A stretch of DNA of 64,000 nucleotides, from the IMG/VR virus record IMGVR_UViG_3300018012_000099. One strand, 5' to 3'. Positions 1 to 64,000 of this stretch are shown one piece after another. A program made the position numbers and the translations under genes. Origin of the DNA: a virus (Duplodnaviria; Caudoviricetes). A model generated the notes under the pieces. That model had not been told where the DNA came from. It was given only the letters and a program-made list of their open reading frames with translations, and ran no database searches. Numbering within the stretch: position 1 is the first letter of the stretch; every line of letters starts with the position of its first letter.

Positions 1-32
1 TGCCGCGTGATATTTTACATAGAAATGTAAGG

Positions 33-308
33 ATGTTAGTTGATGATAGGTATTATATAGTAGATGGATGCATTCCTAATTCTAATGTTGTATTTGAATT
101 TTTAGGAAATTATTGGCACGGTAATCCTTCTGTGTTTGATGCTGATGAATATAATAAAACTACCAAATGTACGTTCGGAGAATTGTTTCAAATTACAGTG
201 AATAAAATTCAAGATTTGAGAAAAGCAGGATACAAAGTAGTATCAATATGGGAAGACAAATATGACAAAAACATTAGTGATAGTAGAATCTCCGGCAAAA
301 GCGTCTAA
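33..308 (+). CDS. Vsr/DUF559-like PD-(D/E)XK endonuclease, C-terminal part (frame is open from the window edge, so probably 5'-truncated)
   Basis: EFLGNYWHGNP...TFGELF...AGYKVVSIWE; clear paralog of the C-terminus of 46104..46829; AT-rich. Confidence 0.7.
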   Translation: MLVDDRYYIVDGCIPNSNVVFEFLGNYWHGNPSVFDADEYNKTTKCTFGELFQITVNKIQDLRKAGYKVVSIWEDKYDKNISDSRISGKSV

Positions 309-2058
309 AATACAGGAATATTTAGGTGATGATTATATAGTTATGGCTAGCGTAGGACATATTACCGAGTTAGCTAAGGGAGGTAAACACGGACTTGGAG
401 TTGATGTAGATAATAATTTTAAGCCGCATTATGTTCTTATGGATGATAAGATTGAAGTATTAAACAACTTAATGAATGCAGCTAAAAAATGTAATAATAT
501 AATTATAGGCTCCGATAATGATCGTGAGGGTGAGGCTATTGCTTGGCATTTGGCTCAACGTTTGGGAGAAATGGATAAGCCCATCAAACGCATGGTGTTT
601 AACAAGATCAAGAAGGACGCTTTGGTTAAAGCGGTCAAGGAAGTTCGCGATATCGATATCAATCTATTCCACTCCCAGGAAGCCCGTCGTATTCTGGACC
701 GTTTGGTAGGTTTTACTGCCTCACCATTCTTGATGAACTTTTTCGGTCCCAAGTTGTCAGCAGGGCGCGTACAGTCAGTAGTTACTCGTATGGTTATTGA
801 CCGTGAACGTGAGATCGAAGTATTCGTACCGGAAGAATTTTGGACTATCCAGGTCAATCTCTCCAAGGATGGTAAAATTGGATTTGTTACTAAATATTCA
901 GGTCGCCCTACTGACCAAGCTACTGCCGAAGCGATTCGAGCTAAGCTGGCTGCCAAAGAAGCTGAGTTTGTGGTGGCAGAAGTAATTGCGGATGAAGAGA
1001 AAAAGAGCCCACTTCCACCTTTAGTTACTTCTACTTTACAACAAGTGATGTCCAAAGAGCATAGTTTTAGTGCCGATCGCACCATGAAAGCGGCTCAGGC
1101 TTTATATGAAGCTGGGTATGTTACCTACATTAGAACTGATTCCGTACGCGTAGATGATGCTTCTGTTAAAGAATTGCGAGGATGGTTACAGGCTAATCAA
1201 TATGATGTTCCAAACAAACCTAATACATTCAAGAATAGAGATGCGGCGCAGGACGCTCATGAATGTATTCATCCTACTGATTTAGAATTGCTGCCCGAAA
1301 GGAACTTTGCGATTATCGATCCAGATGAAAAGCTTGTATATGAAGTGATCTGGAATTACTTTGTCGCCAGCCAAATGATGCCAGCAGTCTATAATACACT
1401 GAAAGTAACGGCACACGTACAAGGCGATCCCGCTGCTGAAGTGAAAGCTTCTGGCAAAGCACTCAAGAGCCAAGGTTTTCTGCAAATTTTGGGAGTAAAC
1501 GATGATAGCAAAATTGATATCCCAGAGTTGCACAAGGGAGATATTCTCAAGCATTTTGGTAAGATGCCCGTCAAGATGGAAAGGAAACAGACCCAGCCAC
1601 CACCTCGCTATTCAGAAGATAAATTGATTAAGGAATTGGTCAATAAGAACATCGGTCGTCCAAGCACATACGGCGAACTTTTAAGTAAAGTTTCCAATAG
1701 AAGTTATGTAGAGAAAAAGGGTAATGTATATCATGCTACGGAATTGGGTAAGAAAATTACCGATGTATTAATTAATAATTTTTCCTTCATGGATTATAAT
1801 TTTACCGCTAATCTTGAAAAATTATTAGATGATATAGCTGATGGTAAGTCCGATCATATAGTTGTGTTAAAAGAGTTTTGGAAAATATTTTCTATTGAAT
1901 TATTTAAGGTTTATGCAGCCTTTGATACTAATAAAATAGTATGTGATAAGTGTTGGAATGTAATGATAAAAAGAGTAGGTAAGTTTGGTAATTTTTATTC
2001 CTGTGTCAACCCCTCTTGTAAAAGAATAATCAATGAAAATTTGCAAGGACAAACATAA
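262..2058 (+). CDS. topA: DNA topoisomerase I (type IA)
   Basis: Toprim IVESPAK and DNDREGE, SAGRVQS, catalytic GYVTYIRTDS, GIGRPST-like NIGRPST, C-terminal C4 zinc ribbon. Confidence 0.95.
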   Translation: MTKTLVIVESPAKASKIQEYLGDDYIVMASVGHITELAKGGKHGLGVDVDNNFKPHYVLMDDKIEVLNNLMNAAKKCNNIIIGSDNDREGEAIAWHLAQRLGEMDKPIKRMVFNKIKKDALVKAVKEVRDIDINLFHSQEARRILDRLVGFTASPFLMNFFGPKLSAGRVQSVVTRMVIDREREIEVFVPEEFWTIQVNLSKDGKIGFVTKYSGRPTDQATAEAIRAKLAAKEAEFVVAEVIADEEKKSPLPPLVTSTLQQVMSKEHSFSADRTMKAAQALYEAGYVTYIRTDSVRVDDASVKELRGWLQANQYDVPNKPNTFKNRDAAQDAHECIHPTDLELLPERNFAIIDPDEKLVYEVIWNYFVASQMMPAVYNTLKVTAHVQGDPAAEVKASGKALKSQGFLQILGVNDDSKIDIPELHKGDILKHFGKMPVKMERKQTQPPPRYSEDKLIKELVNKNIGRPSTYGELLSKVSNRSYVEKKGNVYHATELGKKITDVLINNFSFMDYNFTANLEKLLDDIADGKSDHIVVLKEFWKIFSIELFKVYAAFDTNKIVCDKCWNVMIKRVGKFGNFYSCVNPSCKRIINENLQGQT

Positions 2059-2839
2059 AAACATATGTCAATTATACACTGACGGATATGGCAGCAATGA
2101 TATTGCTAAATTTTATAGTGTTAATGGGCAAACTATCTTAAATATTCTTTATAAGAATGGAATTAAAACCAGATCAGGTAATGACCCGCTATATTTTGAT
2201 AAAAGAAAAATTCATGTTTTTGATACAACGTTTTTCGACTTTCCAAGTGCCGAATTGGCATATATGATGGGATTTGTATTAGGTGATGGTAATTTATCTA
2301 TTGATATTAAAAGCGGCAAATACAGAGTAACTATAACCGTTCATCAAAAAGATATTTGTATTTTGCAACGGTTTTGTGATTGGATAAAATGTGATTATGA
2401 AGCGATAAAGAAATCTACTCGTGCCAAAAGATTAGATTTAATGCTGAATGATAAGATATTCGAGAATGTTAATAATTTTATTGATTGGGGTTTAGTTCCT
2501 AATAAAACTTATAACCCGTGTATTCCTAATGTGAGCGATAAATTATTAGCTCCATTTTTAATTGGACTTATTGATGCTGATGGTTCAATTTCTTTTAATA
2601 AGAAGTATTCAATGGATTTGGTAGGTAATAACGAAATTATGAAGTGGTTTATTAATTCTATTAAAAAATTAGGTTATTCAGGAAAGATTACGCATCGCAC
2701 TTATCGAAATAAAGTTTGGTCTCGAGTTTGCATTTACAATAAAAAAGATGTAATGAGTTTAGCAAAAGTATTAAGAATAAATGAATATGATTTTCTACTT
2801 GGTAGAAAATGGATTAATGTAAAAAATGAAATTTGTTAA
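2033..2839 (+). CDS. Free-standing double-motif LAGLIDADG homing endonuclease with N-terminal HTH
   Basis: AYMMGFVLGDG and PFLIGLIDADG motifs; overlaps the topA 3' end; AT-rich. Confidence 0.85.
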   Translation: MKICKDKHKNICQLYTDGYGSNDIAKFYSVNGQTILNILYKNGIKTRSGNDPLYFDKRKIHVFDTTFFDFPSAELAYMMGFVLGDGNLSIDIKSGKYRVTITVHQKDICILQRFCDWIKCDYEAIKKSTRAKRLDLMLNDKIFENVNNFIDWGLVPNKTYNPCIPNVSDKLLAPFLIGLIDADGSISFNKKYSMDLVGNNEIMKWFINSIKKLGYSGKITHRTYRNKVWSRVCIYNKKDVMSLAKVLRINEYDFLLGRKWINVKNEIC

Positions 2840-3254
2840 ATATTATAATGTACCAGTCGGGGCTTATGCTGATTTCTTTATTAAAGAGGAAAGTTATTCG
2901 GAAGTACTTCATGATAATGATGAATGGGTAATTTTTTCTTCTCGTATGCCCCAATATCATATATTAACAGTACCAACTTGGCAGTATCAATTTGACACTA
3001 TGTCGCAACTTAATTCATTTTTGATGGATAAGTTGCAACGAGAAGGCTATTATATTATAGCTGCTCGTCAATCGGATGTAGATGAGTGTTATGTTAGTCC
3101 CGACAAAAGTGTAATGTGTTATTTTTATTGTTTCGGAATAGCATATTTTCCAGATTCATTTTTAATTGAATCAAAATTTTTTGATAATGAAGCATCTTCA
3201 CCGCCACAATGGTTGCAAAATATAGACGGAATACAATTAGATGAAAATAATTAA
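2826..3254 (+). CDS. Hypothetical protein
   Basis: 142-aa ORF overlapping both neighbours; no motif recognised. Confidence 0.55.
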   Translation: MKFVKYYNVPVGAYADFFIKEESYSEVLHDNDEWVIFSSRMPQYHILTVPTWQYQFDTMSQLNSFLMDKLQREGYYIIAARQSDVDECYVSPDKSVMCYFYCFGIAYFPDSFLIESKFFDNEASSPPQWLQNIDGIQLDENN

Positions 3255-3495
3255 AAATAAATATCCGCGTCTTTTGGATATAAAATATAGCCTTCCAATT
3301 ATGTCTGCCCCTATTGAAATAGAATATGATAATCTATTCATACAAATCTATCCAAAAGATTTATTAGACTTAACGCCATATATTCGCAAGTCTTTAATTA
3401 GAGGATATGTTCAATTAAGAAAACAACCAATTCCTGAAAATATAGATCAGATAGTTATGGATATTGAATTTGCATTAAAAAATAGTTTTAATTAA
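3241..3495 (+). CDS. Hypothetical protein
   Basis: 84-aa ORF coupled to the upstream gene. Confidence 0.5.
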   Translation: MKIIKNKYPRLLDIKYSLPIMSAPIEIEYDNLFIQIYPKDLLDLTPYIRKSLIRGYVQLRKQPIPENIDQIVMDIEFALKNSFN

Positions 3496-3547
3496 ATTAT
3501 TAAAACGAACGCCACCTAACTTTTGTGAAAGAACGAGCCTAAAGCGA

Positions 3548-4861
3548 ATGAATACTCAAAATGAAGAATACCTGACCCCAGAAAATATGGAAGAACAAGA
3601 GCATCTATCTCTACAGAGATTAAGAAGTCTTGTAGCTAAAAGAGATTTTGATATCAATGAGAGTGCCCGTCCTTCCGCTAACTTCGTTGACTTGATGAGG
3701 TGGACCGAAGATAACTTCGGAGTTGTCCTAAATGACCACAAGAACCTCAATAAATTCGTTCATAATCGTGTCATCATCGATGGACAGTTCCTACACTTCT
3801 GTGAAACAAAGGGAATTAAGGTAGAATGTCTGTACAAAGACTCTACTATTTCTTGGAAGACTGAACACGGTTTTGAAAAACACTTTGCCCAAGGTATATT
3901 CCGTATTAGTAAAGGTAGTATGGAATTTCTTCACGCCGCCCTTTTTCACAAAGGTAACCAACATGAAGATGAAATCAGCTTCTTTATCTTAGTCTCCAAT
4001 CTTAACTATGAAGGATACATCGCTTTACGCAACGAGTTCGACGAATGGGTTCAGGAAAGAGATCGTGGTAATCTTCATATCCGCGTAATTGAAGGTGAAG
4101 ACCTCCCTTATACTAAAGACAGTACTTGGGAAGACCTGTTCTTGCCAGAAGAAATGAAGGGTGAGATTAGAGGATTAGTGGAGAACTTCCTAGCTTCACA
4201 AGAGTTTTACACCAAGAATCGCATTCCCTGGAAGCGTGGTATTTTACTGTATGGTCCTCCTGGCAATGGTAAAACCTCTATTATCCGTACCATCATGTCG
4301 GCTTACAACTTCAAGCCGGTTACTATCGCTCCGGGCGTCAATGACGAGGCAGTTCGTGAAGCCTTCACCTACGCCGAAGAGCAAAGTCCAGCTCTCCTAT
4401 ACTTTGAAGACTTGGATTCTTTGTTAGAGAAAAATGTAGATATCTCCTCTTTCTTGAACCTAATGGATGGTATTTCCGCTAAGAATGGATTGTTAGTAGT
4501 GGCAACCGCTAACAATGTCAAGAAGTTGAAAACCAATATTACTGACAGACCATCCAGATTTGATAGAAAGTTTGAGATTCCTTTACCAAATCAAGAAATG
4601 GCTTATATATATCTTAATAGATGGTTTGGCAACTTGATCACTGTTAAAAAGTGTAGAGAGCTTGCCAAATATGCTGAGAAGTATGAATTCTCCTATGCTT
4701 ACTTGAAAGAGTTGTACATTTCTTCTATGTTCGAGGCTTTAGCTCATAACCGTAAGTCTCCTACTGAAAAAGATGTTCAAAACGCCTTAAATCGACTAAT
4801 CAAGGATAAAAATATCTTAAATAGTGGTAGAGTTAGTACTGAAAAATATTTTAAAGGATAA
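3548..4861 (+). CDS. AAA+ ATPase (FtsH/BCS1-like AAA module, no protease or transmembrane domain)
   Basis: RGILLYGPPGNGKT Walker A, FEDLD Walker B, VATAN sensor 1, RPSRFDR second region of homology. Confidence 0.9.
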   Translation: MNTQNEEYLTPENMEEQEHLSLQRLRSLVAKRDFDINESARPSANFVDLMRWTEDNFGVVLNDHKNLNKFVHNRVIIDGQFLHFCETKGIKVECLYKDSTISWKTEHGFEKHFAQGIFRISKGSMEFLHAALFHKGNQHEDEISFFILVSNLNYEGYIALRNEFDEWVQERDRGNLHIRVIEGEDLPYTKDSTWEDLFLPEEMKGEIRGLVENFLASQEFYTKNRIPWKRGILLYGPPGNGKTSIIRTIMSAYNFKPVTIAPGVNDEAVREAFTYAEEQSPALLYFEDLDSLLEKNVDISSFLNLMDGISAKNGLLVVATANNVKKLKTNITDRPSRFDRKFEIPLPNQEMAYIYLNRWFGNLITVKKCRELAKYAEKYEFSYAYLKELYISSMFEALAHNRKSPTEKDVQNALNRLIKDKNILNSGRVSTEKYFKG

Positions 4862-4883
4862 GGTTAAAACGGGTTACGGAATC

Positions 4884-5246
4884 ATGAAAGATCAAAACAA
4901 GAAACCAAGAAAAAACTTCAAAAGGGCGCCGAGAGGAGGTGAAATATTGCCAGTCGTAGTCAGCGATAAAAAAACTGTTGGTCCCGGCGAAGCACTCCAA
5001 GCTAAACCGCTTGAAGTTAAAGTATATGGGAACAATTTCGATAAAGCTCTTCGAGCTTTTCGAGCCCTCGTTCAAAAGGAACGAGTTTTGTCTTCTTATA
5101 AAGAAAAACAATCATATGAGAAGCCATCTGATAAACGTAGGAGAAAGCGTAACGAGTCTAAGAGAAAGCTTCTTGAAGTCCATAACAAAGGTCCCAATAC
5201 CTATGGATTCAGGAAGGGTAATAGGCGTAACGGTTCTCCAGAATAA
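4884..5246 (+). CDS. rpsU: Phage-encoded ribosomal protein bS21 homolog with N-terminal extension
   Basis: EVKVYGNNFDKALRAFRALVQKERVL...KQSYEKPSDKRRRKR matches the bS21 pattern (V..NE..D.AL.RF....G......R..YEKP...R.RK); start placed at ATG 4884. Confidence 0.8.
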   Translation: MKDQNKKPRKNFKRAPRGGEILPVVVSDKKTVGPGEALQAKPLEVKVYGNNFDKALRAFRALVQKERVLSSYKEKQSYEKPSDKRRRKRNESKRKLLEVHNKGPNTYGFRKGNRRNGSPE

Positions 5247-5260
5247 TCTCTGGAAAACAC

Positions 5261-5980
5261 ATGTCGGATAATTTAAAAGTAAAAACCTATAGAAATCGTA
5301 ATCGTCAAGCACCAGAAAAGTATGCTCCCTATACTCCACAATACCAAGTTTTGGGTGTGGATCCGGAGGAATACAAGAGTGCAGTTGTACCTGAAAATAC
5401 TCAGATAGCTGTACCAAGAGAGGTCGCTCAGCGTTCACGAAAGGTTGGCATGCGACAACCGTATGCTGAATCTGTACCTTCTCCCGTCGGTAGGGGTAGA
5501 GGACCGATTCCTAATGTTGGTAATAATGTAGAGCACACTTGGTCTAGTGTAGATGGCGATATCGTCGATGATTTAGACGGTCAAGCTTTAGATCCTAATC
5601 ACCCTATGGTTGATAATAACGATTACGTTAGTAATGTAGCCTTAGGGATTCCACAAGAGAATTTGCCTATGTTGGATGAAAGGAATAATCCACCACGTAA
5701 GAAGTTTGTTCAACAAGAAGTTCAAAGATCTTTTGAAGCTAAACCTGTGCAACCCGTATCTGAGGATCTATTTCCAATAGTTGCCGATCTAGAAGATGGC
5801 GCCTATCTACTTTTAGTAGAAGGGGTGTCAGTTTGTTCTGGTCCTAAAGAGGAAATAGAGGAACAGGCCAGAGCTTTGGTGTTCGGAGAACACGAAATGT
5901 GTGATGGTAATCCTGTTGCAGAAGAGGATATAATTATCATTAAGAGAATAACTATCAAAGTCGGTCTCTTTCTTGAATAA
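5261..5980 (+). CDS. Hypothetical protein, Pro/Gln-rich N-terminus and small globular C-terminal domain
   Basis: 239-aa ORF with RBS-like sequence upstream. Confidence 0.65.
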   Translation: MSDNLKVKTYRNRNRQAPEKYAPYTPQYQVLGVDPEEYKSAVVPENTQIAVPREVAQRSRKVGMRQPYAESVPSPVGRGRGPIPNVGNNVEHTWSSVDGDIVDDLDGQALDPNHPMVDNNDYVSNVALGIPQENLPMLDERNNPPRKKFVQQEVQRSFEAKPVQPVSEDLFPIVADLEDGAYLLLVEGVSVCSGPKEEIEEQARALVFGEHEMCDGNPVAEEDIIIIKRITIKVGLFLE

Positions 5981-5988
5981 CGAAGGTC

Positions 5989-6825
5989 ATGATGTCAGAA
6001 GAACCGCGTAAGGCTACGGATGTGCTATTAGAGATTGAAGCTAAATTAGACGCTTTGATAAAGAAAGTGGATGCTGGCGATCTCAATATTAGAGTGGTAT
6101 CTAATAAATTAGGTGAAGTAATGAAAGGCTTGGAGAAGATTCAGTCAGCTCCTCAGCAAAAAATTACTGTGGAAGCAGTGCAAAATCCTGTCCCTAATCA
6201 GGCGGCAGCTATCTTTGGGCAAATCCCTACCACCGATCCGGCTAGAGCAATACCTGTCACCGCCGAATCTAAATTACCGGTGGATGAGACTCCGCAAGGT
6301 TTTAGAAGAACTTCACGCCCTGAAAGTTACGCTGGCGACCAAACTTACCTTAAAAAGGAGGGTGTACCAGTCCCAACGAATCCATCATTTTTTGTACGTG
6401 GATCTAATGAAGGACCACCCCCAGGTCGTAGTGCTGGTGAGAATTTACCACAAACCCAGCCGCCTCCTAAAAAGGCAGCTCAACAACCGGCCCAACCACC
6501 ACAGCCCGCTAAGCAAATGCTGAAACAGCCAGCAGAAATGAATACTCATGATATAGTTCCGGTGGAGCAACGTGTGGTAGATAAAAATGGAAAGTCTGTC
6601 TTCTTGGCAGACGTAGAAATTGTGGATCTATCCTCGGGTGATCAGGTTTCCAAATCCAGAACTAATGGCACTGGTAAGTGGATGGCAGCACTACCCATAG
6701 GTCAATATCGAGTAACTATTAAGAAGCTCGAATCTTTGACCCGAGAAAAAGTAGAGTCCATTCAAACGGTTACAGTAGATGGAACCCAATCGCCCTTGAA
6801 GTTGCCCATGGTCATTATCAAGTAA
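5989..6825 (+). CDS. Hypothetical protein: coiled coil, Pro/Gln linker, C-terminal carboxypeptidase-regulatory-like (Ig/transthyretin) domain
   Basis: C-terminal RVVDKNGK...ADVEI...TNGTGKW...LPIGQYRVTI pattern. Confidence 0.6.
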   Translation: MMSEEPRKATDVLLEIEAKLDALIKKVDAGDLNIRVVSNKLGEVMKGLEKIQSAPQQKITVEAVQNPVPNQAAAIFGQIPTTDPARAIPVTAESKLPVDETPQGFRRTSRPESYAGDQTYLKKEGVPVPTNPSFFVRGSNEGPPPGRSAGENLPQTQPPPKKAAQQPAQPPQPAKQMLKQPAEMNTHDIVPVEQRVVDKNGKSVFLADVEIVDLSSGDQVSKSRTNGTGKWMAALPIGQYRVTIKKLESLTREKVESIQTVTVDGTQSPLKLPMVIIK

Positions 6826-6837
6826 GTGTAGGTTTCA

Positions 6838-7536
6838 ATGAAGTTTGATGTAATTGTGGCTGATTGTCCATGGCCATTCAAAGATTCTCTTAAAATGTCC
6901 GACGTCGCGCGTGGTGCTCGGTCGAACTACGACACCATGACAATTTCTGATATTAAGCAGCTCGACGTGCAGGGCGTTTGCAATCCTGCCGGGGCGGTGT
7001 TATGTTTATGGGTGCCGGGCTCCCTCCTTCAAGAGGGGCTGGACACTATGAAAGCTTGGGGCTTTAAACATAAACAAACTTATGTATGGGTCAAAACTAA
7101 GAAACACAGATTCCAGCGATTCATTAAGTGGCTTAAGAAAAGCATTCTAAAGCACCCGCAAGTTTGTTATGATCAGTTTGCTTACAAAAGAGCAATCAAC
7201 TCTGTCATAGACAACGTGCCCAATATTGACTTGAATGAAGAGCTGGCATTTGGTATGGGTCGTTTGTTTAGACAGACTCATGAAATTTGTTTGGTTGGGA
7301 CCAGTTCTAACTTCATTTACAAATTGTTACAGAACAAATCACAACGTTCTGTTTGTCTAGCTGAAAATCTGAAGCACTCAGCAAAACCCAACGATCTGCA
7401 AGAATCTTTGGAAATCATGTTTCCCAAGAGTCATAAATTAGAGATGTTTGCTAGACGAATACGTCCCGGATGGACTTGTTTAGGAAACGAAATAGATGGT
7501 AAAGATATCCGTGAGGCTCTTGCCGATCTAAAATAA
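6838..7536 (+). CDS. MT-A70 family N6-adenine methyltransferase
   Basis: FDVIVADCPW (DPPW-like), LCLWV, WGF...YVWVK, THEICLVG, HSAKP, KLEMFAR, GWTCLGNE. Confidence 0.85.
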   Translation: MKFDVIVADCPWPFKDSLKMSDVARGARSNYDTMTISDIKQLDVQGVCNPAGAVLCLWVPGSLLQEGLDTMKAWGFKHKQTYVWVKTKKHRFQRFIKWLKKSILKHPQVCYDQFAYKRAINSVIDNVPNIDLNEELAFGMGRLFRQTHEICLVGTSSNFIYKLLQNKSQRSVCLAENLKHSAKPNDLQESLEIMFPKSHKLEMFARRIRPGWTCLGNEIDGKDIREALADLK

Positions 7537-7548
7537 ACGGACGATGAA

Positions 7549-7821
7549 ATGAAACAAGATATAGTTATGTCTCTTATTCCTCTTTCCAAAGAAGACAAAG
7601 ATTTATTTCCATTCCAAGTTAGTGATGGGGTAATAATATCATCGTCAGATATTTTCTTTGAAGGTTTACGAGGTCAAGAGGCAACGGTAATCGCGATTGG
7701 TCGTGATTATTTTAGTGATATGAAAGTTGTACGAGTCATAGCACCCTATCATACTGTTCCCAATTATCCCGCGGATTTTGAGTGGGAAATAGTTCCAGAA
7801 TTATTAGAGAAATTAAAATAA
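7549..7821 (+). CDS. Hypothetical protein
   Basis: 90-aa ORF; no motif recognised. Confidence 0.55.
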   Translation: MKQDIVMSLIPLSKEDKDLFPFQVSDGVIISSSDIFFEGLRGQEATVIAIGRDYFSDMKVVRVIAPYHTVPNYPADFEWEIVPELLEKLK

Positions 7822-7842
7822 ACGGAGGTTAATGACACTATT

Positions 7843-8352
7843 ATGTCTCGCAAAGCACTGTTACTTAATGCGTCGTATGAGGTCCTGAGCTTCATACCCG
7901 AAAGGAAGATGTTCAAACTCTTGTTCAAAGACAAGGTAGAAGTAATATCTACCTGGGATGAAGTTGTTATCTGGGGTAATGGTAAGATTAAACAACCCTC
8001 TATTCTTCGCTTAAAAAGCCACGTCAAGCGCAATTATTTCAATGCCAATTTCAGTCGTAAAGCTTTGGTTAAAAGAGACAGAGGCACTTGTCAATATTGT
8101 GGTAAGAAATTAACCGCTTCCCAGATTACTATTGATCACGTGTTACCCAGGGCTCAAGGGGGCGTTACCTCTTTCGTCAATTGTGTGGTTTGCTGTCAGA
8201 TTTGTAATAATAAAAAAGCAGATAGGACGCCAGAGCAAGCGGGGATGATCTTACTTCGCAAGCCGACTCATCCGTCTTTTTCGGCGCATTACTATGTAGC
8301 TGATCCGCAGGAACATTGGTTTTCTGGTTGGGACGATTTTCTAAAATATTAA
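7843..8352 (+). CDS. McrA-like HNH endonuclease
   Basis: LLLNASYE N-terminus, RDRGTCQYCG, TIDHVLPRAQGG, NCVVCCQICNNKK. Confidence 0.9.
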   Translation: MSRKALLLNASYEVLSFIPERKMFKLLFKDKVEVISTWDEVVIWGNGKIKQPSILRLKSHVKRNYFNANFSRKALVKRDRGTCQYCGKKLTASQITIDHVLPRAQGGVTSFVNCVVCCQICNNKKADRTPEQAGMILLRKPTHPSFSAHYYVADPQEHWFSGWDDFLKY

Positions 8353-9044
8353 AAAGGATTGGTACGCAAAAATATTATCAGGATAATAAGTCCAAAATAC
8401 AAAAATATAAAACTGAATATTGGAAAGAAAATAAAGAAGAATTATATGAATATAAAAAAGAATGGCGCGAAACATATAGTAATGTGCTAAAGCACTGCGA
8501 TATTCACAATAAAGATTATTACTCGGAAGAGTGTCCAATATGTAGCGGTATACGCAATAAAAACTATAAAATGGAGCACAAAGAAGAAATAAAAGAGCAA
8601 CAAAAATTATACAGGCAAGAAAATAAAGACGAGATAAATGAATATTATAAAGATCGTAGAGAAAACGATCCGATATACAATCTTCGTCGTGTTATATCCA
8701 GCTCAATATACACTATGTTAAAATCGCAAAGTTCATCCAAAAATGGTAGTTCTATTCTTAATTTTCTTCCATATTCTATTCAAGAATTAAAAGATCATCT
8801 CGAAACCCAATTCGAATCTTGGATGAATTGGGACAATCAAGGCAAGTATCTTGCAGATAAGTGGGACGATAACGATCAGGCTACTTGGACTTGGCAGATA
8901 GATCATATAGTTCCCCAATCAGAATTACCATATATGTCTATGGAAGACGACAATTTCAAGAAGTGCTGGGCACTATCTAATCTTCGACCTTATTCGGCTA
9001 AACAAAATTTATTAGATGGCGTAAACAGGATAAGACACAAATAA
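8316..9044 (+). CDS. Free-standing HNH-type endonuclease, family copy 1 (start uncertain, TTG)
   Basis: HLETQFESWMNWDNQG...WQIDHIVP...CWALSNLRPYSAKQN. Confidence 0.75.
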   Translation: MVFWLGRFSKILKRIGTQKYYQDNKSKIQKYKTEYWKENKEELYEYKKEWRETYSNVLKHCDIHNKDYYSEECPICSGIRNKNYKMEHKEEIKEQQKLYRQENKDEINEYYKDRRENDPIYNLRRVISSSIYTMLKSQSSSKNGSSILNFLPYSIQELKDHLETQFESWMNWDNQGKYLADKWDDNDQATWTWQIDHIVPQSELPYMSMEDDNFKKCWALSNLRPYSAKQNLLDGVNRIRHK

Positions 9045-9053
9045 GGAGCCACT

Positions 9054-9263
9054 ATGAATTATGATGACAGGCAAGAAAGAGCAGAAATGTTGGTGAAAAC
9101 ATTTCGAGGTCATGGGTTAAAAATTTTTGATCTAAACGGAAAAAGTTATACTGGTAATCGGGTGGCTGATGAAATCGAGAATATGACCGATTTAGGTAAA
9201 AATCTTGTTGCAATTGCTGGAATAGTACTTCACGCAATAATGATTAAATTGAAAAGGGAATAA
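9054..9263 (+). CDS. Hypothetical protein
   Basis: 69 aa; AAGGAG RBS upstream. Confidence 0.6.
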   Translation: MNYDDRQERAEMLVKTFRGHGLKIFDLNGKSYTGNRVADEIENMTDLGKNLVAIAGIVLHAIMIKLKRE

Positions 9264-9305
9264 TACTTTTCATTACATTATTATTTCGGGCAATAATGCG
9301 GAATA

Positions 9306-9331
9306 CCTATATAGTTTCCCTGATATATAGG
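9306..9331. promoter_or_regulatory. Hairpin CCTATATA-N10-TATATAGG containing a TGATATAT motif
   Basis: Perfect 8-bp inverted repeat ending 8 nt before the 9339 start codon. Confidence 0.45.
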
Positions 9332-9338
9332 AAGCGCC

Positions 9339-9602
9339 ATGACCACGGTAAAAGCTTGTAATTGTATAGTGTGTGCGTGCGAGTTCAACCCAGAAGAACT
9401 CCAAAGCGTAGCGTTGTCTAAAATCAATGTTACTCGTTTTAAGATTTGTCAGGCTTGTTTAGATCAGTGTGATCCGGCTGAGGACTATCGTCAAGCACGC
9501 GAAATTGTTAGCTCTTACCTATGGTTTGCTGAAACTCGTGATCTATTCAAGGAAGCGTCTAATATTTTAGGAAACGTTGCTTCTACTAAGAAAAATTCAT
9601 AA
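9339..9602 (+). CDS. Small zinc-finger protein
   Basis: CIVC and CQAC pairs. Confidence 0.6.
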   Translation: MTTVKACNCIVCACEFNPEELQSVALSKINVTRFKICQACLDQCDPAEDYRQAREIVSSYLWFAETRDLFKEASNILGNVASTKKNS

Positions 9603-9749
9603 TTGAATGATTATGACAGTCGGATTATTCTCTTCTTGAGTTTCCTCTTCACGCTTTTTAGGTGGCGGAGGAACGAGTTCGATGTGTAGAGGCTCTGGCT
9701 TCCATTCTTTCTTTTTCTTCTCGTGGATAAAAGGAAAGTAATCGGTCAT
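9597..9749 (-). CDS. 50-aa small protein, the only supported minus-strand gene (below the ORF-track cutoff)
   Basis: GGAGG RBS, then MTDYFPFIHEKKKKEWKPEPLHIELVPPPPKKREEETQEENNPTVIIIQL*; fills an otherwise empty gap. Confidence 0.7.
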   Translation of the reverse strand: MTDYFPFIHEKKKKEWKPEPLHIELVPPPPKKREEETQEENNPTVIIIQL

Positions 9750-9790
9750 TAAACCTCCGGACAATATGTATATGTCGGAATATTGGTATC

Positions 9791-9991
9791 ATGATGTGTA
9801 GTTCATGCTCCAAGCTTGCCTTTTTGTATACTAAAAAACGTTGTATTCGTTGTCAAGGGGAAGTGCTTGTAACTGTTGCGGTTCTGTGTGAGTTTTGCTC
9901 CCTCACCGATAAGATTTGCTCTGTCTGTCTAAAAAAGACTACTGCATCTGTGCCTGCCAATCGAGGTTGTGGATGCGGTGGCAAGAAATAA
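9791..9991 (+). CDS. Cys-rich double zinc-ribbon microprotein
   Basis: Four CxxC pairs plus terminal GCGCGG in 66 aa. Confidence 0.65.
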   Translation: MMCSSCSKLAFLYTKKRCIRCQGEVLVTVAVLCEFCSLTDKICSVCLKKTTASVPANRGCGCGGKK

Positions 9992-10012
9992 GCTGGATAT
10001 ATAGGTAAGTGC

Positions 10013-10540
10013 ATGATTATTACCAATAACGAAGAACTGCTTAGAGTTAAATGTGAAGATGTTTTATCTGAAGAGATTGGAACACTGATTGAGACTCTAG
10101 AAAAAGAATTGGATTATGCCAATAGATTAGGTAAAGGTGGTATTGGATTAGCTGCTCCACAGATTGGTATTGCTAAGAAAATTGCTATTGTTAGATTAAA
10201 CAATGCAAAATTTGATTTGGTCAATGCTAAAATTCAACAGGGATTTGATCCAACTCTTTTTCAAGAGGAAGGATGCTTATCATTTCCGGGTCGTGTAGAA
10301 AATACCATCCGATTTCAAGAGGTTTATATTATCGACAATCTAATCTCTCCTCATCGTTTTGTGGCTACTGGGTTGTTGGCGGTAGTTTGCCAGCATGAAT
10401 TAGATCATGTTAACTCTACACTCTTTATGGACCGTATGGTGCCTAAGCCAGTGACGGTCGTTAAAACAGCTAAAGCAGGACCTAATGATCCTTGCCCTTG
10501 CCTTTCTGGCAAGAAATACAAGAAATGTTGCAAAAGGTAA
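10013..10540 (+). CDS. def: Peptide deformylase fused to a C-terminal SEC-C motif
   Basis: GIGLAAPQIG, EGCLS, QHELDH; C-terminal GPNDPCPCLSGKKYKKCC. Confidence 0.93.
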   Translation: MIITNNEELLRVKCEDVLSEEIGTLIETLEKELDYANRLGKGGIGLAAPQIGIAKKIAIVRLNNAKFDLVNAKIQQGFDPTLFQEEGCLSFPGRVENTIRFQEVYIIDNLISPHRFVATGLLAVVCQHELDHVNSTLFMDRMVPKPVTVVKTAKAGPNDPCPCLSGKKYKKCCKR

Positions 10541-10542
10541 TA

Positions 10543-10794
10543 ATGACCGAAAAGAAATCTCCCGTAGAATTTAGTTCTGATATTCTGTTAGCTGATACTT
10601 TATTAAGATTAACAGCTTTAGAGAAGCTTTTAATTCAAAAGGGGCTCATTACTAAAGATGAACTAAATGATTTGACAGCTGTTTTGGTTGAGAATGTGAC
10701 CAAAGTGATAATGGATAAGGTCAAATCATCTAAAGATTTAAATGATTTTGTGTCTTCTTTAGGTGGAGAAATTAACAAAGAGATTAAAAACTAA
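10543..10794 (+). CDS. Hypothetical helical protein
   Basis: ALEKLLIQKGLITKDEL motif; start placed at ATG 10543. Confidence 0.6.
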   Translation: MTEKKSPVEFSSDILLADTLLRLTALEKLLIQKGLITKDELNDLTAVLVENVTKVIMDKVKSSKDLNDFVSSLGGEINKEIKN

Positions 10795-11111
10795 TGTTCT
10801 TTATTACCAATGAAACGGATTTAAATTTCAATTGGAAAGAATATCCTGTTCAAGGTCTGTATTTTTATCGTTCGGATATGCCCTTTCATACTAAACTTAT
10901 TGGTATTATCGATTATTTACGTAAAAAATACAAGCTAATTTGTTTTTATGGTATTGATGCTGAACAATTTAGTGGTTCCTGTATTAGGTTTGAAATTAAT
11001 TCGGTTCCCACATTAGTAGTGTTAAAGAACGCCAAAGAAGTTAAAAGAATAGAGGGTTCAGTCAAAACGCGAGATTTTATCGACCTTTTCGATGATATAT
11101 GTATCACATGA
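10794..11111 (+). CDS. Thioredoxin-fold protein lacking CxxC
   Basis: IDAEQ...FEINSVPTLVVLKNAKEVKRIEG is the C-terminal thioredoxin signature; no WCxxC. Confidence 0.7.
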   Translation: MFFITNETDLNFNWKEYPVQGLYFYRSDMPFHTKLIGIIDYLRKKYKLICFYGIDAEQFSGSCIRFEINSVPTLVVLKNAKEVKRIEGSVKTRDFIDLFDDICIT

Positions 11112-11120
11112 GTTCCCTAA

Positions 11121-11618
11121 ATGGAGAAAGCCATGCCTAAAAAGACCGTTAAGACTACCAACAAGATCGTAAAGGCTACTAAAGCCACCAAAAAATCAGT
11201 AAAGAAGCCGAACCAAAAGTCTCCGAAGACCACAGTTTTAAAAGTAAAAAACTTTGGGTCTAAGGGAGATACCTTTACTGACGATACTGTCGCCATCGCC
11301 ACCGCTCTCGAGAAAGCGGCTGCACGGTCGTCATATCCTGCCGTTTCTGTTGTCGTTACACCAGTCACTGAAGCTCAAAAGATTTGGGAAGAAATTAGAT
11401 ATCGTCCTATTGAGATGTTTGCACTGCCAAATCAGGTAGTAGAACAACACTGTACTCCATTTCCTGCTGAACCAAATAGGCTCTTTTTGACAGTTCGTTC
11501 TACGGCTACTTTACCATCTTTAGAGGTGGCTTGTGGTAAGGATTTTGTTGTAGAATTAGCGGACAAATTTGTTATTGTAGCCAGAGCGGTTGCCTCCCCT
11601 ATCCCTCCTAAAAAGTAA
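11121..11618 (+). CDS. Hypothetical protein with Lys-rich N-terminus and a pectate-lyase-3-like capping motif
   Basis: KKTVKTTNKIVKATKATKKSVKK followed by VKNFGSKGDTFTDDTVAI. Confidence 0.6.
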   Translation: MEKAMPKKTVKTTNKIVKATKATKKSVKKPNQKSPKTTVLKVKNFGSKGDTFTDDTVAIATALEKAAARSSYPAVSVVVTPVTEAQKIWEEIRYRPIEMFALPNQVVEQHCTPFPAEPNRLFLTVRSTATLPSLEVACGKDFVVELADKFVIVARAVASPIPPKK

Positions 11619-11628
11619 TCGAGAAAAC

Positions 11629-12138
11629 ATGTCAGGACCCTTTGATGAAGAACTAAAAGAACCGCGCGAGAATAAGGTTACGTTAAAAAACGTTAGCTCA
11701 CAAAAATCTATGTTTGACGGGCAACCTAAAAAGCCAACTCAGCAAAAGTTAGATCAACAGGTGCATGCTGCCCAAGAGCGCTCATCATCTTATAAAGTTC
11801 GCGCCGCCAAATTGGCTCAAGATTTTGGTCGATTAATGACTGATAAAACGTTGCCACAGAACAAGAATATTTTTGCTCAAGAAGCCGAACGAGAAGTTTT
11901 AACTAATATGATTCAATTAGCCATTGAAATTAATAACGATCCAATTGAGCAAGAAGGTATGGGATCCCTAGGCTGGATTACTGTCTTATTCAAGACTTGT
12001 ATGGCGCAGCGTGATCGTCTAAATTTATTAGAATATCAGATGTTTCAATTTGAAAAGAAAATAGATTCTACTACTCTCGTTGATTTTATAAATAAAGAAG
12101 TTAATAAGGCACTTGACAAGAAAAAGTCGGAAGAATAA
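11629..12138 (+). CDS. Hypothetical helical protein
   Basis: Start placed at ATG 11629. Confidence 0.6.
   Translation: MSGPFDEELKEPRENKVTLKNVSSQKSMFDGQPKKPTQQKLDQQVHAAQERSSSYKVRAAKLAQDFGRLMTDKTLPQNKNIFAQEAEREVLTNMIQLAIEINNDPIEQEGMGSLGWITVLFKTCMAQRDRLNLLEYQMFQFEKKIDSTTLVDFINKEVNKALDKKKSEE
12113..12127 (+). promoter_or_regulatory. TTGACAAGAAAAAGT motif (shared with 32935 and 35365)
   Basis: 13 of 15 nt identical to the motif at 32935 and 35365; upstream of the primase-ZBD/sbcDC operon. Confidence 0.45.
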
Positions 12139-12139
12139 T

Positions 12140-12328
12140 ATGTCTGTGACTACTCCCAAGGAGTTCCTTTTATCTCTCATTTCTGAGGAAAAAGAGAACT
12201 TTGGAAAATATACACAATCATGCGCTCAATATCAAGTCCAACCGGATCCATTGGCCCTAGCACGTCACCAGGGGAGACTGGAGATGTTGCAGAGGCTTTT
12301 ACAAGAAAAGATCATTACAAAGAACTAA
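12140..12328 (+). CDS. Hypothetical protein
   Basis: 62 aa from ATG 12140; overlaps the next ORF by 109 nt. Confidence 0.5.
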   Translation: MSVTTPKEFLLSLISEEKENFGKYTQSCAQYQVQPDPLALARHQGRLEMLQRLLQEKIITKN

Positions 12329-12846
12329 TTGATCGGGCTAATACAGTCCCACTGACTCGTATTTTCAAGTGGTATCGTTTGCGTATTGACGCAATCAATC
12401 GTAAGGTTACATGCCCATTCAAATCTCATAAGGGTGGACGTGAAAATACAGCGTCATTTAATTATTATGCAGAAACCAATACTTTCTGTTGTTATGGTTG
12501 TGGGGTGGGAAATAGGCATGCACGTGGAGTAGAATTTGTAGCTGCCATGGATGGCATTTCTCGTGACCGAGCAGCTGCCAAAATTTTAGAACTTTTTCCC
12601 ACCGATGTTGACGAAGATCAAATCGTCAGTCACCAGGATTTTTCTGAACGCCTGGAGATCATGATGGATTTTTCCAATCTCGTTAGAGAGTTTCATCAAA
12701 CACATAATGACGAAAAATCGCAGAAATTTATCGAGGATATGTGCTGGGTATATGATCAGCACAACCTCAAGCACGACCATAGCAATGAAGCACTTCGTCG
12801 CATAGTTGAGCAAATAAAGGACAAGATCATTTCTTACACATGCTAA
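12220..12846 (+). CDS. Stand-alone CHC2 zinc-finger protein (DnaG primase zinc-binding domain-like)
   Basis: CPFKSH...TASF...FCCYGCG...GVEFV pattern; no Toprim domain; start uncertain. Confidence 0.8.
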   Translation: MRSISSPTGSIGPSTSPGETGDVAEAFTRKDHYKELIDRANTVPLTRIFKWYRLRIDAINRKVTCPFKSHKGGRENTASFNYYAETNTFCCYGCGVGNRHARGVEFVAAMDGISRDRAAAKILELFPTDVDEDQIVSHQDFSERLEIMMDFSNLVREFHQTHNDEKSQKFIEDMCWVYDQHNLKHDHSNEALRRIVEQIKDKIISYTC

Positions 12847-14036
12847 ATGTAATCATCCTAGGCGATGTACATTTAGGTAAGGGTACCAGCATAGGTAAAG
12901 CTGTGGTGGGTGCTAACCTGAATAGTCGCATTGCTGACCAACTCAACCTTTTGGATTGGACGTTGGATAGAGCGTTAGAGCATCATTCGCAGCATATCAT
13001 CATTACTGGTGATATCTTCGAGGATCCCAAGCCACATCCCACGCTTCTAACTTTGTTTGTTTCGTGGCTTAAGAAGTGTCAAGCGCACGAAGTACATGTC
13101 CACATTATCTTGGGTAACCATGATATTCTACGTAGTGGGTTCAGCTACGCCTCACCGTTAGATGTTATTGGTGAAGTGGAGTTAGATAACGTCAGTATCT
13201 ATAAGGATATTGACACTGTGTTAATAGGTCGAACCGCATTCACTATTGTTCCCTTTAGAGATAGGAAGTCCTTTAGCGTTGCGAGCAACACCGAGGCTAT
13301 TTCCATTTTGAGGGAAAGTCTTGTCTACGAATTGGCGGGTATTCCCAACACCTATCAAAAAGTACTGATTGGACATCTTGCCATTGATGGCTCTATCCCG
13401 GTAGGTGATGAAATTGATGATATCACCAACGAGTTGTTCTGTCCATTGGATATGTTTAGTGGATACGATTACACCTGGATGGGACACGTACATAAACCAC
13501 AAGTGATGCAGAAGTCTCCGTACGTGGCGCACATTGGTAGCATGGACATCTCTAACTTTGGGGAGACCGACCAAAAGAAGTTCATCATCATCTTCGACTG
13601 CTACTCGCGCAAGCACGCCTGGACGTCTGAGTATTTGCCCACACGCCCACTTAAAAAATTGAGCGTGGTGGTGCCTAAGGACACTAAGGATCCCACCGAT
13701 TTCGTACTTAAGGAATTGGAGAAAGTAGACGATTGGAGTAAAGCTATCGTGCGCCTAGACGTGTCTCTAGCTGCGCCTGAACTTCAGTCCATTAACAAAA
13801 CGACTTTGGAACAATACTTGACTTCTCATGGTGCTTTCAACGTCACCGGTATTTCAGAGTCCAAGAAGATCACTCTTATCAAAAAGGATGATAACAACAC
13901 CATCGATACCAAGATGGATGTGGCGACCTCTATCAAAACGTACGCCGAGAAATACGTGGAAGATAAGCTACGACCACAGTTCATCGAACTAGCTATGGAT
14001 ATCTACAATCATTACAAGTTAGAGGCGAAAGAATGA
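12840..14036 (+). CDS. sbcD: SbcD/Mre11-like nuclease (T4 gp47-like)
   Basis: GDVHLG, TGDIF, GNHD, GHL, MGHVH metallophosphoesterase motifs. Confidence 0.9.
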   Translation: MLNVIILGDVHLGKGTSIGKAVVGANLNSRIADQLNLLDWTLDRALEHHSQHIIITGDIFEDPKPHPTLLTLFVSWLKKCQAHEVHVHIILGNHDILRSGFSYASPLDVIGEVELDNVSIYKDIDTVLIGRTAFTIVPFRDRKSFSVASNTEAISILRESLVYELAGIPNTYQKVLIGHLAIDGSIPVGDEIDDITNELFCPLDMFSGYDYTWMGHVHKPQVMQKSPYVAHIGSMDISNFGETDQKKFIIIFDCYSRKHAWTSEYLPTRPLKKLSVVVPKDTKDPTDFVLKELEKVDDWSKAIVRLDVSLAAPELQSINKTTLEQYLTSHGAFNVTGISESKKITLIKKDDNNTIDTKMDVATSIKTYAEKYVEDKLRPQFIELAMDIYNHYKLEAKE

Positions 14037-16240
14037 AGCCACTACGTCTGTACATCAAAGATTTCATGTGTTATGACTGGGTGTATATCGATTTTACGCA
14101 GTTTAGTTCTGCCCTATTAGTAGGTAAAACTGAGGGTAATGATGCAGAAGCCAATGGTGTAGGGAAGACTACTATTTTTAAATCTATCGAATACGTGCTG
14201 TTCAATCAGTCTAATTTCAATCTAGAGAAGATTATCCGAGATGAAGCTCCCGCTTGTAAAGTGGTATTTGACTTCATAGTGGAGGATAAGGAATACAGAC
14301 TTGCGCGCACGCGCACGCGCAAGGGTAGTACTGATCTATCCTTATATGAGAGAACGCCCGAGATCGGACCCGAAGAAGAAGTGTTACACACTAATAGGTA
14401 TGAGGTTCTTTTTGATGACAGGTTTTGGAAAGATTTATCTGGTCGTCGAGCTGCTGACACCGAGAAAGACCTATCCAAACTTCTCAAGATCAATTATAAG
14501 TCTTTCAGGACTTTCGTCCATTTCGTACAGAACGACTTCAATAGCTTAGCTACCGCTACGCCCGAAAAACGTAAAACCATTCTTAAGGATGCTCTCAACC
14601 TAGTGATTTATGCCAAACTAGAGAAGATAGCCAAAGACAAATTTATCTCTCTGTCCCGCGAGCTAGATCGTATACGTACTTTGGTAGAATCGTTAGGCGA
14701 TCCAGAAGAAGAGCTGAGTAAATTCAACATACAATTAGATTCTGTAGAGAATGAATTAGTTGTACGTCAGGAAACATTACAAACCTTAAATGAATCTCTG
14801 AAGGAGGTAAATGCTAAAATAAGCAGTCTGATTATCCAGCATTCCGTTTTGGAAGGCAAGTTTTCTGCTCTACTGAACCGAGAGCAAACACTCATTCAAA
14901 ATAAGGGTAGGTTAGAGATTTCCATCAAGGAATACAATACCAAGAAAACTAATATCATTCAAGATGCTCGCGCATTATTATTGGAGGTAAAGCAGCTAGA
15001 GAAAACACAGGCTCAGTTGGCGGCTATAGACTATTCGCAAATTGATATCTTGAACGAACAGATTGAACAGAAGAAAATATTGGTAACAGAACACAATGTT
15101 AACATTCAGAATAATATGGTTGCCTATGAAGAGTTGAAGATTCCTATGCCTACGGATAGTGTATGTAAACACTGTCGTCAGCCAATGACAGAACAGCATC
15201 GTCAAGAGTGTCGCGCTAAAGATCAGTCTCAGATGGCGGAACTGCAAATCAAGATTAAAGATGGCAAAGTAGCTGTCCATAAGTTGAATATGGAAATTCA
15301 GGCAAGTCAACAGACCATTAGTTCTCTTACTATGTCTAGACAACATTTGGAGGGCGTCAATACTAAGATCGTCACTAAGAAAAAGGAAGTAACTGATAAA
15401 CGCGGTATCCATAATGAATATGCTACTTTATTGGGAAGATACACTATTGAGCTAAAAGACAAAGAAATTGAGATAGAGCAAGTACGGGAAGAATTAAGAC
15501 AATCTTCTATTGAAGAAGCTAAGGTGCTGCAAGACAACATCAAGGTAGAGAAAGATAATGCCACCACGTTTTCTAGTAAGCTTGCAGTAGCTAACAAAGA
15601 AATTACCCATTTTACTAATCATAAAGCTGTTCTATTACACAGCATAGATCAGAAAAAAATGGACAAGCAAAAGAAAACTGACTTGTCTAAATTGATTAAA
15701 GAGCTAGAAGATAAGTTGGGTATGTACCCATTAGTTATCCAAGCTTTTTCTAGTATGGGTATTCCTAATCTCATCATTCATAATATTTTGGACGCTTTGC
15801 AACTAGAAGTTAATAAACTACTTGATCAATTCAAGCCGGGTTTGCAACTTTTCTTTTTTATCGAAAAGACTAAAGGCGATGGTACTGAAGCTGATACATT
15901 AGATATTACCTATCAAGTACATGGTAAAGATCGATATTATGAGCAACTCTCTGGTGCTATGCAGCTAATGGTACTATTTAGCCTAAAATTAGGTATGTCG
16001 TTTTTACTACAGAATTTATTAGGTATTGATATCAAGTTTCTATTACTAGATGAGTTAGACCAATCTCTCAGTAAAGGTAGAGTAGACGCTTTTGCCGACA
16101 TTATTAAATTCCTACAAAAAGATTTCACTATCTTAGTTATTACCCACAACGATCGTTTGAAAGATAGATTTACCCACGCTATTCTGGTGGAGCAGGATAT
16201 AAATATGGTGTCTCGAGCCCGGGTCGTTTCTCAATGGTAA
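14033..16240 (+). CDS. sbcC: SbcC/Rad50-like SMC ATPase (T4 gp46-like)
   Basis: NGVGKTT Walker A, coiled coils, CKHC zinc hook, LSGA signature, LLLDE Walker B, ITH. Confidence 0.92.
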   Translation: MKPLRLYIKDFMCYDWVYIDFTQFSSALLVGKTEGNDAEANGVGKTTIFKSIEYVLFNQSNFNLEKIIRDEAPACKVVFDFIVEDKEYRLARTRTRKGSTDLSLYERTPEIGPEEEVLHTNRYEVLFDDRFWKDLSGRRAADTEKDLSKLLKINYKSFRTFVHFVQNDFNSLATATPEKRKTILKDALNLVIYAKLEKIAKDKFISLSRELDRIRTLVESLGDPEEELSKFNIQLDSVENELVVRQETLQTLNESLKEVNAKISSLIIQHSVLEGKFSALLNREQTLIQNKGRLEISIKEYNTKKTNIIQDARALLLEVKQLEKTQAQLAAIDYSQIDILNEQIEQKKILVTEHNVNIQNNMVAYEELKIPMPTDSVCKHCRQPMTEQHRQECRAKDQSQMAELQIKIKDGKVAVHKLNMEIQASQQTISSLTMSRQHLEGVNTKIVTKKKEVTDKRGIHNEYATLLGRYTIELKDKEIEIEQVREELRQSSIEEAKVLQDNIKVEKDNATTFSSKLAVANKEITHFTNHKAVLLHSIDQKKMDKQKKTDLSKLIKELEDKLGMYPLVIQAFSSMGIPNLIIHNILDALQLEVNKLLDQFKPGLQLFFFIEKTKGDGTEADTLDITYQVHGKDRYYEQLSGAMQLMVLFSLKLGMSFLLQNLLGIDIKFLLLDELDQSLSKGRVDAFADIIKFLQKDFTILVITHNDRLKDRFTHAILVEQDINMVSRARVVSQW

Positions 16241-16340
16241 GATTTTTATGGAAATATACTAATAATTGGATATATGTATTGCAGCTGCTCACTTCGTATC
16301 ACAAAGATATGCAACTAATACGGCTACAAAGGATATAAAA

Positions 16341-17141
16341 ATGACTAATTTAACACAACAAATTGTGCTTAAAATCAGCCCAGAACTCAACTCTTTACTC
16401 GACAAAGCGTTTGAAAAGTCAGTACAAGAAACTGGAAATCCTCCCACGCGCTCTGATTATGTGCGCAGCATTTTGGAGAAGCACTGCGTCAGCGAATTAA
16501 AACAATACAAGTCAGTGGCTAATTTTTACGTCAAAGATGAACTATTGAATAAAGTCATTTGGACACTCCTTTGCAGAATTTATCAGGGAAGCTTGCCACA
16601 ACAAAATCCATTTAGAGCATTACATTTGACTGACTTTGTTGTAGGCGCCAGAATTGGTGTTGAAGAGATTTTTTATTATCTCAAAGATAGGGGTATCGTT
16701 GATTTAGATAAAGATAATAATGGCTCTCTCTCTTTACGTTTACGCGTTGCACCGTTGCAAGAAGCAATGCAGAGTGTATATTATAATAATATTCAGGAAC
16801 TAAAAAATATTGCCAGCGACAATATCGTCTATAGCAACGAAATGCTCAATTTTATTAAGATGATTAAGTTATGGAACAAACCAGAAAATAAATATTCTGT
16901 TGGGGATATGTGCATGTTTTCTTTTCATTTACCGCAAGCAAAACCTAATTTGAGCAACAATGGATTCATTATAACCAAAGATTCTTCCACACTCATTCCT
17001 AATGAGTGGTTTGTCAGAGACGTATTGAATGATAGTCCATCAGAATATGCTAGACAATTATGGGATATTTCAAGAAAAGGTGATGAACATGAAAATGAAT
17101 TGTATATAACTTATCCTGATATTTATATTGGTCAAAAATAA
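16341..17141 (+). CDS. Hypothetical protein with N-terminal ribbon-helix-helix-like DNA-binding motif
   Basis: IVLKISPELNSLLD...TRSDYVRSIL; start placed at ATG 16341. Confidence 0.55.
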   Translation: MTNLTQQIVLKISPELNSLLDKAFEKSVQETGNPPTRSDYVRSILEKHCVSELKQYKSVANFYVKDELLNKVIWTLLCRIYQGSLPQQNPFRALHLTDFVVGARIGVEEIFYYLKDRGIVDLDKDNNGSLSLRLRVAPLQEAMQSVYYNNIQELKNIASDNIVYSNEMLNFIKMIKLWNKPENKYSVGDMCMFSFHLPQAKPNLSNNGFIITKDSSTLIPNEWFVRDVLNDSPSEYARQLWDISRKGDEHENELYITYPDIYIGQK

Positions 17142-17143
17142 AT

Positions 17144-17731
17144 ATGTATAAAATATATGTTCATCAAAACAAATCCAATCTAAAAATTTATGTTGGGTTC
17201 ACCAAAAATACTATTAAAAGATGGCGAGACACGAAGAGTAATGCATTCAATACAAAATTTAAAGAGTATAACGATCCGTTGTATCGTGCTATCCGCAAAT
17301 ATGGTTGGGATGGGTTTACCCATAATGTATGGGAAGAATTTGATAACAAAGATGATGCGTTAGAAGCAGAAAAATTTTGGATAGAGTTTTTTCGTTCTAA
17401 TATAAAAGTGTATGGTAATGACTATGGATACAATATGCATGAAGGTGGGAATTTACCTCCTATCGCCAAACCTGGACAAGGTAAAGGCAGAACTCATTCA
17501 TCAGAAACTAAACAAAAAATATCTATAAGTAAAATTGGTAATACTAATAGTTTGGGACACAAAGCATCTAATATTACTAAACAAAAAATGTCAGCAAGTG
17601 CTAAAAATAAACCAAAATCAGAAGAAGCAAAAAAGAACATGTCAAATGCAAAAAAGAAAGAAAAACATCCCAATTTTGGTAAGACTTGGAAAAAGATAAA
17701 TGGTAAAAGAATTTATATGGAGAAAAGGTAA
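17144..17731 (+). CDS. GIY-YIG homing endonuclease with NUMOD3-like repeats
   Basis: YKIYVH...KIYVGFT...RW; HSSETKQKIS and SEEAKKNMS repeats. Confidence 0.88.
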   Translation: MYKIYVHQNKSNLKIYVGFTKNTIKRWRDTKSNAFNTKFKEYNDPLYRAIRKYGWDGFTHNVWEEFDNKDDALEAEKFWIEFFRSNIKVYGNDYGYNMHEGGNLPPIAKPGQGKGRTHSSETKQKISISKIGNTNSLGHKASNITKQKMSASAKNKPKSEEAKKNMSNAKKKEKHPNFGKTWKKINGKRIYMEKR

Positions 17732-18330
17732 TGTACCGCATAGCGATAACTGGGAAGGCAAATTGTGGTAAAAATACTTTAAGTAGAATGTTGATTAGAC
17801 TTCTTCGCGATCAAAAAGGTCACTATATAAGTGCCAAACAATTAGCATTTGCCGATCCCATTAAAGAAATGATTAGGCAAATGCTTCCTACTTTACCTAA
17901 AAAATACCTTTATGGCCCTTCTAAATTTCGCAATGAATTTATTCCGGGTGCTTTTAAAGATGGTCAACCTCTAACTATTCGTCAGTTGTTAAAAGACATA
18001 GGAACTGAAATGGGTAGAAATTATATGCCTGCTGTTTGGTTAAATAATTTTGACTATCGTTTTGAACAAGTGAAACATCGTAGTATTGTTATAGTAACTG
18101 ATGTTCGCTTTCGTAATGAATTTGAACATTTGCGTCGAAAGGGTTTCTATCAAATTAGATTGTATCGTAATACAGGTGCGTCTGCACCCACGGACGTACA
18201 TGTTAGTGAGACCGATCAAGATTCTATTGCCGATCATGAATTTGATTATATATTACATAATGATTACGCTCTTCGAGATTTGAAAGCAGAAGTAGTCAAT
18301 CAGATAATACCGAGACTGTACGATGTCTAA
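17731..18330 (+). CDS. Deoxynucleoside monophosphate kinase (T4 gp1-like)
   Basis: IAITGKANCGKNT, AFADPIK, RQLL..IGTE.GR, VTDVRFRNE. Confidence 0.85.
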   Translation: MYRIAITGKANCGKNTLSRMLIRLLRDQKGHYISAKQLAFADPIKEMIRQMLPTLPKKYLYGPSKFRNEFIPGAFKDGQPLTIRQLLKDIGTEMGRNYMPAVWLNNFDYRFEQVKHRSIVIVTDVRFRNEFEHLRRKGFYQIRLYRNTGASAPTDVHVSETDQDSIADHEFDYILHNDYALRDLKAEVVNQIIPRLYDV

Positions 18331-18357
18331 AATGTAATATTTTGGTATACAGGTACA

Positions 18358-18672
18358 ATGAGCGCGGATCTTTTAAAGCAGGAATTTGTACCTAAATATT
18401 TAGAAAGTGGAGATGTTAAATTCTATCACTTTTTGCTGTTTTATGCTGTAAATAAGATGGTATTAATTGAACAGGGATTTGCTAAGTGCCTCACCCCTGA
18501 TATTGCATTTTTAGAGTGTCATGATCAATTTATAATTCTGTATAGAAGAGAGGGTGAAGAGTATTATTTACATATGGCTCGTGCTTTTCGCAAGGCAGCA
18601 CATAAACTTTATCGCGTTATGTTAAAGAAAAAATTAGCGACTTACAACCCACGATTTCTGAACTTGGTATGA
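18358..18672 (+). CDS. Hypothetical protein
   Basis: 104-aa ORF. Confidence 0.6.
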   Translation: MSADLLKQEFVPKYLESGDVKFYHFLLFYAVNKMVLIEQGFAKCLTPDIAFLECHDQFIILYRREGEEYYLHMARAFRKAAHKLYRVMLKKKLATYNPRFLNLV

Positions 18673-18673
18673 T

Positions 18674-19381
18674 ATGGAAACGAAAATATGTAGAACATGT
18701 AAAATAGAAAAAGAGGTTTCGTTTTTTAGGCAGAGGCATAATAAAAAACGAAACAAAATATACCGCAATAACGAGTGTATTGAGTGTCAAAGATTATATT
18801 GGGAAACCGAAGAATATAAAAATAGTAGAAAAATTTATTATCAAGAAAATAAAATAGAAATAAATAAACAACATCGTGAGTATAATGTTCTACACATAGA
18901 AGAAAAAAAAGAAAGAAGTAAACTTTATTATCAAGATAATAAGGATTCTATAAGAATTGTTCAGAAACAATATATTAAAAGACGAAGAAAAAATGATGTG
19001 TCTTTTAGATTAGGAGCCAGCGTATCTAAATCTATCAATAGAGCCATCAAATTGAATGGTAGTTTGAAATCTGGGAAATCGACATTTAAATATTTACCAT
19101 ATTCCAAAAAAGACCTAAAGGAACATCTTGAAAGACAATTTGAACCGTGGATGACTTGGGATAATTATGGTATTTATGATAGTAATGTTTGGAATGATGA
19201 TGATCCAAATACTTGGACATGGAATATCGATCATGTTATTCCTCATTCAGAATTTAAGTATGCCTCTATGGAAGATAATGAATTCAAACAATGTTGGGCT
19301 TTATCTAATCTTCGTCCGTTATCTGCTAAACAGAATTGGTTAGAAGGAATAAATAGATCTAGACATAAAGGTGATAGGTAA
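18674..19381 (+). CDS. Free-standing HNH-type endonuclease, family copy 2
   Basis: N-terminal CRTC...CIEC; HLERQFEPWMTWDNYG...IDHVIP...CWALSNLRPLSAKQN. Confidence 0.8.
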   Translation: METKICRTCKIEKEVSFFRQRHNKKRNKIYRNNECIECQRLYWETEEYKNSRKIYYQENKIEINKQHREYNVLHIEEKKERSKLYYQDNKDSIRIVQKQYIKRRRKNDVSFRLGASVSKSINRAIKLNGSLKSGKSTFKYLPYSKKDLKEHLERQFEPWMTWDNYGIYDSNVWNDDDPNTWTWNIDHVIPHSEFKYASMEDNEFKQCWALSNLRPLSAKQNWLEGINRSRHKGDR

Positions 19382-20380
19382 ATGTCTCAAGTTATTAGTA
19401 TTACAATTACAGCTTCTTCCGAACAAGTAGTATCCGGCATTCCCAAAACAGTGTCTATTAGTACCAATGTACCCGCTACTATTTTTTATACTTTAGATGG
19501 GACTGTACCTACATTATTCTCATCTATGTATGTTGGACCGATTTTTTTGCCATATGCACAATTTATTGTGACTCTTAATGTTATGGCAACTAATGGTACT
19601 GATTTTTCTCCTACCGTAACAGAGGTTTATCAAACCGATATGGTGGATGGTAACGTACGCTTGCCTCATTCGGGTACAGATGCCCAACCAGGCGGTTTGT
19701 TTCCTAATGCTTATCCATTTGGTAATCCGCCATTTCAACCTAAACAAGAATTTACTAATCCAGCCACTCAGGGTGTAACGGTTTACGATCCTACTCTACC
19801 AGCCACGCCAACCGGTTTTAATGCGGATGGTTATCCAACTGGTTTTACCAATCAACCTTGGAACATAGAAAATTATCAGATTCCGTACTCTACCACTAAT
19901 GCTGAAGGACAAATGGGTCCAGGTATTGGGACGCTACCAGCTAATGTCTCCTACAACCCAAATTATGATCCAGCTTATGATGGTGAAGAAACCGAACAGT
20001 TTACTTCTACTTTTAATCCTAAAGCTTTAGTTATTTTTCAAGATTTCAGCAAAGAAAATCCTGATGACCCTCCGCAAATAAATCGTGCTAACTTTACTTT
20101 GGAAAATACAGAGCGAGCCCGCGATGGTACATATTACTTTAACAGTGGTCCCGATGGTGCCCCGCCCCCAAGTGGCACTTTTATTACCGCCAAGTACAAT
20201 CCAAGAACTAATGAAATAACACATTACTATCGTGACTCTTGGTCAGGACAATGGATAATTAGCACGGCGCCATTTGTACCAAATGGTGGTGCATATGATG
20301 GTAATTTGGCCCAGATGCCGATTGCTTGGCAGGGACGCGTTTTTGAATGGATCCCCTTCCAGCGTAGGGTGTTATTTTAA
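19382..20380 (+). CDS. Protein with N-terminal Fn3-associated/CHB_HEX_C-like domain, possibly virion-associated
   Basis: ATIFYTLDGTVP...YVGPI motif; Pro/Gly/Thr-rich remainder. Confidence 0.65.
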   Translation: MSQVISITITASSEQVVSGIPKTVSISTNVPATIFYTLDGTVPTLFSSMYVGPIFLPYAQFIVTLNVMATNGTDFSPTVTEVYQTDMVDGNVRLPHSGTDAQPGGLFPNAYPFGNPPFQPKQEFTNPATQGVTVYDPTLPATPTGFNADGYPTGFTNQPWNIENYQIPYSTTNAEGQMGPGIGTLPANVSYNPNYDPAYDGEETEQFTSTFNPKALVIFQDFSKENPDDPPQINRANFTLENTERARDGTYYFNSGPDGAPPPSGTFITAKYNPRTNEITHYYRDSWSGQWIISTAPFVPNGGAYDGNLAQMPIAWQGRVFEWIPFQRRVLF

Positions 20381-20384
20381 GAAA

Positions 20385-20696
20385 ATGATTATTAAATTTA
20401 GTTCTAAGATTGAATTAAATGGTTGGCATCAAAATAGTTCTTATATGGACCCAATTTATGTCAGAAAACTGATACCATATGAAGATTATGATGAAGTAAT
20501 AGTAATATCAGTTAGACGCCATATAGCATCTATTGATAAATGTTATGCTAATTTCTATTCACCATTATCATTTTTACATAATTATTTCCCGCCCAATTTG
20601 AAAGAGCCTTTTTATATTGAGGGCAATCTAGATTTTGCTAAAAATTATGTTGATAATTTTTTGATTAGGATGAGTGGGCTCAGAGCTTTTCTCTGA
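20385..20696 (+). CDS. Hypothetical protein
   Basis: AT-rich ORF; start placed at ATG 20385. Confidence 0.45.
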   Translation: MIIKFSSKIELNGWHQNSSYMDPIYVRKLIPYEDYDEVIVISVRRHIASIDKCYANFYSPLSFLHNYFPPNLKEPFYIEGNLDFAKNYVDNFLIRMSGLRAFL

Positions 20697-20718
20697 TTAT
20701 AGTGATATATACGAAAGT

Positions 20719-21432
20719 ATGACTGTGCCATCACCCGTATGTAAATTGTGTGGAGAGACCGATGTTTCTCAATTTCGCCAACGAACGATCAGTGGGAAAA
20801 TGTATTATGTGAAATATTGTCGAGCATGTGAGGCAAAATTATCCAGAGAATATCATGCCGCCCACAAAGAAGAGCGCGCGCAATATCAAAAGAAATACAT
20901 AGCCGAAAACAAAGATATAGTCAGAGAGAAGAAAAAAGAATACGACAAAAACCACTATCCCCTTATTAAGGAAGATAAGGCTCTTTATGATAAAGAATAT
21001 GCTAAAAACAATAGAGATGTAATAAATAATAATAGAAAGAACAGAAGGAAAAATGATCCAACTTATAAATTGAGTCATTATATTTCCGGTAGAATACGAA
21101 AAATATTAGGCAAGTTTGGACACAAAAAGAAAGGTTCTTGTATTAATCATTTAGATTATTCTTTTCAGGAATTAAAAGAACATATCGAACAACAATTTGA
21201 ATCTTGGATGAATTGGGATAATCAGGGCGTATACGATCCAGAAACCTGGGATGATAATGATCCTTCCACTTGGAAATGGCAATTGGATCATATAATTCCA
21301 GTTTCTACTTTTAATTATACTTCTATGGAAGATGAAGAATTTAAAAAATGTTGGGCGCTCACCAATTTGAGACCCCTATCTGCAAAGCAAAACCATTTAG
21401 ATGGTGTGAAAAGAATTAGACATGGTAAATGA
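20719..21432 (+). CDS. Free-standing HNH-type endonuclease, family copy 3
   Basis: CKLC...CRAC; QFESWMNWDNQG...WQLDHIIP...CWALTNLRPLSAKQN; start placed at ATG 20719. Confidence 0.8.
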   Translation: MTVPSPVCKLCGETDVSQFRQRTISGKMYYVKYCRACEAKLSREYHAAHKEERAQYQKKYIAENKDIVREKKKEYDKNHYPLIKEDKALYDKEYAKNNRDVINNNRKNRRKNDPTYKLSHYISGRIRKILGKFGHKKKGSCINHLDYSFQELKEHIEQQFESWMNWDNQGVYDPETWDDNDPSTWKWQLDHIIPVSTFNYTSMEDEEFKKCWALTNLRPLSAKQNHLDGVKRIRHGK

Positions 21433-22216
21433 TCAGTTAGATTTCAGATTAAGTGTTTCCAAAGTCAAGACATTTAATCAATGTAAGAAACAATATGAGT
21501 TCAATTATATTGTTAAACTACCAAAGAAAGATCGTGATTACCATATTTTTGGTAAGTTCTGCCATCGCGTGCTGGAAGTGTTTCATAACTATTATTTAGA
21601 AGGTTGCTTGTTACCTTACAACATGTCCATGACTGACGCTTTCAAGGTAGCTTGGGCAGAATTTAAAGACAAGATGACTCCCGAAATGAAGAAGGAGTGC
21701 TGGCAATTAGTGGATAAATATTTGCGCATCGTCAGTAAGAATAAGGCAAACAATTTGCCTGCCAACGTCATCGCTTGCGAAAAAAGATTTGAGCTACCCC
21801 TGACGGAAAATATTATTTTAAATGGAGCAATTGACAGAATTCAGTTGGATGCCGATAATGTAGTGCACGTTTGTGATTATAAGACGATCAAAAACAAAAA
21901 ATACCTAAAAGACGACTGGTTCCAATTAATAACATATGCTTTTGTTATAGTCAACGAAGATCCGTCGATCGAGAAGGTGCGCGGTTCGTATATTCTTCTC
22001 CGACATGATTTTGAATATATTACTAAAGAATTTACTAAAAAGGAAATTCTCAAAGTCAAGAATCAGTATGAAAAATATGCAGAACAGATTTTAGCAGAAA
22101 AGAATTTTGAGCCAAGTCCGTCAGCTTTGTGCAATTTTTGTGATTTCTTAGATCACTGCCCGGCGGGCAAGAGTAAAGCATTTGGTCAAAGTATTTATGG
22201 TGAAGTAAGCTGGTAA
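21422..22216 (+). CDS. Cas4/AddB-like PD-(D/E)XK exonuclease with four-Cys Fe-S staple
   Basis: LSVSK...QC; GAIDRI...DYKT...QLITY; C-terminal CNFCDFLDHC. Confidence 0.85.
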   Translation: MVNDQLDFRLSVSKVKTFNQCKKQYEFNYIVKLPKKDRDYHIFGKFCHRVLEVFHNYYLEGCLLPYNMSMTDAFKVAWAEFKDKMTPEMKKECWQLVDKYLRIVSKNKANNLPANVIACEKRFELPLTENIILNGAIDRIQLDADNVVHVCDYKTIKNKKYLKDDWFQLITYAFVIVNEDPSIEKVRGSYILLRHDFEYITKEFTKKEILKVKNQYEKYAEQILAEKNFEPSPSALCNFCDFLDHCPAGKSKAFGQSIYGEVSW

Positions 22217-22239
22217 GAGGGAATAATTAAGAGGGAATA

Positions 22240-22452
22240 ATGGATTACGAAGAAGTTAAATTTCTTATTATAAACGGGCTTACTATTGAAATAGGCGACA
22301 AATTAGCTTGTTCATGCAAATATGAAGTAATTCGTTTGTATCCAGTTTGGCATATTGAAACCAAACAACATCTGCCAGAGCACCCCAATAATCACTTTAT
22401 GTATCAGCAAATAATTGATGTAAATTGTCCTGTTCATAATTTAAGGAAATAA
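22240..22452 (+). CDS. Hypothetical small protein
   Basis: 70 aa; RBS-like GAGGG upstream. Confidence 0.5.
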   Translation: MDYEEVKFLIINGLTIEIGDKLACSCKYEVIRLYPVWHIETKQHLPEHPNNHFMYQQIIDVNCPVHNLRK

Positions 22453-22453
22453 A

Positions 22454-23701
22454 ATGGAAATCGAACTAAAAGAATTAGAACCGTGTAAATTGTCTGTCCA
22501 TGTTAAAGCAAATTTTCTGGAAATCTCGGACAAAAGAGTAGAAGTAGAAGGGGCTTTCAAAAAAGCGCCCGTTCCTGGTTTTCGTCCTGGTAAAGCATCG
22601 GCTGATGCCATTAGAATACACTATCGTCAGCAAATTGAAGATTCTTTGAAAAGAGCTTTGGCAGAAGATGCCTATCACAATGCTATTTTTGAAAAGAAGC
22701 TGCGCCCCCATGGTGCTCCCAAGTTCAATAGTTTTCTATTGGATGGCGGTTCTTTTACCTGTGAGTTTGAGTTATTTACCAAACCAGATTTTGAGATTTC
22801 TCCGTATCAAAATATGGAAATACCCAAGCCCGTTGAAGCGGAAAATGCTACCGAGGTAGCGGAGAAAATGCTACAAGAATTGCGCGTACGTTTGGGCGAT
22901 GTAGCGCCATATGCCGATACTGATTTCGTACAACAGGGTGACAATGTTATTTTGGATTATGAAGGATCTATTGATGGTGCCGCGGTACCGGGTTTGATGG
23001 GAACCGGAGAAATGATTACTATCGGCAATAATTTCATTCCAGATTTCGATTCTAACCTACTAGGTATGACCACGGGAGAAACCCGTGAGTTTGATATTCA
23101 TGCTCCAACGGAAAGCCTACCTTCTATCGCTGGTAAAACAGTACATTTTAAGGTAACTTTGACTACTGGTGCTAAGACTACGCCCTGCCCATTAAACGAT
23201 GAGTTGGCTACTAGGATGGGTAAAAAAGACTTTAATGAACTACGCGAGCATGTGCAGGCGGCTGCGACTGGACGTGTCGCTAACAATTTTAAGATGGCTT
23301 TGCATGATACCGTAGCTAAACGTTTGGTGGCTGACAATACTATCAATGTCCCTAATTGGATGGCTCTTTCTGAAGCGCGCTATCTGGCTCATCAATCTCA
23401 ACTAAATTGGGATGTGATGGTGGATACTGATAAAGAAAAGTTTTTAGAGATGGCTACTAAGAATGTCAAATTATCTTTAGTTCTAGATAAAATTAGAGAG
23501 CTAGAAATAGAATCGCAATTGAGCGATCAAGAAGTATTTGAAATCATCAAAGAAAATTTGGCTAGAACCAAAGTACAGAAGCCTTTGGATGAAGTCATTC
23601 AAGAAATGAATAGAACAGGGTATCTGCAGATTTTGTTCTCTCGTATTAGAGATGAGCACACCATGAATTACGTCACTAAATTAATTAAGGTTATTGAATA
23701 A
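22454..23701 (+). CDS. tig: Trigger factor
   Basis: VPGFRPGK ribosome-binding motif, FKBP-like domain (GDNVILDYEGSIDG...FIPDF..NLLGM..GETREF), helical C-domain. Confidence 0.9.
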   Translation: MEIELKELEPCKLSVHVKANFLEISDKRVEVEGAFKKAPVPGFRPGKASADAIRIHYRQQIEDSLKRALAEDAYHNAIFEKKLRPHGAPKFNSFLLDGGSFTCEFELFTKPDFEISPYQNMEIPKPVEAENATEVAEKMLQELRVRLGDVAPYADTDFVQQGDNVILDYEGSIDGAAVPGLMGTGEMITIGNNFIPDFDSNLLGMTTGETREFDIHAPTESLPSIAGKTVHFKVTLTTGAKTTPCPLNDELATRMGKKDFNELREHVQAAATGRVANNFKMALHDTVAKRLVADNTINVPNWMALSEARYLAHQSQLNWDVMVDTDKEKFLEMATKNVKLSLVLDKIRELEIESQLSDQEVFEIIKENLARTKVQKPLDEVIQEMNRTGYLQILFSRIRDEHTMNYVTKLIKVIE

Positions 23702-23714
23702 CAGGAGTAATAAG

Positions 23715-24029
23715 ATGGCTACCGTACAAGCAAGCGTGACTGGTTTAGCAAAGAAATGGGATGACATCATTAAGAAGATGCCAGAGTTCAAAGACGTGGC
23801 AGATGCTGCCAGTGTAGATGAATTGAAAAAGATTATCGTGGAATGTGAAGGTAACATTTACACGGTAGAGAAGGAGATGGAAGCCGATATGAAGTTAGCT
23901 GGCTATAAAGAGGCTGTCAAAGAGGCGTCTGCCCCTTATCGCGACGGTAAGAAAGCTCAACAAGCCAAGATCCAATATGCGCTCTTTCTTCTAGAAGGTA
24001 AGGGAGTGGATCTCAATAACAAGGATTAA
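23715..24029 (+). CDS. Hypothetical coiled-coil protein
   Basis: AGGAG RBS before ATG 23715. Confidence 0.65.
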   Translation: MATVQASVTGLAKKWDDIIKKMPEFKDVADAASVDELKKIIVECEGNIYTVEKEMEADMKLAGYKEAVKEASAPYRDGKKAQQAKIQYALFLLEGKGVDLNNKD

Positions 24030-24030
24030 A

Positions 24031-24309
24031 ATGAAAGTTGAGAGAATTATTGTTCAAGCATGTTGTGGTAAGACCGGGATCGTTCTCAAAATCGACCGTT
24101 CTATTACCACAGAATTCCTCAAAGCCCTTATAGAGAAAGGTTTTACGGAAGCCCCCAACTTTACCAAGGCAGGTTTGCTGTATGTGGATAATCTGGACTT
24201 GATAGTAACGGGGTCGCTTGGGACAGATAGGCTCCACGTTAAGTGCAAGTATAAAGATTGCGATAAAAAACTTAATGAATTGGAGGGGTTACTCCTCCAA
24301 ATGGAGTAA
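24031..24309 (+). CDS. Hypothetical protein
   Basis: 92 aa; translationally coupled. Confidence 0.6.
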   Translation: MKVERIIVQACCGKTGIVLKIDRSITTEFLKALIEKGFTEAPNFTKAGLLYVDNLDLIVTGSLGTDRLHVKCKYKDCDKKLNELEGLLLQME

Positions 24310-24310
24310 T

Positions 24311-24916
24311 ATGGCAAAGGGTGCTTCTATCAATGAAGTAAGAAAGAAAGTCACCAAAACCTATGAATTGATTAGTACAAGCTATCACGAAGCTGGTCAT
24401 ACTATATTTGCCTTATTTCATCGTATGAAGGTGAATTCTGTTTATGTTTTTGAACATAAGATATTAAAAAGAATTCACGGATTTACCCAATACGAATGTG
24501 GTAATTCGGAAGAAAATACTAATATTACCGCGCTATTAGAGCAAGAAATTGGTTTAAGTTATGCCGGTTTACTTGCTGAAAAGCATCATTTCAAGAGTAT
24601 TTCTGGTTCTGACCAGGTACCAATGTTTATTAAAGAAGGTTCTTCCGACGATTTACTGGCTATCAGACAAATTATACAAAAGTATAATCCAGTTCCTGCC
24701 GGCAAGGAGCGCAATGCTTACAAGAAGAAGATAGCAAGAAAATCACTGACTATGCTAATAGAACACTGGGAAGCCATAGATTTAGTTGCCCATAGCTTGT
24801 TTAAGCATAAAAGATTGTCTTATCAGGATTTGAAGGTATTACTGACCACTAAGTCCCGCAATAGGAAGTTCTGGAAAGAGACATTCAAAGAAATTGACCA
24901 AATTTTTCCTGAATGA
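24311..24916 (+). CDS. Stand-alone peptidase M41 (FtsH protease domain)-like zinc metallopeptidase
   Basis: SYHEAGH HExxH, LSYAGLLAE, GSSDDL; start placed at ATG 24311. Confidence 0.75.
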   Translation: MAKGASINEVRKKVTKTYELISTSYHEAGHTIFALFHRMKVNSVYVFEHKILKRIHGFTQYECGNSEENTNITALLEQEIGLSYAGLLAEKHHFKSISGSDQVPMFIKEGSSDDLLAIRQIIQKYNPVPAGKERNAYKKKIARKSLTMLIEHWEAIDLVAHSLFKHKRLSYQDLKVLLTTKSRNRKFWKETFKEIDQIFPE

Positions 24917-24923
24917 TCTCTCC

Positions 24924-24951
24924 TTGACAAAAAAGATATAGAATTTAAATT
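24924..24951 (+). promoter_or_regulatory. Possible sigma70-like promoter for dnaE
   Basis: Perfect TTGACA, then a weak -10 (TAAATT) at 16-nt spacing. Confidence 0.4.
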
Positions 24952-24964
24952 GTCCATTTTAACC

Positions 24965-25045
24965 GTATTCCCTGGCACCGCATGCGCAGTCTATCTTTAG
25001 ACTGAACAGCTCCAAGAGTGAGTCGATATGCATTTGTCATAATAC
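24965..25045 (+). ncRNA. Candidate structured 5' leader of dnaE
   Basis: Nested pairings GTATT/AATAC, TGGCA/TGTCA and GCATG/TATGC enclose a perfect CAGTCTA-TCTT-TAGACTG hairpin. Confidence 0.35.
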
Positions 25046-25064
25046 ACAACCAAACAGGTATAAG

Positions 25065-28000
25065 ATGACCGATTTTGTAAGTCTTCATAATCAGACCGAT
25101 TTTTCTATTCTTGACTCTCTTATTTCGTCAAAGGAACTATTCAAGAGAGCAAAAGAGCTTGGACAGACAGCAGTAGCTGTCACCGATCACGGAACCCTAG
25201 CGGGCGCTTGGGATTCCTGGAAGGCGTCCAAAGACACGGGCGTCAAATTAATTATCGGATGCGAATTCTACTTTACCAACGATACTACCAGCGTAGATGA
25301 AAAGCTGCGACACGTCGTTCTCTTGGCGAAGAATGCGGTGGGTTATCGCAACCTACTAACGCTCAATAAGAAGGGCTTCGACATCAACTTCTTTATTGGC
25401 AAACGTGTGTATTCCGTTATCGACTGGAAGATGTTAGAGCAGCATTCCGAAGGGTTAATCTGCCTGACGGCTTGCGGTAACGGTGTGGCGAGCCAATTGC
25501 TGATGAACCATAAGATGGATGAAGCGGAGAGCGCTCTATTGCGACTCAAGCAAATCTTCGGAGACAATTTAGGTATCGAAGTTCAGCCCAACAATATGAG
25601 GCGTGGCTCCAATATCTACAATGATGAAATTGATCAAACCTTTCTCAACCGACAACTTATCAATCTGGGTAAGAAGCACAATATTCGTGTGGTGGCAGCT
25701 TGCAACGCACATTACGTCAAGAAAGAAGACTCTGAAACTCATGATGTTTTTTTAGCTATTGGTGCTCACCAACCCATCTATTCTAACTTTCGTCTCAAGT
25801 ATTCGGTGCCCGATTTTTATCTCAAAACGGGCGATGAAGTCAAGACTTTTTTTACCAGGAACTACGGCGAGGAAACGGCACAGCAATTGTGCGACAACAC
25901 CACCTATTTCGCCAATTTGTGTGAGAAGCCAGAGTGGATTGACCCTAAGTTCTCCAATCCGACCGGTAAAGAGTTACCCGTCTTCCCGGTCAAGCAAGAG
26001 GCTGACTACACAAAGTTTAAGGAGTGGGTGGCGCGCCAACCATCAGACATTCAAAAGCTAGAAGAAGACAAACTCTTTTTGCGTTATCGTTGCGTAGTAT
26101 TGTTCGACTCAAGAGTCAAGAACTTATCTGAAGAGCAGAGAAAGCAGTACGACGATCGTATCGTTGAGGAGTTGGATGTTCTAGAGTTCCATGGCTTCTC
26201 CAGTTACATGCTCATCGTAGCAGACTTTATTGATTGGGCTCGTCAGCACGAGATCGCGGTGGGAGAGGGTCGTGGCTCGGTTGGTGGATCCCTTATCGCC
26301 TTCTTGCTGGGAATCCATCAAGCCGATCCCATCAAGTACAACCTTATTTTTGCTCGTTTTCACAATAAGGAAAAGAGCTCCTTTCCAGATATCGATACCG
26401 ATTTTGCGCCTTCTGGTCGTGAACGTGTACAGAACTATCTCCGACAAAAATACGGGGATGATCACGTAGCACACGTATCTAACGTCAATACCATCACGCC
26501 CAAGGTGTATGTCCGAGATATTGCCCGTTCTTGCGAACTGGGAGGCTCTAAGGACGAAGCCATCAGGATTGGCAATGACGTAGCTGATTGTATCCCAGGA
26601 GAAATTCATAACATCGATGACGCCTTGACCAAGGTGCCGTTATTCGCTGAGTATTGCAAGAAGTACCCAGAATTCATCAAATACAAGGATATCTGCGGTA
26701 AATACCGTGCCTGGTCTACTCATGCCGGTGGTATCATTATCTCAGCTCGTCCCCTAACTGGTTTGGTCCCGCTCCGCAAAGATAAGGATGGAGCCTTAGC
26801 TATCGAGTACGATAAGGATAAGGCAGAAGAAAATGGTTTGGTCAAGATGGATACCTTAGGACTATCCACTTTAGATATCATCGGTCAGGCTATGCAACTG
26901 ATCAAGGCGTCGGGTAAAGAAATGCCGCCTGCGGTATTGGACTACGAAGAGTATGATGAGCCGACCTACAACACTATTTCTGGTGGCGATACCTTCTGTG
27001 TCTTTCAGCTCGGAACTAGCGGCGGCACTATCGATTTGTGTCGTCGCATTAAGCCTAGGTCGGTCAACGATATCAGCTATATCAACTCGCTCGCACGTCC
27101 GTCTGCGCGTGACATGCGTAACGACTTCATTCTAACTAAGGATGGTAAGAAGCCGTTCTCTTTATTGCATCCAACGTTGGGACGAGCTTTCAATAATACC
27201 TTCGGCTTCGGTCTATATGAAGAAAGCTTGATGTATTTAGCGCAGGACGTCGCCGGCTGGTCATTGCACTCTGCCGATCGTCTCCGTAAGCTGACTAAGG
27301 AGAAGGGCAAGAACCCCAAGAAGGCGCAAGAGTGGAGGGCAGAGTTCATCCGTGATGCCGTCAAGAACACGGTGCCGGAAGCTATTGCTCAGCGCATTTG
27401 GGATGAAGTGGTAGATAAGTTCCAAGGCTACGGTTTTAACATGTCCCACTCGGTCTTGTATTCTATGACTAGCTACAAGACCGCCTATCTCAAAGCTCAC
27501 TATCCAGTGGAGTTTTTGCTCGCGAACCTTATGGCTGAAGTCAAGTCCAATGCCCCAGATGCTAAGGGCAACCTAGAAAAAATCAAAAAGGAACTGCGCA
27601 AGCACAAGGTCAAGATTTTTCCGCCTGATGTTAACAAATCCAAGCTAGCCTACACTATTGAAGATGAGAATAAGCTGATTACCGGCTTGGACGCCATCAA
27701 GTTCGTGGGTGAAGATGCCATCAAAGACATCATCGAGAAGAGACCTTTCAAGGACTTCTTTGATTTTATGGTGCGTGTTAGCTCTAAAGCAGTACGAGCT
27801 AATAGCATTCAAGCTCTTGCCGCTTGTGGTGCTTTGGACTCTTTCAAGATTCCTCGTAAACTGATGTTTTTGTATTGCTCAGACTATCGTAAGAAGCTTC
27901 AAGTGTGGCTCAAGAAGCACGATCCCTCTGTAGACACTTTTATTTATCCATGGCCTAAGGATGAGGAATGGAGTATACAGGAAATCTACGCTTTGGAACA

Positions 28001-28592
28001 ATATTACTTGCAAGAGGCTTTTATCTGCAAACCGGCTCTCGCCTATAATGACTTCTTTAAGGATGAACATAAAACTGTAGCAGATATTAGAAAAGCTAAG
28101 GATAAGACTAATATTGGTTCTTTCAAGGGAATAGTGCGCGATTACTTTGAATTTAGGGTTAAGAAAGAAACTAGTAAATATTATGGACAACCAATGATTA
28201 AAGCTGCTTTGGAAGATAAGTTTGGTGACCAAGTAACTTGTACTATTTTCCCTGATAGGTGGCAAACAGTTCAAGATCGAATCAAGCAGATTAACAAGAA
28301 AGCGGAGTTTGGTATAGGTATTGCATTACACTTCTCAGGTAATACCAATAACTATGAGGACGACATGGGTATCATATTAGATACTTTATTCAATATCGCG
28401 GTTCCTCCCAGTATTCCAGCCGATCTTAAAGCTAAAAAAATTAACCTTAAAGAGGCTAAAGCTAAAATGACAGAGGTGCCCCCAAAGGATAGTAAGTGGG
28501 AAAAGACCAATGATCCCCAGGATTTATTTGAAGAAATTGAAGACGATCTTTATGATCGAGGATTAATAGATCTTGACAGTGAAGAAGATTAA
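25065..28592 (+). CDS. dnaE: DNA polymerase III alpha subunit (family C)
   Basis: PHP domain (AVTDHG, GCEFY), GRGSVGGSL, FPDIDTDF, HAGG, GYGFNMSH, HhH, OB fold; no intein seen. Confidence 0.97.
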   Translation: MTDFVSLHNQTDFSILDSLISSKELFKRAKELGQTAVAVTDHGTLAGAWDSWKASKDTGVKLIIGCEFYFTNDTTSVDEKLRHVVLLAKNAVGYRNLLTLNKKGFDINFFIGKRVYSVIDWKMLEQHSEGLICLTACGNGVASQLLMNHKMDEAESALLRLKQIFGDNLGIEVQPNNMRRGSNIYNDEIDQTFLNRQLINLGKKHNIRVVAACNAHYVKKEDSETHDVFLAIGAHQPIYSNFRLKYSVPDFYLKTGDEVKTFFTRNYGEETAQQLCDNTTYFANLCEKPEWIDPKFSNPTGKELPVFPVKQEADYTKFKEWVARQPSDIQKLEEDKLFLRYRCVVLFDSRVKNLSEEQRKQYDDRIVEELDVLEFHGFSSYMLIVADFIDWARQHEIAVGEGRGSVGGSLIAFLLGIHQADPIKYNLIFARFHNKEKSSFPDIDTDFAPSGRERVQNYLRQKYGDDHVAHVSNVNTITPKVYVRDIARSCELGGSKDEAIRIGNDVADCIPGEIHNIDDALTKVPLFAEYCKKYPEFIKYKDICGKYRAWSTHAGGIIISARPLTGLVPLRKDKDGALAIEYDKDKAEENGLVKMDTLGLSTLDIIGQAMQLIKASGKEMPPAVLDYEEYDEPTYNTISGGDTFCVFQLGTSGGTIDLCRRIKPRSVNDISYINSLARPSARDMRNDFILTKDGKKPFSLLHPTLGRAFNNTFGFGLYEESLMYLAQDVAGWSLHSADRLRKLTKEKGKNPKKAQEWRAEFIRDAVKNTVPEAIAQRIWDEVVDKFQGYGFNMSHSVLYSMTSYKTAYLKAHYPVEFLLANLMAEVKSNAPDAKGNLEKIKKELRKHKVKIFPPDVNKSKLAYTIEDENKLITGLDAIKFVGEDAIKDIIEKRPFKDFFDFMVRVSSKAVRANSIQALAACGALDSFKIPRKLMFLYCSDYRKKLQVWLKKHDPSVDTFIYPWPKDEEWSIQEIYALEQYYLQEAFICKPALAYNDFFKDEHKTVADIRKAKDKTNIGSFKGIVRDYFEFRVKKETSKYYGQPMIKAALEDKFGDQVTCTIFPDRWQTVQDRIKQINKKAEFGIGIALHFSGNTNNYEDDMGIILDTLFNIAVPPSIPADLKAKKINLKEAKAKMTEVPPKDSKWEKTNDPQDLFEEIEDDLYDRGLIDLDSEED

Positions 28593-28670
28593 AAATCTAA
28601 CAATATTGATGATTTATTTTGGAAAATCGAGGATAATTTGATAAATAAAAACATAATCGATGATATATAA
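28593..28670 (+). repeat. Diverged in-frame second copy of the DnaE C-terminal 25 codons after the dnaE stop
   Basis: KSNNIDDLFWKIEDNLINKNIIDDI* aligns without gaps to KTNDPQDLFEEIEDDLYDRGLIDLD. Confidence 0.7.
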
Positions 28671-28675
28671 AGATT

Positions 28676-29341
28676 ATGAAACTGATTGATGGTAACAAGA
28701 AAAAGTGTAAAAAATGTGGTCGTGTCAAAAATATTAGTGAATTTTCTAAACAAAATGAATATTATAGTGCTAGATGTAAATCTTGTCTAAATAAAAGTAA
28801 AAGGTTAAAATACAAGAAAAATCCCGTTCCTTTTAGATTGGCTGGCAAAACGTATCGTGATAGTCATAAAGATAATAAATCACCCTACAATAGACAATAT
28901 TATCTCAATAATAGAATCAAAATTAGGAACTATCAAAATAGCTATTATGCCAATAAAATTAAAAATGTAGCTTATAGATTAAGGCGTAATATATCTAGGT
29001 TAGTGGCGCACATGCTGCATTCAAAAGACACTAATAAAAATGGTTTTTCTGTTTTACAATTTCTTTCTTTTTCGATTAAAGAATTAAAAGAGCATTTAGA
29101 GCGACAGTTTGAACCATGGATGAGTTGGGCAAATTATGGCTCTTATGATCATGATACTTGGGATGATAATGATTCAACTACCTGGACTTGGCAGTTAGAT
29201 CATATTATCCCACAATCAATATTGCCTTACACGTCTATGACGGACGAGAACTTTCAGAAGTGTTGGGCGTTATCCAATTTGCGTCCGTTATCCGCTAAAC
29301 AAAATTTGTTGGATGGCGCCACTAGGATACGTCATAGGTGA
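28676..29341 (+). CDS. Free-standing HNH-type endonuclease, family copy 4
   Basis: CKKC...CKSC; HLERQFEPWMSWANYG...WQLDHIIP...CWALSNLRPLSAKQN. Confidence 0.8.
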   Translation: MKLIDGNKKKCKKCGRVKNISEFSKQNEYYSARCKSCLNKSKRLKYKKNPVPFRLAGKTYRDSHKDNKSPYNRQYYLNNRIKIRNYQNSYYANKIKNVAYRLRRNISRLVAHMLHSKDTNKNGFSVLQFLSFSIKELKEHLERQFEPWMSWANYGSYDHDTWDDNDSTTWTWQLDHIIPQSILPYTSMTDENFQKCWALSNLRPLSAKQNLLDGATRIRHR

Positions 29342-29444
29342 TATATACGATATGTAATAATAACAAAACTCTTCCTAAGTAAAAGAAAGTGATATAGTTG
29401 ATTATTTTTGTATATAAAACCTATGCATAGTAAGGAATAAAGTT

Positions 29445-30386
29445 ATGCCAAAGATAAAATTAAAGGAATGGGCAGATAGACGTAAACTGTCTTATATTAC
29501 TGCAAATAGACAATTTCACGCCGGTCTAATACCTAATGCGGAGCAACTTCCAACTGGAACTATTCTTGTAGAAGATGATTTAGACCAAATTACATCTGCT
29601 GCTTCCAACGATGCAATATCTTTGTTTTTAAAAAAGACTGTTGAATTTAGTAAGAATAATGCAACGGTAGAAGATTTTGCCGCTTATGTTATTTCCAATT
29701 TCAGTTTGAAGTTGGCTAATAATACGGAAGGACCAAAATATTCGAGACAAAAACCAAAAGCAGAGGATGTTCAAAAACATTTTCAACAGTTTATTCCGAA
29801 GAGTGAGAAACCAAAATCTAATTCATTCATTATGGATCCAGAAGCTTTCGAAGATATCCCAGCAACTAACTCTACAGTTTCTAGGGTAGAGATCGATCAA
29901 GAATTAGTAAGTCAATTTAGTCAAGCAGTTTCCAATCCAGTTAGCGCAGCCCCTACTCCCGGCGGCGTTGCTGGATCCATGAGCACTGAAGGCACGGTTA
30001 CTCGAAGTGTTGATTTGAACACAACTCCACAACCAATCAACTATACCGGCTCTAATAATCTTGCTTTCAGTAGCTCACCCCTTTCAATGCCGATTGATAA
30101 TGCACATGTAGGCGCCCTACTTAGCAACTACACTTTCCAGGTTGGTGTCACTCATAACGCCGCAGCCAACGGTATAGATACTGTAGCTAGCTACCTACCC
30201 AATTCCTCGGGTTTATATTTTACCAATATGTCTTCTGATCCAGATTCTACTGGCACGATCGGATCCACAGATTATATTAGTTCTGTTCAACCGATACAAC
30301 AGGAATTACAATCAGTAAAGACCTCTAGTGACATTAAACTCAATCAACCACGCGCTAAACGTGGCAGAAAACCTAGTAAGAGATAA
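29445..30386 (+). CDS. Protein with IS607-TnpA-like N-terminal HTH and an unrelated Ser/Thr-rich body
   Basis: KLKEWADRRKLSYITANRQFHAGLIP...PTGTILV; no YARVS serine-recombinase motif. Confidence 0.6.
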   Translation: MPKIKLKEWADRRKLSYITANRQFHAGLIPNAEQLPTGTILVEDDLDQITSAASNDAISLFLKKTVEFSKNNATVEDFAAYVISNFSLKLANNTEGPKYSRQKPKAEDVQKHFQQFIPKSEKPKSNSFIMDPEAFEDIPATNSTVSRVEIDQELVSQFSQAVSNPVSAAPTPGGVAGSMSTEGTVTRSVDLNTTPQPINYTGSNNLAFSSSPLSMPIDNAHVGALLSNYTFQVGVTHNAAANGIDTVASYLPNSSGLYFTNMSSDPDSTGTIGSTDYISSVQPIQQELQSVKTSSDIKLNQPRAKRGRKPSKR

Positions 30387-30390
30387 GATC

Positions 30391-31209
30391 ATGCAACTCC
30401 CTCAATTCCAAACACCTGGTGTCTTTTTAAAGCGCTACTTTCAGAATAACCCAAAACAACTGAATAAATATGTTCAGGTTGGATTGGTAGCAGCTAAGTT
30501 AGTGGTAACTCCATTATCTGCAGTGCTAAAGCATCTCATTGAAGTGCAAGGGATGGATCCGAATACGGAATCAGGACGTAGAATGCGTGAAGACTTTCAA
30601 GAAGCTCTTAATCGTGCTTTGGGGCAATTACATAATCACGAATATGATAGTGATTTTGATTTCTCTTGGTTAAACAAGAAGTTTAAAGAAGCTCATAATG
30701 GTGTATTTCCTCTTGATCTAAGCAAAGATGATTTTAAGGAATTAACCGACGTGAGTCACCTCAACTCTCCATCGCCCGTTGTTCCCAATCAAAGTCCAGT
30801 GGATGAGTTAGCTGATCTCATAGAAGAAGATTTGGTTAATCCAATTGCTCCCGAACCTGCGGAGCAAGTGTGGGACCTCTATTTTGGCCACGATATCTCC
30901 AAATTGGAATTGCCGAATGATAGAAAACTAAAAGATGCCCTAGAAAGATTAGTTTGGATCGATAAAGATATCGAAGAAGAAAATGAAAAACTTGATCCTA
31001 AAGAGCTATTCGCCCGAACAGATTACCTTAAGAAGTTAAAGAAAGATCTTAAGCAATATGGTGAGTCAGCTCGTCCGCTCAAAAAAGGGGGCAAGATTCG
31101 TAGAACTAAGACTGGCAATACTAAAGCTGTTAAGAAAGTTCCCAGAAAGTCTCTTAAGTCGATTAAGAAGACTTTAAACAAAGGTATCTTTAGTCGTACC
31201 CCTCGCTAA
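30391..31209 (+). CDS. Hypothetical protein with acidic middle and basic tail
   Basis: Start placed at ATG 30391. Confidence 0.65.
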   Translation: MQLPQFQTPGVFLKRYFQNNPKQLNKYVQVGLVAAKLVVTPLSAVLKHLIEVQGMDPNTESGRRMREDFQEALNRALGQLHNHEYDSDFDFSWLNKKFKEAHNGVFPLDLSKDDFKELTDVSHLNSPSPVVPNQSPVDELADLIEEDLVNPIAPEPAEQVWDLYFGHDISKLELPNDRKLKDALERLVWIDKDIEEENEKLDPKELFARTDYLKKLKKDLKQYGESARPLKKGGKIRRTKTGNTKAVKKVPRKSLKSIKKTLNKGIFSRTPR

Positions 31210-31232
31210 AAGGGCATACAAGCAGAGGAACT

Positions 31233-31688
31233 ATGCCATATAGAAACGTCAAATTACGCTCAGACAGAGGAAGTATCAGAAACTTACATAATGCTCAAGA
31301 CGAGTATTTTGGGGACCCTACGCCCGAGGAATTAGAGCTAAAGAAGCTATATGAGTATGCCCAAGCTACTAAAGATAAGAGATTACAAGATTCTTTGGGT
31401 TTTATTGTAATGAATCATCCAGGTGATAGAGCAGCTTTTCCAATTAGCGTATATCGTCATCGTGAGTATATTAACTCTCTTAGTCAAGAGAGAGTTGATC
31501 AAATAAAGCAGATGAAAAATGAACTATCTGGTTGTTTCCCAACTAGATTTGAAGATTCCTCTCCTATTGAGAGACGATCACAATACAAACAAATTTTCTC
31601 TCGTGCAGCTATTGCCGCCCCAAATGAAATGATTAAGATGGCGGGCGCTAGAGTGAGAGTTAAACGATCTTTTAGAAGGACACCGTAA
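31233..31688 (+). CDS. Hypothetical protein
   Basis: 151 aa; GAGGA RBS. Confidence 0.65.
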   Translation: MPYRNVKLRSDRGSIRNLHNAQDEYFGDPTPEELELKKLYEYAQATKDKRLQDSLGFIVMNHPGDRAAFPISVYRHREYINSLSQERVDQIKQMKNELSGCFPTRFEDSSPIERRSQYKQIFSRAAIAAPNEMIKMAGARVRVKRSFRRTP

Positions 31689-31723
31689 CGAGCTGTTATA
31701 GATCCTGGGAAGAAGGATGAATA

Positions 31724-32617
31724 ATGAAATGCATCTCATGTGAATCAGAAATCAATCCAAAGTTCAGGCACGCTATTGAACAAAATGTGTGTCCCTTCTG
31801 CGGTAGCTCTATAATGGAAGAGCTACTTAAAAGTTTATTAGTGTCTTTGGCTGATACTATGCAAAAAATGCAAGCATATCCTGAACAACTGAATGATTGG
31901 CTTCTCTCCAACTATAACTACATCAAGACAGATAGTTATGACCTAATTAGGTTTGTCTCAAAAGAGCAACTAAAGGATTTGAAGAAAGAAGTAGATGACG
32001 AAGATTTTTTGGAACGTAAGAAGAAAGTTATCAAGGTCAAGGTCGAAAATGGTAAGGAGGTTGAGGTAGTGACTGAGAAAATACAGTCAGATTCCAAAAC
32101 CGCTGGCTTTTTCGAACGAGCCCAAATTATCAAAAGAGGCGAAGATGATGAAAAAGAAGACGTTCAACTTAACACCGTCAAATCCTCTAAGAAGCCCCGT
32201 ACCTTTACCAGTGCTGCCGAAAAAACTCGATATCTTAAAGAAGTCAAGAAAAAGATTGAAAGCGAGGGTGCGCAAATTGCCATCGGGGAAACTGGTTTGG
32301 CTTCGATGATTGATTCGAAAAATTTAGAGAGTGCCGACCCTGAATTAGTGTCGGCATTATCGTCAGAGTTGAGCGACGGAGATATAATCACTTCAGCACT
32401 CCCCCCGGGTGGCTTGGACGATGAAGATGCTATGACCGATCGTATTTTATCTATTAATAGGGCGGCTGCGGGTAAAGGCAAAAGTAAGAGTAGTGAATAT
32501 AATGAAGCTGATGTTAGGTCTCTTCGAGAGATGCATGATCGTGTAGCTAAGTCTAAAAAATCTTTCGAAGATGGTGAAAATCGTGGTGGTAAAGGTGGCG
32601 GGTTTTCTAGGGTGTAA
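31724..32617 (+). CDS. Hypothetical protein with N-terminal zinc ribbon
   Basis: CISC...CPFCG. Confidence 0.7.
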   Translation: MKCISCESEINPKFRHAIEQNVCPFCGSSIMEELLKSLLVSLADTMQKMQAYPEQLNDWLLSNYNYIKTDSYDLIRFVSKEQLKDLKKEVDDEDFLERKKKVIKVKVENGKEVEVVTEKIQSDSKTAGFFERAQIIKRGEDDEKEDVQLNTVKSSKKPRTFTSAAEKTRYLKEVKKKIESEGAQIAIGETGLASMIDSKNLESADPELVSALSSELSDGDIITSALPPGGLDDEDAMTDRILSINRAAAGKGKSKSSEYNEADVRSLREMHDRVAKSKKSFEDGENRGGKGGGFSRV

Positions 32618-32619
32618 AG

Positions 32620-32928
32620 ATGATTCAAATTATCGATAATAAGAAAGTAGAGATGACGCCTGACGAACATCAAATGTATTTGAAGATCGTCAAGTCTTAC
32701 ACCACCATGACTAATAAGGGCGAAGATCTATTTATTGATTTATTCGAGACTGATGAGAATGGTATCATTATCTTCCTTAAGCCACCCTCTAAAAGACAGA
32801 CTAGTTTTGAAGTATGGATGTTTTTAATGGCACTTTGTCAGCATCAGCACTTGCGTCAAATGTACAAACAGGTAGAAGATGCAATTCAACAAATGAAAAC
32901 GAAGATGCAAGAAATGTCTTTTAAATAA
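32620..32928 (+). CDS. Hypothetical protein
   Basis: 102-aa ORF. Confidence 0.65.
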   Translation: MIQIIDNKKVEMTPDEHQMYLKIVKSYTTMTNKGEDLFIDLFETDENGIIIFLKPPSKRQTSFEVWMFLMALCQHQHLRQMYKQVEDAIQQMKTKMQEMSFK

Positions 32929-32933
32929 TTAAG

Positions 32934-32950
32934 TTTGTCGAGAAAAAGTT
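32934..32950 (+). promoter_or_regulatory. TTTGTCGAGAAAAAGTT motif, copy A
   Basis: Exact 17-nt match to 35364..35380; intergenic, upstream of the uvsY-like/recA genes. Confidence 0.65.
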
Positions 32951-32982
32951 CGTTTAATTCAATATTATAGATAGGAAGACAG

Positions 32983-33492
32983 ATGGCTCAACAGGTAAGG
33001 CTTGGTGAACTCCTCGGAGACACCATGGAAGAAGAGTTTATTAATTTTGATATGACGGAAATCCAGCAAGTATTGGATAACCTTCGAGATATTAGTGCAA
33101 TCGATTTGGCTCACGCCGAACTATTGCAACAACAGTCGTTAAGAGCCGCAGATATTCTCATCGAATACATGGCTAAAATAGCTAAAACAGTAGGACATTT
33201 AGAAGCCAAAGTTAATAGCACAAAGAATAGGATCTCAATGGAGTACCAAGCACCTGAGGGCGCACGTACCACCTTGGATATGAAGAAATGGGCAGGAGAA
33301 ACGTCGCCCGAAGTAGTTGAAGTGCAGACTAGGTTAGCCGCCGCCAAAGGAAGTAAGGTTTACCTGGACCGAAAATACGAGATTTTAGTCAAAGCCCACC
33401 ATCATTTTAAAGATATTGCGGCGGGCATGCGTAAGACGATCCTTGGATATAGTTCAGGTACCTCGGAACCCACGGCATCAGGCTGGGAATAA
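32983..33492 (+). CDS. UvsY-like recombination mediator (tentative)
   Basis: Helical protein with T.D.KK..E....V pattern directly upstream of RecA. Confidence 0.45.
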   Translation: MAQQVRLGELLGDTMEEEFINFDMTEIQQVLDNLRDISAIDLAHAELLQQQSLRAADILIEYMAKIAKTVGHLEAKVNSTKNRISMEYQAPEGARTTLDMKKWAGETSPEVVEVQTRLAAAKGSKVYLDRKYEILVKAHHHFKDIAAGMRKTILGYSSGTSEPTASGWE

Positions 33493-33503
33493 TTGGAGAG
33501 AAA

Positions 33504-34697
33504 ATGGCAGATGGTAAGAAGGATAAGTTTAGCGAGTTTTTCGCAAGCTTTGCAGAATCGGAAGATCATTTAGATTTCAGAATTGCTCACGAAACTGTTG
33601 GTGAAAAAATTCCAGCTATTTCTACTGGCTCTTACGCTTTGGATGATGCCCTATCTTCTGGTGGGCTTCCTAAGGGAAGATTAATTCAATATTACGGACC
33701 TCCCGGAAGCGGTAAGACTCTAATGGCTTTAATCGCCATCGTAGAGGCACAGAAAGATGATCCTACTGCACAGCAGATGTTCATCGATGCAGAACAGACT
33801 TTTGATCCGAATTGGGCGGAGATTCTAGGAGTAGATACTTCTAGAGTAATAGTAGTTGATAGTGACACTGCCGCTAATGGTCGCAAATGTTTCGAGATGC
33901 TCTTGGGTGTTCCTAAGGAAGATGCTAAGACTCATCAACTAAAAGGTAAAAGCAAGCCGGGACTGTTTGATAATATTATTAGTGGCGATTTCAACATCAA
34001 TCTAATTGTGTTGGACTCACTGGGTTCCATCGTCCCGCCGGGAGAAGATACTTCTGCAGTTGGTAAAATGAACATGGCTCTTCTAGCCAGATTTCTTACA
34101 ACTACTTTCCGCAAGCTTACTTTGGAAGTGAATAAAGCGCAGGTTCCTTTCATTATTATCAATCATCAGAAAGATAACATGGATCCATATGGTGCAGATC
34201 ATACATTCTCTGGTGGAAACACTTACGCACATACTTTGAGCGCAAATGTTTATTTCGAAGCAGTTCAACGTAAAGATGCTATGATCTTGGACGAGAAGGA
34301 AAACAAGATTGGGCATCCTCTTCGCGCTACTATCGAAAAGTCTAAATTTGGACCTTGGCCACGCAAGTGTGAATTTAAGGTGAACTTTGGAATTGGTGTT
34401 ATAGATAAGCACGAAGAAATCGCACAGCTTGCTTTAGATTACAATGTAGTGACCAAGCCGTCTACCGTGTCTCACGAGTACGGCGACCGTAAATGGGTCG
34501 GTTTTCCTAAGTATTCTGAAGCTATCAAAGACGATTCGGTTCTGGCAGACGAGCTACTGGTTAAAATAAATGCAGCTCGTGAAGCTAAAATGGAAGCCAA
34601 GCGCCAAGAACAAGCTGCAAAGAGAGCCGCTTTTGAAGCGACTGTTGCAGCCGCTCCTGAAAAGAAGACCAAGAAAGGTAAGAAAGATGCCGACTGA
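33504..34697 (+). CDS. recA: RecA/UvsX recombinase
   Basis: ISTGSYALD.ALSSGGLPKGR, GPPGSGKT, FIDAE, IVLDSL, GGN, KSKFGP. Confidence 0.95.
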   Translation: MADGKKDKFSEFFASFAESEDHLDFRIAHETVGEKIPAISTGSYALDDALSSGGLPKGRLIQYYGPPGSGKTLMALIAIVEAQKDDPTAQQMFIDAEQTFDPNWAEILGVDTSRVIVVDSDTAANGRKCFEMLLGVPKEDAKTHQLKGKSKPGLFDNIISGDFNINLIVLDSLGSIVPPGEDTSAVGKMNMALLARFLTTTFRKLTLEVNKAQVPFIIINHQKDNMDPYGADHTFSGGNTYAHTLSANVYFEAVQRKDAMILDEKENKIGHPLRATIEKSKFGPWPRKCEFKVNFGIGVIDKHEEIAQLALDYNVVTKPSTVSHEYGDRKWVGFPKYSEAIKDDSVLADELLVKINAAREAKMEAKRQEQAAKRAAFEATVAAAPEKKTKKGKKDAD

Positions 34698-35025
34698 TAT
34701 TGCAATAGGAACAGCTAATTTGCCAACCGGAACCCCAATACTCAAGAAACCCGTCTATCTAATAGTGCTAGTAGATGGTTCTGGTAAGACAGCGACAGAG
34801 ACGAATTTTATTGCCACCGATCGTCCAGATCTATCCTACGGTTTTGTTTCAGTAAGGGGAATTTATTGCGAAGCTGATAAAGAAGAGATTGTAAAGAACT
34901 TTGCAGAGCTTGTTAATAAAGCTCCGAAAGATACGGTATTAGAAATGGTATTCCCGGCTCATAGAATTAAGAGCATCAGAAGTTTAGTTTTTAATGCTGT
35001 CAAACCTACTATGGTTAGTAGATAA
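34687..35025 (+). CDS. Hypothetical protein
   Basis: ATG 34687 overlaps the recA stop region. Confidence 0.6.
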   Translation: MPTDIAIGTANLPTGTPILKKPVYLIVLVDGSGKTATETNFIATDRPDLSYGFVSVRGIYCEADKEEIVKNFAELVNKAPKDTVLEMVFPAHRIKSIRSLVFNAVKPTMVSR

Positions 35026-35045
35026 TTAAGAAAGTGAGATAGAAC

Positions 35046-35363
35046 ATGTCATCTAAGAGAAAGTCAACAAGTGTCCGTAGCAGCACCACTCAAATCAGCG
35101 TCGATGATGTTGTATTAAGTGGTATTCTAACGGTGTTGGTTAGAAGCGATGTAAGAGGTTGGTCTGGTACAATGACGGATCTGCAAACAGCTCTCGTCAG
35201 AGTATTGGGCAAGAGACGCTCTTTGGTTCTCCCTGGTTCACCAGGGGCTCTAAGAGTCGTAGTTAATAGGGTGGTCAATCGACTACGCACCCGTGGTATC
35301 AGCGTAAGATTTACTCGTACGCCTGATCATGCAAGAACTCGTTTCGTAAAATTTTCTAGATAA
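35046..35363 (+). CDS. Small basic protein resembling a stand-alone winged-helix domain
   Basis: WSGTMTDL...LPGSPGAL...NRLRTRGISVRF.R pattern. Confidence 0.5.
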   Translation: MSSKRKSTSVRSSTTQISVDDVVLSGILTVLVRSDVRGWSGTMTDLQTALVRVLGKRRSLVLPGSPGALRVVVNRVVNRLRTRGISVRFTRTPDHARTRFVKFSR

Positions 35364-35380
35364 TTTGTCGAGAAAAAGTT
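35364..35380 (+). promoter_or_regulatory. TTTGTCGAGAAAAAGTT motif, copy B
   Basis: Exact match to 32934..32950; upstream of HNH copy 5 and the SSB gene. Confidence 0.65.
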
Positions 35381-35401
35381 TAGCGCAATATATTTATAAG
35401 C

Positions 35402-36073
35402 ATGACAAAAACATGCTCTAAATGTAAAATAGAAAAAGATCTATCCACTTTCTCAAAAAGTAAGAGAGGTAAAGGTGGATACAGAGCAGAGTGTAAAGAT
35501 TGCGAAAAACTGTATCGTAAAATTAATAGTAAAAGAAGGCAGGAATATAAAAAGTCTTATTATGAAGATAATAAGACTCAAATAAAAGAATATCAGAAAA
35601 ATAATCAGGAAGAAATAAGAAAATACAAACAGGAATGGTGTAAGAAAAATACTGAAAAATCTAAAATACATAGAAGAGCTTATTTGAATGATCGTTATAA
35701 AAGCGATCCACTTTTTAGATTACACAGGATAGTTTCAAAAGCAACTTATGAGAGCTTGCGAAAAATAGATAGTAGTAAAAATAATCAATCAGTTTTAAAG
35801 TTTTTACCTTTCGAATCTTGGGCAAAATTGAAAAATCATATAGAAAAACAGTTTGAACCCTGGATGACTTGGGATAATCAAGGTAAATATGATCCAAAAA
35901 CATGGAACGATAATGATCAATCTACATGGACTTGGCAGCTGGATCATATCATCCCGCAAAGTAGGTTCAAGTATAGCTCGATGAATGATGAAGAGTTTAG
36001 AAAATGTTGGGCGTTAGATAATCTTCGTCCATATCCATCTAAACATAATGTAACAGAAAAAGATAGAAGATAA
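35402..36073 (+). CDS. Free-standing HNH-type endonuclease, family copy 5
   Basis: CSKC...CKDC; QFEPWMTWDNQG...WQLDHIIP...CWALDNLRPY. Confidence 0.8.
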   Translation: MTKTCSKCKIEKDLSTFSKSKRGKGGYRAECKDCEKLYRKINSKRRQEYKKSYYEDNKTQIKEYQKNNQEEIRKYKQEWCKKNTEKSKIHRRAYLNDRYKSDPLFRLHRIVSKATYESLRKIDSSKNNQSVLKFLPFESWAKLKNHIEKQFEPWMTWDNQGKYDPKTWNDNDQSTWTWQLDHIIPQSRFKYSSMNDEEFRKCWALDNLRPYPSKHNVTEKDRR

Positions 36074-36090
36074 TATCAATAGGAGATCAA

Positions 36091-36816
36091 ATGAGTACAT
36101 TTGGAGAAGTAAGCTGGAATGATGATGTTTTCGCCGGCGAAAATAAGAAACAAACAAATAGTAAGGACCTCTTCCTTCGTCTCAGTGATGGAGATAATGA
36201 GATGAGAATTGTCACCCAACCTTTTCAATACTTGGTTCACAAGTACAAGAAGGAAGGTGATGCTGGATTCGGACAGAAAATTAATTGTTCCGCTATTCAC
36301 GGAAGTTGCCCACTCTGTGCGTTGGGTGATAAAGCTAAGCCACGTTGGCTGCTCGGTGTAATCAGCAAGAGTGGCGCTACATCTGGCACCTATAAGATCC
36401 TGGATATTTCTTTCGCTGTTTTCGGGCAAATCCGCAAGTATGCAAGAAACACCAAGACTTGGGGTGATCCAACCAAGTACGACATCAACATTGTCGTCAA
36501 TAAGAACGCTGACCCAATCAGCTACTACCAAGTTCAACCAATTCCTAAGAGCGCACTAACTGCTGAAGAGCAGAAGGTTCGTGATGAGAAGGTGGACATG
36601 GATGACCTGAAGCGCAGAGTAACTCCACCTACCGCTGATGTTGTGCAGAAGAGAATGGATAAGATCAACGGTGTTGCTACCGACGCTTCTGTCAATGGTA
36701 AGAAGACTGCTGCTGCCTCAAAGGTTGCCTCTAAGGCTACTACTCCGGCAGTTAGCATGACTGATGATGAAGATTTGGAAAATTCTTTTCCATCTTATGA
36801 CGAGCAACAATCATAA
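36091..36816 (+). CDS. Single-stranded DNA-binding protein (T4 gp32-like)
   Basis: FLRLSDG.NEMRI, H...C...CPLC zinc site, acidic C-terminal tail; located in the recombination cluster. Confidence 0.75.
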   Translation: MSTFGEVSWNDDVFAGENKKQTNSKDLFLRLSDGDNEMRIVTQPFQYLVHKYKKEGDAGFGQKINCSAIHGSCPLCALGDKAKPRWLLGVISKSGATSGTYKILDISFAVFGQIRKYARNTKTWGDPTKYDINIVVNKNADPISYYQVQPIPKSALTAEEQKVRDEKVDMDDLKRRVTPPTADVVQKRMDKINGVATDASVNGKKTAAASKVASKATTPAVSMTDDEDLENSFPSYDEQQS

Positions 36817-36838
36817 GATCGTTTCTGCTTCCTGAGTA

Positions 36839-36870
36839 AAAGGCTTCAAGGATAATACTTTGAAGCCTTT
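36839..36870. terminator. Intrinsic terminator-like hairpin after the SSB gene
   Basis: AAAGGCTTCAA-N10-TTGAAGCCTTT, an 11-bp perfect stem followed by T-rich sequence. Confidence 0.7.
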
Positions 36871-36894
36871 CTAGTTTTATCGATAGGAGTTAAT

Positions 36895-37275
36895 GTGGGA
36901 TATAGGACTCAAAGAATTACCGATCGTTTCAAATACGAAAGGGACAAAGAACGTAAACAGGAAAGAACAGAAAATCGTAATAAACAACATATGAAATTAT
37001 GGAATGTGGCTACATTTAGTTGGATAGGAAAGTCTTTTGAAACTGTACAAAATCCTATTTTCATGTCTTTTGTTAGCACAATTGCTACATTTTTAGCCGC
37101 CTATTTCTGTTTTGGTCTCGTATGGTGGAAGTTTGGGCTAATAGCTTCTGCTCCTTATATATTACAATTATCCATTTGGCTGATAAGGAAGTTTGTTCTA
37201 AATGTCAGTCGCATGTTAAAGTGGTGGGATCGTTTTTATGACTGGTGTAATAGAAAAAATTCCGGTCTAGAATAA
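36895..37275 (+). CDS. Hypothetical membrane protein
   Basis: Two hydrophobic segments; GTG start 5 nt after AGGAG. Confidence 0.55.
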   Translation: MGYRTQRITDRFKYERDKERKQERTENRNKQHMKLWNVATFSWIGKSFETVQNPIFMSFVSTIATFLAAYFCFGLVWWKFGLIASAPYILQLSIWLIRKFVLNVSRMLKWWDRFYDWCNRKNSGLE

Positions 37276-37324
37276 CCGATTGTAGTATTTTCGGCAACTT
37301 CTACTAATATTTTTTCATCTGTGT

Positions 37325-37969
37325 ATGATTAAACGAGTAATTAGCATAGGTGAGCCGCAAGAGCCACGACAATGTCCAGTTTGCAAAAGAAAATTGCCAA
37401 TTCAGCACTTTATAGATACTGTCAATTTATTTAAGTTGTGCGAAGAGTGTCGAGAAAAGGGACGTATAGCTAATGCTAAAAGAAAAGAAGCACGATCGAA
37501 ACAAGCCAAAGAGCATTATCAAGTTCACAAAGAAGATATTAGCAAACGCAACAAAGAGTGGCGAAAGAAAAACAAAAATAAATTAAGTGAGTACGAAAAA
37601 AGTGATTTCAGAAAACAAAAAAATAAAGAGTGGAGAGAGCAAAAAAGAGTAGAAGATCGTTTTAGATTTGTTTGGTACGCTGCGAAGAGACGAGCAAAAG
37701 CTGCTAACGTTCCCTTCACCATAAGTAAGCGGAATATTATCGATATATTCCCTTCAGATGGGAAGTGTCCGATGTTAGGTATAGAGCTACAGTTTAACAA
37801 TAAGAAGTCATGCGATAACTCGCCATCCTTGGACAGAATTATTCCGAGCGTGGGATATGTGCCCGGCAATATACAACTCATCTCTTACAGAGCCAATAGG
37901 ATCAAGAACGATGCTAGCCTCGAAGAGCTAAAAAGTATTGTAGCTTTTCTTGAGCGAGGCGTCAAATGA
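37325..37969 (+). CDS. HNH/endonuclease VII-like homing endonuclease
   Basis: CPVC...CEEC; CPMLG...SPSLDRIIP..GYVPGNIQLISYRANRIKN. Confidence 0.8.
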   Translation: MIKRVISIGEPQEPRQCPVCKRKLPIQHFIDTVNLFKLCEECREKGRIANAKRKEARSKQAKEHYQVHKEDISKRNKEWRKKNKNKLSEYEKSDFRKQKNKEWREQKRVEDRFRFVWYAAKRRAKAANVPFTISKRNIIDIFPSDGKCPMLGIELQFNNKKSCDNSPSLDRIIPSVGYVPGNIQLISYRANRIKNDASLEELKSIVAFLERGVK

Positions 37970-38514
37970 AGAGAGTGCTTGGCTTCGACGTGTCCAGCTC
38001 GACGATCGGATATTGTGTATTAGAAGTTAGCGATAGCAACGATATTCAATTCATTTTATGCAATTATATTAAGCCTATCAAGAAGGGCAGTATCATTGAG
38101 CGTATAGTGCATACTCGTGATGTTATTCAGAGTATTATTGATCAAGTAAAACCAGATTATATTGCCATTGAAGATATCATTCAATTTATGGCTGGTGCAT
38201 CTACTGCAAAAACAATTATCATGTTGACCAGTTTCAATAGGATGATTAGTTTAGTAGCTTATGATTATTTGAAGAAATGTCCATCACTATATAGTGTTAT
38301 GACAATTCGTCATGGGTTAAAAATTAATAAGATTTTACCTAAGAAGGAAGAGATTCCTGAATTGGTAGCTAAGCACCTAAAGATTACGTTTCCCTATCTC
38401 TTTAACAAAAAGGGCAAAATTAAGGTGGAGAGTTACGATATGGCGGATGGTGTAGCGGTAGCACTCTACCACGCTCTCGTTCTCACCCAACGCATTAAGG
38501 TCAAGAAAAAATGA
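37966..38514 (+). CDS. ruvC: RuvC-like Holliday junction resolvase
   Basis: VLGFDVSSSTIGY, IAIED, DMADGVAVA. Confidence 0.85.
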   Translation: MKRVLGFDVSSSTIGYCVLEVSDSNDIQFILCNYIKPIKKGSIIERIVHTRDVIQSIIDQVKPDYIAIEDIIQFMAGASTAKTIIMLTSFNRMISLVAYDYLKKCPSLYSVMTIRHGLKINKILPKKEEIPELVAKHLKITFPYLFNKKGKIKVESYDMADGVAVALYHALVLTQRIKVKKK

Positions 38515-39467
38515 AATTATCTGAAGCTTATTCAATATTAGAAATACCCCAGACAGCCACGCCAGAGGAAGCTAAGAAGAAGTACCGAGAACTTGCTAAA
38601 AAGCTTCATCCAGACGTCAATAAAGCGCCCGATGCCGAAGCCAAGTTTAAAAAGATCAACGAAGCCTATCAGATTATTGAATCAGGTGAAGAGACCGATC
38701 TTCCTACTGGTAACCCTTTCAATCGTAGCTATGATCCCTTTCGTAATCCATTTGATCCTTTTAGTTCATCTAGAAAACAATATTATGCTGGAAACATAAG
38801 TGTTCAGCTTACCATTTCTTTTAAAGATTCAGTTCAAGGAGTAAAGAAGGAAATAAAATACTCTCGTCAAATCAAATGCCCACATTGTCATGGAAGTGGT
38901 AATAAGCCCATTAATAATGGTTGTAAGAAATGTAGTGGTCGTGGTCAAACTACGGTACGTCAAGGTGGAGCAGTTTATATCCAAACTTGCTCGGAGTGTA
39001 TGGGCAGAAGCAAAACTGTTCCCTGTACCGAATGTAATAATGCTGGCGTATTAAGTAGTGAAGCGTCGGTACACGTTTCGATACCCCCAGCGGTCGTAGA
39101 TGGTAATATTTTGCGTCTTCAAAGTATGGGTAATTTTGCAGGAACCTTGATGGGGCTACAAGATCAATATACAGACGTGCATGTACATATACACGTGACT
39201 CCAGAAGAGGGTCTAAAACTAGTAGGTAAAGATATAGTGTCAGATTTAAATATTTCTCTATTAGATGCTTTGCGTGGTTGTACTCGAAAAATCAAATCTA
39301 TTGATGGTAATATGTCGATAACAATAGCTGATGGTACAAAAAACAAAGACGAAGTAGTTTTATCAGTAGGAGATAATAATAGTGTCAAGCATCGCGTCAT
39401 TATCAATGTAGAATATCCTATCAATTTGGACAAATTGATTGATGTCTTACTTGAAGAGGAAAATTAA
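38511..39467 (+). CDS. dnaJ: DnaJ chaperone
   Basis: J domain with HPD, four CxxCxGxG-like repeats, C-terminal substrate-binding domain. Confidence 0.93.
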   Translation: MKLSEAYSILEIPQTATPEEAKKKYRELAKKLHPDVNKAPDAEAKFKKINEAYQIIESGEETDLPTGNPFNRSYDPFRNPFDPFSSSRKQYYAGNISVQLTISFKDSVQGVKKEIKYSRQIKCPHCHGSGNKPINNGCKKCSGRGQTTVRQGGAVYIQTCSECMGRSKTVPCTECNNAGVLSSEASVHVSIPPAVVDGNILRLQSMGNFAGTLMGLQDQYTDVHVHIHVTPEEGLKLVGKDIVSDLNISLLDALRGCTRKIKSIDGNMSITIADGTKNKDEVVLSVGDNNSVKHRVIINVEYPINLDKLIDVLLEEEN

Positions 39468-39806
39468 ATGCCATTTAGTATGAATTGTACCAATAAGGGA
39501 TGCCATAAAGTAATGGAGCCTTATATTGATCCTAAAGATGATAAAGTCTATTGTTCTGCTTGCGACAAAGAAATATCTAATGTTACTCATTTTGCTAAAG
39601 TGCAAATGAAGACCCTCAGACAATTTAAGCAAAAGAAAGTTATTTCTTTTGCTGTTAAGTGTCAAAAGTGTGGAAAAGAGGATCGTCCTAAGTTAGTGGG
39701 TGAGGATATAGTATGTAGGGCTTGTAACAAGCCGCACGAGCATCTTAGTGAACCCTTTAAAGTGATGCTGAGAGATAAACTTAGAACTGTAGCACAAGAC
39801 GTTTAA
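39468..39806 (+). CDS. Double zinc-ribbon protein
   Basis: CTNKGC, CSAC, CQKC, CRAC. Confidence 0.7.
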   Translation: MPFSMNCTNKGCHKVMEPYIDPKDDKVYCSACDKEISNVTHFAKVQMKTLRQFKQKKVISFAVKCQKCGKEDRPKLVGEDIVCRACNKPHEHLSEPFKVMLRDKLRTVAQDV

Positions 39807-39817
39807 GAAAGTCAATT

Positions 39818-40585
39818 ATGTTCGACAAAATCATTGAGTCTTGTCGTTTTCTATTAGAAAATTATCCGGAAGCGCAAGAAGTGAAATCCTATTTAGATGT
39901 TCGTCTTGGCCACGCAAGTCAAGAACTCTTTCAGTTTGGATATTTTCCAAACACTGATCATATTCGGGTTTTAGCAGATTTGGTCGGTGAAGATACCTTA
40001 CTTAAAGATGAATTGCTGTATTATAAATACATGGAAGACTCTCTTTTTCCTCGACGTTTCAAGTTTTGTTATTTTGAACAGCATCCACTTATTATGCCGT
40101 TCCGTGATCCCTATGGAGAGATTGTTGGAATAGTAGCCAGAACTTTACTTCCCGAAGATGAAAGAAAAGCTAAAAAGATAGTTAAGTATAAGAATACAAA
40201 GAACTTTAAGAAGGGATATCGTGTTTTTGGCTTGTTTGAAAATAAACAACACATCATAGATCAAAATAGTATTTATATTGTAGAGGGACAGTTTGATGCT
40301 ATTAAGGCAATGGAAATAGGTTTTAGGAATATTGTAGCTATAGGAAACAATAATATGACTTCCTATCAATTTTCCGTCATTAGCAGATACACTAATAACA
40401 TATTTTTGTTATTAGATAATGATGAAGCTGGCGCATTAGGGAGGGAACGCACGTTACATAAATTTGGCAGTTTAGCCAATATTCGTAATTTTTATATTCC
40501 AGAAGCCTACAAGGACGTAGACGAATACATTACCAAAGAAAAAATTGGTGATTACGCGAACATGTCGTTTGTCGTTAAAGACTAA
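39818..40585 (+). CDS. dnaG: DnaG primase catalytic core (Toprim) without zinc-binding or helicase-binding domain
   Basis: IMPFRD..G.IVG..AR, KYKN, IVEGQFD, LDNDEAG, KDVDEY; only 255 aa. Confidence 0.85.
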   Translation: MFDKIIESCRFLLENYPEAQEVKSYLDVRLGHASQELFQFGYFPNTDHIRVLADLVGEDTLLKDELLYYKYMEDSLFPRRFKFCYFEQHPLIMPFRDPYGEIVGIVARTLLPEDERKAKKIVKYKNTKNFKKGYRVFGLFENKQHIIDQNSIYIVEGQFDAIKAMEIGFRNIVAIGNNNMTSYQFSVISRYTNNIFLLLDNDEAGALGRERTLHKFGSLANIRNFYIPEAYKDVDEYITKEKIGDYANMSFVVKD

Positions 40586-40594
40586 AGAGGTAAT

Positions 40595-40930
40595 ATGTCA
40601 AAAAAGTTATTAGCATGGGAAGAACATACCAGACAAAATACAATAGATGGTCAGCCTTTTGGAGGAATGATTACTTATTGGCGCCGCTGCGACGAAAATG
40701 GAAAAGAAATAATTTATCTAAGTCCAGAAGGAGTAAAACCGTCACAATGTTGGGCTTGGATGTTTTGTGATTTTGGTTCCAGGCTTTGTGGTAGCTGTGA
40801 TGATTTTGAGTGTGCGAAAATGGGTGCTGACGAAGTGGCACAACGATTAGGTTATGAGGTTGAGATAAAAGTGGGTGTTTTTAGTAAAATACGAAATGTG
40901 TTAGAAGAATTACTTGAGTTTAGGTTTTGA
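40595..40930 (+). CDS. Hypothetical protein
   Basis: GAGG RBS; 111 aa. Confidence 0.55.
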   Translation: MSKKLLAWEEHTRQNTIDGQPFGGMITYWRRCDENGKEIIYLSPEGVKPSQCWAWMFCDFGSRLCGSCDDFECAKMGADEVAQRLGYEVEIKVGVFSKIRNVLEELLEFRF

Positions 40931-40992
40931 GATAAATCGTAGCGACCGATACCAAAGGCAATAACCGTGTTATATAATGTATAGGAGATACT

Positions 40993-41829
40993 ATGCATTA
41001 TATTTATAGAATTACTAATACGGTTAATGGAAAAGTTTATATTGGTCAAACCAACAACCCACCCCTACGATGGTCGCAACACAAGTCTAATGCTAAATAT
41101 GATAGAGGACATCAAGTTATTACCCGAGCTATCACTAAATATGGAGCTAATGTTTTTGAGTTTGAGGTTATAGCTACTTGTCGCACACAAGATGATGTTG
41201 ATTTTGTTGAAGAGCAAGTAATACAGGAATACGATAGTCGTAATCCAGAAAAAGGATATAATGTAGATGTTGGCGGGAACACTTCGCCAAGAACACCAGA
41301 GATTGTAGCAAAAATATCTGCTGCATTAAAAGAACACTATCAGTATAATGAACATTTTCTTAAAGGAAAAATTCTTCCAGAAGAATGGAAAGAGAATATG
41401 TCCAAAGCTGCTATGGGTAAGCCCGGCACTAATACTGGAAAAACTTTTGATGATGAGTGGAAAAATAAAATCTCTAAATCACATGCCGGGAAAGAACAAA
41501 AATCAAGAAGACGATTTTCAGAAGAAATAGAAAAAGAGATATGTAGATTGTATACAATGGATAAATTATCTACTTACTCTTTAGGAAAGAAATTTGAAGT
41601 TCAAAGAACTACAATAGCAGACATTTTGAGAAGACACAACATAGAAACTAGGCAATCAAATTATACTGGTCATTCTAATAACTGTAATATATTTACTCTT
41701 GAACAGGAATTAGAAATATGCAGATTATATCAAGAGGGAAATATCTCTAGAACTGAATTATATAAAAGATTTGGTTGCGGTAAAACTACTATTAGAGATA
41801 TCTTGTTAAGACATAACATCAAACTATAA
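40993..41829 (+). CDS. GIY-YIG homing endonuclease with NUMOD3-like and duplicated C-terminal HTH
   Basis: YIYRITN..NGKVYIGQT; two E.EICRLY...F...(R/K)TTI.DIL.RHNI repeats; AGGAG RBS and TATAAT upstream. Confidence 0.88.
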   Translation: MHYIYRITNTVNGKVYIGQTNNPPLRWSQHKSNAKYDRGHQVITRAITKYGANVFEFEVIATCRTQDDVDFVEEQVIQEYDSRNPEKGYNVDVGGNTSPRTPEIVAKISAALKEHYQYNEHFLKGKILPEEWKENMSKAAMGKPGTNTGKTFDDEWKNKISKSHAGKEQKSRRRFSEEIEKEICRLYTMDKLSTYSLGKKFEVQRTTIADILRRHNIETRQSNYTGHSNNCNIFTLEQELEICRLYQEGNISRTELYKRFGCGKTTIRDILLRHNIKL

Positions 41830-41839
41830 GGATGATTAT

Positions 41840-42295
41840 ATGACTAATAGTTATTATAAAAGAAAGAATAGATCAGATTCCTATCAGTGGGTTTTGCTCG
41901 AGACAGTTTGTTCCAACGACATGATGGAGGCTTTCTGCAACGAGGATAGCATTTATAATCGTTTGACCGGAGGTTTCGTATATGACGAGAGAATGTTGGA
42001 GTTGGAAGACCGACTCAAGAAAGAATTTTGGAGAGTGGTAGATACTCTATTAACACCAAGACAGAGAGAGGTGATTCGTCTGTATGCGGATGGTTATACT
42101 CAAATGGAAATCGCTAAGATGTTAAACGTGAACCAAAGTTCAATTACGAAAAGCCTAAATGGTAATGTCGACTATAAAAATGGGAAACGGGTTTATGGTG
42201 GGGCTAAGAAAAAAATTAAAAAGATTCTAGAACACGATGATGTAATTAAAGGCATACTTGATGAAATGGATGCTTTACGTGACGAAAAGTGGTAA
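41840..42295 (+). CDS. Sigma-70 region 4-like HTH protein (no region 2)
   Basis: LTPRQREVIRLYADGYTQMEIAKMLNVNQSSITK. Confidence 0.75.
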   Translation: MTNSYYKRKNRSDSYQWVLLETVCSNDMMEAFCNEDSIYNRLTGGFVYDERMLELEDRLKKEFWRVVDTLLTPRQREVIRLYADGYTQMEIAKMLNVNQSSITKSLNGNVDYKNGKRVYGGAKKKIKKILEHDDVIKGILDEMDALRDEKW

Positions 42296-42351
42296 TTCGG
42301 AAAGTTCGTATCGATTTTGGACGTCCTGTGGTAATATTATGAAATTATCTA

Positions 42352-42370
42352 TTAGTAGGCAGGCTACTAA
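42352..42370. promoter_or_regulatory. Hairpin at the boundary between early and late modules
   Basis: TTAGTAG-GCAGG-CTACTAA perfect 7-bp stem, flanked by AATATTAT boxes. Confidence 0.4.
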
Positions 42371-42425
42371 AGTACAGAATATTATACCAATATTTATCTA
42401 TTTAAGATAGAGCACCTTCTGTACC

Positions 42426-42899
42426 ATGGGAGACATGATGTCGAAAAATACGATAGATTATTCAGCTTTAGCCCAACAACTTACCAAAAAAGCCTATAAA
42501 CTCGCTGATGTTAAAGATCAGATTGAGAGTGTGGCTTTTGATGTAGTTCGTTTCAAAGATGGTGATAAAGCTGCTCAACTTTGGGAAGTTCAAAGTGCTG
42601 ACGACGGTGACTATATTGTCGCCCTATATGAAGAGGGCGAAGAGGTTGCTAAGACCGCCAGTGAGTGGAGCGTAGTCATTACTAAGACCGCCGGTGTACT
42701 ACAGGTTTCCTACAAGGGAGATCCGTTGGTTCGTTTGCCATTTACTAAACTTGGCATTCCTCGCGACCAATTAGGTAAGGTTCCCCAATATTTACCAGAA
42801 AAACTAACTTCTAACAAGAAATTGGTGAAGGCTCTGCTCAACGAGCTATCTGCTGAAGCCAAGCACGAGGTATTGAAGAAATACCCAGAACTGGCATAA
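42426..42899 (+). CDS. Hypothetical head-module protein
   Basis: 157 aa; real start may be 42435. Confidence 0.7.
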   Translation: MGDMMSKNTIDYSALAQQLTKKAYKLADVKDQIESVAFDVVRFKDGDKAAQLWEVQSADDGDYIVALYEEGEEVAKTASEWSVVITKTAGVLQVSYKGDPLVRLPFTKLGIPRDQLGKVPQYLPEKLTSNKKLVKALLNELSAEAKHEVLKKYPELA

Positions 42900-42915
42900 C
42901 GGAATAGGTGTATAA

Positions 42916-44526
42916 ATGAGTCTCGACAAAATTCAACAACTAATCAGTAATTTGGCAAAATCTGTAGAGAATAACGAAAAGTTAGCCACTCCGATCTTGG
43001 CTGCCAAATTAGCCAAGTGTGTTGTCGCCCACCCTCATGATCAAACTATCGGTATGATAGCCAGAGTTGTGAAGGATATGGCTGACAAAAACACACTTTT
43101 CATCCGTAAAGCCGAATTCAAAGACTTGGCCAGAAGATTTCATTCTCGTAATAGCAAATTTGCTGAGCTATTTGAAGAAGAGCTGGGCGAGACTGCACCA
43201 GAACCAAACGTTACTACTTTTCCGCGTGATGAGGCTGTTCAAGCTAATCCATATCATGTCGGTGACCAAGTGCTAGCTAATGCGTTAGAAAGCGCTTTTG
43301 ATAAACACCTTCCGCTGAAGATGTACTCTCAACCAGTAGCCGATAAGGCACTGAAATCCGTGGGTAATACTCTGGAAGCTTGGAACTTATCTCCTACTGC
43401 CCTAACTGTCAGTGCTGGCAGCGATAAGTTTATTGTCATTAAGGCTGATTATGAAACTCCAAAGGGTGTCACTAGCTTCTTTGTTCCCGTTGAGGTTCAT
43501 GGTAAGGATATTGTCGAAGCATCCGTCTTCATGGGTAATGCTGGTCCACAAGAGTTGAATCATACCACTATCAAGGCTTATCTTACTACTTTGGCTGGTT
43601 CCAAACTCAAGGTAGATGCTGTCAGCATTCTCGGTGTTTTGACCAAGGCTGCTTCCGAGCATCGTGAAGTTAGCGATGCTGAATTGGCTTTGACTCGTTT
43701 GACCGCTAAGCGTCAGGGCAAGTCCGAATTTTTCGAGGGCTCCGTCGTGGGCCAAAAGATGGCTGAGGCATCTCGTAAAGATGTTCAGCTACCACAATTG
43801 GAAGAATCTAAGACTTTTGAAGAGAAGTTCAATACCGTTCAAGGTTTAGCTGCATGGCAGTTCGGTACTGATAAAATCAATACTGCTAGAAACCACATCG
43901 TTCGTGAATTGGCTACTTTTGGTCATAAGAATCCACAAGTTGTAGTGACTGGTCATGACGACCACACTCTCTTCTTCGGTGTTTCTATAGATACCGGTAA
44001 GGTGGCTTTCACGGTCCCAGTAAAGGTTGCAGACGGAAAGTTAGTCAAGCCAACAGTCATGTTGTGCAACGGTTCGGTTTCTTTCTTCAGTCAGGCTGGT
44101 GTTAACCAATTTGTAACAGAGAGACGTATCGACAATAAGGTAGCTGCCGCCGCTTCTACTATGTCGGCTCTCAAGCCAAGTGAAGTTATTGCTAATTTGC
44201 GTCAAGCAGTTGCTGAAGCTAATTTTGAAAAAGCAGAAGACGCACTTAATGTGTTGGCTAACTCCGGCGATACTAAGGCTTACGCTACCGCATTCCAAAT
44301 CTACATGCACGGACTAGCTGGTCACACGCCAACCGAATCCAAGTGCAGACACGTTGTCAAGAGTGCCAAGACCACTGTTAGCGAGTTCCCAATTTGCGCC
44401 CAGACTGGCTTGCCAACCAACAAGGTATACCAAGACAAGGATGGTAACTGCCGTCCATTGTTCAGAAAAGATATGAGCGAAACCTACGAAGGTGCGGTTT
44501 TCAATAACGCCAAAATCTTCGGATAA
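42916..44526 (+). CDS. Hypothetical head-module protein (536 aa)
   Basis: Long Ala/Val-rich ORF with phage core codon usage. Confidence 0.75.
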   Translation: MSLDKIQQLISNLAKSVENNEKLATPILAAKLAKCVVAHPHDQTIGMIARVVKDMADKNTLFIRKAEFKDLARRFHSRNSKFAELFEEELGETAPEPNVTTFPRDEAVQANPYHVGDQVLANALESAFDKHLPLKMYSQPVADKALKSVGNTLEAWNLSPTALTVSAGSDKFIVIKADYETPKGVTSFFVPVEVHGKDIVEASVFMGNAGPQELNHTTIKAYLTTLAGSKLKVDAVSILGVLTKAASEHREVSDAELALTRLTAKRQGKSEFFEGSVVGQKMAEASRKDVQLPQLEESKTFEEKFNTVQGLAAWQFGTDKINTARNHIVRELATFGHKNPQVVVTGHDDHTLFFGVSIDTGKVAFTVPVKVADGKLVKPTVMLCNGSVSFFSQAGVNQFVTERRIDNKVAAAASTMSALKPSEVIANLRQAVAEANFEKAEDALNVLANSGDTKAYATAFQIYMHGLAGHTPTESKCRHVVKSAKTTVSEFPICAQTGLPTNKVYQDKDGNCRPLFRKDMSETYEGAVFNNAKIFG

Positions 44527-44529
44527 TTC

Positions 44530-45336
44530 ATGCAAAAGGTAGTCCGACTGGCCCAGCTCTTGGAATTAAAGTACGGGCTTCAGTCCAAGGCTGCTAACAT
44601 ATCAGAAGATCGAATAATCGCGGAAGTCAAGCGTGATGTGCTTGATGCTTTCCGTAATTACTTTTCGCGTTCTGCTAGGGACTCTATGTTCCAATATGCG
44701 GCTGACCTGGGTGAGGCTCAGTCTTCGGAACTAGTGTACAAGATGGATAAGCTTGTCAAAGATCTTGACAAGCTTAAGCCACAGAAATTGATGGAAGCGC
44801 TTAACGATGTCATCGGGTTGATATACCAAATGAAGCAAGACCCAACTAGAGCGGTTCGTAATGTCATTCATGATAGCGTACCGGGAGGTACGGAATCGCA
44901 GCGTAATACTCGTCAACGTTTATTGACCAAATATGAACGCTCTATGTCCATGGCATTTCCAGCTTTACAAAGGGCTGCGATTAAATTGCAAGTAATAGTA
45001 CCAAATGTGGCAATTCACGAAGGCAAGATATCTCGTGAACGTAGCGAATTATCTAAGCAGCAGTTAATCGATTTTATTATAGCTACCCCAACTTTCAAGA
45101 CCTACGGCGTTGATTCGTTGGATGTCATGGAAGAATTCCTTTCTGATCCAGAGATGAGGCAGCGCCTTATTACTTTGATTAACGCTGTCAAGAGAGGGCA
45201 CATTCCATTGGACGGCTCTCAAGTACAAGAGTTTGCTCGTCAAGTCAAACAGCTGCATAACCAAAGAAAACAAACTAACCTTCCTCAATTGGAAGAATCA
45301 GAACCGCCACCTCAGCCGGAAGCGGGAGAGGAATAA
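44530..45336 (+). CDS. Hypothetical helical protein
   Basis: 268-aa ORF. Confidence 0.7.
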   Translation: MQKVVRLAQLLELKYGLQSKAANISEDRIIAEVKRDVLDAFRNYFSRSARDSMFQYAADLGEAQSSELVYKMDKLVKDLDKLKPQKLMEALNDVIGLIYQMKQDPTRAVRNVIHDSVPGGTESQRNTRQRLLTKYERSMSMAFPALQRAAIKLQVIVPNVAIHEGKISRERSELSKQQLIDFIIATPTFKTYGVDSLDVMEEFLSDPEMRQRLITLINAVKRGHIPLDGSQVQEFARQVKQLHNQRKQTNLPQLEESEPPPQPEAGEE

Positions 45337-45366
45337 TCTGGTATTCTGTATCATACGGGAGAAACT

Positions 45367-46083
45367 ATGAGAATTTCTGAAATGTTGAACGCAATGGCTG
45401 CTTGGTTGGAAAGCCCGACTAACGAAGCCCTATTACTTGCAGAAGAAGACGAACAATGCCTCAAGGTCGTGGCTGAATCCTGCGTCCTAGCCGCCGCTTT
45501 ATTGAAAAAAGCTGCGGATGAAGTAGATGTATTGGAGCCATCCGAACCATCGAAAATCACTCCAGAATCGGTACAAGAGTTAGCTAATTTGGCTACTGCC
45601 CTCGATTCTTCTGACGATCCACAACTCAAGAAGCAGGCTTCTGTATTGGATGAATTGCTCTTGACTATTGCTGCGCCCCCAGGTGCGCTCGCGGAAAAGA
45701 AAGCTGCCGATGATTATCGCATCGAAGAATTACGCAAGAAATATGAGGAACCTCGTAAGGAACTGCATGCTCTCGATAAGACTTCTGATTCCCTCAAGGC
45801 TATCGACAAAAGCAACATGACCAAGCAATACAAGATTTTGGAAGCTCCCCTTAGTACAAGAACATGTCCAGATCATCCGGGAGCACAAATGTCTAGGGTA
45901 GGAGAGCATGTTTTTCAATGTGAGTTAGATAAAAAAACATACAATTACGAATCCGGATATGAGCTACAAAATGGAGAAAAAGTTCCAGGTGGGGATGTCG
46001 CAAATCAGACACAAGGTTTGAGCACTCCTTTTCATGCCATATTTGACGATCGCCAGGGACGTTTGGGATACAATCGTGCGTAA
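45367..46083 (+). CDS. Hypothetical protein
   Basis: GGAG RBS; C-terminal CPDH...C motif. Confidence 0.7.
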   Translation: MRISEMLNAMAAWLESPTNEALLLAEEDEQCLKVVAESCVLAAALLKKAADEVDVLEPSEPSKITPESVQELANLATALDSSDDPQLKKQASVLDELLLTIAAPPGALAEKKAADDYRIEELRKKYEEPRKELHALDKTSDSLKAIDKSNMTKQYKILEAPLSTRTCPDHPGAQMSRVGEHVFQCELDKKTYNYESGYELQNGEKVPGGDVANQTQGLSTPFHAIFDDRQGRLGYNRA

Positions 46084-46103
46084 TCGTTGATATATTTGTG
46101 GTT

Positions 46104-46829
46104 ATGAGCCAAAAGCGCATTCAATGGAATACTCAATTATTTGTGGAACGGTCCGCCGTCATCCACAATGGCAAGTATAAATATCCAGAAACATATATTA
46201 ATGCATTGACACCGATTGTAATTGAGTGTCCTATACATGGTCATTTTAAGCAGCAGCCACGACACCATTTAAACGGTCGTGGATGTCCAACATGTTTCCA
46301 TGAAAAATCAAGAAGTACTATCGATGATTTTGTTGAAAAAGCAAATGAAATTCATAATGGAAAATATACCTATCCTTGCAATTACATCAATTCTCGTACG
46401 TTAATAACTATTAGCTGTCCAATACATGGTTTGTTTGAGCAGAAGCCGCCTGTACATTTGGAAGGAAAGGGGTGTCCTTCTTGCGGAGATATTGCGAGAA
46501 GCGAATTTATTATGCCAATTATTTCTAAAATGGAAATAGACTGGCTCGATTCTCTTGGAATACCGCAAGAATATCGTCAGGCATCGCTTAAAATTGGTAG
46601 GAAAATAATCAAGGCGGATGCTTTTGTCCCGCCTACTAATACAGTTTATGAATTTTACGGTGACTATTGGCATGGCAACCCATTAAAATTTTCTTCTCAT
46701 TCTATAAATTCTGTTAAGGATAAGACATTTGGTGAGTTGTACCAGGCTACCCTTGCTCGCGAGCAGCTTATTGTTCAGGCTGGCTATAAAATCATATCTA
46801 TATGGGAATTAGACTGGAATAACCAATGA
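46104..46829 (+). CDS. DUF723-like repeat plus Vsr-like homing-type endonuclease
   Basis: Two HNGKY.YP...CPIHG.F.Q.P..HL.G.GCP.C repeats; EFYGDYWHGNP; paralog of 33..308. Confidence 0.8.
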   Translation: MSQKRIQWNTQLFVERSAVIHNGKYKYPETYINALTPIVIECPIHGHFKQQPRHHLNGRGCPTCFHEKSRSTIDDFVEKANEIHNGKYTYPCNYINSRTLITISCPIHGLFEQKPPVHLEGKGCPSCGDIARSEFIMPIISKMEIDWLDSLGIPQEYRQASLKIGRKIIKADAFVPPTNTVYEFYGDYWHGNPLKFSSHSINSVKDKTFGELYQATLAREQLIVQAGYKIISIWELDWNNQ

Positions 46830-47581
46830 ACAAGAATGCACTTAAAAAAGTTTTAGAGCATCCCGATCGTGACGAAATTATTGCTAAACTAGTATTGGAT
46901 GTTTCTCCTAAGGATATCAATGAATGGTTAGTCAGCAAATATACTAATGTTAGTGAAACAAAGTTCGTTATTGCTGAAAAGTCTATCAAGACTTTTAAAG
47001 ATAACTATCTGGATGTCTATTCTTTGATTCAAGAAGATATGGCCAAGACCAAGCAAGCTGTGGCAACTTCTACCGAAAACCAGCTTGAATTAGCTGTTCG
47101 TAATAATTCCACTTATCGTAGTAAGATGTTAGAATTAGCTGGTAAAGAAATAGATGTGCGCCAGATGGTGGCTCAGCTGTGTGTGGCTATTGAGACTCGT
47201 GTGGCTCAAGTATTTGATGAAATTCAAGAAAATCCTCGAGATATAAATACTAAAGTTGATCGTCTCTTGATTGATTACGCAGAGGTGTTGGGTAACATAC
47301 TAGAAAAGTATTATAAATTCACTGAAAGTCCATCCGAGATTTCTATTCAGAATAACGTGACACTTCAATTTATGGATCAGCATATTTTGGTATTGCAAGA
47401 GGCAGTTCGCGAAGTTTTATCCGAAATGGATCTAGAGAGTTCTATGCTTTTTATCGAACGTATTCAGATTAAAATGGCTAAGCTTAAGGCACCAGAGAAG
47501 GAAGTTATACCCAATACTGAGATCAGATTAGCGGAGGCTAAGCTGCTTAATGAAACTATTAACAAAAAGTTAAACGAGTAA
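46826..47581 (+). CDS. Hypothetical helical protein (possible terminase small subunit, unverified)
   Basis: N-terminal HTH-like segment and long helices; located in the packaging cluster. Confidence 0.5.
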   Translation: MNKNALKKVLEHPDRDEIIAKLVLDVSPKDINEWLVSKYTNVSETKFVIAEKSIKTFKDNYLDVYSLIQEDMAKTKQAVATSTENQLELAVRNNSTYRSKMLELAGKEIDVRQMVAQLCVAIETRVAQVFDEIQENPRDINTKVDRLLIDYAEVLGNILEKYYKFTESPSEISIQNNVTLQFMDQHILVLQEAVREVLSEMDLESSMLFIERIQIKMAKLKAPEKEVIPNTEIRLAEAKLLNETINKKLNE

Positions 47582-47582
47582 T

Positions 47583-49475
47583 ATGTCAAAAGAAAAGAAG
47601 CCTATCAGAGACCCGCATTCCAAGAGCACGTTACGTGATATCGTAATGAAGCCTAGTAGTGGCGTGTTTGATATGGCAGGGATTGAAAACCCAAATGAGT
47701 TAAATGAAAAAATCAAGAGGCTCATCAAGTTTTTTGAAGAGTATGGTATTGATTATAATAAGTTAGACGAAGAAAATGTTACCAAGATTGCTTATCCTAA
47801 CTATGATCAATATATGCACATTCCTGGTCAACATAATTTGAAGAGATGGTTAGAAACAATTAGAAATATTTATGTTAGTGAGAAAAGTGGGCTAGATCGT
47901 GCTAATGCTGTTCGTCAAGCGACCACTGGTTGGAATTTAATGGAAACTTATGATTTCTTGAATTGGATGAAGTTCTATCAAGAAGGAGCTCACTTGAAAT
48001 ACAAAACAGCACAACTTTGGTATGAAAATGGTCAGCCAGGTTACTTTTTACAGATCAAACCAGATCCTACTAAACCAGAAGAGTCTGTAGTAGATCATCA
48101 TGCTATTCGTGATACACAAGAAGACATCGAACGTCAGGAAGATAGGAAGCGTATCATTGAGAAGCAACGTCAAAAGATTATCGGTCGTTTAGATTCTGCT
48201 GAAAAGTTATTACGCTCTCCTGAAGGACAAATGTTTGCTGGTCCTGAATTAGAAAATCTTATGGAAGCTATTTATAGTTTGAAAAAGAGAGTGCAGTTAG
48301 TCAATAAACTCAGCACTTCTACTCGTTTGTATGAAGATATGATTGTGCGCGAAGGTAATGTTTTACGTCGTAAGGGTTTTATCAAAGCTGCCGAAGTACT
48401 ATATTCGGTAGCTCAAGCTAATAATCCACCTCCTCCAGGTATTGGTAAACCGGGACCTATTGAAGCATTACCGCAACCAGTTCCACCAGATGATCCATCT
48501 GGCGCTGGACATCCCGGTCTTCCCGGTACACTTCCATCTTTGGGACCGGGTATGCCACAAGCTCCTAAGAGCCCACCTTCTACTAGCGAGACACAACCAG
48601 TCGACTTGAAGCCAGTTCCAGTACCAGATGGCACTATCGCTCAAGGACCGCCTTCTCCTATGCCTGAAAGTGTGCCCAAAGGAATCGCAGAATTTCTTGA
48701 TCAGACCGAGACAGGCGGCAAGACTACCCCTGAGGAATTGGGCGCAGAGGACAATCTAGAAGTGCAGGACACTTTGGAAGTCGAAGATGATCAATTAATG
48801 GTAACAGAAGCTCAAATGGCACCACCAGGTCCAGTAGCAGAGGATGTTCCAATGACCACGGCTCCCCGTCGTCTAAAGCCGTCTGTTTCACCGCCAGTCG
48901 CGGAGAAACTACTTGAAGTGACTGAAGATACTCCTCCAGCCAATGAAGCCGGGGTGGAACAAGCTGCCCCCGCAGCTAAGGATTTCGATCGTATTATCGA
49001 TTCTGCTCTAGCCAATGTGACTGTCAATGATGTGGTAGCTAAACTGGAAGATATTGCCAAAATTTTCAAGACTAGAGAAATTCCTCGTCAATTAGCCATG
49101 GTAGATATGATGTTAGATAGTTTAAATTTGGCCTCTATGTTTCCTACTCTTTCCGAAGCCATCAATAAATCTCTCGAATCTAATAACTATGTCTCTACTC
49201 GTTTGGATGATATTATTGCTAGACTACGTGGAGCCATGGTTAGTAAAGAAGTGGATCTCAAGGGAGGTAGCAATGCTCCTCGCGCTGGCAGTGTAGCCAA
49301 AAATTTACAAGATCAAGCCGATAAAGATGAAGCTCGTAAGAAGATGAGAAAAGACCAAGAGACCGCTGAACTAGAAGGTGGCGCTAAACCATCTCCTCAA
49401 GTAGAAATTGGCGAAGACCTAGGTGCTCAACCTCCAGCCGCTCCGGCTCCACCACCTCCACGCCCAGTAGGCTAA
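47583..49475 (+). CDS. Hypothetical head-module protein with Pro-rich linkers
   Basis: 630 aa; several K-x-A motifs at apparent domain boundaries. Confidence 0.75.
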   Translation: MSKEKKPIRDPHSKSTLRDIVMKPSSGVFDMAGIENPNELNEKIKRLIKFFEEYGIDYNKLDEENVTKIAYPNYDQYMHIPGQHNLKRWLETIRNIYVSEKSGLDRANAVRQATTGWNLMETYDFLNWMKFYQEGAHLKYKTAQLWYENGQPGYFLQIKPDPTKPEESVVDHHAIRDTQEDIERQEDRKRIIEKQRQKIIGRLDSAEKLLRSPEGQMFAGPELENLMEAIYSLKKRVQLVNKLSTSTRLYEDMIVREGNVLRRKGFIKAAEVLYSVAQANNPPPPGIGKPGPIEALPQPVPPDDPSGAGHPGLPGTLPSLGPGMPQAPKSPPSTSETQPVDLKPVPVPDGTIAQGPPSPMPESVPKGIAEFLDQTETGGKTTPEELGAEDNLEVQDTLEVEDDQLMVTEAQMAPPGPVAEDVPMTTAPRRLKPSVSPPVAEKLLEVTEDTPPANEAGVEQAAPAAKDFDRIIDSALANVTVNDVVAKLEDIAKIFKTREIPRQLAMVDMMLDSLNLASMFPTLSEAINKSLESNNYVSTRLDDIIARLRGAMVSKEVDLKGGSNAPRAGSVAKNLQDQADKDEARKKMRKDQETAELEGGAKPSPQVEIGEDLGAQPPAAPAPPPPRPVG

Positions 49476-49489
49476 ATCAAAGCAAATGA

Positions 49490-51208
49490 ATGAAACTACG
49501 CGAACTACTTCAACAATTAGTGGCAGTTCAAAAAGCGATAGGCGCCTCCACGCCCTATATCACTGGAGGAACACCTCGCGATAAGTTTATGAATCGATTA
49601 GATAATGTAGCCGATATTGATATCACCACTGGTGATAAAACGGTAGATTATCTGTCGCAAGAATTTGCTATTCAATTACGTAAGAAATACAACGTCACCC
49701 GAAAGACTATGGACGATGGACATAGTACTATCTTCATTGGTAATTTGAAGGTAGATTTCTCTTCTAATTTCATTGTTAATGATATAGAATCTTATTTACA
49801 AAAAATGGGAATTACTAATCCCACCGATCTACAAAAAGAAATGTTTAGTAGGGATTTTACTTGTAATACACTTTTACTAACTGTAGATTTAAAAAAGCTA
49901 TTAGATCCGACCAAGCGCGGTTTTCGTGACATTAGGGAGAAGAAAATAAAGACTTGTCTTGCTCCAGAAATTACATTAACCTCTAATAGAAATAGGGTGA
50001 TTAGATCTGTCTATTTAGCTTGCAAGTTGGGTTTTGAAGTGGATAAATCTATTATCGATTTTGTGCGCCAAAATCCACAGACAGTTAAAATCTCCACTGA
50101 AAAGGTAATGAATGAGAAATTGAATCAAGCTTTCGAAAAAGATGGAGATAAAGCCGCTAAACTCATCACGGAAATGGGTTTATGGAGTCTAATTCCTATC
50201 ACCGAGAAAGTTTACCCTTACTATATGAAACAAATTAAAGGAAGTGTAAAAGCTCGTGCCGCTCTCTTCAATCGAATTGTTAAACAAGCTGACGATGAGA
50301 ATGACGGACCTAATTTCGATTACGGTAAAGGGTTGTATTCCAATATGGGTAAATACAAGAGTGTTAAAGATTTCGAAGAGCATGCCGACAAAGGTCCGAG
50401 CGCTTTCTTTGCTGATGACAATGAAGATCATATGATGCCGCCCAAAGAACATGGAACCAAAATCTATGATTGGAAGAATAGTCCGTATCAAGGTACGCCA
50501 AAAAAACCAATCAAGGACAAGCATAAGTCCGATGATAATGACTTGGGCACCGGCTTCTACGAAAACTTGGAACACTATCAAAGTGTTAGAGATTTCATCG
50601 AGCATACTCCATTAGGACGCGACCACGGTGCTAAAATAAAGCCAGAATGGGCGCGAGCTAAGGACGTCAATCATATCGATTTCCCGGTAGACGAAGATAT
50701 CAATCATGACAGCCTGATTAGACCGGAAGAAGGTCAGTATCAGCCACCCAGACTAGTGGGTCCGTCTGGCACTGATGATCGAACCGTGCAACCTAGCGAT
50801 ACCGGTTTTGATAGCCCACAAATCGAATTTACCTCTCCACAAATTGCTGGCGAGCATAGCTATACACCATTGGACGATTTCGATGGTAGGTCTAGTGATG
50901 CCCTCAATTTTGGTCGAGATTATGATGACGAATCTGCTCCTGTGGGTCGTACCTGGGATGAAGCTTTCGTCGATGATTTAGAAGCCGAGGTGCGGGAAAA
51001 GGAATGGGATTTAGATAGGTTAGCAGCTAAATATGACAATTTAGACGACATGGATATGTTATCTCCTGCCGAAACTGAAATCTATGGATTACCGGATGGA
51101 GTAGATCCGGAAGCTAAAGATGGTGCTCAAACTATCCAAACTGAAAACCCTTTTACAAATACTCTTGATATGGGTCGTCAAATGTATGAAGATAAGTGGA
51201 ACATTTAA
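49490..51208 (+). CDS. Class II CCA-adding/poly(A) polymerase-like nucleotidyltransferase fused to an acidic repeat tail
   Basis: GGTPRD, DIDITT, SRDFTCN, DP..G..D....I, SNRNRVIRS in the EDxxR position; about 265-aa enzyme plus about 305-aa tail. Confidence 0.85.
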   Translation: MKLRELLQQLVAVQKAIGASTPYITGGTPRDKFMNRLDNVADIDITTGDKTVDYLSQEFAIQLRKKYNVTRKTMDDGHSTIFIGNLKVDFSSNFIVNDIESYLQKMGITNPTDLQKEMFSRDFTCNTLLLTVDLKKLLDPTKRGFRDIREKKIKTCLAPEITLTSNRNRVIRSVYLACKLGFEVDKSIIDFVRQNPQTVKISTEKVMNEKLNQAFEKDGDKAAKLITEMGLWSLIPITEKVYPYYMKQIKGSVKARAALFNRIVKQADDENDGPNFDYGKGLYSNMGKYKSVKDFEEHADKGPSAFFADDNEDHMMPPKEHGTKIYDWKNSPYQGTPKKPIKDKHKSDDNDLGTGFYENLEHYQSVRDFIEHTPLGRDHGAKIKPEWARAKDVNHIDFPVDEDINHDSLIRPEEGQYQPPRLVGPSGTDDRTVQPSDTGFDSPQIEFTSPQIAGEHSYTPLDDFDGRSSDALNFGRDYDDESAPVGRTWDEAFVDDLEAEVREKEWDLDRLAAKYDNLDDMDMLSPAETEIYGLPDGVDPEAKDGAQTIQTENPFTNTLDMGRQMYEDKWNI

Positions 51209-51274
51209 AACCAACGATTATTATGGCATACAAATGCATATAATCATATCCAAAAACAGTCTAGAGGTATCTAC

Positions 51275-52225
51275 ATGTCATTACAGTCCACCGCTCAAGA
51301 ACAGCTTTTTGTCGTAGATCCAACAGCGATTACGCCGTTGGAGGTGTCTGTTCCGCTCAATGAGGGCGAAATGGGTTCCCTAGGGCTCAGTGGAGATGTT
51401 TCTCCTGAGGAAATGGCGGGCGCTCCCGCTCTAGAAGTGCATGAGCCAGTAGACAACGTAGAAATTGTCGTTGAAGAACTCCCAGGCGCCCCAGCTGGCA
51501 CCAAGGATCCTGAGCCAATGTTGGAAGTCAGCGAGCCAGGTATACAGGTGGATGAGAAGTCAGCCGCCGATGATCAGGATGCCAAGAAGTCCAACAAGAA
51601 CGAAAGATGGGATTGGGCTTCTAAAGGACCACACGGATTCGTGGGGTGGGTACAAGAGAAGATTAGTAGTGTACCCAAGCACTCTGGCTACGACTCTGCC
51701 GGATTAGAGCGAGCTATGGCTTACATGGAGAAGCTAGATAGTGAAATCTCTAAGGCTATGAGAATGGACTTGGACGGCGAACTAGACGCCAATAAGATTG
51801 AAGAGGTTCGCTCCAAATTGGATGAGGGTATTGCTCGTTTGCAAGATCGTCTCGACAAAGTGAAAGAATCTAAGAAGTCCTCTCGCAAGCGCAAAAAGTC
51901 TGCCGATGAAGCTTCTGAAGGTTTGGTCAAAGAGGCCCAGAAAATTTTGGGTGTGCAAGGCGTGTACATTATGGCTCCTCTGCTGATTTCGGGTATTGCC
52001 AGGATTTGTATTAATGGTTGCATTTCAGCCGGTCATGACATAAGTGATTTGTATCTTCGTCAAGTTAAGCAATGGAAATTGTCCGATCGTGAACAATTTG
52101 AGTTGAAGCAATTATTATTCGATATGGGGTTCCCGATGCCATATGATAGAAGCGTAATGGCTAATGAAGATTTCGATCCCGGTTCTGCGGATAACTATGA
52201 ATTAATGCAACAATTCAAGGGTTAA
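51275..52225 (+). CDS. Hypothetical head-module protein
   Basis: GAGG RBS; acidic N-terminal half. Confidence 0.7.
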   Translation: MSLQSTAQEQLFVVDPTAITPLEVSVPLNEGEMGSLGLSGDVSPEEMAGAPALEVHEPVDNVEIVVEELPGAPAGTKDPEPMLEVSEPGIQVDEKSAADDQDAKKSNKNERWDWASKGPHGFVGWVQEKISSVPKHSGYDSAGLERAMAYMEKLDSEISKAMRMDLDGELDANKIEEVRSKLDEGIARLQDRLDKVKESKKSSRKRKKSADEASEGLVKEAQKILGVQGVYIMAPLLISGIARICINGCISAGHDISDLYLRQVKQWKLSDREQFELKQLLFDMGFPMPYDRSVMANEDFDPGSADNYELMQQFKG

Positions 52226-52231
52226 GCGATC

Positions 52232-52900
52232 ATGTCTAAATACACCAGATATCAGTCAGTAGTCTCTAGAAATACTGACGAACATATTAGTGAAGATCAT
52301 TGGCTTAAGCAATTTGAAAAGTCTTTGGAGAAGGGCGCAGTACAACCCCGCCCTCAGAGTTCGCTGTACGACCAAATCAATTCTATCATGAATGGTACCC
52401 CATCCAAGTATCCTTCTGTGCAAGCAGCCGTGGATGATATGATGCAGCGTAGCGGTCTTAGTAATTATCTTAAAACTTCTAAAGAAAACGATGAGGGTAA
52501 TAAGAAAATAGCTGGCGATCAAAATGATAATTTTGACAAAACCATTCCCGTCGAACAAAAACAACAAGACACAAATATTCCGGATATTATTCGTGAAAAT
52601 CCAGCTATTCTCAAAACATTAGAGAATTATATTAGATCTACCCGTGGTAACTTACCTATTCCAGCTATTATAGATAAACTGCATTCTATTCATCGTACAG
52701 ATGTGCCAAAAGATAAAATGTGGGACGATGACAAACTCATTAGATTAGTTAGTAAACTAAATCTTGAAGCCAAAAAAAATAATCCAGCTAACTATGAGGA
52801 TTATGCCAATTTGGCAGTGGGTGATCGTGATACAGCTGATTCGAATGTGGATCCATCCAATACGGACGCTTTTAATGCTTTAATGCCAGCCAAATTGTAA
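52232..52900 (+). CDS. Hypothetical head-module protein
   Basis: 222 aa directly upstream of the terminase. Confidence 0.7.
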   Translation: MSKYTRYQSVVSRNTDEHISEDHWLKQFEKSLEKGAVQPRPQSSLYDQINSIMNGTPSKYPSVQAAVDDMMQRSGLSNYLKTSKENDEGNKKIAGDQNDNFDKTIPVEQKQQDTNIPDIIRENPAILKTLENYIRSTRGNLPIPAIIDKLHSIHRTDVPKDKMWDDDKLIRLVSKLNLEAKKNNPANYEDYANLAVGDRDTADSNVDPSNTDAFNALMPAKL

Positions 52901-52908
52901 TTAAATAA

Positions 52909-54786
52909 ATGACAACATCTGAGAAAGATATTTTTCTAAAATTGAAAAGACAGCTGCTTATGCTTGATCCGGTCTCTTTTTGCCAGACCTATCTCAATTT
53001 AGATGGAAAGCCTTTTACTCTAAGTGGTAATGGATACAAGCCTTTCTGTGACATTTATCGATATATTGGTATCAAGGCTTTAGAACGTAACTCTAAACCC
53101 GTTATTATGGTTAAGGGTCGTCAGGTTGGCGCCACCACTATGGCTAGTGCCTTAGAAATGTATTTCATGGGCTCTGGTATGTTTGGTAACGGCGAAAGAC
53201 CACCCATTCGCGTTATTCACACTTTTCCACAATTGGAACTGGCAGCGGCGTATTCTAAGACCAAGCTCAACCAAATGATCATTACCTCTCTCGTCCCGGA
53301 GGGCGTGGAACAAAAGAGCGGCTCCAAACCGAAGTCCTACATGCAACTCTTGTTGGACCAAAGCGCTTCAGCCAGCGAGTCCTTACATTTTAAGCAGTTC
53401 GCGGGTGGTAATCACTTATGGGTAGAATCTACTGGCGTTGATGCAGACCGTATCATGGGTCGTACCGCTGATGTTATCTTTTTTGATGAAGTACAGAAGA
53501 CCACTGATTTGGCATTAGGTAATGCTCTCAAGATTTTAACTACTGCTAAGTATGGTGAGCCATCTAAAGGGGTGAGAATTTATTTTGGTACGCCTCGTCG
53601 TAAAGGTTCTGATTTCCACAAGATGTGGCAGAACTCTTCTCAACAATATTATTACTTAGGTTGCGAAAACTGCGAAAAACACTTCCCACTCTACACTCCT
53701 GGCTCTAATAATTGGGAAAAAATCTGGATTCACGGCTACACTGTCAAATGTCCACTCTGTGGACATGAACAAAACAAATTAGAAGCTGCCGAGCGCGGCA
53801 AGTGGGTTGCCTTTAAAGATCCTAATGATGATGATTGTAACATGATTGGTTTCCATATCAATCAACTTTACATGCCGATGTTTACTCGTGAAGCTATTGA
53901 GAATGAAAAGCCGGGTAAGCACCCCATTAATACCGAACGTGTTTTTATGAATGAAGTTTTGGGAGAATTCTTTCAAGGAGATTCTAGTCCCATTACTCCT
54001 GACGAAGTGCGTCTTTTTTGTGCCGATCATGAAAGAAAGTTTTCTCCTAGTATCGTTCCAAGTAAGGGTTTAATGCAGCAGATTGCCGTGTTGGGTATCG
54101 ATTATGGTGCCCGTTCTGATTTGGAACAATTAGCTCAACCAGATAAGATTACCAGTCGCGGTCAATCCTATAGTACTGCAGTGGTGCTACTGTCTAAAGG
54201 TCCCGGTTTACTATCTATTGAATTTGCGATGAAATTCAAAAGAAACGATCCTGCTCATAAGAAAGGCATCATAGACCAGTTGATTAGACAATACAATATT
54301 CAACTAGCAGTAGGAGATATTGGTTACTCTAATGACTTTTCTCAAGACCTACAAAATGTCTATGGAGATAAGTATTTGGTTTCTCGTGCTCATCCGTCAG
54401 TCAATGAACATGTTAAGTTTAGACATGATACTTTTCCAAAAGAAATTCTTTTCGAAAGAGACTATTATATTGCTCAGCTCTATGAACAAATGAAAAAAGG
54501 AATGATTAGATTTCCTTATGGTGATTATGAAAGAATTGCTTGGTTGATAGAACATTGTTGTAGTATGGAGATTAAACCTTCTATTTCTAGAACTGGTGGC
54601 GATCCTAGTGTCCATTATGTCAAAGGTGGTACACCAAATGATGGTTTCATGGCTTTACTTAACGCTTATATTGCTTATAAGTTCTTGGTAACCAGAGGGT
54701 TTACTCACAATAACCCTTTACTACAGAATGAAAGAAACATTAATAAACCAATGGTTTTGAGTGGATATGTGTCCAGAAAATTCTAA
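52909..54786 (+). CDS. terL: Terminase large subunit
   Basis: KGRQVGATT Walker A, VIFFDEVQ Walker B, GTP coupling motif, CENC...CPLC, RNase H-like VLGIDYG. Confidence 0.88.
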   Translation: MTTSEKDIFLKLKRQLLMLDPVSFCQTYLNLDGKPFTLSGNGYKPFCDIYRYIGIKALERNSKPVIMVKGRQVGATTMASALEMYFMGSGMFGNGERPPIRVIHTFPQLELAAAYSKTKLNQMIITSLVPEGVEQKSGSKPKSYMQLLLDQSASASESLHFKQFAGGNHLWVESTGVDADRIMGRTADVIFFDEVQKTTDLALGNALKILTTAKYGEPSKGVRIYFGTPRRKGSDFHKMWQNSSQQYYYLGCENCEKHFPLYTPGSNNWEKIWIHGYTVKCPLCGHEQNKLEAAERGKWVAFKDPNDDDCNMIGFHINQLYMPMFTREAIENEKPGKHPINTERVFMNEVLGEFFQGDSSPITPDEVRLFCADHERKFSPSIVPSKGLMQQIAVLGIDYGARSDLEQLAQPDKITSRGQSYSTAVVLLSKGPGLLSIEFAMKFKRNDPAHKKGIIDQLIRQYNIQLAVGDIGYSNDFSQDLQNVYGDKYLVSRAHPSVNEHVKFRHDTFPKEILFERDYYIAQLYEQMKKGMIRFPYGDYERIAWLIEHCCSMEIKPSISRTGGDPSVHYVKGGTPNDGFMALLNAYIAYKFLVTRGFTHNNPLLQNERNINKPMVLSGYVSRKF

Positions 54787-54860
54787 AAGTCTGAAATATT
54801 AGCCCTGACTGATATATCATATATTGAGTATAGTAGAGGGTGTAGTGAAAATGAGGATTC

Positions 54861-56756
54861 ATGGCTAGTAATAAACCCCCTAAACAATGGCAGGGACCAT
54901 CAAAATCAGACCAATATATGGATAAGCGTTCAACTGTTCCACAAGTTAGCGCTATTATGGCCCAAGGTGTTTCCAAAGAAAGAAGAGCGATTCTTTCTGA
55001 TGAAGTTGATCAGGGTGCATTTCGTGATGGTTCTGGACCTACCTACAGTCAGAGAGTAGCAGAAAATCTTGAAACTGCTAACGCCCGTGTCGTGGCATCT
55101 GTTGGTGGATTCAAAAAGAACGCTCAAGTAGTTAGTAGTGTGGGCGGTATGTTCCGTGGTATTCACGGAGATTCTGTCAAACAAACTCCTGAAGTATATT
55201 CTCCTCTGTGGCTCAATTCCAACCTTAATCTACCCCGTGATAGGGCTACTATCAATGCTTGGTGTCGTAGCTTTTATGCTTTGAATCCTTTCGTACATAA
55301 TGCTATCAATCTTCACAGTACTTACCCAATTAGTAAGCTAAGCATTAAGTGTCCTAATAAAGATATTGAGAAGTTCTTCAACGATATGATTGAAGAAATC
55401 GATTTGATGAACATATGTGTACAAATCGCTCAGGAGTACTGGTTACTCGGTGAAGCCTTTGTATATTCTGAACTAGATGAAAGCAAAGGTAAGTGGAGTC
55501 GTTTGCTGATTCAGAACCCAGACTTTATGGTGGTTAAGCGTACCGTAGTGGCTAATGAACCTATTATCCAATTGCGTCCAGATCCTAATCTACAAAAGAT
55601 TATCTTCTCTAACCGTCCTAGTGATATTGAACAGCGCAAACAATTAAACCAACATATCATTGATTCGGTGCGTCGTGGTGAAAATATTCCTCTAGACAAC
55701 TTTCATGTTTCTCATTTGGCTCGTCGTATCAGTCCTTATGAAATCAGAGGTACTGGACTACCAGTCTGTATTTTTCGTCAATTGATGTTATTTGATAAGT
55801 TACGCGAATCCAAATATGCTCAAGCTGATAATATGATCAATCCACTCACCATCGTTAAGATTGGTTCGGCTGATTATAAACCTACTTTCGCCGACTTAGA
55901 AGCTTGGAGAAGTACTTTCGAAGAAGCTCAATATGATAAGGATTTCAAGATTTTTACTCATGAAGGCGTAGATGTTACTAGAGTAGGTTATGGTCAAGGT
56001 ATCTACGATATTTCTGGTGATATTACTCAGTTAGTTAAAGAAATCTACGTGGGACTTCAGGTTCCACCGGTGTTGATGGATGGTGGTGCCGATACTACTT
56101 ACGCCAATGGTGGTGTAGCTTTAGATGTTTTGCGTCAGCGTTACATGCAGTTTCGTAATATGATGTCCCAGTGGTTGAAACGCAAAATCTTTGCTCCTAT
56201 CTCCAAAATTCAAGGATTCTACGATTATTCCGGTGGAGAGAAGCAGCTCATCGTTCCAGAGATTGACTGGAATCATATGTCCTTGTTCGATGCCGGAGAT
56301 TACATTAATAGCATCGTCACTTTAACTCAAGGCACTGATGAAGCTAAGAGAGTTTCTTTGCATACCCTATATCGTTCGATCGGTTTGGAATTTGAAGATG
56401 AAACTCGTAAAATTCGCAAGGAAGCTATCCAAAACGCCATTGCCAAAAAGGAAAAGGCAGCTTTGGAGGCTATGGACCTCAACGCTCTTCGTGCTCTGGA
56501 TGAGGAAGATGAAATTCCGGAACCAGAAAAGAAGCCAGGACAAGAAGAACAGCCAGTTCCGGGCGAAACTCCAGGTGGCGCACCACCTCCAGGTGGTATG
56601 CCAGATTTGGGATTGCCGAGTGGTCCGCCTCCAGGTCCGCTTCCAGGTGGAGGAGCCGCAGCGCTTCCTGCGGCACCTCCAGGTGGCGAGGCGCCCCCGG
56701 GCGGTGGGACACCCCCAGCCGCTCCGCCAGTAGGCGGACCACCGCCCGGTCCATAA
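54861..56756 (+). CDS. Portal protein with Pro/Gly-rich C-terminal tail
   Basis: Follows terL; NPFVHNAIN, YWLLGEAF, H.....SPY..RG, VPPVL..G, TYAN, Q.R pattern typical of portals. Confidence 0.78.
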   Translation: MASNKPPKQWQGPSKSDQYMDKRSTVPQVSAIMAQGVSKERRAILSDEVDQGAFRDGSGPTYSQRVAENLETANARVVASVGGFKKNAQVVSSVGGMFRGIHGDSVKQTPEVYSPLWLNSNLNLPRDRATINAWCRSFYALNPFVHNAINLHSTYPISKLSIKCPNKDIEKFFNDMIEEIDLMNICVQIAQEYWLLGEAFVYSELDESKGKWSRLLIQNPDFMVVKRTVVANEPIIQLRPDPNLQKIIFSNRPSDIEQRKQLNQHIIDSVRRGENIPLDNFHVSHLARRISPYEIRGTGLPVCIFRQLMLFDKLRESKYAQADNMINPLTIVKIGSADYKPTFADLEAWRSTFEEAQYDKDFKIFTHEGVDVTRVGYGQGIYDISGDITQLVKEIYVGLQVPPVLMDGGADTTYANGGVALDVLRQRYMQFRNMMSQWLKRKIFAPISKIQGFYDYSGGEKQLIVPEIDWNHMSLFDAGDYINSIVTLTQGTDEAKRVSLHTLYRSIGLEFEDETRKIRKEAIQNAIAKKEKAALEAMDLNALRALDEEDEIPEPEKKPGQEEQPVPGETPGGAPPPGGMPDLGLPSGPPPGPLPGGGAAALPAAPPGGEAPPGGGTPPAAPPVGGPPPGP

Positions 56757-56841
56757 TCCACATAAAATCAAGGGTTAGTGTATGTACTTATGGATAATGC
56801 AGCATTCTTATAGTTATTAGCCTATAAGTAGAGGGTTTTCT

Positions 56842-58152
56842 ATGGATAAAATTGCCCAAAAGAGAAGTCTTCTTAACAGATTGCACGAAATGGCCAATGT
56901 TCCAGCTCGTTCAGCTGAAGAATTCTTCAAACCAGAACTCAAAAGAGTTATGAATGTCTTAATTGATGCCGATGATGTAGTTCGTTCCACATTAGCTGGC
57001 TCGAAGGTAGGTAAAGCTACCCCAGAAGATCCTATCTCAGCCAAGGATTTACTCAAAGAGGCTAAGTCTTTCATCAATCGTCGCGAATATTTATCTGCCG
57101 TGGCCAGTTTAGGTAGATTCCACAAGAAGATGAGTGATGTAGCTAGTGTTCTCAAGAATCTTGACTTGAATGTTAATAACATTCATCACCGCTTCTTGTT
57201 TGAAAAGCTACCAGGCAAACACAAGGAACAGTTAGAGAATATGCGTTCCCGTTTTGCTAGCGAACAATCAGAATACTTTATCAAAGAAGCTAATATTATG
57301 GATTTCTTCCATAATATTGGTACACAACGTGGTCGTGCTTTGGCTGCTTGGGAGAAAAGATATCCTAAAGTAGTTGGTAAAATCCGTGAAGGTGCCATTT
57401 CTCAATTGGAGAATGCTCAAAATATGTTGGAACATTCTTTAACTTTGCTCAAGACAATGGCTTCTGCTAGAGCCGGTCGTAATATTGATGCTTATTTAGA
57501 AGCCAGTAAAGAATTAACTAACGCTTTCAATAAATATGATAATGGTAAAGGCGGTTTCAAAAATTATTATACCGATGTTATTAGACCATATTTAGATACA
57601 CAAGCTAAGATTGAAGCTGAGGAAGCCACCAAGGTCTCTGTTCCTGATTCTTCTAAGGTTTCTCCTGTCGGATCTAATTCCGACACTAGTGGTACTGTTC
57701 CTGCTGGTCCATTACCCGATGCGTTCAAACCAGCGCCCGGACCTGGTGTTACTGGTGAAACTTTGCCAGGTGTTGCTCCACCCACGCAATCATCTCAGGC
57801 TAAACCTGGCGATACTTTAAGTGTGACACCATTACCACCGCCCCCTAACGTTCCATCTGATGTGACTCCGGTGGCTCCCCATCCACCAGTGGTACCCTCT
57901 TTGCCGGTACCAAATGTTCCAGAACAATCTAAACTGGAGAAAGTACATCAAGAAATTATGAAAGAATGGGAAGCCAAAAATAAAAGTAGAACCAGTTCTT
58001 ACAACTCTTTCATTGAGTCTTTAGAGGTATTTTCTAATGAAGATCCTGCTCTATTGGCTGCGCATATTTCTACGTATGCTCGCTCCATTCAAGTTGATGA
58101 TCCAAATACTGCTATTCAATTGTTCAAAATTTCCAAATCTTTGAGGAGGTAA
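56842..58152 (+). CDS. Hypothetical head-module protein
   Basis: 436 aa; starts MDKIAQ; Pro-rich linker. Confidence 0.7.
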   Translation: MDKIAQKRSLLNRLHEMANVPARSAEEFFKPELKRVMNVLIDADDVVRSTLAGSKVGKATPEDPISAKDLLKEAKSFINRREYLSAVASLGRFHKKMSDVASVLKNLDLNVNNIHHRFLFEKLPGKHKEQLENMRSRFASEQSEYFIKEANIMDFFHNIGTQRGRALAAWEKRYPKVVGKIREGAISQLENAQNMLEHSLTLLKTMASARAGRNIDAYLEASKELTNAFNKYDNGKGGFKNYYTDVIRPYLDTQAKIEAEEATKVSVPDSSKVSPVGSNSDTSGTVPAGPLPDAFKPAPGPGVTGETLPGVAPPTQSSQAKPGDTLSVTPLPPPPNVPSDVTPVAPHPPVVPSLPVPNVPEQSKLEKVHQEIMKEWEAKNKSRTSSYNSFIESLEVFSNEDPALLAAHISTYARSIQVDDPNTAIQLFKISKSLRR

Positions 58153-58153
58153 G

Positions 58154-59281
58154 GTGGCTAATTTGGGTTCTAACTTTTATTCTAAGTTAGTACAGCTAGC
58201 CGCAGAAACAGGAATGAAGCCAGAAGATATTTTGGCAGTCATGGTTTCTGAGTCCGGTGTTAATCCTGCTGCACATAATCCTCACGGAGGTGCTACCGGT
58301 TTGATGCAATTCATGCCACAAACCTTACCAAGTGTTGGTTTTCACGGTAGCCCGTCTGATTTTGGTATGCTGTCTGGTGAGGATCAATTACCCTATATCA
58401 AGAGATTGATTGAGGGTAATATGCGTTTGAATGGTGGTCCTTTTACTAACGCTGCCCAATACTATGTAGCTGTTTTTTGGCCGGTAGGTCTTAAGTTACC
58501 TGGAGTACGTCATGGTAATCCTAATACACCTATTGTAGAAGAGAATCCAGAATCAATAGGCGGATACAGTAAAAAATATTACGATATGGGAATTAAAATT
58601 CCTGTGGGTCAAGAACGTGCTGCTTATAAAGCGAACCCACTTTTTCATGGTAATATTCCGGGCACTATCACTTACGGCGATATGATGAAGCAAATAGATA
58701 AGAATAGGAGAAATCCATTATATTCTAAAGCTTTGATGGCTATGAACGAACAAACTGGATATGAACCTGATACCATATCTCTTACTCCTATGTTGGCTCA
58801 ACGTACCAAATTACCCACACATCAATCAAATAATTTTATGGATATTTTAAATCAGTTTGTACATTACCTATCGACAGTTGCCTCTGAACAGCATACAAGT
58901 AAGAAGATATACAAGAAAATGTTACCCAATCATGATATACTTATTCAAATTACTGCGCCCGATTATACTAGCGCTATTGAATTTTCTCGTATTCTTTGTG
59001 CGGCTCTTGATGAAGAAGTGCAGGCCAGTGCGTATCCTCATACCGATGGTAGTCAAATAGTGGAAGTAGAATGCTCTATTCCTGGACCAGCTTTAGGATG
59101 TTTACAAGCTGTAGAACAATTAAATCAATCTCTTACTGAAACTTTTAAGGACGCTACCAAGAAAGTGGGTGGAATTGTAGTTAAAACTCACTGTATAATG
59201 AATAAAAAGTCATCATATCAACAAATCAGCTTGAGGACTGCTGAGACTAATTATAGAAAATTCCTCCTAAAATTTATATAA
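58154..59281 (+). CDS. Lytic transglycosylase (SLT) fused to an unrelated C-terminal domain
   Basis: ILAVMVSESG (catalytic Glu), GATGLMQFMP; GTG start after GGAGG. Confidence 0.82.
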   Translation: MANLGSNFYSKLVQLAAETGMKPEDILAVMVSESGVNPAAHNPHGGATGLMQFMPQTLPSVGFHGSPSDFGMLSGEDQLPYIKRLIEGNMRLNGGPFTNAAQYYVAVFWPVGLKLPGVRHGNPNTPIVEENPESIGGYSKKYYDMGIKIPVGQERAAYKANPLFHGNIPGTITYGDMMKQIDKNRRNPLYSKALMAMNEQTGYEPDTISLTPMLAQRTKLPTHQSNNFMDILNQFVHYLSTVASEQHTSKKIYKKMLPNHDILIQITAPDYTSAIEFSRILCAALDEEVQASAYPHTDGSQIVEVECSIPGPALGCLQAVEQLNQSLTETFKDATKKVGGIVVKTHCIMNKKSSYQQISLRTAETNYRKFLLKFI

Positions 59282-59290
59282 GGAAATAAG

Positions 59291-59722
59291 ATGGTTACCG
59301 AACAGGAAGTACAAGAACTAGCGACCAGTAGTAAGAATTCTGGAAGAACTTTAGCTGAGTTCATAGCTGAGTTATATAAAGGCAAGTTTCTAGAAATCTA
59401 TGTTGGTGATTCCTATGAAGAGATAAGTGTGGATCAAGTATCTACTTCTTATCCGGCTGTTTTTTGCGGAAAAGTAGTAACTGCATATAGAGAAGCCTTG
59501 GTCATCAATTGTGTGTTTACCAATCAAGCCAACAAGCTACAACTAGGTAATATAGTGTGCATTAGCGAAAGAGCTATCAGAGCCTTGAATGAAGTGGATG
59601 GAAAAGGAACTTTAGAAGATATGTTGCTGCGTAGCAAAGAAACTTTAGCTATCAAAGAGATGTTTATTGATCCTCCTCGCCACGCACGCCTACCACCCAC
59701 CGTACAACCACCAAAGAAGTAA
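59291..59722 (+). CDS. Hypothetical protein
   Basis: 143 aa; AGGA RBS. Confidence 0.65.
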   Translation: MVTEQEVQELATSSKNSGRTLAEFIAELYKGKFLEIYVGDSYEEISVDQVSTSYPAVFCGKVVTAYREALVINCVFTNQANKLQLGNIVCISERAIRALNEVDGKGTLEDMLLRSKETLAIKEMFIDPPRHARLPPTVQPPKK

Positions 59723-60466
59723 ATGAGAACACTCGATGAGATCGTACAACTTGCCGACAACTTTGAACAACGTTGTCAAGATAGTTTGGTAAAGATTGCG
59801 GTGGTCCGCAAATTACCAAACGGCAAGTATCGTGTACTTTCTCAAAAGGGTAAGAACTTAGGAACCTTCGATTCGGAAAAGGCTGCTAACAAACATCTCA
59901 GACAGGTGGAGTATTTCAAACACCTAGATAAGTCGCACGCCGAGGACGATACCTCCGTTATCGATTTGACTGATGCCGACGAATTTGCCTATTCTGCCAT
60001 CATGCGTAAAATGCGTGAAAAGGCTTCTAAAGAGCAGGTAACCATTTTCCTCAAGCTATTCAAAGCCGAATTCGATCGTGCCGTCAAAGCTAAGTTGAAG
60101 AAGCCAGAGCGTTTGGCTTTACAAAACGCTCTGGTCAAGTTCAACAAACTACATAAGATTAAGCTAAGCAAGAAGATGGTCAAGAGTGCAGCCGTTAGCG
60201 AGTTGGGAGACTCCAGGGCTGTTGGCGCCTATTTGGCTAATATCGTCACTTTTATTCTCAATCGTGTGCCACCTGACCATAGACTTATCGCTCGCGATAG
60301 ACTCAAGCAAAAGTTTGCTTTAATGAATACAGATGACATCGCTTCCAAACATTTGCCCGACTCCGCAGCCGTTGCTCAATCTATTACCTTTGTCAAGCAC
60401 GTGCTATTCAATCATGACTCCAACTACATTAAAGAAGTTCTTAACGCCCTGGTGAGCGCACTATGA
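59723..60466 (+). CDS. Hypothetical head-module protein
   Basis: Contains the small phage-type module VRKLPNGKYRVLSQKGKNLGTFDSEKAANKHLRQVE. Confidence 0.7.
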   Translation: MRTLDEIVQLADNFEQRCQDSLVKIAVVRKLPNGKYRVLSQKGKNLGTFDSEKAANKHLRQVEYFKHLDKSHAEDDTSVIDLTDADEFAYSAIMRKMREKASKEQVTIFLKLFKAEFDRAVKAKLKKPERLALQNALVKFNKLHKIKLSKKMVKSAAVSELGDSRAVGAYLANIVTFILNRVPPDHRLIARDRLKQKFALMNTDDIASKHLPDSAAVAQSITFVKHVLFNHDSNYIKEVLNALVSAL

Positions 60467-61248
60467 TACACCGATTGCGTAAAGTCGCAGACGGTTTGTT
60501 CCGTGGTAGCGCTCCGACACCAAAGGATGTTTTATGGCTCAAAGAAATTTTAGGCATCAAGAAGATTGTGTCTTTAGATAAAGAGGCTGGTGATAAAATT
60601 GATCGTGCTTGTAAAATGTTGGGTATTGATCATGTCAAAGCTTATATAGAAGGTGTAGATAGAAAGTCTTTGTATAATGTTTTGAGTCAAAATTTGAAGC
60701 ATCTATTAATAGATGGTGGTCCTACATATTTTCATTGTCATGAAGGTAAAGATAGAACTGGTTTACTTGCTGCTTTATTTAAGTGTAAATATATGGGCAT
60801 GGATCCGGAGGCTGCTATTACTGAAGCCAAATCTTTAGGATTTGGTGTTGGTATTCCGCCAGAGATTACTCACCTATATGAGAAGTTGATTCGCGCCTGT
60901 AAACCGCATAAAGATCCAGATGTTAATAATGCTGATATAGTCGGTAATGAAAGAGAGTATATCAGTGATAATCGCGATACTTTCTTGGATGAGAGCCGTC
61001 AAAGCTCTTGGGCTCCATACCTAGATCATACTCGTCAAAACCCAATGGATGCCGTTTATGTTTATATAAATGACCAATCTCCTACTCGTGAAAATTACCA
61101 ACAAACTTGGAAAGAGCCGAAGGAGAGGTTGGAAGAAGCAATAAATTCGCATGAAGATACCATACCTCAAGTTGGCACTTTTAATAATGATGCGGGCGCT
61201 AGAGGATTTGGACCCACCGAAAACTATAGTGGATTTTTTTATGATTAA
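60463..61248 (+). CDS. Cys-dependent (PTP/dual-specificity, Siw14-like) phosphatase
   Basis: LFRGSAP, GIKKIVSL, P-loop FHCHEGKDRTG. Confidence 0.85.
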   Translation: MIHRLRKVADGLFRGSAPTPKDVLWLKEILGIKKIVSLDKEAGDKIDRACKMLGIDHVKAYIEGVDRKSLYNVLSQNLKHLLIDGGPTYFHCHEGKDRTGLLAALFKCKYMGMDPEAAITEAKSLGFGVGIPPEITHLYEKLIRACKPHKDPDVNNADIVGNEREYISDNRDTFLDESRQSSWAPYLDHTRQNPMDAVYVYINDQSPTRENYQQTWKEPKERLEEAINSHEDTIPQVGTFNNDAGARGFGPTENYSGFFYD

Positions 61249-61876
61249 GAAAAAGGCTTACGCTGTACAAATGAGCTATGAAGTGTCTGACGATGAAAAA
61301 CGTCAGGCAGAACATGCTCTTTTGTGTTTTGAGGCATCTCTTAAAGTGCTTCAACAAGCCTCCGATCATCTCAATATTTTAAAGACTCCATTTAAAGATA
61401 ACCCGGAAATGAGTCCTGATGAGGTTATGAAGGCCCGCGCCGCCCTCCGTCGTTTTAGAGACAAATCTATCGATAATTTTAATCATTTTAAAGAAGTATC
61501 TTTTCGATGTGTTAACACCATGCAGGTTTTTGCTTCGGATACGCAATCAGTAAAATTGATGAAGTCTATGATTACTGCCATCGATGAGTTAGAGGTAGAC
61601 GTTAATAATTTTTCTGAAGTATTTGATGATTTGCAATCTAAAGATTTTTCTAAAAATGTAGTATCTGCTATCGAAAATGTCCAAAAACAGTGTGATGATA
61701 TTGAAGAGATCATTGATGAAAGAATTAAACCACATATTCAGAATAATATTCTTGCCACAAGCTGGGTGGATTCAGTTAGTCAAGATTTACAGATGAAAAT
61801 TGAAAAACAGACTCCTCTTATTATGGATTTGTATAATCAGAGGCAAGAACAGCTAAATGATGCTATTAAGGAGTGA
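61241..61876 (+). CDS. Hypothetical helical head-module protein
   Basis: Starts MIKKKAY at ATG 61241. Confidence 0.7.
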   Translation: MIKKKAYAVQMSYEVSDDEKRQAEHALLCFEASLKVLQQASDHLNILKTPFKDNPEMSPDEVMKARAALRRFRDKSIDNFNHFKEVSFRCVNTMQVFASDTQSVKLMKSMITAIDELEVDVNNFSEVFDDLQSKDFSKNVVSAIENVQKQCDDIEEIIDERIKPHIQNNILATSWVDSVSQDLQMKIEKQTPLIMDLYNQRQEQLNDAIKE

Positions 61877-61996
61877 AGCACAGTAGGTAACTAAAATACT
61901 GGTAATATCGCCACATATAATTGATTTCCATATGATTAACGGAAATTTGTAGCAATATTATATTATACCTGTGTGATCTCCCACTTGGAGAGTGTG

Positions 61997-62143
61997 ATGT
62001 TTATTAAGCACGGCGACGGAAAAATTACTGGCGTTCTTAACGAAGAAAAGCTGACAGAAGAACAAAAAAAATCTGTCGAGAAAGCCGTTAAAGAAACGCA
62101 ACCACCAACTGATACTTCTGAAGAGAAGAAATCAGGGAGCTAA
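61997..62143 (+). CDS. 48-aa small protein (below the ORF-track cutoff)
   Basis: GGAG RBS; MFIKHGDGKITGVLNEEKLTEEQKKSVEKAVKETQPPTDTSEEKKSGS*. Confidence 0.7.
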   Translation: MFIKHGDGKITGVLNEEKLTEEQKKSVEKAVKETQPPTDTSEEKKSGS

Positions 62144-62146
62144 TAC

Positions 62147-64000
62147 ATGCCATTTAACAAATACGGTGAAACTGTTGAGATTAGAATTGAAAACACGGAA
62201 TCGTGTATTCCAGCAGTGAGTCCTGAGATTTTGGAAAACTTCCAGAAGTTTGCTACCAATCTGAAAAAGATTGCGCCAAAGGCAGAAGACTTCTTGTACT
62301 TTTCTGCGGTTATGATGCACGCTGCTGAAGCAGCCGCCCTCAATGACGATGGCACCCCAAGAATGACCGCCAAGGGCGAAGCCGCCCAAGTGAGCTGGGA
62401 TAAAAGCAATAATACTTGGAAATGGGTATCTAATGACCCTAACATTAAGCCATATAAGAATTCTAATGGCGACATTTTCCCCGAAGAAGAATTAGTTAAA
62501 GCACATAAAAAGTGGGTTCACAAGCCTCTTTGCATCGATCATAAGTCCAGTTCGGTAGATCATGTAAGAGGTTTTATTGTTGATACATATTATGATCGCA
62601 ATCTCAAGCGAGTGATTGCGTTATGCGCTTTGGACAAGGCAGGCTATCCTCAATTAGCTAGAAACGTCTCTACGGGCATTTCTAACTGCGTCTCCATGGG
62701 TACGGCTGTGGGTCGTGCTATCTGCACCGATTGCTCCCGTGTGGCTCGTACCGAACAAGATTTTTGTTCTCATATGAAGAATAAGTCTTGCTACGGTGAA
62801 ATCAATATAGACTTGAATCCAATAGAATTATCAATAGTAATGAATGGAGCTGATCAAAGAGCTACCATTAAGCATGTTCTAGCTGCTGCCAATACCCTCA
62901 ATACTTATGTTGAGAATAAGCAAAAGGAATTAGCCAAATTAGCTGATCTGAGTTTTTCAGCTAGTTTGATCGTAAATGACCCACAAGGTATTGAAGGTGG
63001 TGGTTCATCTACCTTCCAGGTAAATGGAAATAATATAGATAAATTCAAGGCCGATCTTGATGAAGCCTTCCAAAGATTGACCGAAATAGCCAATGCTGCA
63101 AAAAAATCTGAAAAAGATACTAATCTTTCAGCATTTAATCAATCGTCGGGCTCCATCTCTATGGATGAAAGTGCCGAAACAGATTCTGGATTGGCTCTCC
63201 AAACTCCGCAAACCGTTAGGTTTGCATCTGCTGATGAGGCAGGTATCAGTGAGCTTCGTGAAGTTACAGCTGCTATCGAAGCCAAACTCAACCAAATGAA
63301 ACACAGCTTGGATAAGTTAGCACAAACTTCTATAAAAACACAAGAGGAAACAATGACTGGATCAAACGAACTGAATAAGAAGGGTTACTACCAGGGAGCC
63401 GGCGGCGTGAATGAGCCAACTCCAGGTCAAGCAAAATATCCTAAGGACCCCCTCAACGAACAACTTCGTGAGAATGAGGATAAACAAATGGTAGGTCAAC
63501 CACCTTTCCCAGGTGTGGGCCCAGTTGATGGAATGCACCCTTCTCCGGGTTCTGCGGATCCATCTGATGAACTACAACGTAAGAAGATGTTAGCCCGTGC
63601 CGAAGCTGAAGAGCGCGCATTGCGTCGTCAAGCTATCGTCAACTTGGCTAAGGAAGCCTTGCAGAATAAGGAAGCTTATTTCCAAGGTGGCGGTGGTGTT
63701 AACGAACCCACTCCAAACAAGCCAAAGTATCCTAAGGACAAGCTCAACGAAGAGTTGCGTGAGTACGAAGATAAGCAGATGGTTGGTCAACCACCTTTCC
63801 CGGGCGTCGGTCCAGTCGATGGCTTACATCCTTCTCCTTCTTCCGCTGATCCTAAGGACGAGTTGAAGCGTAAACAAATGCTCGCTCGTGCTAATGCTCT
63901 CACTGGTCGTTTTACCAAAGCTGCTAATGAAGACGGCACTCTCAACCAGGGCAACAGTGCTTGGGAAATCTTCCTCGGCGAGAAGCTCTTGTTAACTGCT
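62147..64000 (+). CDS. Prohead protease-scaffold polyprotein, 3'-truncated by the window (absent from the ORF track)
   Basis: Open for 618 codons from MPFNKYG; NSNGDIFPEEEL, IDH, VSMG, C..C...FC.H, ELSIV..GAD assemblin/HK97-like protease pattern, followed by helical and repeat regions. Confidence 0.8.
   Translation, partial: MPFNKYGETVEIRIENTESCIPAVSPEILENFQKFATNLKKIAPKAEDFLYFSAVMMHAAEAAALNDDGTPRMTAKGEAAQVSWDKSNNTWKWVSNDPNIKPYKNSNGDIFPEEELVKAHKKWVHKPLCIDHKSSSVDHVRGFIVDTYYDRNLKRVIALCALDKAGYPQLARNVSTGISNCVSMGTAVGRAICTDCSRVARTEQDFCSHMKNKSCYGEINIDLNPIELSIVMNGADQRATIKHVLAAANTLNTYVENKQKELAKLADLSFSASLIVNDPQGIEGGGSSTFQVNGNNIDKFKADLDEAFQRLTEIANAAKKSEKDTNLSAFNQSSGSISMDESAETDSGLALQTPQTVRFASADEAGISELREVTAAIEAKLNQMKHSLDKLAQTSIKTQEETMTGSNELNKKGYYQGAGGVNEPTPGQAKYPKDPLNEQLRENEDKQMVGQPPFPGVGPVDGMHPSPGSADPSDELQRKKMLARAEAEERALRRQAIVNLAKEALQNKEAYFQGGGGVNEPTPNKPKYPKDKLNEELREYEDKQMVGQPPFPGVGPVDGLHPSPSSADPKDELKRKQMLARANALTGRFTKAANEDGTLNQGNSAWEIFLGEKLLLTA
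63377..63892 (+). repeat. Two 75-aa direct repeats (63377..63601 and 63668..63892) in the protease-scaffold ORF
   Basis: K(KG/EA)Y(Y/F)QG.GGVNEPTP...KYPKD.LNE.LRE.EDKQMVGQPPFPGVGPVDG.HPSP.SADP.DEL.RK.MLARA; 291-nt period. Confidence 0.9.

What the first reader, a model, noticed from the sequence alone, without database searches (positions are those of the whole stretch)
4884..39467. Near-complete nascent-chain processing kit: bS21, PDF-SEC-C, trigger factor, DnaJ
Seen: genes for translation initiation (bS21), N-terminal deformylation (PDF), exit-tunnel chaperoning (trigger factor) and downstream folding (DnaJ) occur in one phage window. Established: PDF and trigger factor both act at the ribosomal tunnel exit; phage bS21 and phage PDF are each known separately. 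Inference: the phage re-equips host ribosomes at initiation and at the exit tunnel for high-flux late protein synthesis.
Basis: partly seen in the sequence, partly recalled or inferred. Interest (0 to 1): 0.65.

Follow-up and report, generated by a model that had tools for sequence, protein, structure and literature searches.

The report
Jumbo phage's own protein-maturation factors
A widespread group of uncultured giant bacterial viruses keeps intact copies of the three factors that meet a new protein as it leaves the ribosome (deformylase, methionine aminopeptidase, trigger factor), and its deformylase carries a SecA-type metal-binding tail in place of the usual ribosome-docking helix; none of this has been tested in the laboratory.

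Summary
bS21 (4884-5246), PDF-SEC-C (10013-10540), trigger factor (22454-23701) and DnaJ (38511-39467) are intact genes of a jumbo phage of the published Judaphage group (about 430-480 kb).

All 33 relatives that span the region carry the four in the same order (one with broken frames, probably assembly errors), under purifying selection (dN/dS 0.06-0.15). About 45 neighbouring core genes are equally conserved and the four are not clustered (P=0.59), so this is core genome, not an operon.

A type I methionine aminopeptidase lies 100-140 kb past the terminase in 7/7 near-complete relatives; I could not check this phage. DnaK, GrpE, GroEL and SRP54 were not found. Two sister-lineage contigs keep the replication backbone but lack the four genes.

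Best reading (0.6): phage PDF, MAP and trigger factor supplement host ribosomes. PDF's docking helix is replaced by a SecA-type metal-binding tail, a module known to bind ribosomes. Late timing, selectivity for phage proteins and DnaJ's role are unshown.

The parts
4884..5246 (+). bS21, 120 aa, with a ~40-aa basic N-terminal extension and a basic C-terminal extension
   Evidence: PF01165 and TIGR00030 above cut-off; basic extensions in nearly all of 28 orthologues, most with a KGG(E/D) motif (RGGE here); dN/dS 0.145
10013..10540 (+). Peptide deformylase fused to a C-terminal SEC-C (SecA-type metal-binding) domain, 175 aa
   Evidence: PF01327 + PF02810; motifs GIGLAAPQ, EGCLS, QHELDH kept in 119-120 of 120 homologues; no C-terminal helix after residue 133 in the model, where confidence is low
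10475..10534 (+). SEC-C / SecA metal-binding motif (residues 155-174), C-x-C-x8-C-C, strongly basic
   Evidence: matches SecA MBD structures 1sx0, 1tm6, 1ozb at E 1e-6 to 3e-5; present in 120/120 homologues, net charge of the last 32 aa +5 to +9
9996..10002 (+). G(A/T)TATAT promoter-like motif 17 nt before the PDF start
   Evidence: same position in a part of the orthologues; also before the portal, PD-(D/E)XK and RuvC genes; total count in the window not above chance
22454..23701 (+). Three-domain trigger factor, 415 aa
   Evidence: TIGR00115 above cut-off; AF2 model and Foldseek match to E. coli TF; dN/dS 0.063
22577..22600 (+). TF ribosome-binding signature GFRPGKAS (residues 42-49)
   Evidence: G42 and R44 120/120, K47 117/120, F43 108/120; terminal Pro variable; G42 and R44 54/55 in the deep family
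38511..39467 (+). DnaJ co-chaperone (HPD at 33-35, four CxxC, C domain), overlapping the RuvC stop by 4 nt and upstream of the primase genes
   Evidence: Pfam; HPD in 33 of 35 orthologous frames; dN/dS 0.13
21422..22216 (+). Context: PD-(D/E)XK nuclease, upstream neighbour of TF throughout the lineage
   Evidence: same neighbour annotated for TF homologues at 28-30% identity
25065..28592 (+). Context: DNA polymerase III alpha, downstream neighbour of TF
   Evidence: synteny
37966..38514 (+). Context: RuvC resolvase, directly upstream of DnaJ
52909..56756 (+). Context: terminase large subunit and portal (phage identity, clade marker)
   Evidence: PHROGs 675 and 16240; 70-85% identity to about 80 IMG/VR contigs

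Best explanation
These are old, vertically inherited core genes of Judaphage-group jumbo phages that add phage-made copies of the ribosome-associated maturation factors during infection. Steps: (1) bS21 with basic extensions joins host 30S subunits and supports initiation [inferred]. (2) PDF removes the formyl group [catalytic motifs shown intact] and reaches the tunnel exit through a basic SecA-type metal-binding tail that stands where the E. coli docking helix stands [architecture shown, docking inferred]. (3) A type I MAP encoded elsewhere removes methionine [shown in relatives, not seen in this phage]. (4) Trigger factor docks on uL23 through its signature loop and acts mainly as a holdase, with weak or no prolyl-isomerase activity [signature shown, binding and loss of PPIase inferred]. 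DnaJ borrows host DnaK and is only loosely part of this. The likely purpose is capacity: keeping maturation of ~600 phage proteins going when the host's own factors become limiting. The genes do not form one operon or a dedicated late module.
For: All four genes in the same order in 14/14 spanning records of the first, almost wholly terminase-selected set and 19/19 TF-selected records. MAP above the TIGR00500 cut-off with metal-ligand motifs, in 7/7 records at least 90% complete and 15 records in all. dN/dS 0.06-0.15, like the replication genes. PDF motifs and SEC-C kept in 120 homologues. TF docking loop kept down to ~30% identity, and the ribosome-binding domain is the best-conserved TF domain (0.83 against 0.75-0.78). 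The SecA MBD alone co-sediments with ribosomes and binds near uL23 (PMC6620043). The E. coli PDF docks through its C-terminal helix (PMC12690207). PDF, MAP and TF act in sequence at the exit (PMC8185961). Other translation genes (IF3 4/7, EF-Ts 1/3) are patchy while these are fixed. Sister contigs G040 and G043 keep the replication backbone but lack the four genes, so the backbone does not need them.
Against: About 45 unrelated genes are just as conserved and the four are not clustered. No DnaK, GrpE, GroEL or SRP54 found. TF and DnaJ are fixed inside replication cassettes. G042 has TF and DnaJ without PDF or bS21 nearby. Other phage PDFs work in vivo with no docking tail at all (PMC5591237), so the SEC-C tail need not be a ribosome anchor. 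The host is unknown and there are no expression or binding data.
Confidence: 0.6

Rival explanations
1. Independent proteostasis genes with off-ribosome jobs. TF is a post-translational holdase or assembly chaperone for large phage replication or virion proteins. DnaJ recruits host DnaK to remodel the phage replication-initiation complex, as DnaJ does for lambda P. PDF and MAP act post-translationally. They co-occur only because all are core genes.
For: TF always lies between a PD-(D/E)XK nuclease and DNA polymerase, and DnaJ next to RuvC and upstream of primase. No clustering. Tandem ClpP genes are equally fixed (7/7), which points to general proteostasis. The set splits in distant relatives. 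The lambda precedent is from my own knowledge.
Against: The TF docking residues G42, R44 and K47 are kept across the deep family while the PPIase pocket has drifted. PDF, MAP and TF are all fixed although MAP lies over 100 kb away. G040 and G043 keep an intact replication block without TF or DnaJ.
Confidence: 0.25
2. Selective takeover. Phage bS21, TF and PDF-SEC-C displace the host factors (and SecA or SRP, which share the uL23 site), so that phage mRNAs and nascent chains are favoured and host protein export or maturation is impaired.
For: The SecA MBD binds near uL23, the shared docking site of TF, SRP and SecA. bS21 extensions are proposed to aid competitive binding (PMC7162821). bS21 is expressed late in other phages (PMC9723584).
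Against: Phage genes use ordinary Shine-Dalgarno signals (TAAGGA enriched upstream), so no special initiation is needed. All enzymes look catalytically intact rather than dominant-negative. PDF, MAP and TF have broad substrate ranges.
Confidence: 0.1
3. Backup against host defence or host deficiency. The phage copies replace host factors that are destroyed or inhibited in abortive-infection responses, or by natural PDF inhibitors such as actinonin.
For: Accessory PDFs on mobile elements confer resistance to PDF inhibitors (PMC12690207). Relatives carry ~40 tRNA genes and other translation genes.
Against: I know of no defence system that removes TF, PDF or MAP. Fixation across a deep clade fits a constitutive need better than an arms race, and dN/dS shows no acceleration.
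Confidence: 0.05

Closest known systems
Translation-related genes of huge phages; Judaphage clade (Al-Shayeb et al. 2020, PMC7162821)
   Same: Same group: the Judaphage genome SR-VP_PHAGE_40_16 is annotated with DnaJ, trigger factor, PDF and S21 in the same order, plus MAP about 150 kb from DnaJ. The TF of GD_PHAGE_CIR_35_878 is visibly close to the window's by eye. rpS21 with basic N-terminal extensions and PDF are discussed in the text.
   Different: The main text never mentions trigger factor, DnaJ or chaperones. I found no paper on phage trigger factor, on the PDF-MAP-TF trio or on the PDF-SEC-C fusion in the library searched.
Bacterial PDF, MAP and trigger factor cascade at the ribosomal exit (E. 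coli; PMC8185961)
   Same: Same three activities; catalytic motifs and the TF docking signature are kept.
   Different: PDF lacks the basic alpha-3 helix and has SEC-C instead. TF has lost the signature Pro in most members and the Tyr equivalent to Y221 (0/120 close homologues). No SRP54 or DnaK system was found.
Phage PDFs of cyanophage S-SSM7 and Vibrio phage Vp16 (PMC3660681, PMC5591237)
   Same: Phage-encoded PDF with the three catalytic motifs and without the C-terminal docking helix.
   Different: Those are simply truncated. Here a linker and a basic metal-binding domain are added and kept in 120/120 homologues; the three best ESM Atlas clusters with this architecture are 95-97% viral.
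bS21 phages of Bacteroidetes (Chen et al. 2022, PMC9723584)
   Same: Phage bS21 conserved across a clade.
   Different: There bS21 lies among structural genes on the opposite strand and late expression was measured. Here it lies on the same strand in the replication block, has long extensions, and has no expression data.
SecA C-terminal metal-binding domain (PMC6620043)
   Same: Same CxCx8C(C/H) motif and basic residues; the isolated MBD binds ribosomes near uL23.
   Different: Fused here to a deformylase instead of a translocase ATPase; binding of this copy is untested, and SEC-C also binds SecB.

Membership tests
Trigger factor (TIGR00115) | Three domains: ribosome-binding N domain, FKBP domain, C domain | tested here: met
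Trigger factor (TIGR00115) | Ribosome-binding signature GFRxGxxP | tested here: met
   GFRPGKAS; G, R, K near-invariant; last Pro replaced by Ser here and in most close homologues
Trigger factor (TIGR00115) | Intact PPIase pocket (F198, Y221 and neighbours in E. coli numbering, from my own knowledge) | tested here: not met
   F198 and F232 kept, but the Y221 equivalent is absent in 120/120 close homologues and F177 is Val/Ile/Leu; the PPIase domain is dispensable for chaperone function
Trigger factor (TIGR00115) | Binds uL23 on ribosomes and chaperones nascent chains | not testable with these tools
   needs co-sedimentation or complementation
Peptide deformylase | Motifs GxGxAAxQ, EGCLS, QHExDH | tested here: met
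   120, 120 and 119 of 120 homologues
Type 1B PDF | C-terminal basic alpha-helix that docks on uL22 | tested here: not met
   replaced by a linker and SEC-C
Ribosomal protein bS21 | PF01165 / TIGR00030 core above cut-off | tested here: met
Ribosomal protein bS21 | Incorporation into 30S subunits | not testable with these tools
   needs ribosome proteomics
Class A DnaJ | J domain with HPD, zinc finger, C domain | tested here: met
   only 2-3 of the 4 repeats are full CxxCxGxG, and the score is below the TIGR02349 equivalog cut-off
DnaK-DnaJ-GrpE system | Own DnaK and GrpE encoded | tested here: not met
   HSP70 0/10, GrpE 0/5 large records
Type I methionine aminopeptidase (relatives only) | TIGR00500 above cut-off and metal-ligand motifs | tested here: met
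   presence in the window's own genome could not be tested
Judaphage clade | Clusters with published Judaphage genomes in a terminase tree | tested here: inconclusive
   published sequences could not be loaded; assignment rests on shared gene order, visibly similar TF and neighbour sequences in the supplement, and IMG contig Ga0134123_10000001 (terminase 72% identical) sitting in that clade in a published tree
Co-regulated late module ('kit') | Clustering or one shared late transcription unit | tested here: not met
   span P=0.59; the shared upstream motif also precedes replication genes

The most novel reading that the evidence does not exclude
This phage lineage has built its own exit-tunnel processing line (PDF, MAP, TF) and re-wired deformylase docking: a SecA-type metal-binding domain replaces the uL22-binding helix and tethers PDF near uL23. 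That would change the normal competition between PDF, MAP, TF, SRP and SecA in favour of phage cytosolic proteins. It would be the first virus-encoded ribosome-docking chaperone and a second mode of PDF docking.
Probability: 0.3. Interest if true: 0.75.

Novelty: new variant of a known kind. Interest (0 to 1): 0.5.

Why it matters
Phage control of translation has been discussed mainly at initiation, tRNA supply and termination. A lineage that fixes PDF, MAP and trigger factor as core genes points to co-translational maturation as a further bottleneck for very large phages. The genes can be tested directly in E. coli def, map, tig/dnaK and rpsU mutants. The PDF-SEC-C fusion also offers a natural test of whether the SecA metal-binding domain is a portable ribosome tether.

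Tried and rejected
No own genome is held and the 212-kb ENA contig of this phage is not searchable. MAP was therefore not confirmed in this phage: no recognisable own copy among the 120 best MAP homologues, and the metagenome scan did not return its contig. Complex prediction of the TF N domain with E. coli uL23 gave no verdict and is not used as evidence. No trigger factor of this family in cultured GenBank phages; only 24-32% matches, mostly unannotated human-gut contigs, which I take to be host-type. GTDB scan gave one 23% match, so no host assignment. Rfam found nothing in the window. ESM Atlas gave no family for the small gene after TF. Rejected: 'single operon or cluster'; 'bacterial contamination' (terminase, portal and fixed synteny in 33 viral records); 'decaying morons' (dN/dS); 'complete folding kit' (no DnaK, GrpE, GroEL, SRP54). 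The G(A/T)TATAT motif cannot date expression: it precedes the portal but also RuvC and the PD-(D/E)XK nuclease, and its window count is not above chance. The DnaE tree is the quick version with long branches and is used only to show that G040, G042 and G043 lie outside the main clade.
Full report
Observation. The window is a dense, single-strand-coded jumbo-phage segment with terminase and portal genes at 52.9-56.8 kb. The four genes are real and intact: bS21 4884-5246, PDF with a C-terminal SEC-C motif 10013-10540, three-domain trigger factor 22454-23701 (model and fold match to E. coli TF) and DnaJ 38511-39467. Between them lie an MT-A70 methylase, Mre11/Rad50-like genes, a PD-(D/E)XK nuclease, DNA polymerase III alpha, RecA, an SSB-like gene, RuvC and several homing-type endonucleases.

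Identity of the phage. The terminase finds about 80 IMG/VR contigs at 70-85% identity, the largest 430-450 kb. The supplement of Al-Shayeb et al. 2020 (PMC7162821) holds genomes of the same group, named Judaphage. SR-VP_PHAGE_40_16 is annotated with DnaJ, trigger factor, PDF and S21 in the same order, and with a methionine aminopeptidase. The paper's text discusses rpS21 and PDF but not trigger factor, DnaJ or chaperones. The host is unknown.

Co-occurrence. In 20 records (19 chosen by terminase, one by TF), all 14 that span the region have the four genes in the same order; the other six end too early. In 19 further records chosen by TF, bS21, PDF and DnaJ are present in 19. One record, G036, has broken frames in both TF and DnaJ, probably assembly errors. 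Several records are near-duplicates, so the independent number is lower than 33. But about 45 other window genes are just as conserved and syntenic, and the four are no closer together than four random core genes (P=0.59). Co-occurrence here shows core-genome status, not a module.

What the rest of the genome adds. A type I methionine aminopeptidase (TIGR00500 above cut-off, metal-ligand motifs intact) lies about 100-140 kb beyond the terminase in 7 of 7 records at least 90% complete and in 15 records in all; the first-set records without it end before that position. PDF, MAP and TF are the three factors that act in sequence at the bacterial tunnel exit (PMC8185961), so relatives encode the whole trio. 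I could not confirm MAP in this phage itself. HSP70 and GroEL were absent from 10 large records, GrpE and SRP54 from 5. IF3 (4 of 7) and EF-Ts (1 of 3) are patchy, two tandem ClpP genes are fixed (7 of 7), and the complete genome G013 has about 40 tRNA calls.

Deeper relatives as a control. Sister-lineage contigs (terminase ~43%) keep the replication backbone in nearly the same order. G040 (222 kb, 66% complete) and G043 lack TF, full-length DnaJ, PDF and bS21; G042 has a divergent TF and DnaJ but no PDF or bS21 in the part held. These are fragments and few, so this shows only that the backbone can exist without the set and that the set is not indivisible. The TF family itself is deep: over 100 clusters at 50% identity rank close to the query, and three sampled members at 28-35% identity keep TF just upstream of DNA polymerase, two of them with an annotated PD-(D/E)XK neighbour.

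Are the proteins functional? Median dN/dS is 0.145 (bS21), 0.074 (PDF), 0.063 (TF), 0.130 (DnaJ) and 0.126 (MAP), against 0.06-0.11 for replication and packaging genes; dS is high (1.1-1.6) and some genes have few pairs. PDF keeps its three catalytic motifs in 119-120 of 120 homologues. TF keeps G42, R44 and K47 of the docking signature, with the last Pro variable, and its N domain is the best conserved. The PPIase pocket has drifted: the Tyr matching E. coli Y221 is missing in all 120 close homologues, which suggests a holdase with weak isomerase activity (inference; that domain is dispensable). DnaJ keeps HPD in 33 of 35 frames, so it should stimulate host DnaK. bS21 has basic extensions at both ends, as noted for huge phages.

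The PDF-SEC-C fusion. E. coli PDF docks through a basic C-terminal helix (PMC12690207), and characterised phage PDFs simply lack it (PMC3660681, PMC5591237). Here the helix is replaced by a linker and a CxCx8CC motif that matches solved SecA metal-binding domains. It is present in 120 of 120 homologues with net charge +5 to +9, and the three best ESM Atlas clusters with this architecture are 95-97% viral. The isolated SecA domain co-sediments with ribosomes, needs its metal ligands to do so, and binds near uL23 (PMC6620043). The simplest inference is a substitute ribosome tether. It is untested; SEC-C also binds SecB, and tail-less phage PDFs work in vivo.

Timing. No expression data were obtainable. 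A G(A/T)TATAT motif without a conserved -35 element sits at fixed distances before the portal gene (51 of 58 orthologues), and before PDF, the PD-(D/E)XK-TF cassette and the RuvC-DnaJ cassette in a part of the orthologues. It may be a phage promoter class, but it also precedes replication genes and its window count is not above chance, so 'late' remains unshown. bS21 has a different conserved upstream sequence.

Mechanism and verdict. Most likely (0.6) the phage supplements host ribosomes with its own PDF, MAP and TF, plus bS21, to keep protein maturation going; DnaJ uses host DnaK and may equally serve replication. Rivals are off-ribosome proteostasis roles (0.25), selective takeover (0.1) and backup against defence or inhibitors (0.05). 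Shown: identity, intactness, conservation, synteny, selection, the fusion architecture, MAP in relatives. Inferred: ribosome binding, purpose, timing. This scan reported the same set on another genome (e1-5392239); I had found MAP before reading that note and tested its IF3 and ClpP leads afterwards. Class: new variant of a known kind; interest 0.5.

Noticed in passing
window:24963-25048:+: Conserved structured element in the gap before the DNA polymerase gene: a long stem with an invariant CCC bulge closing a junction with two hairpins. In 25 relatives 96.6% of cells pair and 13 of 24 pairs show compensatory change (0/500 shuffles; slid controls 29-44%). No Rfam match and no earlier scan note. 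Candidate cis-regulatory RNA or translational operator of dnaE; deserves its own study.
   Followed up: partly
window:9322, 9996, 11094, 28662, 54811: (T)G(A/T)TATAT motif with no conserved -35 region at fixed spacing before several genes across the clade; candidate phage promoter, perhaps read with the sigma-70 region-4 protein at 41840-42295.
   Followed up: partly
window:4858-4878: Conserved sequence AAGGTTAAAA(C/T)(G/A)GGTT between the AAA ATPase stop and the bS21 start in all 13 orthologues inspected; possible regulatory site.
   Followed up: no
window:23715-24309: Two small genes of about 100 and 92 aa follow TF even in relatives at 28-35% TF identity; no family found for either.
   Followed up: partly
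G013:217515-218653 and orthologues: Two tandem ClpP genes 4-11 kb upstream of bS21 in 19 of 22 records (7/7 near-complete), just outside this window.
   Followed up: partly
window:49490-51208: CCA/poly(A)-polymerase-family nucleotidyltransferase, conserved also in the sister lineage.
   Followed up: no
window:12220-12846 and 39818-40585: Primase appears split into a CHC2 zinc-finger gene and a Toprim gene 27 kb apart, in the sister lineage too.
   Followed up: no
window:8316-9044, 18674-19381, 20674-21432, 28676-29341, 35402-36073: Five related HNH-like endonuclease genes inserted between core genes at positions not shared with relatives; probably mobile.
   Followed up: no
G040:152230-160799 and G043:17397-26605: In the TF-less sister phages the TF slot holds a three-gene cassette ending in a 2100-2450 aa protein of unknown type.
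   Followed up: no
G010:345888-346289: A second, divergent PDF in one relative.
   Followed up: no

Follow-up and report, generated by a model that had tools for sequence, protein, structure and literature searches.

The window is a 64,000-nucleotide fragment of an uncultivated, phage-G-like giant phage. Its closest cultivated relative is Bacillus phage G, and the nearest cultivated lineages are phage G and the Bxz1-type phages. The block under study (42-64 kb) is a head module with the gene order terminase, portal and protease-scaffold fusion; in relatives, the major capsid protein gene lies about 10 kb past the window, downstream. The gene at 62147 sits in this head module and is fused to a scaffold, as expected for assemblin-fold capsid maturation proteases. 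The features are listed below. An arrow (↓) marks a putative scissile bond, and the site values are conservation in ortholog alignments built from about 200 related IMG/VR loci.

42426..42899, plus strand: first block protein, with T-K-K-A↓Y (42480-42497) and A-K-T-A↓S (42645-42662), both at least 0.8 at K and A
44581..44598, plus strand: S-K-A-A↓N in gene 44530, 0.0
47583..49475, plus strand: Pro-rich head-module protein with three K-x-A sites, T-K-I-A↓Y (47778-47795; 0.68), Y-K-T-A↓Q (47997-48014; 1.0) and F-I-K-A-A↓E (48378-48395; 0.94)
49490..51208, plus strand: nucleotidyltransferase with fused acidic tail (PHROG tRNA nucleotidyltransferase), with I-V-K-Q-A↓D (50276-50293; 0.88)
51275..52225, plus strand: head-module protein with L-V-K-E-A↓Q (51923-51940; 1.0)
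52232..52900, plus strand: head-module protein with K-K-I-A↓G (52499-52516; K and A at 0.8-0.9, adjacent columns at 0.1-0.4)
52909..54786, plus strand: large terminase (PHROG terminase, E 8e-58)
54861..56756, plus strand: portal (PHROG portal, E 1.6e-51), with F-K-K-N-A↓Q upstream of the conserved core (55110-55127; 0.89)
56842..58152, plus strand: head protein with M-D-K-I-A↓Q (56842-56859) and F-I-K-E-A↓N (57277-57294), both 0.94
59723..60466, plus strand: head-module protein with L-V-K-I-A↓V (59786-59803; 0.85) and M-V-K-S-A↓A (60176-60193; 1.0)
60475..60492, plus strand: L-R-K-V-A↓D in the PTP-like phosphatase, 0.07 (orthologs M-I-[RK]-R-F-R-x-V)
61241..61876, plus strand: protein opening M-I-K-K-K-A↓Y (K with A/G 0.68; K/R with A/G/S 0.97)
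61997..62143, plus strand: 48-aa protein opening M-F-I-K-H-G↓D, 0.97
62147..64000, plus strand, 3' open: protease-scaffold fusion (PHROG phrog_18299 head maturation protease, E 1.8e-12)
62153..62170, plus strand: protease N-terminal leader site F-N-K-Y-G↓E, 1.0
62267..62965, plus strand: folded protease domain, residues 41-273, with a Cys-rich insert (AF2 pLDDT 91.4)
62930..62947, plus strand: L-A-K-L-A↓D at the C-terminal end of the protease domain (K and A each pass 0.8; joint motif 0.79)
63371..63388, plus strand: L-N-K-K-G↓Y at the start of cassette 1 (Y-Y-Q-G-A-G-G-V-N-E-P-T-P...), 0.94
63662..63679, plus strand: Q-N-K-E-A↓Y at the start of cassette 2, 0.76 in the loci and present in 59% of 116 homologs

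The starts at 61241 and 61997 were already chosen in the original prediction. They are upheld over the reading frames from 61151 and 61973, because the orthologs begin at 61241 and at the 61997 Met.

The part of the 62147 gene inside the window covers the N-terminal protease domain, a linker and a helical segment, along with two Gly/Pro-rich cassettes. The full-length fusion in relatives is about 1,190-1,250 aa, of which the scaffold part is about 1,000 aa, and 1,525 representative homologs of the protein were found. The original prediction had placed a protease here. When the protease-domain model was compared by VIA, Z was 10.3 to T4 gp21 (5jbl_B, rmsd 3.2 A, 127 residues aligned), 10.1 to the VZV protease (1vzv), 9.5 to that of PRV and about 8 to that of HCMV, and every match obtained this way at a Z of at least 8 was a T4 gp21/herpesvirus-type protease. 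Foldseek by itself was weak for this domain (E 6.5e-3). The modelled domain has the assemblin fold of the T4 gp21/herpesvirus protease class. His132 (62540-62542) and Ser183 (62693-62695), the candidate catalytic residues, are invariant in 47 diverse homologs (47-78% identity) and are also present in phage G gp19; His209, considered as a third catalytic residue, is not invariant. Neither the window protein nor any of the 47 homologs matched a Pfam protease family at E up to 1, and the 62147 protein had no sequence match among solved structures. Membership in the HK97 gp4-type family (Pfam Peptidase_S78) or another Pfam prohead protease family was rejected for the absence of a profile match, only phrog_18299 being matched.

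An unbiased scan of the ortholog alignments covered 1078 residue pairs, counted where the positions reached 80% conservation or more, with 44 replication proteins as the comparison set. K+2A was the top-ranked pair in the head-module proteins (42 vs 15.2 expected, z 7.3, reached in 0 of 1000 permutations), under a permutation null that controls composition but not structural class, the head proteins having more helix or disorder than the control enzymes. The excess was also seen with the scaffold removed (28 vs 10.8) and when only the window range (18 vs 8.1) or only the downstream genes (10 vs 2.7) were counted. The 44 replication proteins had no K+2A excess (7 vs 12 expected). When all three positions of [LFIM]-x-K-x-A were required to be conserved, 18 cases were found in the head proteins vs 2.6 expected (z 9.5), with the replication control at chance (2 vs 2.2) and the reversed triple at chance in the head proteins (3 vs 2.6, z 0.2). 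At conserved positions of the head proteins, A+2K had a z of -0.4, and K+1A, K+3A, R+2A, E+2A and K+2L were all near zero. Two known codes were also considered and rejected: a T4-type (L/I)-x-E↓ code, for which conserved LIV+2E reached only 39 vs 28.9 (z 2.1, vs 7.3 for K+2A), and a phiKZ-type (S/A/G)-x-E↓ code, for which conserved SAG+2E was at 29 vs 30.2 (z -0.2).

In raw counts, plain K-x-A was marginal in the window (57 vs 45.3 expected, z 1.9). The enrichment expected from the original prediction was borne out for hydrophobic-x-K-x-A, with 30 vs 11.9 expected in 42-64 kb (z 5.2) and 22 vs 20.8, no enrichment, in 1-42 kb (Fisher odds ratio 2.6, p 6e-4). These data indicate that the motif is real, directional, conserved and head-module-specific. 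At the sites, P5 is L/F/I/M in 61%, P3 is K in 94% and P1 is A in 93%, and P2 is unconstrained. Conservation peaks at P5, P3 and P1, and this period of two fits an extended strand rather than a helix. A protease site that is bound in extended-strand form would be expected to look like this, fixed at P5, P3 and P1 and free at P2. Flanking sequences are mutually unrelated from site to site, which indicates independent sites rather than copies of one module. The motif surroundings are also more asymmetric and less conserved than those of other conserved lysines (p ~0.01), and Pro-rich linkers adjoin several sites.

The motif strings cited in the original prediction were all found at the genes named, and most are conserved. 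Conservation of 0.85-1.0 was obtained for MDKIA↓Q, FIKEA↓N, LVKEA↓Q, YKTA↓Q, IVKQA↓D, KKIA↓G, FKKNA↓Q, LVKIA↓V, MVKSA↓A, MFIKHG↓D, FNKYG↓E and NKKG↓Y, and partial conservation (0.68-0.79) for TKIA↓Y, MIKK(K)A↓Y, AKLA↓D, DKLA↓Q and NKEA↓Y. The phosphatase site LRKVA↓D is not conserved, nor is SKAA↓N at 44581, which is probably a chance occurrence. About 14 window proteins hold a conserved copy; the original prediction had proposed about 15 genes. Calling them polyproteins was an overstatement, most sites being N-terminal leaders or single junctions, and the idea of basic propeptides as packaging signals found no support, several leaders being near neutral or acidic when read by eye. Ala or Gly had been allowed at P1; Ala stands as the general residue, but K-x-G has no overall enrichment (12 vs 15 among conserved pairs, with the raw window count also at chance), and Gly is a local variant of N-terminal leaders and cassette starts only. 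Ser is frequent at P1 in the orthologs of the 61241 protein, which open M-I-K-K-[A/S]-Y.

Several sites mark boundaries. In the 51275 protein, L-V-K-E-A↓Q lies where a variable, basic linker meets the conserved C-terminal domain (conservation 0.54 upstream vs 0.84 downstream). In the 56842 protein, both sites are at 0.94 despite a mean identity of just 0.34, and F-I-K-E-A↓N is at a variable-to-conserved boundary. The nucleotidyltransferase gene is split in relatives, where the second gene opens M-S-x-N-K-x-[GA]↓Y-F-Q-G-G-G-G. In relatives, this K-x-[AG]↓Y-F-Q-G-G-G-G module is found either at the head of the nucleotidyltransferase gene or after it, and K-x-[GA] before Y-F-Q-G-G-G-G is a junction common to the split genes, the fused forms and the scaffold cassettes. 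The terminase, a non-virion protein, is an internal negative within the block: it has no conserved K-x-A and K-x-G sites only, despite 63% of its columns being conserved. Some copies may be structural rather than cut, as with Y-K-T-A↓Q of the 47583 protein and E-S-K-Y-A-Q of the portal core, both within conserved blocks. An invariant site with Pro at P1', L-K-K-I-A-P, is probably part of a fold and uncut.

Within the fusion, the N-terminal leader site is kept in 97% of 116 diverse homologs (P1 Gly 65%, Ala 32%); P2 is unconstrained there, and the distance to Met1 varies. Conservation drops to 0.38 downstream of L-A-K-L-A↓D, a candidate self-release site of the protease, and a comparable region of phage G gp19 contains L-L-K-I-A↓S. 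The cassette 1 site is found in 76% of the 116 homologs (P1 A 72%, G 17%, S 10%). Across these 116 protease-scaffold homologs (30-58% identity), about 12 K-x-[AG] sites are retained while their P2 changes, and the raw K-x-A count per homolog averages 20.4 vs 12.9 expected, with the reversed pattern at 12.8 vs 12.9.

L-V-K-Y-A↓[A/S] was found in 25/25 of the commonest N-terminal variants among 120 major capsid proteins, and the preceding residues vary. The bias extends to cultivated relatives. K-x-A reaches 16 vs 6.3 expected (z 4.3) in phage G gp19-21, the protease and scaffold homologs, and 19 vs 8.3 (z 4.0) in gp94 of the Bxz1-like Mycobacterium phage Rizal, a high-GC, Lys-poor protein; reversed and neighbouring patterns are at chance in both. 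A-K-Q-A↓A occurs close to the N-terminus of the phage G portal, at a position unaligned with F-K-K-N-A↓Q of the window portal. In gp27, the phage G major capsid protein, the N-terminal region is devoid of K-x-A.

We consider it fairly probable that the 62147 assemblin-fold serine protease recognizes and cleaves the motif Hydrophobic(P5)-x-Lys(P3)-x-Ala(P1), in which a few sites have Gly or Ser as P1. From these alignments we infer that the motif would be cut, that the scissile bond would follow Ala and that the 62147 protease would be responsible. No description of a K-x-A specificity for phage prohead proteases was found in the literature consulted. The fusion would co-assemble within the prohead, where the activated protease would cut off its own short N-terminal leader and be released from the scaffold near residue 266. 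The scaffold would be cut at a dozen K-x-A sites or more into fragments able to exit the shell, the major capsid protein would be trimmed after L-V-K-Y-A and the portal N-terminus would be trimmed. In about 12 block proteins, which would be internal head proteins, leaders of 5-35 residues would be removed or domains separated; removal of a five-residue leader is a guess.

A motif that binds the scaffold, shell or protease for docking or capsid targeting and is itself uncut, with any cleavage elsewhere or none, would have the same head-module specificity and conservation, and the N-terminal sites suit a targeting signal. This seems unlikely, because the motif also occurs at internal junctions, at the protease-domain end and at about 12 places in the scaffold, which needs no targeting. 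The period-two conservation, free P2 and small P1 are typical of protease subsites, and the split genes retain a leader of merely 5-7 residues ahead of the motif. Cleavage at another bond, such as after Lys (P1 = K), or by another enzyme, such as a host protease or a ClpP like the one in the phage G annotation, has a precedent for P1 = K in HK97 gp5, which is cut at Lys103↓Ser104, and the scissile bond is not placeable from the sequence alone.

However, P3 and P1 are the positions recognized by those assemblin-fold enzymes whose specificity is known (L/I-x-E↓ in T4, S/A/G-x-E↓ in phiKZ, V/L-x-A↓ in herpesviruses), the motif follows the homologous protease gene through three distant clades, and the residue past the free position is small (Ala far above Gly and Ser), as an S1 pocket expects; we regard this explanation as improbable. 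Very unlikely, in our judgement, is a by-product of Ala/Lys-rich amphipathic helices in scaffold-like head proteins, with no shared recognition. The marginal plain K-x-A count, a raw z of 2.1 for reversed A-x-K-x-Phi (Phi, hydrophobic) and the different structural class of the control enzymes are in its favor. It is contradicted by the strict directionality (A+2K and related pairs near or below zero, the triple far above its reverse), by the fixed P5, P3 and P1 around a free P2, and by the bias in Rizal gp94.

Under the preferred reading of cleavage by the 62147 protease, T4 gp21, which cleaves (L/I)-x-E↓, is a close parallel: with the same fold, one protease would act at a short P3/P1 motif on the shell, the scaffold, proteins of the portal region and internal head proteins, short N-terminal leaders included. 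Here, unlike in T4, P1 is Ala instead of Glu, P3 is Lys instead of Leu/Ile and a hydrophobic P5 is added, and the protease has a fused scaffold of about 1,000 aa, a Cys-rich insert and no Pfam protease-family match. Herpesvirus assemblins cleave (V/L/I)-x-A↓S and are fused to their own scaffold, from which self-cleavage frees them. They share the fold, the Ala at P1 and the fusion with the 62147 protease, but here Lys replaces the aliphatic P3, Q/A/E/S take the place of Ser at P1', and there are dozens of putative sites in many proteins vs two in one precursor. P2 gpO and lambda gpC-Nu3 also combine an N-terminal protease and a C-terminal scaffold in a single gene, but at about 280-440 aa vs about 1,200 aa with repeated cassettes here; the protease of lambda gpC is from a different fold family, and we know of no K-x-A code described for either. 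In giant phages with phiKZ gp175 and SPN3US gp245, numerous head and ejection proteins have been described as extensively processed (PMC10052503, PMC13282480). The present giant phage would likewise process many head proteins, but the (S/A/G)-x-E↓ motif differs and the lineage is unrelated.

Phage G and Rizal share the homologous protease (27-33% identity). In phage G, unlike here, the protease and scaffold-like genes are separate and the major capsid protein has no N-terminal extension. Rizal gp94 is, like the present protein, a fusion (1,370 aa), two genes ahead of the major head protein gene, gp95 being the single gene in between, but the P5 preference is not evident in it. The Rizal gp94 record is labelled 'tape measure'.

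All long ORFs of the window lie on the + strand. The first part (1-42 kb) is a replication module with SbcCD, a DNA polymerase, and a UvsX-like recombinase, and the morphogenesis block starts at 42.4 kb. Landmark genes of the morphogenesis block, given by their start coordinates, are as follows.

52909, + strand, large terminase
54861, + strand, portal
58154, + strand, SLT-domain protein
60463, + strand, PTP-like phosphatase
62147, + strand, open-ended gene that matches head maturation proteases

No DNA-level match was found in a nucleotide search of cultivated phages. At the protein level, the closest cultivated relative was Bacillus phage G (33% for the portal gp14 and 32% for gp19), and the next closest were the Bxz1-type mycobacteriophages. 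Hundreds of relatives were found in IMG/VR, on contigs of up to 480 kb. These protein-level relatives, phage G first, and the size of the IMG/VR contigs indicate that the window comes from the genome of an uncultivated giant phage belonging to the phage G lineage.

The original prediction proposed that a K-x-(A/G) motif in the head-module proteins (42-64 kb) is the cleavage code of the prohead protease. In the notation used here, P1 is the Ala before the proposed scissile bond (↓), P3 is the Lys, and P5 is a hydrophobic residue. All of the cited motif strings were found in the window, and orthologs confirmed 61241 and 61997 as the start sites of two small genes. The enrichment of hydrophobic-x-K-x-A was verified in 42-64 kb, with 30 occurrences versus 11.9 expected (z 5.2). 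The 1-42 kb range gave 22 versus 20.8 expected (Fisher p 6e-4 between ranges). Plain counts compared with the shuffled expectation gave no clear excess for K-x-A (z 1.9), K-x-[AG] (z 1.5), or K-x-A with a hydrophobic P4 (z 0.6). The motif signal is visible only with a hydrophobic P5 or with conservation.

Conservation was measured by an unbiased scan. ORFs were called in about 220 related loci, orthologs of every window protein were aligned, head genes past the window end in relatives were aligned likewise, and each alignment was cut to 90% non-redundancy. Every residue pair with a spacing of 1-4 among columns at least 80% conserved was counted, and the null was obtained by shuffling residue labels among the conserved columns within each protein. 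In the 30 head-module proteins, 1078 pairs were testable, and Lys followed by Ala two positions on (K+2A) came first among them, with 42 versus 15.2 expected (z 7.3), a count matched in 0 of 1000 permutations. In the replication control of 44 proteins, K+2A was found 7 times versus 12 expected, and the top pair was C-x-x-C. The excess persisted when the conservation cut-off was set to 0.7 or 0.9. It also remained when the scaffold was left out (z 5.4) and when the scan was confined to 42-64 kb (z 3.6) or to the downstream genes (z 4.9). The conserved pairs A+2K, K+1A, K+3A, R+2A, E+2A, K+2L, and K+2G were all at chance in the head module. The K+2A signal is directional and specific. When a conserved hydrophobic residue two positions before the Lys was included, the triple was found 18 times versus 2.6 expected (z 9.5); the triple in the replication control (2 versus 2.2) and the reversed triple (3 versus 2.6) remained at expectation.

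The site logo shows L/F/I/M at P5 (61%), a Val bias at P4, K at P3 (94%), a free P2, A at P1 (93%), and Q/A/E/S at P1'. The flanks of the sites are mutually unrelated, indicating that these are independent sites rather than copies of one module. Most of the cited sites were conserved at 0.85-1.0 within proteins whose mean identity is 0.34-0.6, while S-K-A-A↓N (44530) and L-R-K-V-A↓D (phosphatase) failed. K-K-I-A↓G forms a conserved island within a variable stretch, L-V-K-E-A↓Q and F-I-K-E-A↓N each open a conserved domain after a variable linker, and I-V-K-Q-A↓D closes the nucleotidyltransferase part, with an insertion/deletion region coming next. K-x-G was rejected as a general part of the code (12 versus 15 among conserved pairs, raw z 0.2), and it appears to hold at specific sites only. 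An N-terminal bias of the sites was not adopted; by raw counts the first 40 residues hold 10 of 42 sites versus about 6 expected from the positions of conserved lysines (51/358).

The candidate enzyme is encoded by the 62147 gene, which reaches about 1,190-1,250 aa in relatives. The protease gave no match to Pfam protease families, and a profile search against the sequences of solved structures gave none. A homolog search over 1.8 billion representatives returned 1,525 matches, and 47 of these homologs were used for a domain model. Residues 41-273 folded at pLDDT 91; an earlier model from 19 close orthologs had reached pLDDT 42. The top structural matches of the modelled domain were T4 gp21 (Z 10.3) and the VZV protease (Z 10.1), followed by other herpesvirus assemblins. 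His132 and Ser183 are invariant among the 47 homologs. Complex prediction of the protease domain with residues 1-60 of the major capsid protein scored 0.01, which speaks neither for nor against an interaction. A Cys-rich insert (C-x2-C ... C-x-H) lies immediately after the Ser183 motif (window 62700-62790); its three cysteines are invariant in the 47 homologs and are also present in phage G gp19. This insert may be a zinc ribbon, and we know of no description of one in assemblin-fold proteases. Several protease-scaffold homologs of 1,400-1,670 aa (P0016, P0027, P0045, and others) are interrupted after about residue 105 of the protease domain by some 400 additional aa. In P0016, the inserted segment is an intein that contains a LAGLIDADG homing endonuclease (Pfam matches Intein_splicing, 2.7e-13, and LAGLIDADG_3, 1e-12).

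In an alignment of 116 protease-scaffold homologs (30-58% identity), about twelve K-x-[AG] positions are kept with P2 freely variable. Raw K-x-A averages 20.4 versus 12.9 expected in these homologs, and the reverse pattern 12.8 versus 12.9. The N-terminal site is present in 97% of them, with Gly (65%) and Ala (32%) interchanging at P1. Its distance from Met1 varies, which argues against a start-codon-context effect. Sites are also found at the end of the protease domain and at the start of each Gly/Pro-rich cassette. The module Y-F-Q-G-G-G-G-V-N-E-P-T-P, which opens each scaffold cassette, is found again with the nucleotidyltransferase. The 49490 protein (49490-51208) is a nucleotidyltransferase fused to an acidic tail, and in many relatives these are two genes (e.g. 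loci L010 3611-5666 and L026 3823-5650). The second gene of the split form starts M-S-x-N-K-x-[GA], followed by the module, and in the fused forms K-x-A stands ahead of the module at residue 250-262. The split gene keeps just a 5-7-residue leader ending in the motif, which suggests that the residue after the motif must become a free N-terminus. The window copy of 49490 lacks about 100 residues, including the module present elsewhere.

The motif is also over-represented in cultivated relatives. K-x-A was found 16 times versus 6.3 expected in phage G gp19-gp21 (z 4.3) and 19 times versus 8.3 expected in gp94 of Mycobacterium phage Rizal (z 4.0), with the reverse and neighbouring patterns at chance in both. 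K-x-A lies inside the first 22 residues of phage G gp9, gp13, gp14, gp19, gp20, and gp21. Rizal gp94 (L223 8839-12951; 1,370 aa) is noted in its record as "tape measure". It is most likely a mis-annotated protease-scaffold fusion, because it has a homologous protease domain near the N-terminus and its gene precedes that of the major head protein, with only gp95 between the two. Many phage G head-block proteins (gp5, gp8, gp9, gp10, gp12, gp13, gp17, gp20) start with a basic x-R-[LI]-K-K or K-R-L-I. The window phosphatase family starts M-I-[RK]-R-F-R, possibly a leader of this type, distinct from K-x-A.

The major capsid protein gene of relatives lies about 10 kb past the window end. The protein (L083 1369-2382, in a related locus) is 56% identical to phage G gp27, compared with merely 33% for the portal. 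It is a small HK97-type shell protein (Pfam PF25209) that evolves unusually slowly. Compared with gp27, the protein of relatives is extended at its N-terminus by about 55 residues. Among the best 120 of 1,749 metagenomic homologs, each of the 25 most frequent N-terminal variants has L-V-K-Y-A↓[A/S], with variable preceding residues; these 120 are all at least 87% identical, so the conservation there says little. Among the other head genes past the window end, some start M-F-I-K-F-G and others have S-F-V-K-I-A↓Q close to the N-terminus.

The analysis shows the K-x-A motif and ties it to both the head module and the protease lineage. It is most simply read as the code at which the prohead protease would cut; that cleavage takes place, where the scissile bond lies, and which enzyme is responsible are what we infer from it. 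The T4 protease code is (L/I)-x-E↓, and the herpesvirus assemblin code is (V/L/I)-x-A↓S. The phiKZ code is (S/A/G)-x-E↓ (PMC13282480, PMC10052503). P3 and P1 are the positions read by the assemblin-fold enzymes of known specificity, so that Lys at P3 combined with Ala at P1 fits this fold. Against a cleavage code, phage G gp27 is without the motif, some sites lie inside conserved cores, and one invariant site, which is probably structural, has Pro at P1'. In favour of the code, the surroundings of the sites are more asymmetric and less conserved than those of other conserved lysines (p about 0.01). A helical artefact is unlikely because of the strict directionality of the signal, even though the control proteins are enzymes of a structural class different from head proteins. 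Two parts of the original prediction changed under the cleavage reading. Polyproteins were retained for the protease-scaffold and nucleotidyltransferase fusions only, and not for the remaining proteins. Basic propeptides as packaging signals were not supported; by inspection, leaders such as those of the major capsid protein (1-26) and of 59723 (residues 1-26) are near neutral or acidic.

We place the following wider proposal at even chances. A large, widespread lineage (uncultivated 200-480 kb phages, phage G, and Bxz1-type mycobacteriophages) would use Lys-x-Ala↓ as its code for capsid maturation. The protease reading it, of the assemblin fold and fused to a giant scaffold, would prefer Ala at P1 as herpesvirus assemblins do, unlike the enzymes of T4 or phiKZ. 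The code would be a sequence-only definition of processed head and candidate ejection proteins, including five-residue leaders in which Met1 itself is P5. It would also cover released Y-F-Q-G-G-G-G cassettes, which stand as well at the start of an unrelated nucleotidyltransferase-associated protein.

In T4 and the phiKZ-like phages, the code of the prohead protease is known, and from it propeptides, packaged proteins, and the proteome of the mature virion could be read directly from the genome. In a 2026 jumbo-phage review, the phiKZ motif is the sole motif cited (PMC13282480). No cleavage code for the phage G lineage and no K-x-A phage protease motif was found in the literature searched; published phage G structural work may report sites. 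If K-x-A↓ is cleaved, it would provide a rule that flags capsid-internal proteins in hundreds of metagenomic giant-phage genomes (in this case including a partner of the nucleotidyltransferase and several uncharacterized proteins), and a phage protease with the P1 preference common to herpesvirus assemblins. Phage G and the Bxz1-type mycobacteriophages are two cultivated systems in which the idea is immediately testable.

Other features were observed in the head block. Long Pro/Gly-rich low-complexity stretches lie at 56540-56756 (portal C-terminus), 48420-48900 (47583 protein), and 57700-57950 (56842 protein), and several of them come after a K-x-A↓Q site in relatives. An HNH endonuclease gene (46098-46829; PHROG E 8e-28) has orthologs in only 5-9 related loci, compared with 30-40 for neighbouring genes, and is probably a mobile insertion.

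Follow-up and report, generated by a model that had tools for sequence, protein, structure and literature searches.

A predicted minimal CCA/PAP-type nucleotidyltransferase with an altered template motif, encoded ahead of the packaging genes of a giant wetland phage

What is a nucleotidyltransferase that resembles CCA-adding enzymes doing just ahead of the DNA-packaging genes of a giant wetland phage? The window (the whole stretch of 64,000 nucleotides that was analysed) comes from such a phage, and the gene in question occupies 49490..51208 (all coordinates below refer to the + strand). The ORF is intact and translates to 572 aa (P0001), in which a mini class II nucleotidyltransferase continues in frame into an acidic and disordered part. 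An identical 572-aa product was called in two independent assemblies and the sequence is present on 7 contigs. The sequencing runs containing the gene are all wetland DNA metagenomes, with no RNA run among those listed. No paralogue of either the tail or the head of the 572-aa protein was found within the window.

The enzyme domain and the canonical CCA enzyme

The nucleotidyltransferase domain (residues 1-251, 49490..50242) is basic (pI 9.3) and was assigned as head and neck only from Pfam, AF2 and Foldseek results. Residues 23-153 match PF01743 at 44.8 bits against a cut-off of 23. Motif A (G26-G27-T-P-R30-D31) with the catalytic D42-I-D44 (49565..49621) was scored as invariant in 74-107 homologues; position by position, G26, G27, R30, D42, D44 and D89 were invariant in 74 aligned homologues and D31 was kept in at least 90%. 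The D89-F-S triplet (49754..49762), assigned by conservation to the position of the third catalytic carboxylate, has D89 and S91 invariant and F90 in at least 90% of the same 74 sequences, and D-F-S is present in nearly every listed member among 202 family members. Motif B (49847..49867) starts at S120-R121-D122 and, by family comparison, reads S-R-D-F-T-C-N where the canonical form is R-R-D-F-T-I-N. R172 is likewise invariant, and S-R-D nearly so, across homologues down to 28% identity. Conservation of these residues to such a depth argues for selection on catalysis. The original prediction of an intact catalytic head was borne out, with PF01743 above its cut-off and GG..RD, DxD, D89 and SRDFTCN all present.

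The AF2 model of the enzyme domain (pLDDT 96.9) was matched by Foldseek to 6qy6 (E 3e-11, TMq 0.67), followed by about 45 CCA/PAP chains; matches to CCA-adding enzymes had TMq values of 0.6-0.68. The modelled fold ends near residue 265, and about 240 residues are matched in CCA enzymes of about 370-420 aa, covering head and neck only. No HD, body or tail domain was found, Pfam and NCBIfam being silent beyond about residue 240, which agrees with the earlier claim that such domains are missing. The body and tail domains of CCA enzymes hold the tRNA acceptor and T arms (PMC3925840). Residues 91-119 of the mini-enzyme have the length of a flexible loop, are without B-x-A or loop-like sequence and are modelled as ordered. 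For class II CCA-adding enzymes, the flexible loop with its upstream B-x-A motif is required for A76 addition. Together these results identify the product, as far as its sequence and modelled fold can tell, as a conserved class II nucleotidyltransferase of the CCA/PAP type with an altered template motif.

The same phage encodes a canonical CCA enzyme of 412 aa about 16 kb past the end of the window, with PolyA_pol, RNA-binding and tRNA_NucTran2 domains. Its gene forms a unit of its own on the opposite strand, and its product retains EDGLR, RRD and the flexible loop. Canonical and mini-enzyme genes occur together in 3/3 related genomes. Because the canonical copy is encoded in the same phage, the mini-enzyme is not the phage's housekeeping CCA enzyme.

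Compared with class II CCA-adding enzymes (6qy6, 1miv, 3h39 and the phage's own 412-aa copy), the mini-enzyme shares the head and neck fold, motif A, the third carboxylate, motif C, the Arg of motif D and the R-D of motif B. It differs from them in being without the tRNA-binding body and tail, in having SNRNR for EDxxR and SRD for RRD, in having no recognisable flexible-loop sequence or B-x-A, in its fusion to an acidic disordered module and in its place within a head module. The best sequence and fold matches were the split CC- and A-adding enzymes (Aquifex 4wby/1vfg; S. pombe cca1/cca2, 9ns2/9ns4), whose hosts, like this phage, have two class II paralogues per genome. However, the split enzymes retain the template Asp and Arg and a full four-domain body. 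Moreover, splitting CC and A addition between two enzymes would be superfluous here, as the canonical paralogue is itself complete, with loop and EDGLR. The poly(A) polymerase PcnB (3aqk-3aqn) resembles the mini-enzyme in its class II head and neck, and template-independent tailing of RNA is an activity that the two might share. Unlike PcnB, the mini-enzyme is without the PAP signature ([LIV][LIV]G[RK][RK]Fx[LIV]h[HQL][LIV]), for which a regex search gave no match in P0001 or any of 270 stored proteins, and it scores 33 bits with the pcnB model against a cut-off of 306. Bacterial PAP also retains E-D-x-x-R (PMC2532741).

The mini-enzyme belongs to a large, uncultured family of huge-phage proteins of about 245 aa. 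Searches with the gene by megablast and tblastn gave no homologue at E <= 1e-5 in INPHARED (50,697 cultured phage records), and so the family is known from metagenomes only. The TerL of this phage is at most about 26% identical to that of any isolate.

The template motif across the family

The textbook example of nucleotide selection by a protein side-chain template comes from the class II CCA/PAP enzymes. The motif D template of the mini-enzyme (residues 165-169, 49982..49996) reads S-N-R-N-R where the canonical motif is E-D-x-x-R. HMMER aligned it without gaps to the E-D-P-L-R of solved CCA- and A-adding enzymes, confirming the register originally proposed. The template reads [ST]-N-[KR]-N-R in 107 close homologues; this check covered the close clade. 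Across the 202 family members the template Asp position holds Asn, Asp, Ser, Gln or His and the template Arg is essentially invariant. Crown-clade members have Asn there, and basal clades have Asp. The suggested check on conservation of SNxxR gave a split answer: the close clade shares the motif, but basal members retain Asp, so that Asn marks a clade and not the family as a whole. At least 19 changes of the template residue were counted on the family tree. The Ser of motif B (SRD instead of RRD) is found in 199/202 members; RRD takes part in ribose recognition (PMC2910056).

These data bear on whether the product is simply a redundant enzyme adding CCA (or CC, or A), or else an inactive remnant with a purely structural role. 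The nearest PHROG and NCBIfam models are labelled tRNA nucleotidyltransferase, and CC-adding enzymes likewise vary at the first template position (PMC11784652), both of which fit an ordinary enzyme. However, when a randomised E-D-x-x-R library offered Asn and Ser, the Asp and Arg were never replaced in A- or CCA-adding clones in vivo (PMC11784652), and here the Asp is replaced. The scores also fall far under all NCBIfam equivalog cut-offs, at 50 bits against 290 (NF009814) and 45 against 439 (TIGR02692), as with pcnB above. With the body and tail domains and the PAP signature missing, and a canonical copy in the same genome, an ordinary enzyme is very improbable; the invariant catalytic residues place an inactive remnant in the same very improbable class.

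It does not follow that the nucleotide choice has changed. Hydrogen bonds from Asn to C or A are still possible, and since the template Arg is retained the choice may be unchanged, whilst variation as frequent as that seen on the tree could mean relaxed, not new, base reading. An altered NTP choice is a proposed feature of this enzyme. A large natural family whose template Asp has repeatedly given way to Asn, Ser, Gln or His while the catalytic residues were retained is a natural experiment on specificity, and could supply new RNA 3'-end tailing activities.

The head neighbourhood and the acidic module

The gene lies among head genes, as originally described, with terL the third gene downstream and portal next. 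Upstream is a proline-rich, disordered protein of 630 aa without a Pfam or PHROG match (47583..49475), syntenic in 13/13 loci. Small conserved genes for proteins of 316 and 222 aa (51275..52900) separate the nucleotidyltransferase gene from terL, the large terminase subunit (52909..54786; PF05876 and phrog_675, E 8e-58), which is followed by the portal protein gene (54861..56756; phrog_16240, E 1.6e-51). An SLT transglycosylase and a gene of the Tyr-phosphatase fold lie between portal and a prohead protease-scaffold fusion (62147..64000; phrog_18299 head maturation protease, E 1.8e-12), which runs off the window and has a full length of 1222 aa (P0267). The MCP gene lies beyond the window, at about 76.3-77.3 kb in its coordinates. 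The suggested check of synteny with terL and portal gave a clear answer: the order 630-aa protein, nucleotidyltransferase, tail, 316-aa protein, 222-aa protein, terL is kept in 10/10 loci reaching terL, and portal comes next in all 9 loci extending far enough. A relative at 32% identity is also found about 3.6 kb before TerL. Within the late head and packaging module, the position of the nucleotidyltransferase gene is thus fixed.

Its position directly ahead of the terminase genes would also suit an enzyme that serves head assembly or DNA packaging, adding untemplated nucleotides to genome ends or nucleotidylating a head or packaging protein and leaving host RNA alone. The family-wide change of the ribose-recognition motif from RRD to SRD fits such a role, as does the prediction that Pol-beta NTases in polyvalent proteins modify proteins (PMC5512222). 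However, the fold and the closest relatives are all those of RNA 3'-end enzymes. We know of no precedent for a CCA/PAP-type family acting on DNA or protein. Moreover, one relative (P0253) has its nucleotidyltransferase fused to HAD_SAK, the HAD domain of the 'Swiss Army Knife' RNA-repair proteins, which links the family to RNA. A role in assembly or packaging is for these reasons quite unlikely.

The second part of the protein (residues 268-572, 50291..51205) is acidic (pI 4.4, net charge -39) and predicted to be mostly disordered (pLDDT 57). Conserved tail motifs comprise two G-x-G-x-Y..Y-x-S-V-x-D-F repeats, I-D-F-P-x-D, L-x-F-G-R-D-Y, G-L-P-D-G and the C-terminal Y-E-D-K-W-N-I. Pfam gave no match for stand-alone tail proteins and NCBIfam none for the tail of the 572-aa protein, and the ESM Atlas held nothing usable for the tail protein or the 630-aa neighbour. 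For relatives, the tail is a separate, overlapping downstream gene, so that enzyme and tail are either fused or encoded by overlapping ORFs. The two parts meet at a hinge helix (K-A-R-A-A-L-F-N-R-I-V-K-Q-A, 50243..50290), which is where the similarity to the relatives' separate tail protein begins and which ends at an insertion hot spot. K265-Q266-A267 (50282..50290) is the module boundary, and domain insertions of relatives fall exactly there. The claim that the enzyme ends at VKQA with an acidic tail following was therefore right as to boundary and acidity; the tail is not a simple appendage but a homologue of a separate downstream gene.

It had also been proposed that the tail is cleavable, with the prohead protease cutting V-K-Q-A|D inside the head and freeing a 267-residue enzyme. 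The phage does encode a prohead protease, K265 is at least 90% conserved with Ala next in no fewer than half of the relatives, and the site falls on the module boundary with its insertion hot spot. Against this, K-x-A is very low in information and too short to separate from chance, and the conserved helix is explicable as a structural hinge. Relatives moreover offer a better candidate for cleavage or targeting in the A-Y-F-Q-G-G-G-G stretch shared with the scaffold, which is missing from the 572-aa protein. We regard cleavage at V-K-Q-A|D as unlikely.

That stretch belongs to a 25-aa peptide which opens the tail module in 92/95 relatives and is otherwise limited to two copies, each within the protease-scaffold protein; the pattern holds for a complete 480-kb relative and for the scaffold of this phage. 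The first scaffold copy here reads K-K-G-Y-Y-Q-G-A-G-G-V-N-E-P-T-P..K-Y-P-K-D (63377..63451) and the second K-E-A-Y-F-Q-G-G-G-G-V-N-E-P-T-P..K-Y-P-K-D (63668..63742), the latter being the same peptide as at the start of the relatives' tail module. A homology of the whole N-terminal unit of about 100 aa of the tail protein with the scaffold repeat was rejected, as the first 25 residues alone are significantly alike. The 572-aa protein has lost the peptide and has no significant similarity to the scaffold. Y-E-D-K-W-N-I was likewise considered as a shared targeting tag and ruled out, since it occurs once per genome and is unique to the nucleotidyltransferase-tail protein.

Another relative (P0193) has a nucleotidyltransferase fused to Phage_lysozyme2 (phage tail lysozyme) at the syntenic place. 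Fusion patterns of the lysozyme type have been taken in published work to indicate injection (PMC5512222). With the peptide that relatives share with the scaffold and the lysozyme fusion in one of them, the head link is stronger than could be told when it was first proposed; the fusion or ORF overlap of enzyme and tail and the synteny also tie this family to the head.

Packaged effector or cytoplasmic enzyme

We tentatively favour, at somewhat less than even confidence, an active minimal phage RNA nucleotidyltransferase that the acidic module carries into the procapsid and that adds non-CCA nucleotides early in infection. The enzyme would be a paralogue that has diverged from the canonical CCA-adding enzyme of the same phage; it would have retained the catalytic head and nucleotide-binding neck, whilst the body and tail that hold the tRNA, the flexible loop and the E-D of E-D-x-x-R would be gone. 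Its acidic disordered partner would belong to the head-morphogenesis module and would bring it into the procapsid, either to stay inside or to be ejected. Once delivered, it might add nucleotides other than the regular CCA to the 3' ends of RNAs, the targets being either host RNAs or tRNAs that host defences have damaged or blocked. Counting against packaging are the loss of the scaffold-shared peptide from the 572-aa protein, its want of significant similarity to the scaffold and the uniqueness of its C-terminal motif; nor does a late-operon position alone prove it.

A real possibility, if a less than probable one, is that the enzyme is expressed late and stays unpackaged in the cytoplasm, where it would repair or tail the 3' ends of tRNA or other RNA alongside the canonical CCA enzyme, with the acidic module as an adaptor or regulator replacing the tRNA-binding domains. 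An example of such a role would be restoring tRNA ends or removing blocks there. The HAD_SAK fusion of P0253 fits this, as does the investment of the phage in tRNA functions through its canonical cca, and a basic enzyme with an acidic tail could be autoregulatory. Auxiliary tRNA genes are usually mobile in position among phage genomes. The nucleotidyltransferase gene, unlike these, is held at a single position ahead of terL in relatives as distant as 32% identity, which argues against cytoplasmic repair. The canonical cca, moreover, is a separate unit on the opposite strand, and a cytoplasmic enzyme would have no obvious use for a peptide otherwise found only in the scaffold or for a lysozyme fusion.

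The packaged reading can be taken further. In its fullest form, the lineage would load a re-specified, template-independent RNA nucleotidyltransferase by means of a scaffold-related carrier, inject it with the DNA and use it, as soon as infection starts, to mark or mend RNA 3' ends with non-CCA nucleotides, with the 25-aa peptide (A-Y-F-Q-G-G-G-G-V-N-E-P) acting as a capsid-targeting or protease-recognition tag. This version we consider doubtful. Capsid-targeting peptides are known from the HK97 protease C-terminus, the T4 capsid-targeting sequence and encapsulin cargo peptides. The resemblance lies in a short conserved peptide common, among relatives, to the scaffold/protease and the partner of a cargo-like enzyme; the difference is that the candidate peptide is missing from the 572-aa protein. 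Such a peptide could be a handle on cargo loading into huge-phage heads.

A rewritten base-reading site with an acidic, capsid-assembly-linked fusion may represent an undescribed virion-borne RNA-modifying enzyme; we found no description in the literature of a CCA/PAP-type enzyme as a packaged effector. The fullest form of the packaged reading, if true, would define a new class of early effector carried by virions. RNA-end modification, if capsid-carried, would join the short list of activities delivered with phage DNA and would matter for the contest over defences that target tRNAs. The packaged and polyvalent phage enzymes (T4 Alt, N4 virion RNAP, P1 DdrB; PMC5512222) differ in that the mini-enzyme family is known here from genes alone and its carrier module is a new protein. 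They are alike in having an enzyme among late virion genes, and the disordered capsid-assembly-linked carrier and the relatives' fusions to lysozyme, PcfJ-like and repeat domains are further likenesses, the PcfJ-like domain being that of relative P0117.

The nucleotidyltransferase gene and its fold

The stretch 49490..51208 on the plus strand is an open reading frame with a 572-aa product. An identical product was called in two independent assemblies and the protein was found on seven contigs, the longest of 245 kb; therefore, the fusion of nucleotidyltransferase (NTase) and tail is no artefact of assembly. Residues 23-153 match the Pfam poly(A) polymerase/CCA head domain (44.8 bits against a cut-off of 23), and the PHROGs label for the protein is 'tRNA nucleotidyltransferase'. 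HMMER aligned the segment K-I-K-T-C-L-A-P-E-I-T-L-T-S-N-R-N-R-V-I-R-S-V-Y-L-A-C-K-L-G-F without gaps to solved enzymes, such that S165-N-R-N-R169 (nt 49982..49996) falls on their E-D-P-L-R. The third gene 3′ of the NTase gene is terL, and the portal gene comes next. The original prediction had the ORF, the head domain, the gapless SNRNR alignment and the place three genes before terL all correct (Pfam, HMMER, ORF check).

Residues 1-265 were modelled with AF2 on 74 homologues at very high confidence (pLDDT 96.9, pTM 0.90). Foldseek matched the model to class II enzymes adding CCA, A or CC and to bacterial poly(A) polymerase (PAP), covering their head and neck; TM scores are 0.6-0.68 by query and no more than 0.4-0.5 by the ~370-420-aa targets. 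The mini-NTase therefore lacks the body and tail domains, which in CCA enzymes grip the tRNA acceptor and T arms (PMC3925840). That no tail domain is present had been read from the sequence, and it agrees both with this head-and-neck coverage and with the lack of any Pfam or NCBIfam family match past approximately residue 240. The nearest AlphaFold-DB cluster is an unnamed metagenomic protein of 254 aa (TM 0.86-0.90). The PAP signature was not found in the protein, which also scores far too low for the NCBIfam equivalogs of CCA enzymes and PcnB. Whilst the fold and chemistry are already known, the minimal architecture appears undescribed, and we consider it very probable that the gene encodes an active, phage-specific mini class II NTase distinct from the CCA enzyme.

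Template variation and the co-resident CCA enzyme

Word-indexed and exhaustive searches returned ~200 close and ~2,000 remote homologues, all metagenomic and many on contigs of 200-511 kb, with none among 50,697 cultured phage records. TerL identity to any isolate is ~26% at most, and the samples carrying the lineage are wetland metagenomes. The family is that of an uncultured huge-phage lineage. Across 202 full-length domains G-G..R-D, D-x-D, D-F-S and the template Arg are essentially invariant, and S-R-D replaces R-R-D in 199. In known enzymes RRD helps to recognise the ribose and B-x-A helps to position the primer (PMC2910056), whilst base pairing by the E-D-x-x-R template (motif D) is carried out by its Asp and Arg (PMC2532741). 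The position of this Asp is occupied by Asn in 117 domains, Asp in 50, Ser in 18, Gln in 6 and His in 4. Orthologues mostly keeping EDxxR would have spoken against the original prediction; instead, [ST]-N-[KR]-N-R or something very similar stands in every one of the 107 close homologues. A FastTree phylogeny, from which the template columns were removed beforehand, has basal clades with Asp (22/23 in one clade) and a 92-leaf crown clade, containing the window's protein, with Asn in 83. At least 19 switches between Asp and non-Asp occur on the tree, against ~45 with shuffled labels. The tree is rooted at its midpoint; it is the canonical outgroup, not the tree itself, that makes Asp the probable ancestral state. 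Both the family-wide SRD and the repeated rewriting of the template appear undescribed.

Walking along the window's own contig located a canonical CCA-adding enzyme of 412 aa on the minus strand, from approximately window coordinate 80,179 onward (L021:20774-21200, on the contig past the window end). It comprises PolyA_pol, PolyA_pol_RNAbd and tRNA_NucTran2_2 and lies antisense to structural genes. Canonical copy (129-135 bits) and variant (49-51 bits) were both present in all three related IMG/VR genomes; the canonical copy retains GGCVRD, the Y-S-D-G-R-R-P loop, RRD and EDGLR. Judged by sequence, the window's NTase is not the phage's CCA enzyme. When the template was randomised in a library that allowed Asn and Ser at every position, all clones adding A or CCA in vivo had kept Asp165 and Arg168; the first template position varies among CC-adding enzymes (PMC11784652). 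An ordinary CCA- or A-adding role is therefore unlikely. We regard an ordinary or dead enzyme as highly improbable. Even so, Asn together with Arg might still pair with C or A. We infer an altered nucleotide specificity, and the chances of a product other than CCA are evenly balanced. One review of jumbo phages credits them only with CCA-adding enzymes restoring tRNA 3′ ends and mentions no packaged copy.

The acidic tail module and the peptide that relatives share with the scaffold

Residues ~252-572 are homologous to a separate disordered acidic protein of ~355-425 aa. In the relative L001 and eight IMG/VR loci this tail protein is the next ORF after an NTase gene of 252-257 aa, overlapping its end by 10-32 nt in a different frame (L001:9253-11272, L009:10001-11828 and six more loci). 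Twelve loci were examined, and in nine of them (L001 and the eight from IMG/VR) the +1 frame holds the second ORF. This overlap, with fused versions elsewhere, could reflect translational coupling or a programmed frameshift. The majority of the family are in-frame fusions with the complete tail protein; the first ~100 residues of the module are missing from three of 95 tails, namely the window's protein and its nearest relatives P0002 and P0003. The module has a pI of 4.4 and a net charge of -39, and is predicted to be mostly disordered (pLDDT 57), yet several short motifs in it are conserved and the ..Y-E-D-K-W-N-I at its C-terminus is invariant. The domain boundary originally placed at V-K-Q-A is borne out, as the helix ending there is a true hinge, exactly 3′ of which relatives carry inserted Cys-rich, HEAT-like and other domains. 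The hinge and its inserts have no bearing on cleavage at 267/268, which was proposed for the same site and is improbable. Inserts after ..V-K-x-A were seen in relatives P0012, P0034, P0037, P0087, P0114, P0199 and P0026, and include Cys-rich putative zinc modules, a ~400-aa HEAT-like block and a cysteine-peptidase-like segment.

In relatives the tail module opens with K-K-A-Y-F-Q-G-G-G-G-V-N-E-P-T-P..K-Y..D. Two copies of this 25-aa peptide (63377..63451 and 63668..63742) lie in the phage's own 1222-aa prohead protease-scaffold, a protease with a long acidic scaffold (62147-64000, running past the window end; full length at L002:11685-15350). The scaffold contains two ~97-aa repeats, each starting with A-Y-F-Q-G-G-G-G-V-N-E-P, which could be autoprocessing or capsid-binding sites. 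A complete 480-kb relative contains the peptide three times, the tail protein having one copy and the scaffold two, with zero matches to a reversed-pattern control. Coupling of an NTase to a disordered protein bearing a scaffold peptide appears undescribed. In the window's own protein the peptide is missing and similarity to the scaffold is not significant, and the C-terminal motif of the tail was not found in other proteins; both count against a link to the head. Capsid association is put forward tentatively, at somewhat below even chances. Its main rival, a cytoplasmic late RNA-end enzyme with the disordered module as an adaptor, is rather less likely.

Gene neighbourhood and fusions

All ten loci extending far enough share the order 630-aa protein, NTase, tail, 316-aa protein, 222-aa protein, terL, with the portal after terL in the nine that reach it. 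A stand-alone enzyme of 32% identity likewise lies ~3.6 kb before TerL. This constant position appears undescribed. That the NTase acts in packaging or on DNA ends is quite unlikely and, like an ordinary or dead enzyme, ranks below the cytoplasmic alternative. As regards capsid association, in one basal relative the gene at the syntenic position fuses the NTase to a phage tail lysozyme, and a lysozyme fusion amid late genes has been taken as a mark of injection with DNA (PMC5512222). Other basal relatives carry fusions to a PcfJ-like domain or to the HAD domain of Swiss-Army-Knife RNA-repair proteins.

Further along the module come genes for an SLT transglycosylase, for a protein of Tyr-phosphatase fold, for the protease-scaffold and for the major capsid protein (phrog_2522, E 1e-78). 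The SLT lytic transglycosylase (58154-59281) and the Cys-type (Y_phosphatase2/3) phosphatase (60463-61248), between the portal and protease genes, are possibly further internal or ejected enzymes. The 630-aa neighbour (47583-49475), always found before the NTase, is proline-rich, largely disordered and without a family match. Homing-endonuclease-type genes (GIY-YIG/HNH, HNH, LAGLIDADG and another endonuclease) are scattered in the structural module (40993-41829, 46098-46829; L021:8251-9090, 17992-18828).
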